A DNA stretch of 27,326 nucleotides from Ascoidea asiatica JCM 7603 (GCA_001600695.1 BCKQ01000008.1:134454-161779), one strand, 5' to 3'. Positions 1 to 27,326 are shown, counted from the stretch's first letter. Made by a program: numbers and translations. The notes: generated by a model not told the origin, from the sequence alone.

Positions 1-438
1 TACTTTCCAAATTATCTCCTTGTAATACTTGTTTTTTAATAGTTTCTAAATTCTCACTGCCGATTAATCCTGCTCTTCTTAATGCATCCCATAATTCTTC
101 ATCTGTACTACCATCAAATGGATCTAAATTTTTCTTAATTGTACCTCTAAACAAAACTGGATCTTGTGGAATAATACTTAATTTACTTCTTAAATCTTTT
201 AATCCAATCTTGGAAATATCAATATCATCAATTAATATTCTTCCATTACTTAATTCACTTAATCTATATAATGCTGTCATTATACTGGATTTTCCTGCAC
301 CTGTTCTACCACAAATTCCAACTTTTTCAGACCCTTTGATATTAAATGTTAAATTTTTTAAAACCAATGGTAATCCTTCTCTATATCTAAGATCTGCTTC
401 TTCAAATTTAAGTGATCCAGTAATTGGCCAATTTTCAT
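1..438. repeat. Left arm of a perfect 438-bp inverted repeat (partner 26889-27326)
   Basis: Line-by-line comparison shows 1-438 equals the reverse complement of 26889-27326 (i+j=27327). The first mismatch is at 439/26888. Shadow ORFs 210..491(+) and 26833..27117(-) translate identically over this span. Confidence 0.98.
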
Positions 439-3400
439 TAGGTATCATTGAATTAAAATTATATGATTTTTCTTCTTGTGGTAAATCATAAGCATAATGA
501 ATTATTCTTTCAATTGCATTCATTTCATTTTCAACTTGAGTAATAGATTTAACAACAAGTGGTAATATACCTGCTATATAAATTATATTACTTAATAATA
601 ATCCTGTTGATGATGCACTAATTTTAAATTCTCCTGTAATACAAAGTATTGAAATTATTAATGTTATTGTAGTTGTAATAATATTTAAATTAACACCTAA
701 CCATCTTTGTGTTGAAACAACTACATAATATGCTTCATTCATTAAATTTATATTCTCTTCAATTTTTTTTGAAAAATCTTCAATAACTTTATATGCTTTA
801 ATTGTATCTTTACCTGAAAGACTTTCATTAAAATTATTATAAACTAATGATCTATTTAATGCTTCTAATCTTTTAATTTCTCTTGCTGATGCTTGATAAA
901 ATGAACTTATACATATAAATAATATTATTAAAAAAAATAATCCAATGCCAAACCATGGTAAATAAATTATACATAAAATTAGTGATCCAATGAAATTAAG
1001 TGTATAAACTAATGCTAATCTTAATTGTTCTCCAAGTTCATTATCAATACTATCTGTATCTTTTGTAAATCTATTAAGAATTCTACCCATTGGGGTTGTA
1101 TCAATATATGACATTGGTGAATATAATATTTTTTCAATTGCCTTTATTATTAAATTTCTTGCTGCAATATTATTAACATATAATATCATGATAAAACATC
1201 CAGTTACTGATATTATACGAAAAAATACTAAAATAACATAGATTCCAATGTAAATATTATTTGAAATTGAAAATTTTTTTCCTGTCCAAAATGATAACCA
1301 AGTATTCAAGAAAATATATGTAAATGTTTGAAATAATAATAAAAAAATTAAAATTGGTAATGTTCTAAATTTGAAAATTCCTGATCCTGCTTTTATATAT
1401 CTTAAATAAACTTTTGAGGATATTTTATTTACTGCTCTTTCTTCTTCAACAATATGTCCATCTATTTGACTATTATGAAATCCATTAACTTTTTTCAAAT
1501 TTTTTTTATTTGATTCATTTTCTTCAATTATTTCAATAATTTCATCATTTTTGTTACTATTTTCATTATCAATAGTTAACTGAGTATTGAATGTCATCAA
1601 TTTAACAAAATCGGGACATTTGGATTTAACTTCTTCTAATGTACCTAATACAAGTCCACCTTTACCATCTAAGAATATAATTCTATCTGCATAATCAATT
1701 AATGATAATTGATGAGTGGCTAAGACTCTAGTTTTATGTTTTAAAGTCCCTAAGATACAATTTTTCATAATATATTCTCCAACTTTAGCATCAACTGCAC
1801 TTAAAACATCATCCATTAAAATAATATTTTTATCTTTAAAAACTGCTCTAGCTAAATTAATCCTAGCTTTTTGACCTCCTGATAAGGTAATACCTCTTTC
1901 ACCGATTTCAGTATTATCACCAGCTATCATTGATTGTAAATCTGGTTCCAAACAACATGATTTTATTACATTTTCATATTTAGTTTTATCAAATTTTTCT
2001 CCAAATAATATATTATCTTTTACAGATGCATTTTGAATCCATGGATATCCAGATAATAATAAAGAATCATTAATTTTCAAAATACCATTTTCTTTATTCA
2101 TCATTCCTGCTAAAGCAGATAATAATGAAGATTTTCCAGAACCAATGAATCCAGTTACAATAATAAATTCTCCCTTTTGAATATTTAAATTAATATTCAT
2201 TAAGCCTGGAAATGAAGATGAATCTATTTTTGAAGATTCAATTTCATTTTCTGAATTACTTTTATCAAATTGAATTTCGGATATAATAATCTTATCTTCA
2301 GGTTTTCCATTACTATTTAAGTTATTCCCATCTTTATTATTATTATCATCATCATTATTATTATCATCATTATCATTGATATTATTTTGATCAATTTGAA
2401 ATTTCTCATAAGAAGTTGAAGCCCATTTAAAATTTGCATCTTTAACTTGAATTGCCATATTTGAATCTAAAATAAAATTTGAAAATTTTTCTTGATTTAA
2501 TTCATTATTTGAATAAGAAATTTCTTCTTCTGAATTCAAAAATTCAATAACTCTTTCTAAAGCAATTTTTGCATCAATTCAAGTTGAAATTGAATTTGGA
2601 ATAATTGTAATTAATTCAGTAATAGTTTCAAATAAAGCAAGAGAAGAAAAAATACTTGCAGGATCATTATTATTATTATTAGTTTTAAAAATTGTGATAA
2701 ATGATAACATTGAAGAAATTGAAGGTGAAGAAGTTGCAATAGAAACAAAAAAACTTCTAATTAATTGAATTTTAAAAATTTGTTTTGATTCATTTTTTCT
2801 TGCATTAATAATTTTTTTTTTATATGGAATTTCCCAAGTACAATATTTTATCATTTTAATTGAATTTAAAATTTCTCTAATTACATTAATTCTTTTATCA
2901 GTAAATTTATTTGTTTTTTTTCTATAATTTATTAAAAGTTTTGATAAAAAAGTTGTTAAAATCATTGAGATTATAAAAAATCCAATACCAACTAATGAAG
3001 GTATTATACCAATATTTAAAATAATTAAAATTAAAGGTAAAATAATTATTGGTAAAGCAAAAATATATGGTTGAAGAGAAATAGCATAATCAATTCTTGA
3101 TAAATCAGTACCAATTAAAGAATTTATATAACCATTTGAAAATTTTAAATTTGAATTTAAATTTGAATTTAATTTAAAAGATTTGTCAAAAATTAATTTT
3201 GTTAAAATTGATTTAATTTGAATACCAATAATCATTGAATTAAAAAGTAAATGATTTTGAAAAATACCATTAAAGAAAATTAATAAAGTTAAAATAATTG
3301 AATAAATTAAACCATTTGAAATTTTTAAAGAATTATTAATTGATTTATTTGAAACAAAATTTATTAATATTTTAATAATTATTGGAGTTATTGAATCAAT

Positions 3401-3928
3401 TAAAAATGATAAAATTGAATAAATTATTGCTAAAATATATTTTTTTTTAAAAGTTTTAAATAAAGATATAATAAAAATTTTTAAATTAATTTTTTTTAAA
3501 TTTAATTGATTTGAATTTGAATTTATTTCATTAATTAAAATATTATTGAATTTTTTATATAAATAATTAATTTTTAAATCATTTGATAAATACCATAAAT
3601 CATTATTTGTTAAGGTTCTTTTATAACCAGTTAACATTATTGGATGTAACCACCAAAAGAAAATATAATTTAACCAACTACAATTATTCATTGGAATTTT
3701 TTTTCTTTCATCATTTGAAGGAATTGAAGGAACTTTTTTTGAAATAAAAATTGATAAAATATGATTTTGAAAAGAATATAAATTTTGATTTGGAGATTGA
3801 TTATTATAAATTTCAATATTATTTAATTTATTATAACCATTTTCAATATCATTTGAATAATTTTTTTCAATTTCATTATCTTCTTCATTTTGTTTATTAT
3901 TTGATTTAATTGAATGACATTTAACCAT
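1..3928 (-). pseudogene. YOR1: YOR1-like short-type ABCC transporter, copy L, interrupted by one in-frame TGA at 2581-2579 and truncated by the window edge in NBD2
   Basis: ORF 3928-2579 encodes the N-terminus and TMD1 (FFWWLHPIMLTGYKRTL, GTDLSRID). Manual translation past the TGA stays open to base 1: NBD1 Walker A GFIGSGKS, LSGGQKARINLARA, ILMDDVLSAVDA, TMD2 (DTTPMGRILNRFTKDTD) and NBD2 Walker A GRTGAGKS. Pseudogene status is inferred from the stop only. Confidence 0.85.
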
Positions 3929-4795
3929 TTTTTATATAATCACAATTTCAATTGAAGAAATAAATTTAAATTATATAAAAAGAGAAGGAATCTGAAGTAG
4001 ATATATACTGTATACTTTTCAGCTCATTATTCGACTACATCTTTTATTTTCTTTTTTCCTTTTTGAAATTTTTCTCTTTCTAACAGAATATCAAGTAATT
4101 CAAAGAATAATCCCATAAGCAATGAAAAAATATTATTAATTTCCTTTAAATTAATTGAGATTGATTTATTTCAAAAATTTAGAATGAGATAGTTGAATAA
4201 ATCGGTGGGTTTTTTCAATAATTTTATATGGAAATTGAGCCGGTTTAAAATTCGAAATTTTAAGTTTGGAGTTTTGAAATTATCATCTTTAAATCACTAA
4301 ATCATTGAATACTTAAACCATTGGAGTCTTTAGCTGAAATATATAAACATTTGGAATGTGAAGATTGTGAATTGATTGAGTATTATTTTAATTGATTTTA
4401 TTCTGCTTCTTTTGTTTGTTTATTTTCATTTTGCTTTGTGGCAGGCAGCGGAGTCTAAACAAAGGGACGGTGTCTGGTGAATACAGGGACAGATGTAGGG
4501 GCAAGGTTGCAAATATAGGACAATCAATTACGCCAGTTTTGTGGGACTTCTTTTAAACGGATTTAATAAAACCGTAGCGTGGATTGATATTTGAAGGATG
4601 CGGAAATGCATTGAAAACTTGAATGAAATATAATGAAATCTAACGAAATATAATAAAAGAATAAAAGAATGAAATAATGAAATAATCGAATATAATCGAG
4701 AATGAATATAAACTGGATATAGAATAGTCAAGTAGATAACTATTCACTACATAATATAGACTAATATATACTCAAATACAAAATACTTCAAGAAA

Positions 4796-5254
4796 ATGTC
4801 ATCTCGAGGTGGTCAAGCAGCTAAAAATGTATTAGTCAAACTAATAGTTGGTGCAGGAAAAGCTGCTCCATCTCCTCCTGTTGGTCCTGCTTTAGGTTCA
4901 AAAGGTGTAAAAGCAATTGATTTTTGTAAAGAATTTAATGCAAGAACTTCTAAATATACTGTAGATATACCAATACCAGTAATAATTACTATAAAACCAG
5001 ATAGATCTTTTAATTTTGAAATTAAATCTCCTTCAACTACTTATCTTTTAAAAAAAGCTTCTGGAATTGAAAAAGGTGCTGAAAAAGTAAATAAACTTGA
5101 AAATAAATTTATTGGTAAAATTTCTTTAAAACATATTTATGAAATTGCAAAAATTAAAAAAAGTGATCAAAGACATGAAAATTTACAATTACAAGGAATT
5201 TGTAAATCTGTTATTGCAACTGCTGATTCTATGGGTATTCAAGTTATTCCATAA
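4796..5254 (+). CDS. MRPL19: Mitochondrial ribosomal protein uL11m
   Basis: L11 motifs [51 protein letters not shown] and [13 protein letters not shown]. Confidence 0.95.
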
Positions 5255-5516
5255 TCATTATTCTTCAATTTCCAATAAACAACTTGTATATACCAATTTT
5301 TTTTTCATCTTTATATAATATAATTCTTAAATAAACTAATCATATATTTATTGTATTGTAATGTAATGTATTATATCGTATAAAAATTAATGAAAAAAGA
5401 AAAATCAAAAAAAAAAGAAAACTGTAGGAAAAGAGTAAACATTTAATAGAAAAAGTATAACTTAAAATTTATATAAAAATTTAAAATCAAAATAAACAAG
5501 TAAACAAACAAATAAA

Positions 5517-5544
<28 letters not shown>
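5517..5544. repeat. (TAAG)7 microsatellite in the convergent MRPL19/NPR1 3' region
   Basis: Read directly from the sequence. Confidence 0.9.
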
Positions 5545-5548
<4 letters not shown>

Positions 5549-5839
5549 TAAGTATATAAATAAACAAATAAATATATAAATAAATAGGTAGATGATCTTA
5601 AATAAAAAGTTAAATAGATTTGATAAATAATGAAAAAAAAATTTGGTTCACTAATAAAATAATGAATGAGTGATTTACTATTCACAATAAAAAAAATAAA
5701 TAAGTAAATAAATAAATAGATAATTGAAAAATGAAAAAAAAAGTTAATAAGTAATAATTATTATATATATAAATAATGAAATAATAAACTGCAAAGCAAA
5801 TTTATATGCAAAAATTCTAATTAAATTTAATTTCCCCTT

Positions 5840-8800
5840 TTATCTTCTACCATTATTTTTTTTTTTCTCTAAAAATGCAATATGAGCTTCAGTTTGATCA
5901 ACATGAGTATGCTCATGATTTTTACCTTTAATTAATTCTGGTAATGGAATTGTTCCAATATTAGAATATTTATTTGGTAAATTATAATATTCTGATTCTT
6001 CATCATAATGACACATTTCAATTGAATTTAACCATGAATCTTTAAAAATTTCATCAATATTACAACGACATGCTGGTGCTAATTCAACCATCTTACAAAC
6101 TAATGGTCTACAATATTCTGGTAATGCTAATAATAATCTATTTTCTCCTGTTATATTTGGTTTATGCATTTTTGATCCAATTCCTCCACCAGTATTATTA
6201 TTATTATTATTATTATTATTGTTGTTGTTGTTGTTGTTATTACTAACATTATTACTACTATTATGATGTCTTACTGATTGTGGTTTTGAATTTGAATTTG
6301 AATTTGAATGAGAATTAGAATTAGAATTAGAATTAGGAATTGCAGGTTGTGGTTTATTTTGAATTTGATTTTGAGAATGATGTGTTGAAGATTCTGGTGT
6401 TGTTAAAGGTGTTTCATTACTAGAATTATTTGATGAAGATCCTGATTTTTTATTACCTGATGATGATCCATTAAGTAAACTATCAATATTATCATGTTTA
6501 TGTGAAGGTATTTGAACTCCTTTATTTGATAATATTTGAACTTCTAAATCACTTGTACCTGATTTTATAGTTTCTAATGGTGTACCAACATTTGATTCAT
6601 GATATGATGGTGGTGGTGGAGATTTTTTTAATAATGAATTTAAAGTTTCTCCATTACCTCTTGTTGCAAACATTTTAAAAGATTGATCAGTTAATTTTGG
6701 TACTTTCCATGGAAATTTTCTTAACATCATACATGAAAAAATCATTGCTGCAGACCAAATATCAACAGCTCTTGGATCATATTTTTGAAATACAACGACT
6801 TCTGGTGCTAAATATGGATCTGATCCAACAATACCACTTGCTTCAATAATTTTTGAAGAAAATGGATATGAAAATACAACTGAAGAACCAAAATCAATAA
6901 TTTTTAATATACCATTTTTCATTATACAACAATTATCTAATTTTAAATCTCGATGAGCTAAACCTAAATGATGTAAATATCTTATACCAGATAATAATTG
7001 TTTAAAACAACAATTAATTTCATCCACAGACATTTTACCAGACATAACAATTGCAAATAAATCATAATCACAATATTCCATAACTTGATAAATTTTATCA
7101 TTTTCATAACAAATTTCAACAGTTTCAATAATATTTTGATGATTTAATGTTGAACCAATACAATATTCACCAGTAATTTTTTTTGTATATTCTCTTTTAC
7201 TTTCATTTGTAAATCTTGATCTAAATTCTTTTACAGCAAATAATCTTTTATCATAAATTCTTTTAATTAATTTTACATTACCACCAGCACCAGCACCTAA
7301 AGATTCACCAACTTTACCATATCTTTTTGAAAATGGTAAAATTTGTTGTTGATGTTGAATAATTTTATCTTGATTTGGATTAATATATTGATTAGCATAA
7401 GATTCTGGATTATTATTAATAAGATTATTATTAGTTGCTAAAGATCTTGCGGAAGAAACACTTGGAGAATAATTAATTTGTGGAGAAGATGATTGATTTG
7501 AAGTATCTAAATAATTATTGAAATGATTATTATTTGAATTTTTTTTAAAAAATCTTTTTAAATCAGCCATTGAAGAATGTCTTGAGAATGAAAAAGATCT
7601 TTTTGAATCTGCAATTGATCTTGTATCATTTGTATAACTATTATCCATATTATTTATAGGAGAATTTGAATTACTATTATTATTAATATTATTATTATTA
7701 TTATTATTTGAAGGAGAATTATTATATAATTGAGACATATCAACAGAAGAAGATTTTCTTGAAGATCTCGAAAAAAAATTAACTAAAGAAGAATGAGAAG
7801 CAGATCTTGAATTATGATTAATAATATTTATATTTGAATTACTATGATTATTATTATTATTATTATTTAAAGGAAATTGATTTGTCAGTAAAAGATCTTT
7901 ATCATTATTATCAAAAGAATTTGAAATTGAATTTGAATTTGAATTTGAGATTGAATTTGAAATTGAGAAATTTAAATTACTTGAAGAATAAGATTGATGA
8001 ATTGAATTAATTTTTTGTTTAGTTATAATAAATCTTGAATCTATTGAATTTGTATCTAAAACTTTTGGAGAAGTTATTTGATTTGTATTAATTATATTAC
8101 CATTTGAGGGTAAATCTAGATTATATAAAGAATTATTATCAGATTTTTGAATTGAAGTTGAAGTTGAAGTTTTATTATTATTATTGGTGTTGTTATTATT
8201 ATTATTATCAGAAATATTTATATTAATATTATTTTTAATTGAATTATCAATTTTATTATTTGAATAAGGTATTGAATATGGTAAATTAGTTGATAAAGGA
8301 GAAGAAGAATAAAAATTTAAAGAAGAATTTGATTTTTTTATTGATCTTTTATTAATTAATTGATTATTACTTGTAGTATAATTATTATTACTATTATTAT
8401 TTAAATTATTGTTTAAATTATTATTATTACTATTATTATTATTTGTTATTATTATATTTTTAGTATATAGTTTATTATTATTGTTATTATTAGTACTGTA
8501 ATTAATATTTATTGATTGATTATTATTTGAGGAAATAACTTTTGATGGAACCTTTGATGGAATTTTTGTTGGAATCTTTGAAGAAACTTTTGAATTTAAT
8601 TTTTCTTTTAAAGTTGATTTTGTATTGTTATTATTATTATTAATGTTCTTATTTTTATTTAAATTTTTGATTTTGATTTTATTTTTTAAATTTAAATTCA
8701 AAGAAGAATTTGATTTTTTATGTACATTGTTATTGTTATTGTTATTGTTATTGTTATTGTTATCTATATCATTATCATTATCGATATCATTATTTGAATC

Positions 8801-8926
8801 TATTGAGATTGTAGTTGTTATTATATTATTATTTATATTACTATTACTTATATTATTAGATATATTATTTTCTTTGATTAATCTTGTTAAGGAAGAAACA
8901 GATTGAGTTTTGATTTCAGTTGACAT
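5840..8926 (-). CDS. NPR1: Nitrogen permease reactivator Ser/Thr kinase (Npr1/Prr2 family) with a long Asn/Ser-rich N-terminus
   Basis: Kinase motifs [30 protein letters not shown] and [12 protein letters not shown]. The N-terminal SSLTRL and C-terminal [18 protein letters not shown] match Npr1 termini as I recall them. It is adjacent to MRPL19, as in S. cerevisiae. Confidence 0.92.
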
Positions 8927-9543
8927 TATTAAATTAGATATTATATATTAATTAGGGATATTAGAAATTAGATATTAGATATTCTAGTATATTATATTTA
9001 AATATTATAAGTATAATGTATGATATATGATATATGATAGATATAATGTATAATATATAATAGTAAGTGGTCTTATAGATTATAGATTATAATTATACTG
9101 TAGATAAGAAATTTTAAGTGAATAAAAAATGAAAATAGTGTCAATTTTGAGAATTAATAAGAATAAGAATAGGAATATAAATGATAGAAGTTATAAATTT
9201 TATAAAAAAGATAAATAGAATATCATAATATATTCGATATTGATATTGATATTGATATGTTTATTTTATTCTATTTTAATTTGATTGATAATTGATATTT
9301 TGATATTTTGATAATCTAAAGTTATAAGAGTAGCAATTTGAAATTTATATAAGGAGAATGATTATTTTGATATAGTATTATAGCAATATTTGATTAATAG
9401 AAATTAATATCCATTATTTTGAAATCAATGTTTATAATTTCACATTCAATATTTTATATAATCTATTTTGTAATTGATATATTTGATTATCTTTACAGTC
9501 TTTGCTGTTTTTATTATCTTGTTTAATATATTTGATATTTGAT

Positions 9544-9603
9544 ATATTTGATATTATATTTGATATTATATTTGATATTATATTTGATATTATATTTGAT
9601 ATT
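9544..9603. repeat. 12-bp minisatellite (ATATTTGATATT)x5 upstream of NPR1
   Basis: Five perfect tandem copies read directly. Confidence 0.9.
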
Positions 9604-9639
9604 CAGTATTTAATAGGTGATTTGGAGTATTTGATAGGT

Positions 9640-10330
9640 GACTGCCGTTCTTGGTTAGTTAACAGTAGCAGAGGAGTAGTACTAAAGGCAGTGTTTGTCG
9701 GCGTGGGAGCGAGAATGAGCAGCGAGAATTGAGAAAACAAAGCAACAGGAGCAAATGGCTCTGGGACAGGATCGGCACCAGCACGCACCAGCCACTGGCA
9801 AGCAGTGCACCGGCAGCAGCAGGCAAGTCACGGTCACGTGCTATTATATTCTATTGAAATTCCGGAACTGTTACCTCGGATATTGGCCAGTGCTGTACCA
9901 GCATATTATTCCCCGGTGATGTCCCTGTAAAACACAGAATTCACCACGACATCCAAGCTAACATACCTGCCAATACACGTATTTCCCGGCAGAGCACCAG
10001 CCCTGTTCCTTTTTGAGCAGTATTCAATTGCTTCATTGTTGCTGACAACTCGGTGTGTTCACCCGCCGCTTTCTTGGCCAGCTGAAACTGCCTCACTGCA
10101 AACAAGGGCGCACCGGGACAAACCACTGAATGAACCAGGACATTTCAAGACACTCTCTGCTCGGAGCACTTCCCGGTTGGGCAATCTTGCAACCACACTC
10201 CGAAAGCTGCGCACACGTTGCCGGCAGCCAATCAGCACGCCGTGCCAGCTTCCGGCGATTGCAGACGGCGTGTGCCTTCTTCTGATTCGTCACTCCCGGC
10301 TCTTTTTTCTTATCGCGCATCACCAAACCT
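9640..10330. promoter_or_regulatory. GC-rich intergenic island, probable NPR1 upstream regulatory region, containing GTCACGTG at 9833-9840
   Basis: Abrupt GC rise against the AT-rich background, many CGG/CCG triplets and a bHLH (Cbf1-type) E-box. The function is inferred. Confidence 0.45.
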
Positions 10331-10617
10331 TGATTCCAGAAGCTTCGTTTCACTTTTTTTTTCTTTTCTTTTCTTTCTTTCTTTCTTTCTTTCTTTGCTG
10401 CTACAAACCTTCCAAAGGAGTCCCAAATTTCTGGTCTCTTTTGAGTTTTTAAAAAAATTACACTGCATACAAACAGTTTACTCTAACACGACCCTGCATT
10501 ATCCCAATTAGGAAATTCGTACTTTTCTTCTCTTATATCCATTTATTCATTCATTTTTATTCTTATATATTTTATAATTAAAAAAAAAAACCCCATTGAT
10601 CGAAACTTTTTAAACCA

Positions 10618-12765
10618 CTAAACTTTATTAAACTTAACATTACCCATTGTTGATCTTCTGTTAATAATTGGTCTATTTAATCTATTCTCAATCAATTCAT
10701 TATTCTCAATTGAAACACTTTTACTTCTATTATATTTATAATTATATTTATATTTATCATTTGTTTTAATATTTGATGCAATTGTATTATTCAAATATCC
10801 TCTATTTCGAATATTCTTCTTTTTATTCATATTCATATTCATATTCATATTCATATTCATATTCATATTCATATTCATATTCATATTCATATTCACATTC
10901 ACATTCGCATTCATATTCACATTCGCATTCATATTCTCTTTACTAATATCCTTCTCTTTATCATTATCATTTTCTTTATCTTTATCTTTATCTTTATTTT
11001 CAATACTAATTCCACTACAATAATTATATCGAAATCTATAATCTTCTAATCCATTACTCAAACAACTTATCTTACTATTCTTACTCAATTCACTCAATCT
11101 ACTCACATTACTAGCACTACTCATATTACTTTCCTTACTTACATAACTTTTATCACTCATTATACTTTTTGAAGTTCGTGAAGTTCTTGAGGTTTTTGTA
11201 CTTTTTATAGTCTTCAAACTATTTGTAGTTCTTCTACTACCATTACTATAAATACTACTATCCTCATTTCCATTTCCATTTCCATTTCCATTTCCATTTC
11301 CAATTTTATATCTATATTTATCTCCAGAATTAAATTCTCTAATAATTTCTGTATTCTTTATGGATCTTATAAAACTTTTATAATTATTAAAAAATTCATC
11401 AATTAAATTAAATGTTAAACATGGATTAAAATGCATAGTACGAGTAATTAAATTTCCATTTAAAAATATTTTTATATATTTCTCAATTATTTTTATATCA
11501 ATATCATTTAAAAAATTCAATAAAAATCCTAATGGTTTAAATTTTATAAATTTTATTAATTTAATTCTTTTAATAATTTTAATTTTATCTTCTCCATTAT
11601 AAAAAATTAATTTTTTTTTCTCAATTTTAAAATTTTCTAAAATAAATTTATAATCAATTAATTTATTTTCTAAAATTTCTAAAATTGAATGAAATGAATT
11701 TATACCATTAATTAAACAAATTTTTTTAAAAAATTTTGAAATTTTATTTAAAATTATTAAAATTAAATCAATTTGACTTAAATTTTCATTATATTTTTTA
11801 TTAAAATTTATTATAAATTTATAAAAATTTTTTATAAAATTTATATAATCATTTTTATTATTTAAAATTTCAATTTCTTTATTATAATTATTTTTTGATA
11901 AATTTAAAAAATTATTACCATATTTTAAATTTTTAAATGGTGGTAAATCATTATAAATTGGATTATATAATTCAATTTTTTCAAATTCATTTAATTTATT
12001 AATTTCCTTATTTAATTCAATATTTAATTCTTTAAATTCTTCTTCATATCCAATATCTTGATTTCTATCATTATTATTAAAATTTTTAAATAATTCATTA
12101 TTAAAATTATCTGGAAATTTATCTAAAATTTCAATATAAATTGGTTTTCTATTTAATAAATTTGAAATAAAAGGTGTAAAAGTTTCATAACTATTATTAA
12201 CAACATGAAGTTCATTTGTCTTTTCATAATAATAAATTAATTGATAAGCTGGAATTCTATTATTATCATCATTATCTTCTTGTTCTTGTTCATGTTCTTG
12301 TTCATATTCTTGTTGATTGATATTAGTATTTAATTCTTTATTATTATAAATTATTGTATTTTCTTCATTATTATTATGAGTATTATTAAGATCTTTATCA
12401 AAAGAACTTGTATTTGAAGATTGTGTTGAATTTTGAAAATTTTTTGAATAATTAAAAGATTCAATTAAAGATTCATTTTGAGAATCAATTGAAGATTGAT
12501 AATTTGATTCATTTATTAATTCATTTTCTTTTAAAACTTCATTAATTTTTTCATTAAATGAATTTTTATTTAAATTTTTATTTAAATTGTTAATATTATT
12601 TATATTTTTAACATTTTTACTTATAATTTTATTGATTTTATTAATTTCACTTTCAATATCATTATTATTTATATTATTAATTGGAGTTATTATTTGAAAA
12701 TCAATATCAGTTGAATAAAAACTATCAATTTCACTTCTTTCTTCATTCATTTTTATTTCATTCAT
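10618..12765 (-). CDS. Hypothetical 715-aa protein, Asn/Lys/Ile-rich, with no recognisable domain
   Basis: A 2.1-kb open frame in very AT-rich DNA is unlikely by chance, and all internal repeats are frame-preserving hexamers. Confidence 0.75.
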   Translation of the reverse strand: MNEIKMNEERSEIDSFYSTDIDFQIITPINNINNNDIESEINKINKIISKNVKNINNINNLNKNLNKNSFNEKINEVLKENELINESNYQSSIDSQNESLIESFNYSKNFQNSTQSSNTSSFDKDLNNTHNNNEENTIIYNNKELNTNINQQEYEQEHEQEQEDNDDNNRIPAYQLIYYYEKTNELHVVNNSYETFTPFISNLLNRKPIYIEILDKFPDNFNNELFKNFNNNDRNQDIGYEEEFKELNIELNKEINKLNEFEKIELYNPIYNDLPPFKNLKYGNNFLNLSKNNYNKEIEILNNKNDYINFIKNFYKFIINFNKKYNENLSQIDLILIILNKISKFFKKICLINGINSFHSILEILENKLIDYKFILENFKIEKKKLIFYNGEDKIKIIKRIKLIKFIKFKPLGFLLNFLNDIDIKIIEKYIKIFLNGNLITRTMHFNPCLTFNLIDEFFNNYKSFIRSIKNTEIIREFNSGDKYRYKIGNGNGNGNGNGNEDSSIYSNGSRRTTNSLKTIKSTKTSRTSRTSKSIMSDKSYVSKESNMSSASNVSRLSELSKNSKISCLSNGLEDYRFRYNYCSGISIENKDKDKDKENDNDKEKDISKENMNANVNMNANVNVNMNMNMNMNMNMNMNMNMNMNMNKKKNIRNRGYLNNTIASNIKTNDKYKYNYKYNRSKSVSIENNELIENRLNRPIINRRSTMGNVKFNKV
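10825..10932. repeat. (ATTCAT)11 plus degenerate copies, encoding a (Met-Asn)n tract in the orphan ORF
   Basis: Perfect copies at 10825-10890, then ATTCAC/ATTCGC variants. Confidence 0.92.
11265..11300. repeat. (CATTTC)6 encoding a (Gly-Asn)n tract
   Basis: Read directly from the sequence. Confidence 0.9.
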
Positions 12766-12862
12766 TGATAATTTTGTATTTTGTATTTAGTATTTAGTAT
12801 TTAGTTTAGTTATTAGTTGATAGTATTGATTATAATTTGATATTATTATGGAATATATAGTG

Positions 12863-12888
12863 ATATATATATATATATATATATATAT
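12863..12888. repeat. (AT)13 microsatellite upstream of the orphan gene
   Basis: Read directly from the sequence. Confidence 0.9.
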
Positions 12889-13617
12889 TGCTGAATTAAT
12901 TGAATTGATTTGAAAATGGTGAAGAATTCTCCTTTATATCAACTCTTATTCAATCATATTTTATATAAATGTGTAAAGCTTTTGACTTTTTCTTTTATAT
13001 TTATTCTTATTTTCATTTTTTTTTCCTATCTATTTGATAGTAGAGTATAGTAATAATATTATTATTAATAATCATAATGATAATAATAATTATAATAATA
13101 AAATACGTATCTTATGATTCTTAAGTAAAACTAGAAGTAGTCGACTCCTTTAGAATGAGAAGAGCCAATAAACTTATATAAAATTTTTGAAAATATCATT
13201 ATCCATTATATCGAATGAAATTTATCATTATAATCTTTAGTTTGATAATTCTTAGTAATAAATTTGATAATACATATTTAAAATTTAATAATATACCTTA
13301 AAGTTATATTTGTTGACTGGTTAACAACGTTTAAATAATAATAAAGTGACTCTTTTCAATACTGAATTGGGGAATTGAATATGATCAAATTGAAAACAAT
13401 GGTGAATTATGAAATGATAATTTACTCCTAATTGTAAAAGAGTTAAAATAAAAATAGGTTTGTTTTGTTACACCTTTATTTTATTAAATCTTTTAACATG
13501 AACAAAACAAGAAATTGAGAGGCAATTTATTTAAAATAACAACGGCCTCACTGGAAATATCCTATTTAAGATATATGTGGCGGTGCAACCAAATCTTACA
13601 AAAACAAAAGCTCTTTT

Positions 13618-13678
13618 AAACGCACTTTCAGACGCTGTTTAACACGCTTTTATTAACGCACTTCAACACGCACCTTTA
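13618..13678. repeat. Degenerate 12-bp tandem array with an invariant ACGC core (5 units)
   Basis: ACGC starts at 13620, 13632, 13644, 13656 and 13668. Confidence 0.8.
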
Positions 13679-14483
13679 AAAGTACCACAAATCTGGCGAC
13701 CCTATTTTAAATACCACTTGTATGGATGCAATACTTGAGACCATAAGCATGGGTGCGCTTATTGGGATTATTTCTTCTTTTCACTGCAACACGAAGAAAA
13801 AAGAGAAAAAAAGAAAATGGCAAGAAATAAATAAAGAAAGAAATGAAATAATAAATGAAATAGTTGAAAGACATCTTCTATTTATTACCACAATTCAATA
13901 AACATTCGAATAACACTGTTTATCATTTTGATCACTTATGTTCAAGAGAAGTGCAAAGTTATGATAGAATTCTGTTCAATCCAAGTCAGGAAGTGTAAGA
14001 ATGATTTGCTTGTTACTTGATGTCCTCACTGAGGCTGTTCGTTTGGTCTGCTTATAAAATTTCATCTTCAAAGTTTATATCCACTTTCCTAATTGGGGTA
14101 TTTCAATGAACCCCATTTCCAATATTTTATTAAATTTATAATAATTACTTTTTAACCACTATTTTTTAATTATTAATATGCATAATAATCAATTAATGAA
14201 ATCAAAATTGATATTGATGTCAAATATTAATACCAAATTATGATTTATCATTTTCAATATCTTTCCAAAAATCCCTTACATTTTTAAACAATGAATGATT
14301 CAATTAATTTTGTTGATTTATTAATTTATTGATTGATATATTAATTAATCAATTATCTATCTAATTTTATTAATAATCATAATTTTTATATAAAAACCTT
14401 TAAATTATAACTTTCACAAATTAATTATCTTTTGACAAAATAAAGATCTAACATCTTTAAATGAATTTGAAATAATCTTAATA

Positions 14484-17400
14484 ATGGCTTTAAAAAAATT
14501 CAAAATTAAAAGTAATCATGAAAATAATAATGAAATTGATAATGAAAATAATAATGAAAGAAATAATGAAAATCAAAATAAGAAAAAATTGAAAAAATTA
14601 AATAATTATGATATAAATATAGAATTATATAATCTTAGTATGAATTATCTGACTGAATTAAATGATTCAAATAATTTAAATAATCAAAATAATAGAAATA
14701 GTAGAATAAGTATACTATCAAATAATATTACCAATAATAATAATAATAATAATAGTAATAATATTATTAATCTTAGTAATAGTAATATTAATAACCTAAA
14801 TAATATTAATAGAAATAGTTTTATATATTTAAATCCAAATTCAAATAAAAGAAATACTCTGAATGCTTTGAAAGAATTAGAAATAAATACTTTTTCTGCA
14901 AATTCTTCTTCTTCTTCTCTACACAATGAAACTAATAACGATAACAATAATAATAACAATAATACTGATAATCCTTTTATTGAAATCTATACTCCAACCT
15001 CAACTTCCAATCCTCATTCAAATTCATTTTATATGAAAAATGATATTGAAAATAATTTAAATTCAAATAATGATGTAACTATTTATGATAATCAAAATTC
15101 TATATCTCCAATACCTCAATTTCAAAAACATATTTTATCTTTATTTATGTCAAAAAAAGTTCCTTCAATTCCTTCAAATGATGAAAGAAAAAAAATCCCA
15201 ATGAATACTTGTAATTGGTTAAGTTATTTATTCTTTTGGTGGTTACATCCAATAATGTTAACAGGTTATAAAAGAACCTTGACAAATAATGATTTATGGT
15301 ATTTATCTGAAGATTTAAAAATTAATACTATTTATCAAAAATTTAATCAAATTTTAATTAATAAATTAAATTCAGAAGAAAATCCTAAAAGACTTACTGT
15401 AAATATTTTATGTTTATCATTATATAAAACTTTTCAAAAAAGATATATAATTGCGACAATATGTTGTCTTTGTTCTCAAACGATAGGTTCATTATCTCCT
15501 TTATTAGTTAAACAATTAATAGCTTTTATAGAAAGTAGAACTTATGATAATTCAATAAAAATTAATAATGGTTTAGCTTATTCAATTGCTTCTTCATTTT
15601 TAATTTTTTTAAATGGTTTATTATTTAATCATTTTTTCTTTAATTCAATGATTGTTGGAATTCAAGTTAAATCTTTATTGACTAAATTAATTTTTGATAA
15701 ATCTTTTAAATTAAATTTAAATTCAAGATTAAAATTTTCTGACGGTGATATAACCTCATTAATGGGTACTGATCTTTCAAGAATTGATTTAGCTATTGGT
15801 TTACAACCAATAATTTTTTCATTCCCAATAATTATAATTCCATTAGCTTTATTAATTCATAATATTGGTACACCTTCATTAGTTGGAGTTGGATTATTTT
15901 TAACTGTAACTTTTTCATTATCTTTTTTAACTGGTTTATTAATTAGATATAGAAAAATTGCAACTGAATTTACTGATAAAAGAATAAATACAATTAGAGA
16001 AATTTTAAATTCAATTAAAATGATTAAATATTATACTTGGGAAATTCCATATGAAAATAAAATTAAAGATATAAGAGAAAAAGAAACCAAAGCTTTATTT
16101 AAAATTCAATTAGTTAGAAGTTTTTTTTTAGCAATTGCAGAAACTTTACCAACAATGTCTGCGATGTTATCTTTTATTACCGTTTATAAAACTAATAGTA
16201 AAGGTCAAGATCCTGCAAGTATATTTTCTTCTCTTTCTTTATTTGACCAATTAGCCTCTTTAATAATTATGGTACCAAGTGCTATTGCAACTTCTGTAGA
16301 TGCTAAATTAGGAATGGGTAGAGTTGTTGAATTTTTAAATGCTGAGGAAGATAATATTGATGAGAATTTAGAAATCGAAGAAGAAAGAAAAAATTTATTT
16401 CAACTTGATACTAATATGGCAATTCAAGTTAAAAATGCAACTTTTAAATGGAAAATAAATAAATTAAATGAAAATAATGAACAGGAAACTGAAACAAGTT
16501 CTCATAATAGTATTAGTAATGGAAATGGTAGTGAAAACAATGATGATAATAAAAATGAAAAAACTCATAAAAAAGATTTTACTTTAACATCAGATTGCGT
16601 TTCTCCGGTAAGTAAACTTTCAAATAATGAAATACAACTCGATGATGATGATGACGATGATAGAAATACAATCAAGGTTGATCCAAATCAAAATCCATTT
16701 GTCGACCCTTCTAATTTTCCAGGATTAGTCAATGTGAATCTTAATATTAGAAAAGGAGAGTTTATAATTGTTACTGGATTCATTGGCTGTGGAAAATCTT
16801 CATTATTATCAGCATTGTCTGGGTTTATGGAAAAAGAAGAAGGTGTTTTGAAAATCAATGATTCTATGTTATTATGTGGATATCCATGGATTCAAAATGC
16901 AACAATTAAAGATAATATTCTATTCGGTCAAGATTATAATGAAAAAAAATATAAGAAAATTTTAAATGCATGTGCTTTAACTTCAGATCTTAATAGTTTT
17001 CCAGCTGGTGATAATACTGAAATTGGTGAAAGAGGTATAACATTATCAGGAGGTCAAAAAGCTAGAATTAATTTAGCTAGAGCTGTTTATAATGATAAAA
17101 GTATTATATTATTAGATGACGTTTTAAGTGCGGTTGATGCTAAAGTAGGAAGACATATAATGCAATATTGTATATTTGGATTATTAAAACATAAAACTAG
17201 AATTTTAGCAACTCATCAGTTATCATTAATTGATTATGCAGATAGAATTATATTTTTAAAAGGAGACGGAAATTTAATTTGTGGAACAGAAGATGAGATT
17301 AAAAGTTCCTGTCCGGATTTTGTTCAATTGATGACATATGCACAAGAAGCACAAACTGAAGAAGTTGATTCTAACAATTATAATAATGATTACGATGGTG

Positions 17401-19370
17401 ATGATAATGAAGATAAGAAATTTGATCATTTGAATGAAACTGAGGAAGAACAAAAATTCGAGAATGAGAATGAAAATTCCAATGATGGACATATAGTTGA
17501 AGATGAAGAAAGAGCTGTTAATAAAATTTCTCCTAAAATATATTTAAGATATATTAAAGCGGGATCAGGGGTATTTAAATGGTTTGCAATACCATTTTTA
17601 TCAATTCTTGTTGCAATTGAAACATTTTGTGAAGTTTTTACCAATACATGGTTATCATTTTGGACAGGAAATAAATTTGGATTATCAGATAATGTATATA
17701 TTGGAGTTTATGTTTTATTTACATTCACTTTTACAATATCAGCAGCAGGATTTTTTGTAATGATATTATATATATCAAATACAGCTGCAAAAAATTTGAT
17801 TTTAAAAGCAGTTAGTAGAGTTTTACATTCACCAATGTCATTTATGGATACAACACCAATGGGTAGAATTCTTAATAGATTTACAAAAGATACAGATGCT
17901 ATTGATAATGAAATCAGTGAACAATTGAGAATGTTATTAATGGGAATTTCCCAATTAATTGGAGTTATAATATTATGTGTAGTTTATTTACCATGGTTTG
18001 GACTTGCATTACCAGTAATGGGAGTTGTTTTTATTTGTATGACATCATTTTATCAAGCCTCAGGTAGAGAAATTAAGAGACTAGAAGCATTAAATAGATC
18101 ATTAGTTTATAATAATTTCAATGAAGGGCTTTCAGGTAAGGATACAATTAAAGCATATAAAGTTTTTGAGAATTTTTCATCAAAAAATGAAAAAAAAATA
18201 GATTGTATGAATGAAGCATATTATGTAGTTGTTTCAACACAAAGATGGTTAGGTATAAATCTAAATATTATTGCAACAAGTTTTTCATTTATAATTTCAA
18301 TACTTTGTGTAAGTAAGAAATTTTCAATAAATGCGTCATCAGCTGGATTATTATTAAGTAATACAATTGGTATAACGGGATTAGTTTCTATGGTTGTTAA
18401 ATCTTTAACACAAGTTGAAAATGAAATGAACGCAGTTGAAAGAATTATTTATTATGCATATGATTTAATTGTTGAAAAAAAATATGAAATTATTGAAAGA
18501 AAACCTGAAAGTAATTGGCCAAGATTTGGACAAATTAGTTTTGAAAATGTTTCATTGAATTATAGAGATGGATTACCATTAGTTTTAAAAGATTTAAGTT
18601 TTAAAATTAAGCCATTTGAAAAAATTGGAATTTGTGGTAGAACAGGAGCAGGAAAGTCAAGTATTATGACGGCATTATATAGATTAAATGAATTAAAAGA
18701 AGGTATAATCAGAATAGATGGATTAGATATTTCAAAGATTGGATTGAAAGATTTAAGAAGTAAATTAAGTATTATACCACAAGATCCAATTTTGTTTAAA
18801 GGTACCATTCGAGAAAATTTAGATCCATTCAATATAAATACAGATGAAGAGCTATGGGATGCATTAAGAAGATCGGATTTAATTGATGAAGAAATTTTAG
18901 AAAATGTTAAAAGGCAAGCAATAGCAATTGAGAATAACCATAATCAAGAAAATGAAACTGGTAATGAGAACTTAAAAGATGAAAATAAGAATCTTCACAA
19001 ATTTCATTTAGATCAACAAGTTGAAGATGAAGGAAGTAACTTTTCCTTAGGAGAAAAGCAATTATTAGCATTAGCTAGAGCATTAGTACGTAATTCAAAG
19101 ATACTAATATTGGATGAAGCTACATCCAGTGTTGATTATGAAACCGATTCTAAGATTCAAAATACTATTAAAACCGAATTCAAAGATTGTACAATATTGT
19201 GTATTGCTCATAGATTAAGAACCATCTTAAACTATGATAGAATTTTGGTTTTAGAAAAAGGTGAAATTGAAGAATTTGGTAAACCTATAAAGCTTTATAA
19301 TAATGAGGATAGTATATTCCGAGATATGTGTAACAAACTAAACATTGAAGAAAAGGATTTCAATCTCTAA
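14484..19370 (+). CDS. YOR1: YOR1-like ABCC (MRP/CFTR family, no TMD0) multidrug transporter, copy M, complete
   Basis: TMD1-NBD1-TMD2-NBD2 architecture. NBD1: GFIGCGKS, LSGGQ, ILLDD. NBD2: GRTGAGKS, FSLGEKQ, LILDEATSSVDYETD, IAHRL. Also MGTDLSRIDLAIG. It is a paralogue rather than necessarily the orthologue. Confidence 0.93.
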   Translation: MALKKFKIKSNHENNNEIDNENNNERNNENQNKKKLKKLNNYDINIELYNLSMNYLTELNDSNNLNNQNNRNSRISILSNNITNNNNNNNSNNIINLSNSNINNLNNINRNSFIYLNPNSNKRNTLNALKELEINTFSANSSSSSLHNETNNDNNNNNNNTDNPFIEIYTPTSTSNPHSNSFYMKNDIENNLNSNNDVTIYDNQNSISPIPQFQKHILSLFMSKKVPSIPSNDERKKIPMNTCNWLSYLFFWWLHPIMLTGYKRTLTNNDLWYLSEDLKINTIYQKFNQILINKLNSEENPKRLTVNILCLSLYKTFQKRYIIATICCLCSQTIGSLSPLLVKQLIAFIESRTYDNSIKINNGLAYSIASSFLIFLNGLLFNHFFFNSMIVGIQVKSLLTKLIFDKSFKLNLNSRLKFSDGDITSLMGTDLSRIDLAIGLQPIIFSFPIIIIPLALLIHNIGTPSLVGVGLFLTVTFSLSFLTGLLIRYRKIATEFTDKRINTIREILNSIKMIKYYTWEIPYENKIKDIREKETKALFKIQLVRSFFLAIAETLPTMSAMLSFITVYKTNSKGQDPASIFSSLSLFDQLASLIIMVPSAIATSVDAKLGMGRVVEFLNAEEDNIDENLEIEEERKNLFQLDTNMAIQVKNATFKWKINKLNENNEQETETSSHNSISNGNGSENNDDNKNEKTHKKDFTLTSDCVSPVSKLSNNEIQLDDDDDDDRNTIKVDPNQNPFVDPSNFPGLVNVNLNIRKGEFIIVTGFIGCGKSSLLSALSGFMEKEEGVLKINDSMLLCGYPWIQNATIKDNILFGQDYNEKKYKKILNACALTSDLNSFPAGDNTEIGERGITLSGGQKARINLARAVYNDKSIILLDDVLSAVDAKVGRHIMQYCIFGLLKHKTRILATHQLSLIDYADRIIFLKGDGNLICGTEDEIKSSCPDFVQLMTYAQEAQTEEVDSNNYNNDYDGDDNEDKKFDHLNETEEEQKFENENENSNDGHIVEDEERAVNKISPKIYLRYIKAGSGVFKWFAIPFLSILVAIETFCEVFTNTWLSFWTGNKFGLSDNVYIGVYVLFTFTFTISAAGFFVMILYISNTAAKNLILKAVSRVLHSPMSFMDTTPMGRILNRFTKDTDAIDNEISEQLRMLLMGISQLIGVIILCVVYLPWFGLALPVMGVVFICMTSFYQASGREIKRLEALNRSLVYNNFNEGLSGKDTIKAYKVFENFSSKNEKKIDCMNEAYYVVVSTQRWLGINLNIIATSFSFIISILCVSKKFSINASSAGLLLSNTIGITGLVSMVVKSLTQVENEMNAVERIIYYAYDLIVEKKYEIIERKPESNWPRFGQISFENVSLNYRDGLPLVLKDLSFKIKPFEKIGICGRTGAGKSSIMTALYRLNELKEGIIRIDGLDISKIGLKDLRSKLSIIPQDPILFKGTIRENLDPFNINTDEELWDALRRSDLIDEEILENVKRQAIAIENNHNQENETGNENLKDENKNLHKFHLDQQVEDEGSNFSLGEKQLLALARALVRNSKILILDEATSSVDYETDSKIQNTIKTEFKDCTILCIAHRLRTILNYDRILVLEKGEIEEFGKPIKLYNNEDSIFRDMCNKLNIEEKDFNL

Positions 19371-19514
19371 GACTCATGATAATGGGGTTATTGTAAAATA
19401 ATATAGTCTTCAAGTTATTTGAATCTTCTGTAAAGTAAAATAAATATATTTCAAGTACCATGAATATAAAGTTATCTGGATATCACCAAAAGGACCCTTT
19501 ATTGGAAGCTAACC

Positions 19515-19940
19515 TGAAGCATTACGTAATTGCTTTTTTCAATTTTTTTTGAATTGCGATTTTATTCCGTTCTCCGGAAACCGCTGAAAACAAAATAATC
19601 CTTACTTTCCGGTTAAATCATGTTTGTCCGGCCAGTCCAGTGTGTCCGAATTACCCGAAGTGTCCGTGTGGCCCACGTCAGGCAGCCAGACAAAACTGTG
19701 CATACGCCGCCGTGGCTGTGCAGCTCTTGTCCGTCTCCAATTTCAGCTTGTCCTAAGCCACCCTGGTCTGCCATATCACTCGCCACATTCCCACTACCAC
19801 TTGCCACTTCCTCTCCTGAGGCTCGAGTAAAGTGCACCAGTGCGCCACAGTTAAGTCACTGTCCAGTCACTGTTCTGTCTCTGTTTACGCGTTGTTTACC
19901 CAGCGGCCATTGTGTGATTTCATCTCTGCCGGCTTTGACT
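19515..19940. promoter_or_regulatory. GC-rich island upstream of the PLB gene with ATTACGTAAT palindrome (19521-19530) and TGTCCG x4
   Basis: TGTCCG at 19625, 19643, 19661 and 19728, plus a bZIP-type palindrome. The function is inferred. Confidence 0.45.
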
Positions 19941-20556
19941 GTTATTTACCAATCCATCAGTCTGCTAGAATAAACACTTCTTTCTTTCTAGATCTCTAAT
20001 AATTTAGCATTTTATTACTTTTATAATTTGGGTTTATTTGGTACAATTCCTTAACGAGATATCGGTTTCAAGCTCAAATAGGAGCATTAGATTTGTAGAG
20101 ATACTAATTAATGAAATAATAATAATAATAAAAATAATAAAAATAATAATGAAATATAAAGAAATAAGAATAAAAACTATAGATTTGGAATAATTTATTC
20201 TCCTAATTCCCTTTTAGACCTTTTATTTCTCTGTTTCTCCAATGATTTTCACCATAGCCAGTGGCTTTAAGTAAAGAAAAGAATCTCACATCTAATTACT
20301 TTTCTTACTCTATTTTTCCTTTTTATTCCAATTATAAAAGAAACTTCAAATCAACCTCTTTTTTTTTTGTTTTTTTTTTGTCAACATTGATTATTAGTAA
20401 TATATATCTTACTATATCCATAATAATTTATTATATATAATCATATATATAAATATAATTAATCAATTATATTTCTCTATAATCAATATTTCATATAAAT
20501 TATAATCATAATTGAAAATATATAAATAGAAATAGAAATAGAGTAGAAATATAAAA

Positions 20557-22536
20557 ATGATAACGTTAAATTCAAAAATTTTATTCATTTTTTCATCAAT
20601 TTTTTTAATAATATCTCAAATTAAAATTGTTAATTCTTGGTCACCAACAAATTCTTATGCTCCAGGTAAAATAACTTGTCCATCAAATTCAAAAACTTCT
20701 TCAAATTCAACTTCAATTTATGGTAAAACCAATGGTTTTTTAAGAAATTCTTCATATATAAGTAATAATGAATATTCTTGGTTACAAAAAAGAAATATAA
20801 CAACTTTATCAAATTTAAAAAAATTCTTTAATTATAATACAAAATTATCAAATCAATCTGATTTTAATATAGATTCTTTTTTTGAACAATTAACTGATAA
20901 TGAATCAATAATTATTGGAACTGCTTTTTCTGGTGGCGGTTATAGAGCAATGTTAGCAGGTGCTGGTGAATTATCTGCTTTAGATAATAATACTGTTGGA
21001 GCTTTTGAATATGGTTTAGGTGGTTTACTTGAATCTTCAACTTATATTTCTGGTTTATCTGGTGGTAATTGGTTAACTGGTACTTTAATTATGAATAATT
21101 GGACAAATATTCAATCTTTAATTAATCAAGATTCTATTTGGAATTTAGAGCATTCAATTTTTTCTTCTGGTGGTATAAATATTTTTTCAACTGTTTCTAC
21201 CTGGGATGATATATCTGATGAAATTGATGATAAAAGAGATGCAGGTTATGAAGTTTCTTTAACTGATGCTTGGGGTAGAGCATTATCAAGACAATTTTTC
21301 ACAAATTTATCTGATTATGAATATGGTGCTCCATTAACTTGGTCAACTTTAAGAGATTCTTCAGTTTTTCAAAATGCTGAAATGCCATTTCCATTTTCTG
21401 TTGCTGATGGTAGAGCTCCTGGTACTCAAATTATTAATTTAAATTCAACAGTTTTTGAAATTAATCCTTTTGAAATTGGATCTTGGGATCCTTCTGTACA
21501 TTCATTTTTTGATATTAAATATCTTGGTACAAATGTTACAAACGGTAAAGTAAATGATTCTGAATGTATTGCAGGTTTTGATAATGCTGGGTTTATAATG
21601 GGTACTTCATCTTCATTATTTAATCAATTTTTATTACAATTAAATACAACTGGTTTAACAGGTGTATTATATGATTTAATTCAAGATTTTTTAACTGATC
21701 TTGATGAAGATGATAATGATATTGCTGTTTATGATCCAAATCCATTTTATCAATCTGAATTTGGTACTTCAGATAGTGTTGCAGATGCTTCATATCTTTA
21801 TTTAGTTGATGGTGGTGAAGATAATCAAAATGTTCCATTAGCTCCATTAATTAGACCTGAAAGATATGTTGATGTAGTTTTTGCATTTGATAATAGTGCA
21901 GATACTGATGAAAATTGGCCAAATGGTTCTTCATTAGCTTATACATATTCAAGACAATTTACAACTCAAGGTAATGGAACTGCATTTCCATATGTACCAG
22001 ATACTACAAGTTTTAGATCATTAAATTTATCTTCAAAACCAACATTTTTTGGTTGTGATTCAAGTAATTTAACTTCTTTAGGTAATATACCTCCATTAGT
22101 TGTTTATATTGCAAATAGACCATTTTCATATTGGTCAAATACTTCAACATATAAAATGTCATATGATGAAGATGAAAAATTAGGTATGTTTGAAAATGGT
22201 TTTGAAGTAACTTCAAGAAATAATTTAACTTTAGATGAAAATTGGCCAACATGTGTTGCATGTGCAATAATGAGAAGAACTCAAGAAAGAAATAATGATA
22301 CACAACCTGATATTTGTAAAGAATGTTTTGATGAATATTGTTGGAATGGAGATTATTCAACTGCAACTCCTGGTATAAATTTTACAATGAATGGTACAAC
22401 TTCTGGTGATGAAGATACTGGTAATGAAACAAGTAATGCAATTTCATTATTCTGGAAAAATAATAAAGACTCAAATGGTTATAATTATTTAAAATATTTT
22501 TCTATTGTGTTTTTAACTATTGCTTTATTGTTTTAA
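20557..22536 (+). CDS. PLB1: Phospholipase B / lysophospholipase (PLB1/PLB3-like), secreted and probably GPI-anchored
   Basis: N-terminal signal peptide followed by WSPTNSYAP. Catalytic motifs SGGGYRAML, GLSGG and LVDGGED, and a hydrophobic C-terminus. The exact PLB paralogue is uncertain. Confidence 0.92.
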   Translation: MITLNSKILFIFSSIFLIISQIKIVNSWSPTNSYAPGKITCPSNSKTSSNSTSIYGKTNGFLRNSSYISNNEYSWLQKRNITTLSNLKKFFNYNTKLSNQSDFNIDSFFEQLTDNESIIIGTAFSGGGYRAMLAGAGELSALDNNTVGAFEYGLGGLLESSTYISGLSGGNWLTGTLIMNNWTNIQSLINQDSIWNLEHSIFSSGGINIFSTVSTWDDISDEIDDKRDAGYEVSLTDAWGRALSRQFFTNLSDYEYGAPLTWSTLRDSSVFQNAEMPFPFSVADGRAPGTQIINLNSTVFEINPFEIGSWDPSVHSFFDIKYLGTNVTNGKVNDSECIAGFDNAGFIMGTSSSLFNQFLLQLNTTGLTGVLYDLIQDFLTDLDEDDNDIAVYDPNPFYQSEFGTSDSVADASYLYLVDGGEDNQNVPLAPLIRPERYVDVVFAFDNSADTDENWPNGSSLAYTYSRQFTTQGNGTAFPYVPDTTSFRSLNLSSKPTFFGCDSSNLTSLGNIPPLVVYIANRPFSYWSNTSTYKMSYDEDEKLGMFENGFEVTSRNNLTLDENWPTCVACAIMRRTQERNNDTQPDICKECFDEYCWNGDYSTATPGINFTMNGTTSGDEDTGNETSNAISLFWKNNKDSNGYNYLKYFSIVFLTIALLF

Positions 22537-22599
22537 TAATTTTTTAAATAAAATTTAGTACATATTTTTGTTAGTTTATCTTTGTTTTCAAATTCGGAG

Positions 22600-22965
22600 G
22601 TCATTATTTCCATAAATGGAATCCCGAGATGAATGCCGGTCGATCTAACCAAAAGCCGTCGGCAATTCAACATAAGTTATTGAGATTTCAATATTAAATT
22701 GGCGTGCCAAATCCGCCTGTGGTTTCCGTGTGTTCCCCGTCGGGCGGGTACGGTACACAGCTGATCATTCCCGTTGAAATAGCCGTCGGAAATAGCCTTT
22801 CCGTGCGGTTGGGACCAAAGCTTCCCGCATCCGCCCCTGTTCCGCATCCGCCTGCTCTCTTTTTGAGCCTCCAAAGCGCCCCGGACTTAAGATTGTTTTG
22901 AGAGACTGCCCCGTTTTGCTCTGCTTCTGCAGTGTTTCTTATGTAATCCGCTTATTACTAATGAC
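22600..22965 (+). promoter_or_regulatory. GC-rich UAS-like region of YOR1 copy R with CCGTCGG x3, CCGCATCCGCC x2 and TTACTAA
   Basis: CCGTCGG at 22656, 22737 and 22783. CCGTGCGG at 22801. CCGCATCCGCC at 22825 and 22842. Yap1-type TTACTAA at 22955-22961. Confidence 0.55.
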
Positions 22966-23263
22966 TTTTCAGTAGTTAAACATTGATTATTTAATGATTT
23001 AAAATTGTTTTTCGTTGTGCAAGAAGAACGGCTTTAAGTTTTCCCAGATTATGGAAGCAAAAGTCTTAAAATTGAATAATATTTGAATATTTACGAAGGA
23101 AACTGATTTCATCAGTTTTACTGAAGTATAAATATTGATTTATTTGTCTTATTTGTAATTTTGATTGGAATCTTGAATTTGGAATTAGAATCAGAATTAG
23201 AATTTAATTTTGGATTAGGATTCGATTGTCTTTGATAAGAATAATAATAAAAATATATCGAAT

Positions 23264-23305
23264 ATGTCAGATTCAACAAAATCTGTATCTTTATCTTCCA
23301 GTTCC

Positions 23306-23363
<58 letters not shown>

Positions 23364-26300
23364 GTAGTTCAAAAAAAAATGATGAGATTATCACAAAAAA
23401 TCCAATTGATTCTCATTTAAATGATGATTCAAATTTAAAAAAACAACAAGGTTTAGATGTTTCAAATATTGAATCTTTCAATTTAAAAAAACAAAAACAT
23501 CTATTATCTTTTTTATTTTCAAATAATATACCTCCAATTCCTTTAGAAGATGAAAGAAAAAAATTTCCAATGAATTCAATCGCCAAAAGAAATATACTAT
23601 CATATATTTGTTTTTGGTGGTTACATCCAATAATGAAAGTTGGTTATAAAAGAACTTTACAAAATAATGATTTATGGTATTTATCAGAAGATTTAAAAAT
23701 TGATACAATTTATAATACTTTTAAAAAAAATTTAACCGAATCTTTAGATAAAAAAAGAGCACAATTTTTATTAAAAGTTGAAAAAGATCCAAATTTCAAA
23801 GATAAAAAAAATTTATCTGATGATGAAATCATTGAAGAAATTTGGGATAATTATTTAATTATTAAAGTTTTATTTAAAACTTTTAGAAAAAGATATATGG
23901 CTGCAGTTTTTATAAAATGCCTTTCTGATGTTGGTTTTTCAACTAATCCTTTAATTACAAAAGAATTAATAAAATTCGTTGAATTAAAATCAATAAATTC
24001 TTCACTACCAATTAATAAAGGTATTGGTTATTCTTTTGGTGCTTCTTTAGTAATATTTGTTTCTGGTGTTTTAATTAATCATTTTTTTCATAATTCAATG
24101 ACTGTTGGTTTACAAGTTAAAGCTGTATTAACAAAAGCAATATTTGATAAATCTTTCAAACTTGATTCAAAGGCAAAACATAATTATCCAACTGGTAAAA
24201 TAACTTCATTAATGGGTACTGATTTAGCTAGAATTGATTTAGCTATTGGTTTTCAACCACTTGTTTTATCTTTTCCAGTTTCTGTAATAATTTGCATAGC
24301 TTTATTAATTCATAATATTGGTGCTCCTGCTTTATCAGGTATTGGTTTATTTATTGTTTCAATTGTTGTTATATCTTATTGTTCTTCATTTCTTTTACAA
24401 TTTAGAGTTAAAGCAAATAAATGGACTGATTTAAGAGTTGGTTCTATTAGAGAAATCTTAAATTCAATGAAAATGATTAAATTTTATGCTTGGGAACTGC
24501 CATATAAAGATCAAGTTGCAAATAGAAGAAATAAAGAAATGAATATAATTTTTAAAATGCAATTTTTAAGAAATTTATTTGTATCTTATGGTATTTCTTT
24601 ACCAACTTTATCTTCAATGTTAGCATTTATTGTTGTTTTCAAAACAAGCTCTGGTAAAAGTGCTGCTGATGTTTTTTCTTCAGTTTCTTTATTTAATACT
24701 TTAGCTCAACAAGTTATGATGTTACCAATGGCTTTAGCTTCATCAATGGATGCTATTGTTGGTTTAAAAAGAGTTAATGATTTTTTAAAATCAACAGAAG
24801 AAAAAGATACTACTGAAATTGAATTAATTGAAGAAAAACATTTAAACTTCACTAAAGATGATTCAATGGCTATTCAATTAAGAAATGCTACTTTTAAATG
24901 GGAACAATTTGATAGAGAAGATCAAGATAACGACAATGATAATGATGATGATAAAGATAATGAAAAAAAATCTAATAATAAACATAATAAATTAGAATTA
25001 CAGAAAACTTTATCAAGAAAACTTACAAGATATTCAACAATCCCAGAAAATCAAATTATTGATCCTTCAACTTTCAAAGGCTTACTTGATATCAATTTAG
25101 ATATCAAAAAGGGTGAATTTATTATTATTACTGGTCTTATTGGTTCTGGAAAATCCTCTTTATTGTCTGCTTTAGCAGGAATGATGAATAAAGAAAATGG
25201 TATTTTGAAAATCAACGATTCTTTATTATTATGTGGTTATCCATGGGTTCAAAATGCAACTGTCAAAGAAAATATTGTATTCGGTGAAGAATTTGATGAA
25301 CAAAAATATAAAAATATTATCAATTCTTGTGCTTTAAGCGCAGATCTTGCAGTATTGCCAGCTGGTGATAATACTGAAATTGGTGAAAGAGGTATAACAT
25401 TATCCGGGGGTCAAAAAGCTAGAATTAATTTAGCAAGAGCTGTTTATAATGATAAAAATATCATTCTATTAGATGATGTTTTAAGTGCAGTTGATGCAAG
25501 AGTTGGAAAACAAATTATGACTGAATGTTTAATGGGGTTACTTAAAGATAAAACAAGAGTCTTAGCCACTCATCAATTATCACTAATTGATTATGCAGAT
25601 AGAATCATTTTCTTAGATGGTAAAGGTGGACTTGTATGTGGTTCATTAGAAGAAGTTAGATCTAAATGTCCAGAATTTGTTGATTTAATGGAATATAGTG
25701 CAGAATCGCAAAAAGATGAATCTGATGATGAGGAGGCATCAATATTTGATGAAAAAAATATAGAAAAAGAATCAGTTTTTAATAAATCTAGAACTATGAC
25801 CAGATCAAGTGAATTTGATCAAAATGAAGAAAAAAATAATGAAGAATTCAAAAGTAGTACAGTTGATGGTCATTTAGTTGAAGAAGAAGATAGAGCTGTA
25901 AATAAAATTTCCTGGGATGTTTATAAACATTATATTCAAATGGGGTCAGGAGCTTTTAGACTAACATCAATTCCACTATTAATATTACTTTGTTCATTAG
26001 CAATATTTTCAAATTTATTCACATCAACATGGTTATCATTTTGGACAGACGATAAATTTGATTTACCAACAAATACATATATTGGAATTTATGTTATGAT
26101 GGCATTCTGTTATGTTATTTTTACAACATTATTTTTTACAATGCTTCTTTATATTACCAACACCGCTGCAAGAAAATTAAATGTTGCAGCAGTTGAAAAA
26201 GTTTTACATGCCCCAATGTCATATATTGATACAACACCACTAGGTAGAATACTTAATAGATTTACAAAAGATACAGATAGTCTTGATAATGAAATTGGAG

Positions 26301-27326
26301 ATCAATTAAGGTTGTTCATTTTCCCATTAGCACAAGTTGTTGGAGTTTTAATATTATGTATAATTTATTTACCATGGTTTGCAATCGCAATACCTGGATT
26401 AGTATTTATATATATATCAATTTCATCATATTATCAAGCAGCTGCAAGAGAAGTTAAGAGATTAGAAGCATTGAATAGATCTTTAGTTTATAATAATTTC
26501 AATGAATGTTTAGAAGGTGTTAATACAATCAAAGCATATAATGCAACTGATAGATTTAAAGTTAAAAATGTTAAATTAATTGATACAATGAATGAAGCAT
26601 ATTATATTACAATTTGTAATCAAAGATGGTTATCAATTCATCTTGATATGGTTGCAGGGGCATTTGCATTATTAATTTCATTACTTTGTGTTACAAGACA
26701 ATTCAATATAAATGCATCATCAGTTGGATTATTATTATCGTATGTTTTACAAATTGCAGGATTATTATCAATGTTAGTTAGATCAATGACACAAGTGGAA
26801 AATGAAATGAATTCAGTTGAAAGATTAGCATATTATGCATATGATTTACCACAGGAAGCACCATATTTGATTAGTTCAACAAAACCTGATGAAAATTGGC
26901 CAATTACTGGATCACTTAAATTTGAAGAAGCAGATCTTAGATATAGAGAAGGATTACCATTGGTTTTAAAAAATTTAACATTTAATATCAAAGGGTCTGA
27001 AAAAGTTGGAATTTGTGGTAGAACAGGTGCAGGAAAATCCAGTATAATGACAGCATTATATAGATTAAGTGAATTAAGTAATGGAAGAATATTAATTGAT
27101 GATATTGATATTTCCAAGATTGGATTAAAAGATTTAAGAAGTAAATTAAGTATTATTCCACAAGATCCAGTTTTGTTTAGAGGTACAATTAAGAAAAATT
27201 TAGATCCATTTGATGGTAGTACAGATGAAGAATTATGGGATGCATTAAGAAGAGCAGGATTAATCGGCAGTGAGAATTTAGAAACTATTAAAAAACAAGT
27301 ATTACAAGGAGATAATTTGGAAAGTA
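23264..27326 (+). CDS. YOR1: YOR1 ABCC transporter, copy R (most canonical), 3'-truncated by the window edge in NBD2
   Basis: The first in-frame ATG after an upstream TAG is at 23264 (MSDSTKSV...). Motifs: FWWLHPIMKVGYKRTL, MGTDLARIDLAIGFQP, KMIKFYAWE, GLIGSGKS, LSGGQ, NQRWLSIHLD, VRSMTQVENEMNSVERL and GRTGAGKS. It is missing from the ORF track, consistent with no stop before the edge. Confidence 0.93.
23306..23362 (+). repeat. (AAT)19 poly-Asn microsatellite in the N-terminus of copy R
   Basis: Read directly from the sequence. Confidence 0.92.
26889..27326. repeat. Right arm of the perfect 438-bp inverted repeat (partner 1-438)
   Basis: Exact reverse complement of 1-438. Confidence 0.98.

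Follow-up and report, generated by a model that had tools for sequence, protein, structure and literature searches.

The window analyzed here, a stretch of 27,326 nucleotides from Ascoidea asiatica JCM 7603, begins and ends inside two outward-facing ABC transporter genes, and comparison within it identifies positions 1-438 as an exact inverted copy, letter for letter, of positions 26889-27326. This raises the question of how two diverged genes come to share such a sequence, and whether the segment between the copies changes orientation. A preliminary description proposed an invertible "transporter switch", with gene conversion or a contig ending in the repeat as plainer explanations.

Gene content and extent of the repeat

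The best matches of the transporter paralogs are annotated YOR1 proteins (62-69%), and NBD2 fits ABCC structures. Paralog L occupies 1..3928 on the minus strand (1433 codons, with its stop codon 373 bp to the left of the window and one in-frame TGA), and paralog R occupies 23264..27326 on the plus strand (intact, 1479 aa, ending at the window equivalent of 27703). Paralog M (14484..19370, plus strand) is intact, encodes 1628 aa and lies outside the long identical tract. The domain order is TMD1-NBD1-TMD2-NBD2, and L and R are both transcribed outward. R, L and M each contain two ABC_membrane and two ABC_tran domains, for L only if its stop is read as X. L belongs to a fast-evolving lineage and, judged by its membrane domains, is most closely related to M; R belongs to a slow lineage. 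The layout is that of Yor1-type ABCC transporters, but here there are three local paralogs from two lineages, one of which carries an in-frame stop.

Between L and M are MRPL19, encoding mitochondrial uL11 (4796..5254, plus strand; 75% identity to the A. rubescens protein), an NPR1-like protein kinase gene (5840..8926, minus strand) that is syntenic in A. rubescens and Pachysolen, and a 715-aa orphan without a Pfam domain (10618..12765, minus strand) that has a syntenic A. rubescens homolog. This homolog is 504 aa long and 39% identical over 314 aa, and in both species the orphan and a fast-lineage YOR1 are transcribed divergently. A phospholipase B gene (PLB, PF01735; 20557..22536, plus strand) follows M and is likewise found within the A. 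rubescens segment. The flanks are gene-dense, with the next ORFs about 0.5-1.6 kb from the L and R stops, and include an oxidoreductase gene whose best relative is from A. rubescens (66%). The nearest long ORF-free gap measures 7 kb and lies about 21 kb to the right of the window; the scaffold end is 134 kb away.

A motif scan of the whole window did not detect the canonical PDRE 8-mer. Three CCGTCGG heptamers occur upstream of R (window 22656, 22737 and 22783). These are three of only eight CCG-N-CGG occurrences in 267 kb, are absent from the A. rubescens region, and from their sequence are possible sites for a zinc-cluster factor. Of the words in window 1-5000, 96-98% occur in three public DNA runs; a corresponding RNA run is not listed. 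The species has been described as a heterothallic diploid (PMC6692504).

Other repeats are found nearby. A second inverted pair (C8:264441-264953 and 270672-271181, locus L029; C8 is the scaffold that contains the window) is 91% identical over 518 bp, including 272 identical bp, with arms 5.9 kb apart, and lies within an orphan family of which a diverged 155-aa relative directly follows R (L010:869-1336). To the left of the window is a family of secreted-looking proteins of 185-195 aa with no Pfam match (L011:7686-8243, L009:704-1261, L009:2617-3204 and L021:690-1510). Its members share identical direct tracts of 141, 103 and 79 bp and are interspersed with four near-identical tRNA-Ala(AGC) genes.

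The stop that had been noted in L is present in the assembly as a TGA at window 2579..2581 (minus strand). It lies at the end of TMD1, without a frameshift, 2.1 kb upstream of the arm. Approximately 6.7% of random point changes in the AT-rich L ORF would create a stop, and 860 of the 3324 bases aligned between L and M are different; thus selection acted on L until very recently, unless the stop is an allele or an error. A methionine 40 codons after the TGA opens a 943-aa frame spanning NBD1-TMD2-NBD2.

The window corresponds to C8:134454-161779, internal to a scaffold of 720,923 bp (20.3-Mb genome, 71 pieces) with unique flanks beyond both arms, so the repeat is not where a contig ends. The arms do share an end point as previously described, in that both window ends adjoin the same base of the repeat, but the repeat itself runs 255 bp further. 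A single N is found at C8:134453 and another at C8:161780, the same base of the two arms, and the arm end points coincide because the window was cut at this N. Including the continuation, the inverted repeat extends over 694 bp (438 bp, the N and 255 bp), located at C8:134198-134891 (L codons 1164-1395) and C8:161342-162035 (R codons 1209-1440, reaching the window equivalent of 27582). Further outward there are single mismatches at positions 257 and 293 and divergence from about position 343, so that the edge frays across ~85 further bases.

The repeat is wholly inside NBD2 of both genes. Its in-window part (1..438, minus strand, in L; 26889..27326, plus strand, in R) covers the NBD2 start, Walker A and the Q-loop, and the continuation past the N holds the signature motif, Walker B and the H-loop. 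As reported earlier, identity includes silent sites and begins at the first residues of NBD2, while the gene bodies just inside the arms are only 66-79% identical; the match is complete with the N site set aside. Chance is excluded by the 190 identical codons (p about 1e-20 at a 78% background for same-residue codons), and the L/R tract contains 126 consecutive identical informative sites (permutation p 0.0002). The spacer (439..26888, unstranded) is 26,450 bp and contains both promoters and both gene bodies, in agreement with the previous estimate of ~26.4 kb for the segment that would be inverted by a crossover in the repeat.

An equivalent repeat in Ascoidea rubescens

On A. rubescens scaffold KV454479.1, outward-facing YOR1 paralogs A and B bracket PLB, MRPL19, NPR1 and the orphan homolog. 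A and B share an inverted match of 611 positions (850633-851243 and 828279-828889, 21.7 kb apart) that consists of 360 identical bp, 142 N and 109 identical bp. The run of N is at an equal place in both arms and its length is exactly that predicted by the alignment. This run may be assembly ambiguity or masking, and identity is therefore seen only in the bases on either side of it. Relative to A. asiatica, the tract begins 38 codons further on, immediately ahead of Walker A, and ends 10 codons further on. A and B are full length (one at L019:3628-8028, the other in L020) and are missing from the called genes; a third copy, C, is called as 1014 aa within a frame of about 1400 aa.

The outer flanks of the segment are without synteny between the two species. 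In A. rubescens they consist of LRR genes, with PBR1-TIF6 on another scaffold, and the Saccharomycopsis region is rearranged. Gene order within the segment also differs between the species, and those breakpoints fall outside the repeat. Compared with A. rubescens, the MRPL19-NPR1-orphan block (within window 1-19370) is inverted relative to the slow-lineage YOR1, and PLB is turned relative to the same gene. One possibility is an old, duplication-linked inversion with L at one end and M at the other.

The ambiguous letters bear on whether the identity was produced by assembly, with one consensus written into both arms, which would either exaggerate their similarity or overwrite an NBD2 in L that is in fact diverged. 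Both species show ambiguity at the same place in the two arms, and inflated inverted repeats have been documented for another assembler (PMC6692504). The two N in A. asiatica are the only ambiguous letters in the 267 kb of C8 sampled, so the arms probably do differ at this site, a second codon position. The assembler would have collapsed the arms, met two letters at one site and been unable to assign them. However, collapse itself requires near-identity, and M, at 80-90% identity, was assembled apart. The arm junctions are in frame and homologous, a search of the genome for a stray fourth NBD2 found none, and the independent assembly of the second species shows the same pattern. We therefore regard an artefact as an improbable source of the repeat as a whole. 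Its mild form, with a few hidden differences between the arms, is likely, and its strong form is unlikely.

Probable homogenization of NBD2 within an old gene pair

The membrane domains and NBD2 give different trees. The membrane-domain tree groups R with A (support 85) and joins L and M to B and C as ((L,M),(B,C)) (support 100), and a grouping of L with R is rejected (AU p 2e-10). Because R groups with A, and L and M group with B and C, the YOR1 duplication is older than the Ascoidea species split. In the NBD2 tree L is instead identical to R, and A to B.

Silent sites follow the same division. Within the tract, L and R match at all 52 four-fold sites and A and B at all 42, compared with 8 of 26 for R and A. 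In the gene bodies the matches fall to 126 of 174 for L and R and to 76 of 199 for A and B. Between species the silent sites of the tract look saturated. Identity within each species combined with silent divergence between them implies that each lineage homogenised NBD2 recently and separately, and this in turn implies conversion as a continual process.

Similar arms could in principle arise without recombination between the paralogs, if a segment had been duplicated recently or if the protein were under very strong constraint. NBD2 is the most conserved domain, and M retains 76-98% amino acid identity across most of it. Against this, silent sites are identical as well, whereas 10 of the 41 four-fold sites differ in M, and the ORFs are old duplicates in the parts that flank the tract. 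The match at silent sites within paralogs of such age refutes recent duplication or constraint alone, and an account of this kind retains almost no credibility.

The features by which ectopic gene conversion between paralogs is recognized, a tract of silent-site identity and within-species closeness in that tract only, are both found here. Gene conversion, raised earlier as an alternative, is thus the best reading, with cross-species support from silent sites that match within species only. From these sequence comparisons, the tract is probably identical because an old YOR1 pair evolves in concert, with ectopic gene conversion confined to NBD2. Older, shorter tracts are seen in NBD1 between L and R (p 0.002) and between M and R (p 0.001; silent-site permutation, both uncorrected for multiple tests). 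M shares only 69 identical bp with both arms (window 19128-19196), and the third A. rubescens paralog shares an 80-bp tract. The NBD1 tree alone does not place L (AU p 0.35 and 0.49), and neither these tests nor the 38-codon comparison indicates the direction of conversion.

Several observations count against the conversion model. The identity rests on two assemblies, one per species, and the ambiguous letters at matching arm places in both are a sign of collapsed repeats. Additionally, M, which is a closer and also inverted sister of L, remains outside the long tract, and C is left out too.

Under the conversion model, an outward-facing YOR1 (ABCC) pair would have duplicated before the Ascoidea split and undergone continual ectopic conversion restricted to NBD2. 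A break in one NBD2 would be mended with the other copy as template, usually with no crossover, and tracts may end where the paralogs grow too different, in TMD2 on one side and in the tail on the other. If NBD2 is interchangeable between the pumps, conversion there would for that reason be tolerated and self-sustaining, whereas in the substrate-binding membrane domains divergence would prevent conversion or selection would remove it. Crossover may accompany a few per cent of events, and inversion of the 26-kb spacer would then be a by-product with almost no effect on fitness.

There is a published precedent for such homogenization. PMC6053246, citing Lamping et al. (2017), describes the Pichia kudriavzevii efflux paralogs ABC11 and ABC1 as kept alike by recurrent ectopic gene conversion, with chimeras; in both cases yeast ABC efflux paralogs are homogenised. 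The Pichia genes are tandem ABCG/PDR genes that are 98% identical overall, and crossovers between them consequently change copy number. The Ascoidea pair consists of inverted ABCC genes that are about 76% identical overall and converted in NBD2 only. For this reason crossovers in Ascoidea would invert the segment and swap short tails.

Possible inversion of the segment and its significance

A close comparison for the segment as a whole is the FF region of Saccharomyces chromosome XIV, which is also a non-MAT block, ~24 kb long, whose flanking inverted repeats are homogenised within each species. Inversion there is a by-product of gene conversion between the repeats, and orientation is stable in the laboratory (Salzberg et al. 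2022, PMC9731477). The Saccharomyces arms are 4.2 kb long and contain whole genes with promoters, their boundaries are conserved, and both orientations are documented (PMC9731477). In contrast, the Ascoidea arms are 0.6-0.7 kb, comprise one domain within two diverged genes, have species-specific boundaries, and are known in a single orientation from one assembly per species; searches with exact proteins for further assemblies of A. asiatica had no hit. A homogenised inverted repeat around the same block is nevertheless found in both Ascoidea species, as in regions of the FF type.

As an addition to gene conversion, it is possible, though on balance doubtful, that crossovers are frequent enough for the 26-kb segment to be a standing, unregulated inversion polymorphism among strains or homologs. 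The spacer is of a similar size class (22-26 kb compared with 24 kb in the FF region), the arms are homogenised in two species, and a flip would cost little. Approximately 4% of conversions resolve as crossovers (PMC9731477), and in a 6.5-kb inverted-repeat construct an inversion accompanied 1 of 50 repairs (PMC2731894); given these published rates, rare by-product inversions are expected. However, the arms are much shorter than 4.2 kb, and both scaffolds continue through the arms into unique flanks. The MRPL19-NPR1-PBR1 order is as in Pachysolen, which argues against flipping, but weakly, as local order is much rearranged.

Further evidence on this point comes from the gene tails. A crossover would exchange the 3' UTRs, as proposed, but the signature motif and Walker B are identical inside the repeat and would be unaffected. 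The L and R tails have 10 differences, all confined to the final ~21 residues, and their 3' UTRs are also distinct; the two 3' ends are therefore not the same, yet both are intact, and the earlier proviso that only one might be intact does not apply. A C-terminal D-x-E helps Yor1 traffic, and a D-F-E triplet is present in the tails of both L and R. The motif that follows the last helix has derived D and L residues in L, M and B, at positions where R, A and C have E and S; the outgroups mostly have Q and S. Because M is outside the repeat pair, it fixes the original pairing of body and tail, and both assemblies are in this unswapped state. Free flipping would give that result one time in four.

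A stronger proposal is that the segment undergoes a programmed or condition-induced flip/flop that alters efflux-pump function, in the manner of FF1 mating-type switching. FF1, as described for Ogataea polymorpha and A. rubescens (PMC6692504), is likewise a budding-yeast system, in which a single inverted repeat flanks a block tens of kb long. The A. rubescens MAT locus does have this system (PMC6692504), the YOR1 repeat is retained at an equivalent place in two species, and the L and R tails differ. However, the MAT arms in A. rubescens are 2 kb (PMC6692504), compared with 0.6-0.7 kb here, and no centromere or telomere is seen beside an arm. The gene-dense flanks and distant scaffold end leave no obvious silencing site. 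A Pfam scan of all long ORFs found only ABC, uL11, kinase and PLB domains and one orphan, with no MAT or recombinase gene, and the segment thus falls outside the mating-type definition of FF1.

Nor would a flip accomplish much. Every catalytic motif is inside the repeat, so almost nothing but 10 tail residues and the 3' UTR and flank would be exchanged, and the L stop lies too far upstream to be bypassed by any flip. As both genes are transcribed outward, a crossover leaves every promoter with its own gene body. Considering that the pairing is ancestral in both assemblies, that promoters flip with their genes and that the repeat boundaries differ between species, a regulated switch is very unlikely, and the present evidence includes none supporting a new one. 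An intermediate proposal, in which the intragenic repeat is old and genus-wide and inverts the 22-26 kb block in populations, the swap of tail and 3' UTR between a slow-lineage and a fast-lineage YOR1 altering pump location or level, is a long shot. If true, yeasts would have a second flip/flop outside MAT, and its crossovers would take place within a drug-pump gene.

What is peculiar to this locus is that a single domain makes up the repeat, that the two pumps carrying it are otherwise diverged, and that both species retain it. Concerted evolution by gene conversion would make it a clean two-species case in which the ATP-binding domain of two diverged efflux pumps is kept identical while their membrane domains diverge. 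The locus would also offer the FF-region model a second, easily PCR-typed site at which to ask whether homogenised inverted repeats flip yeast gene blocks, and whether 0.7 kb of homology suffices for by-product inversion.
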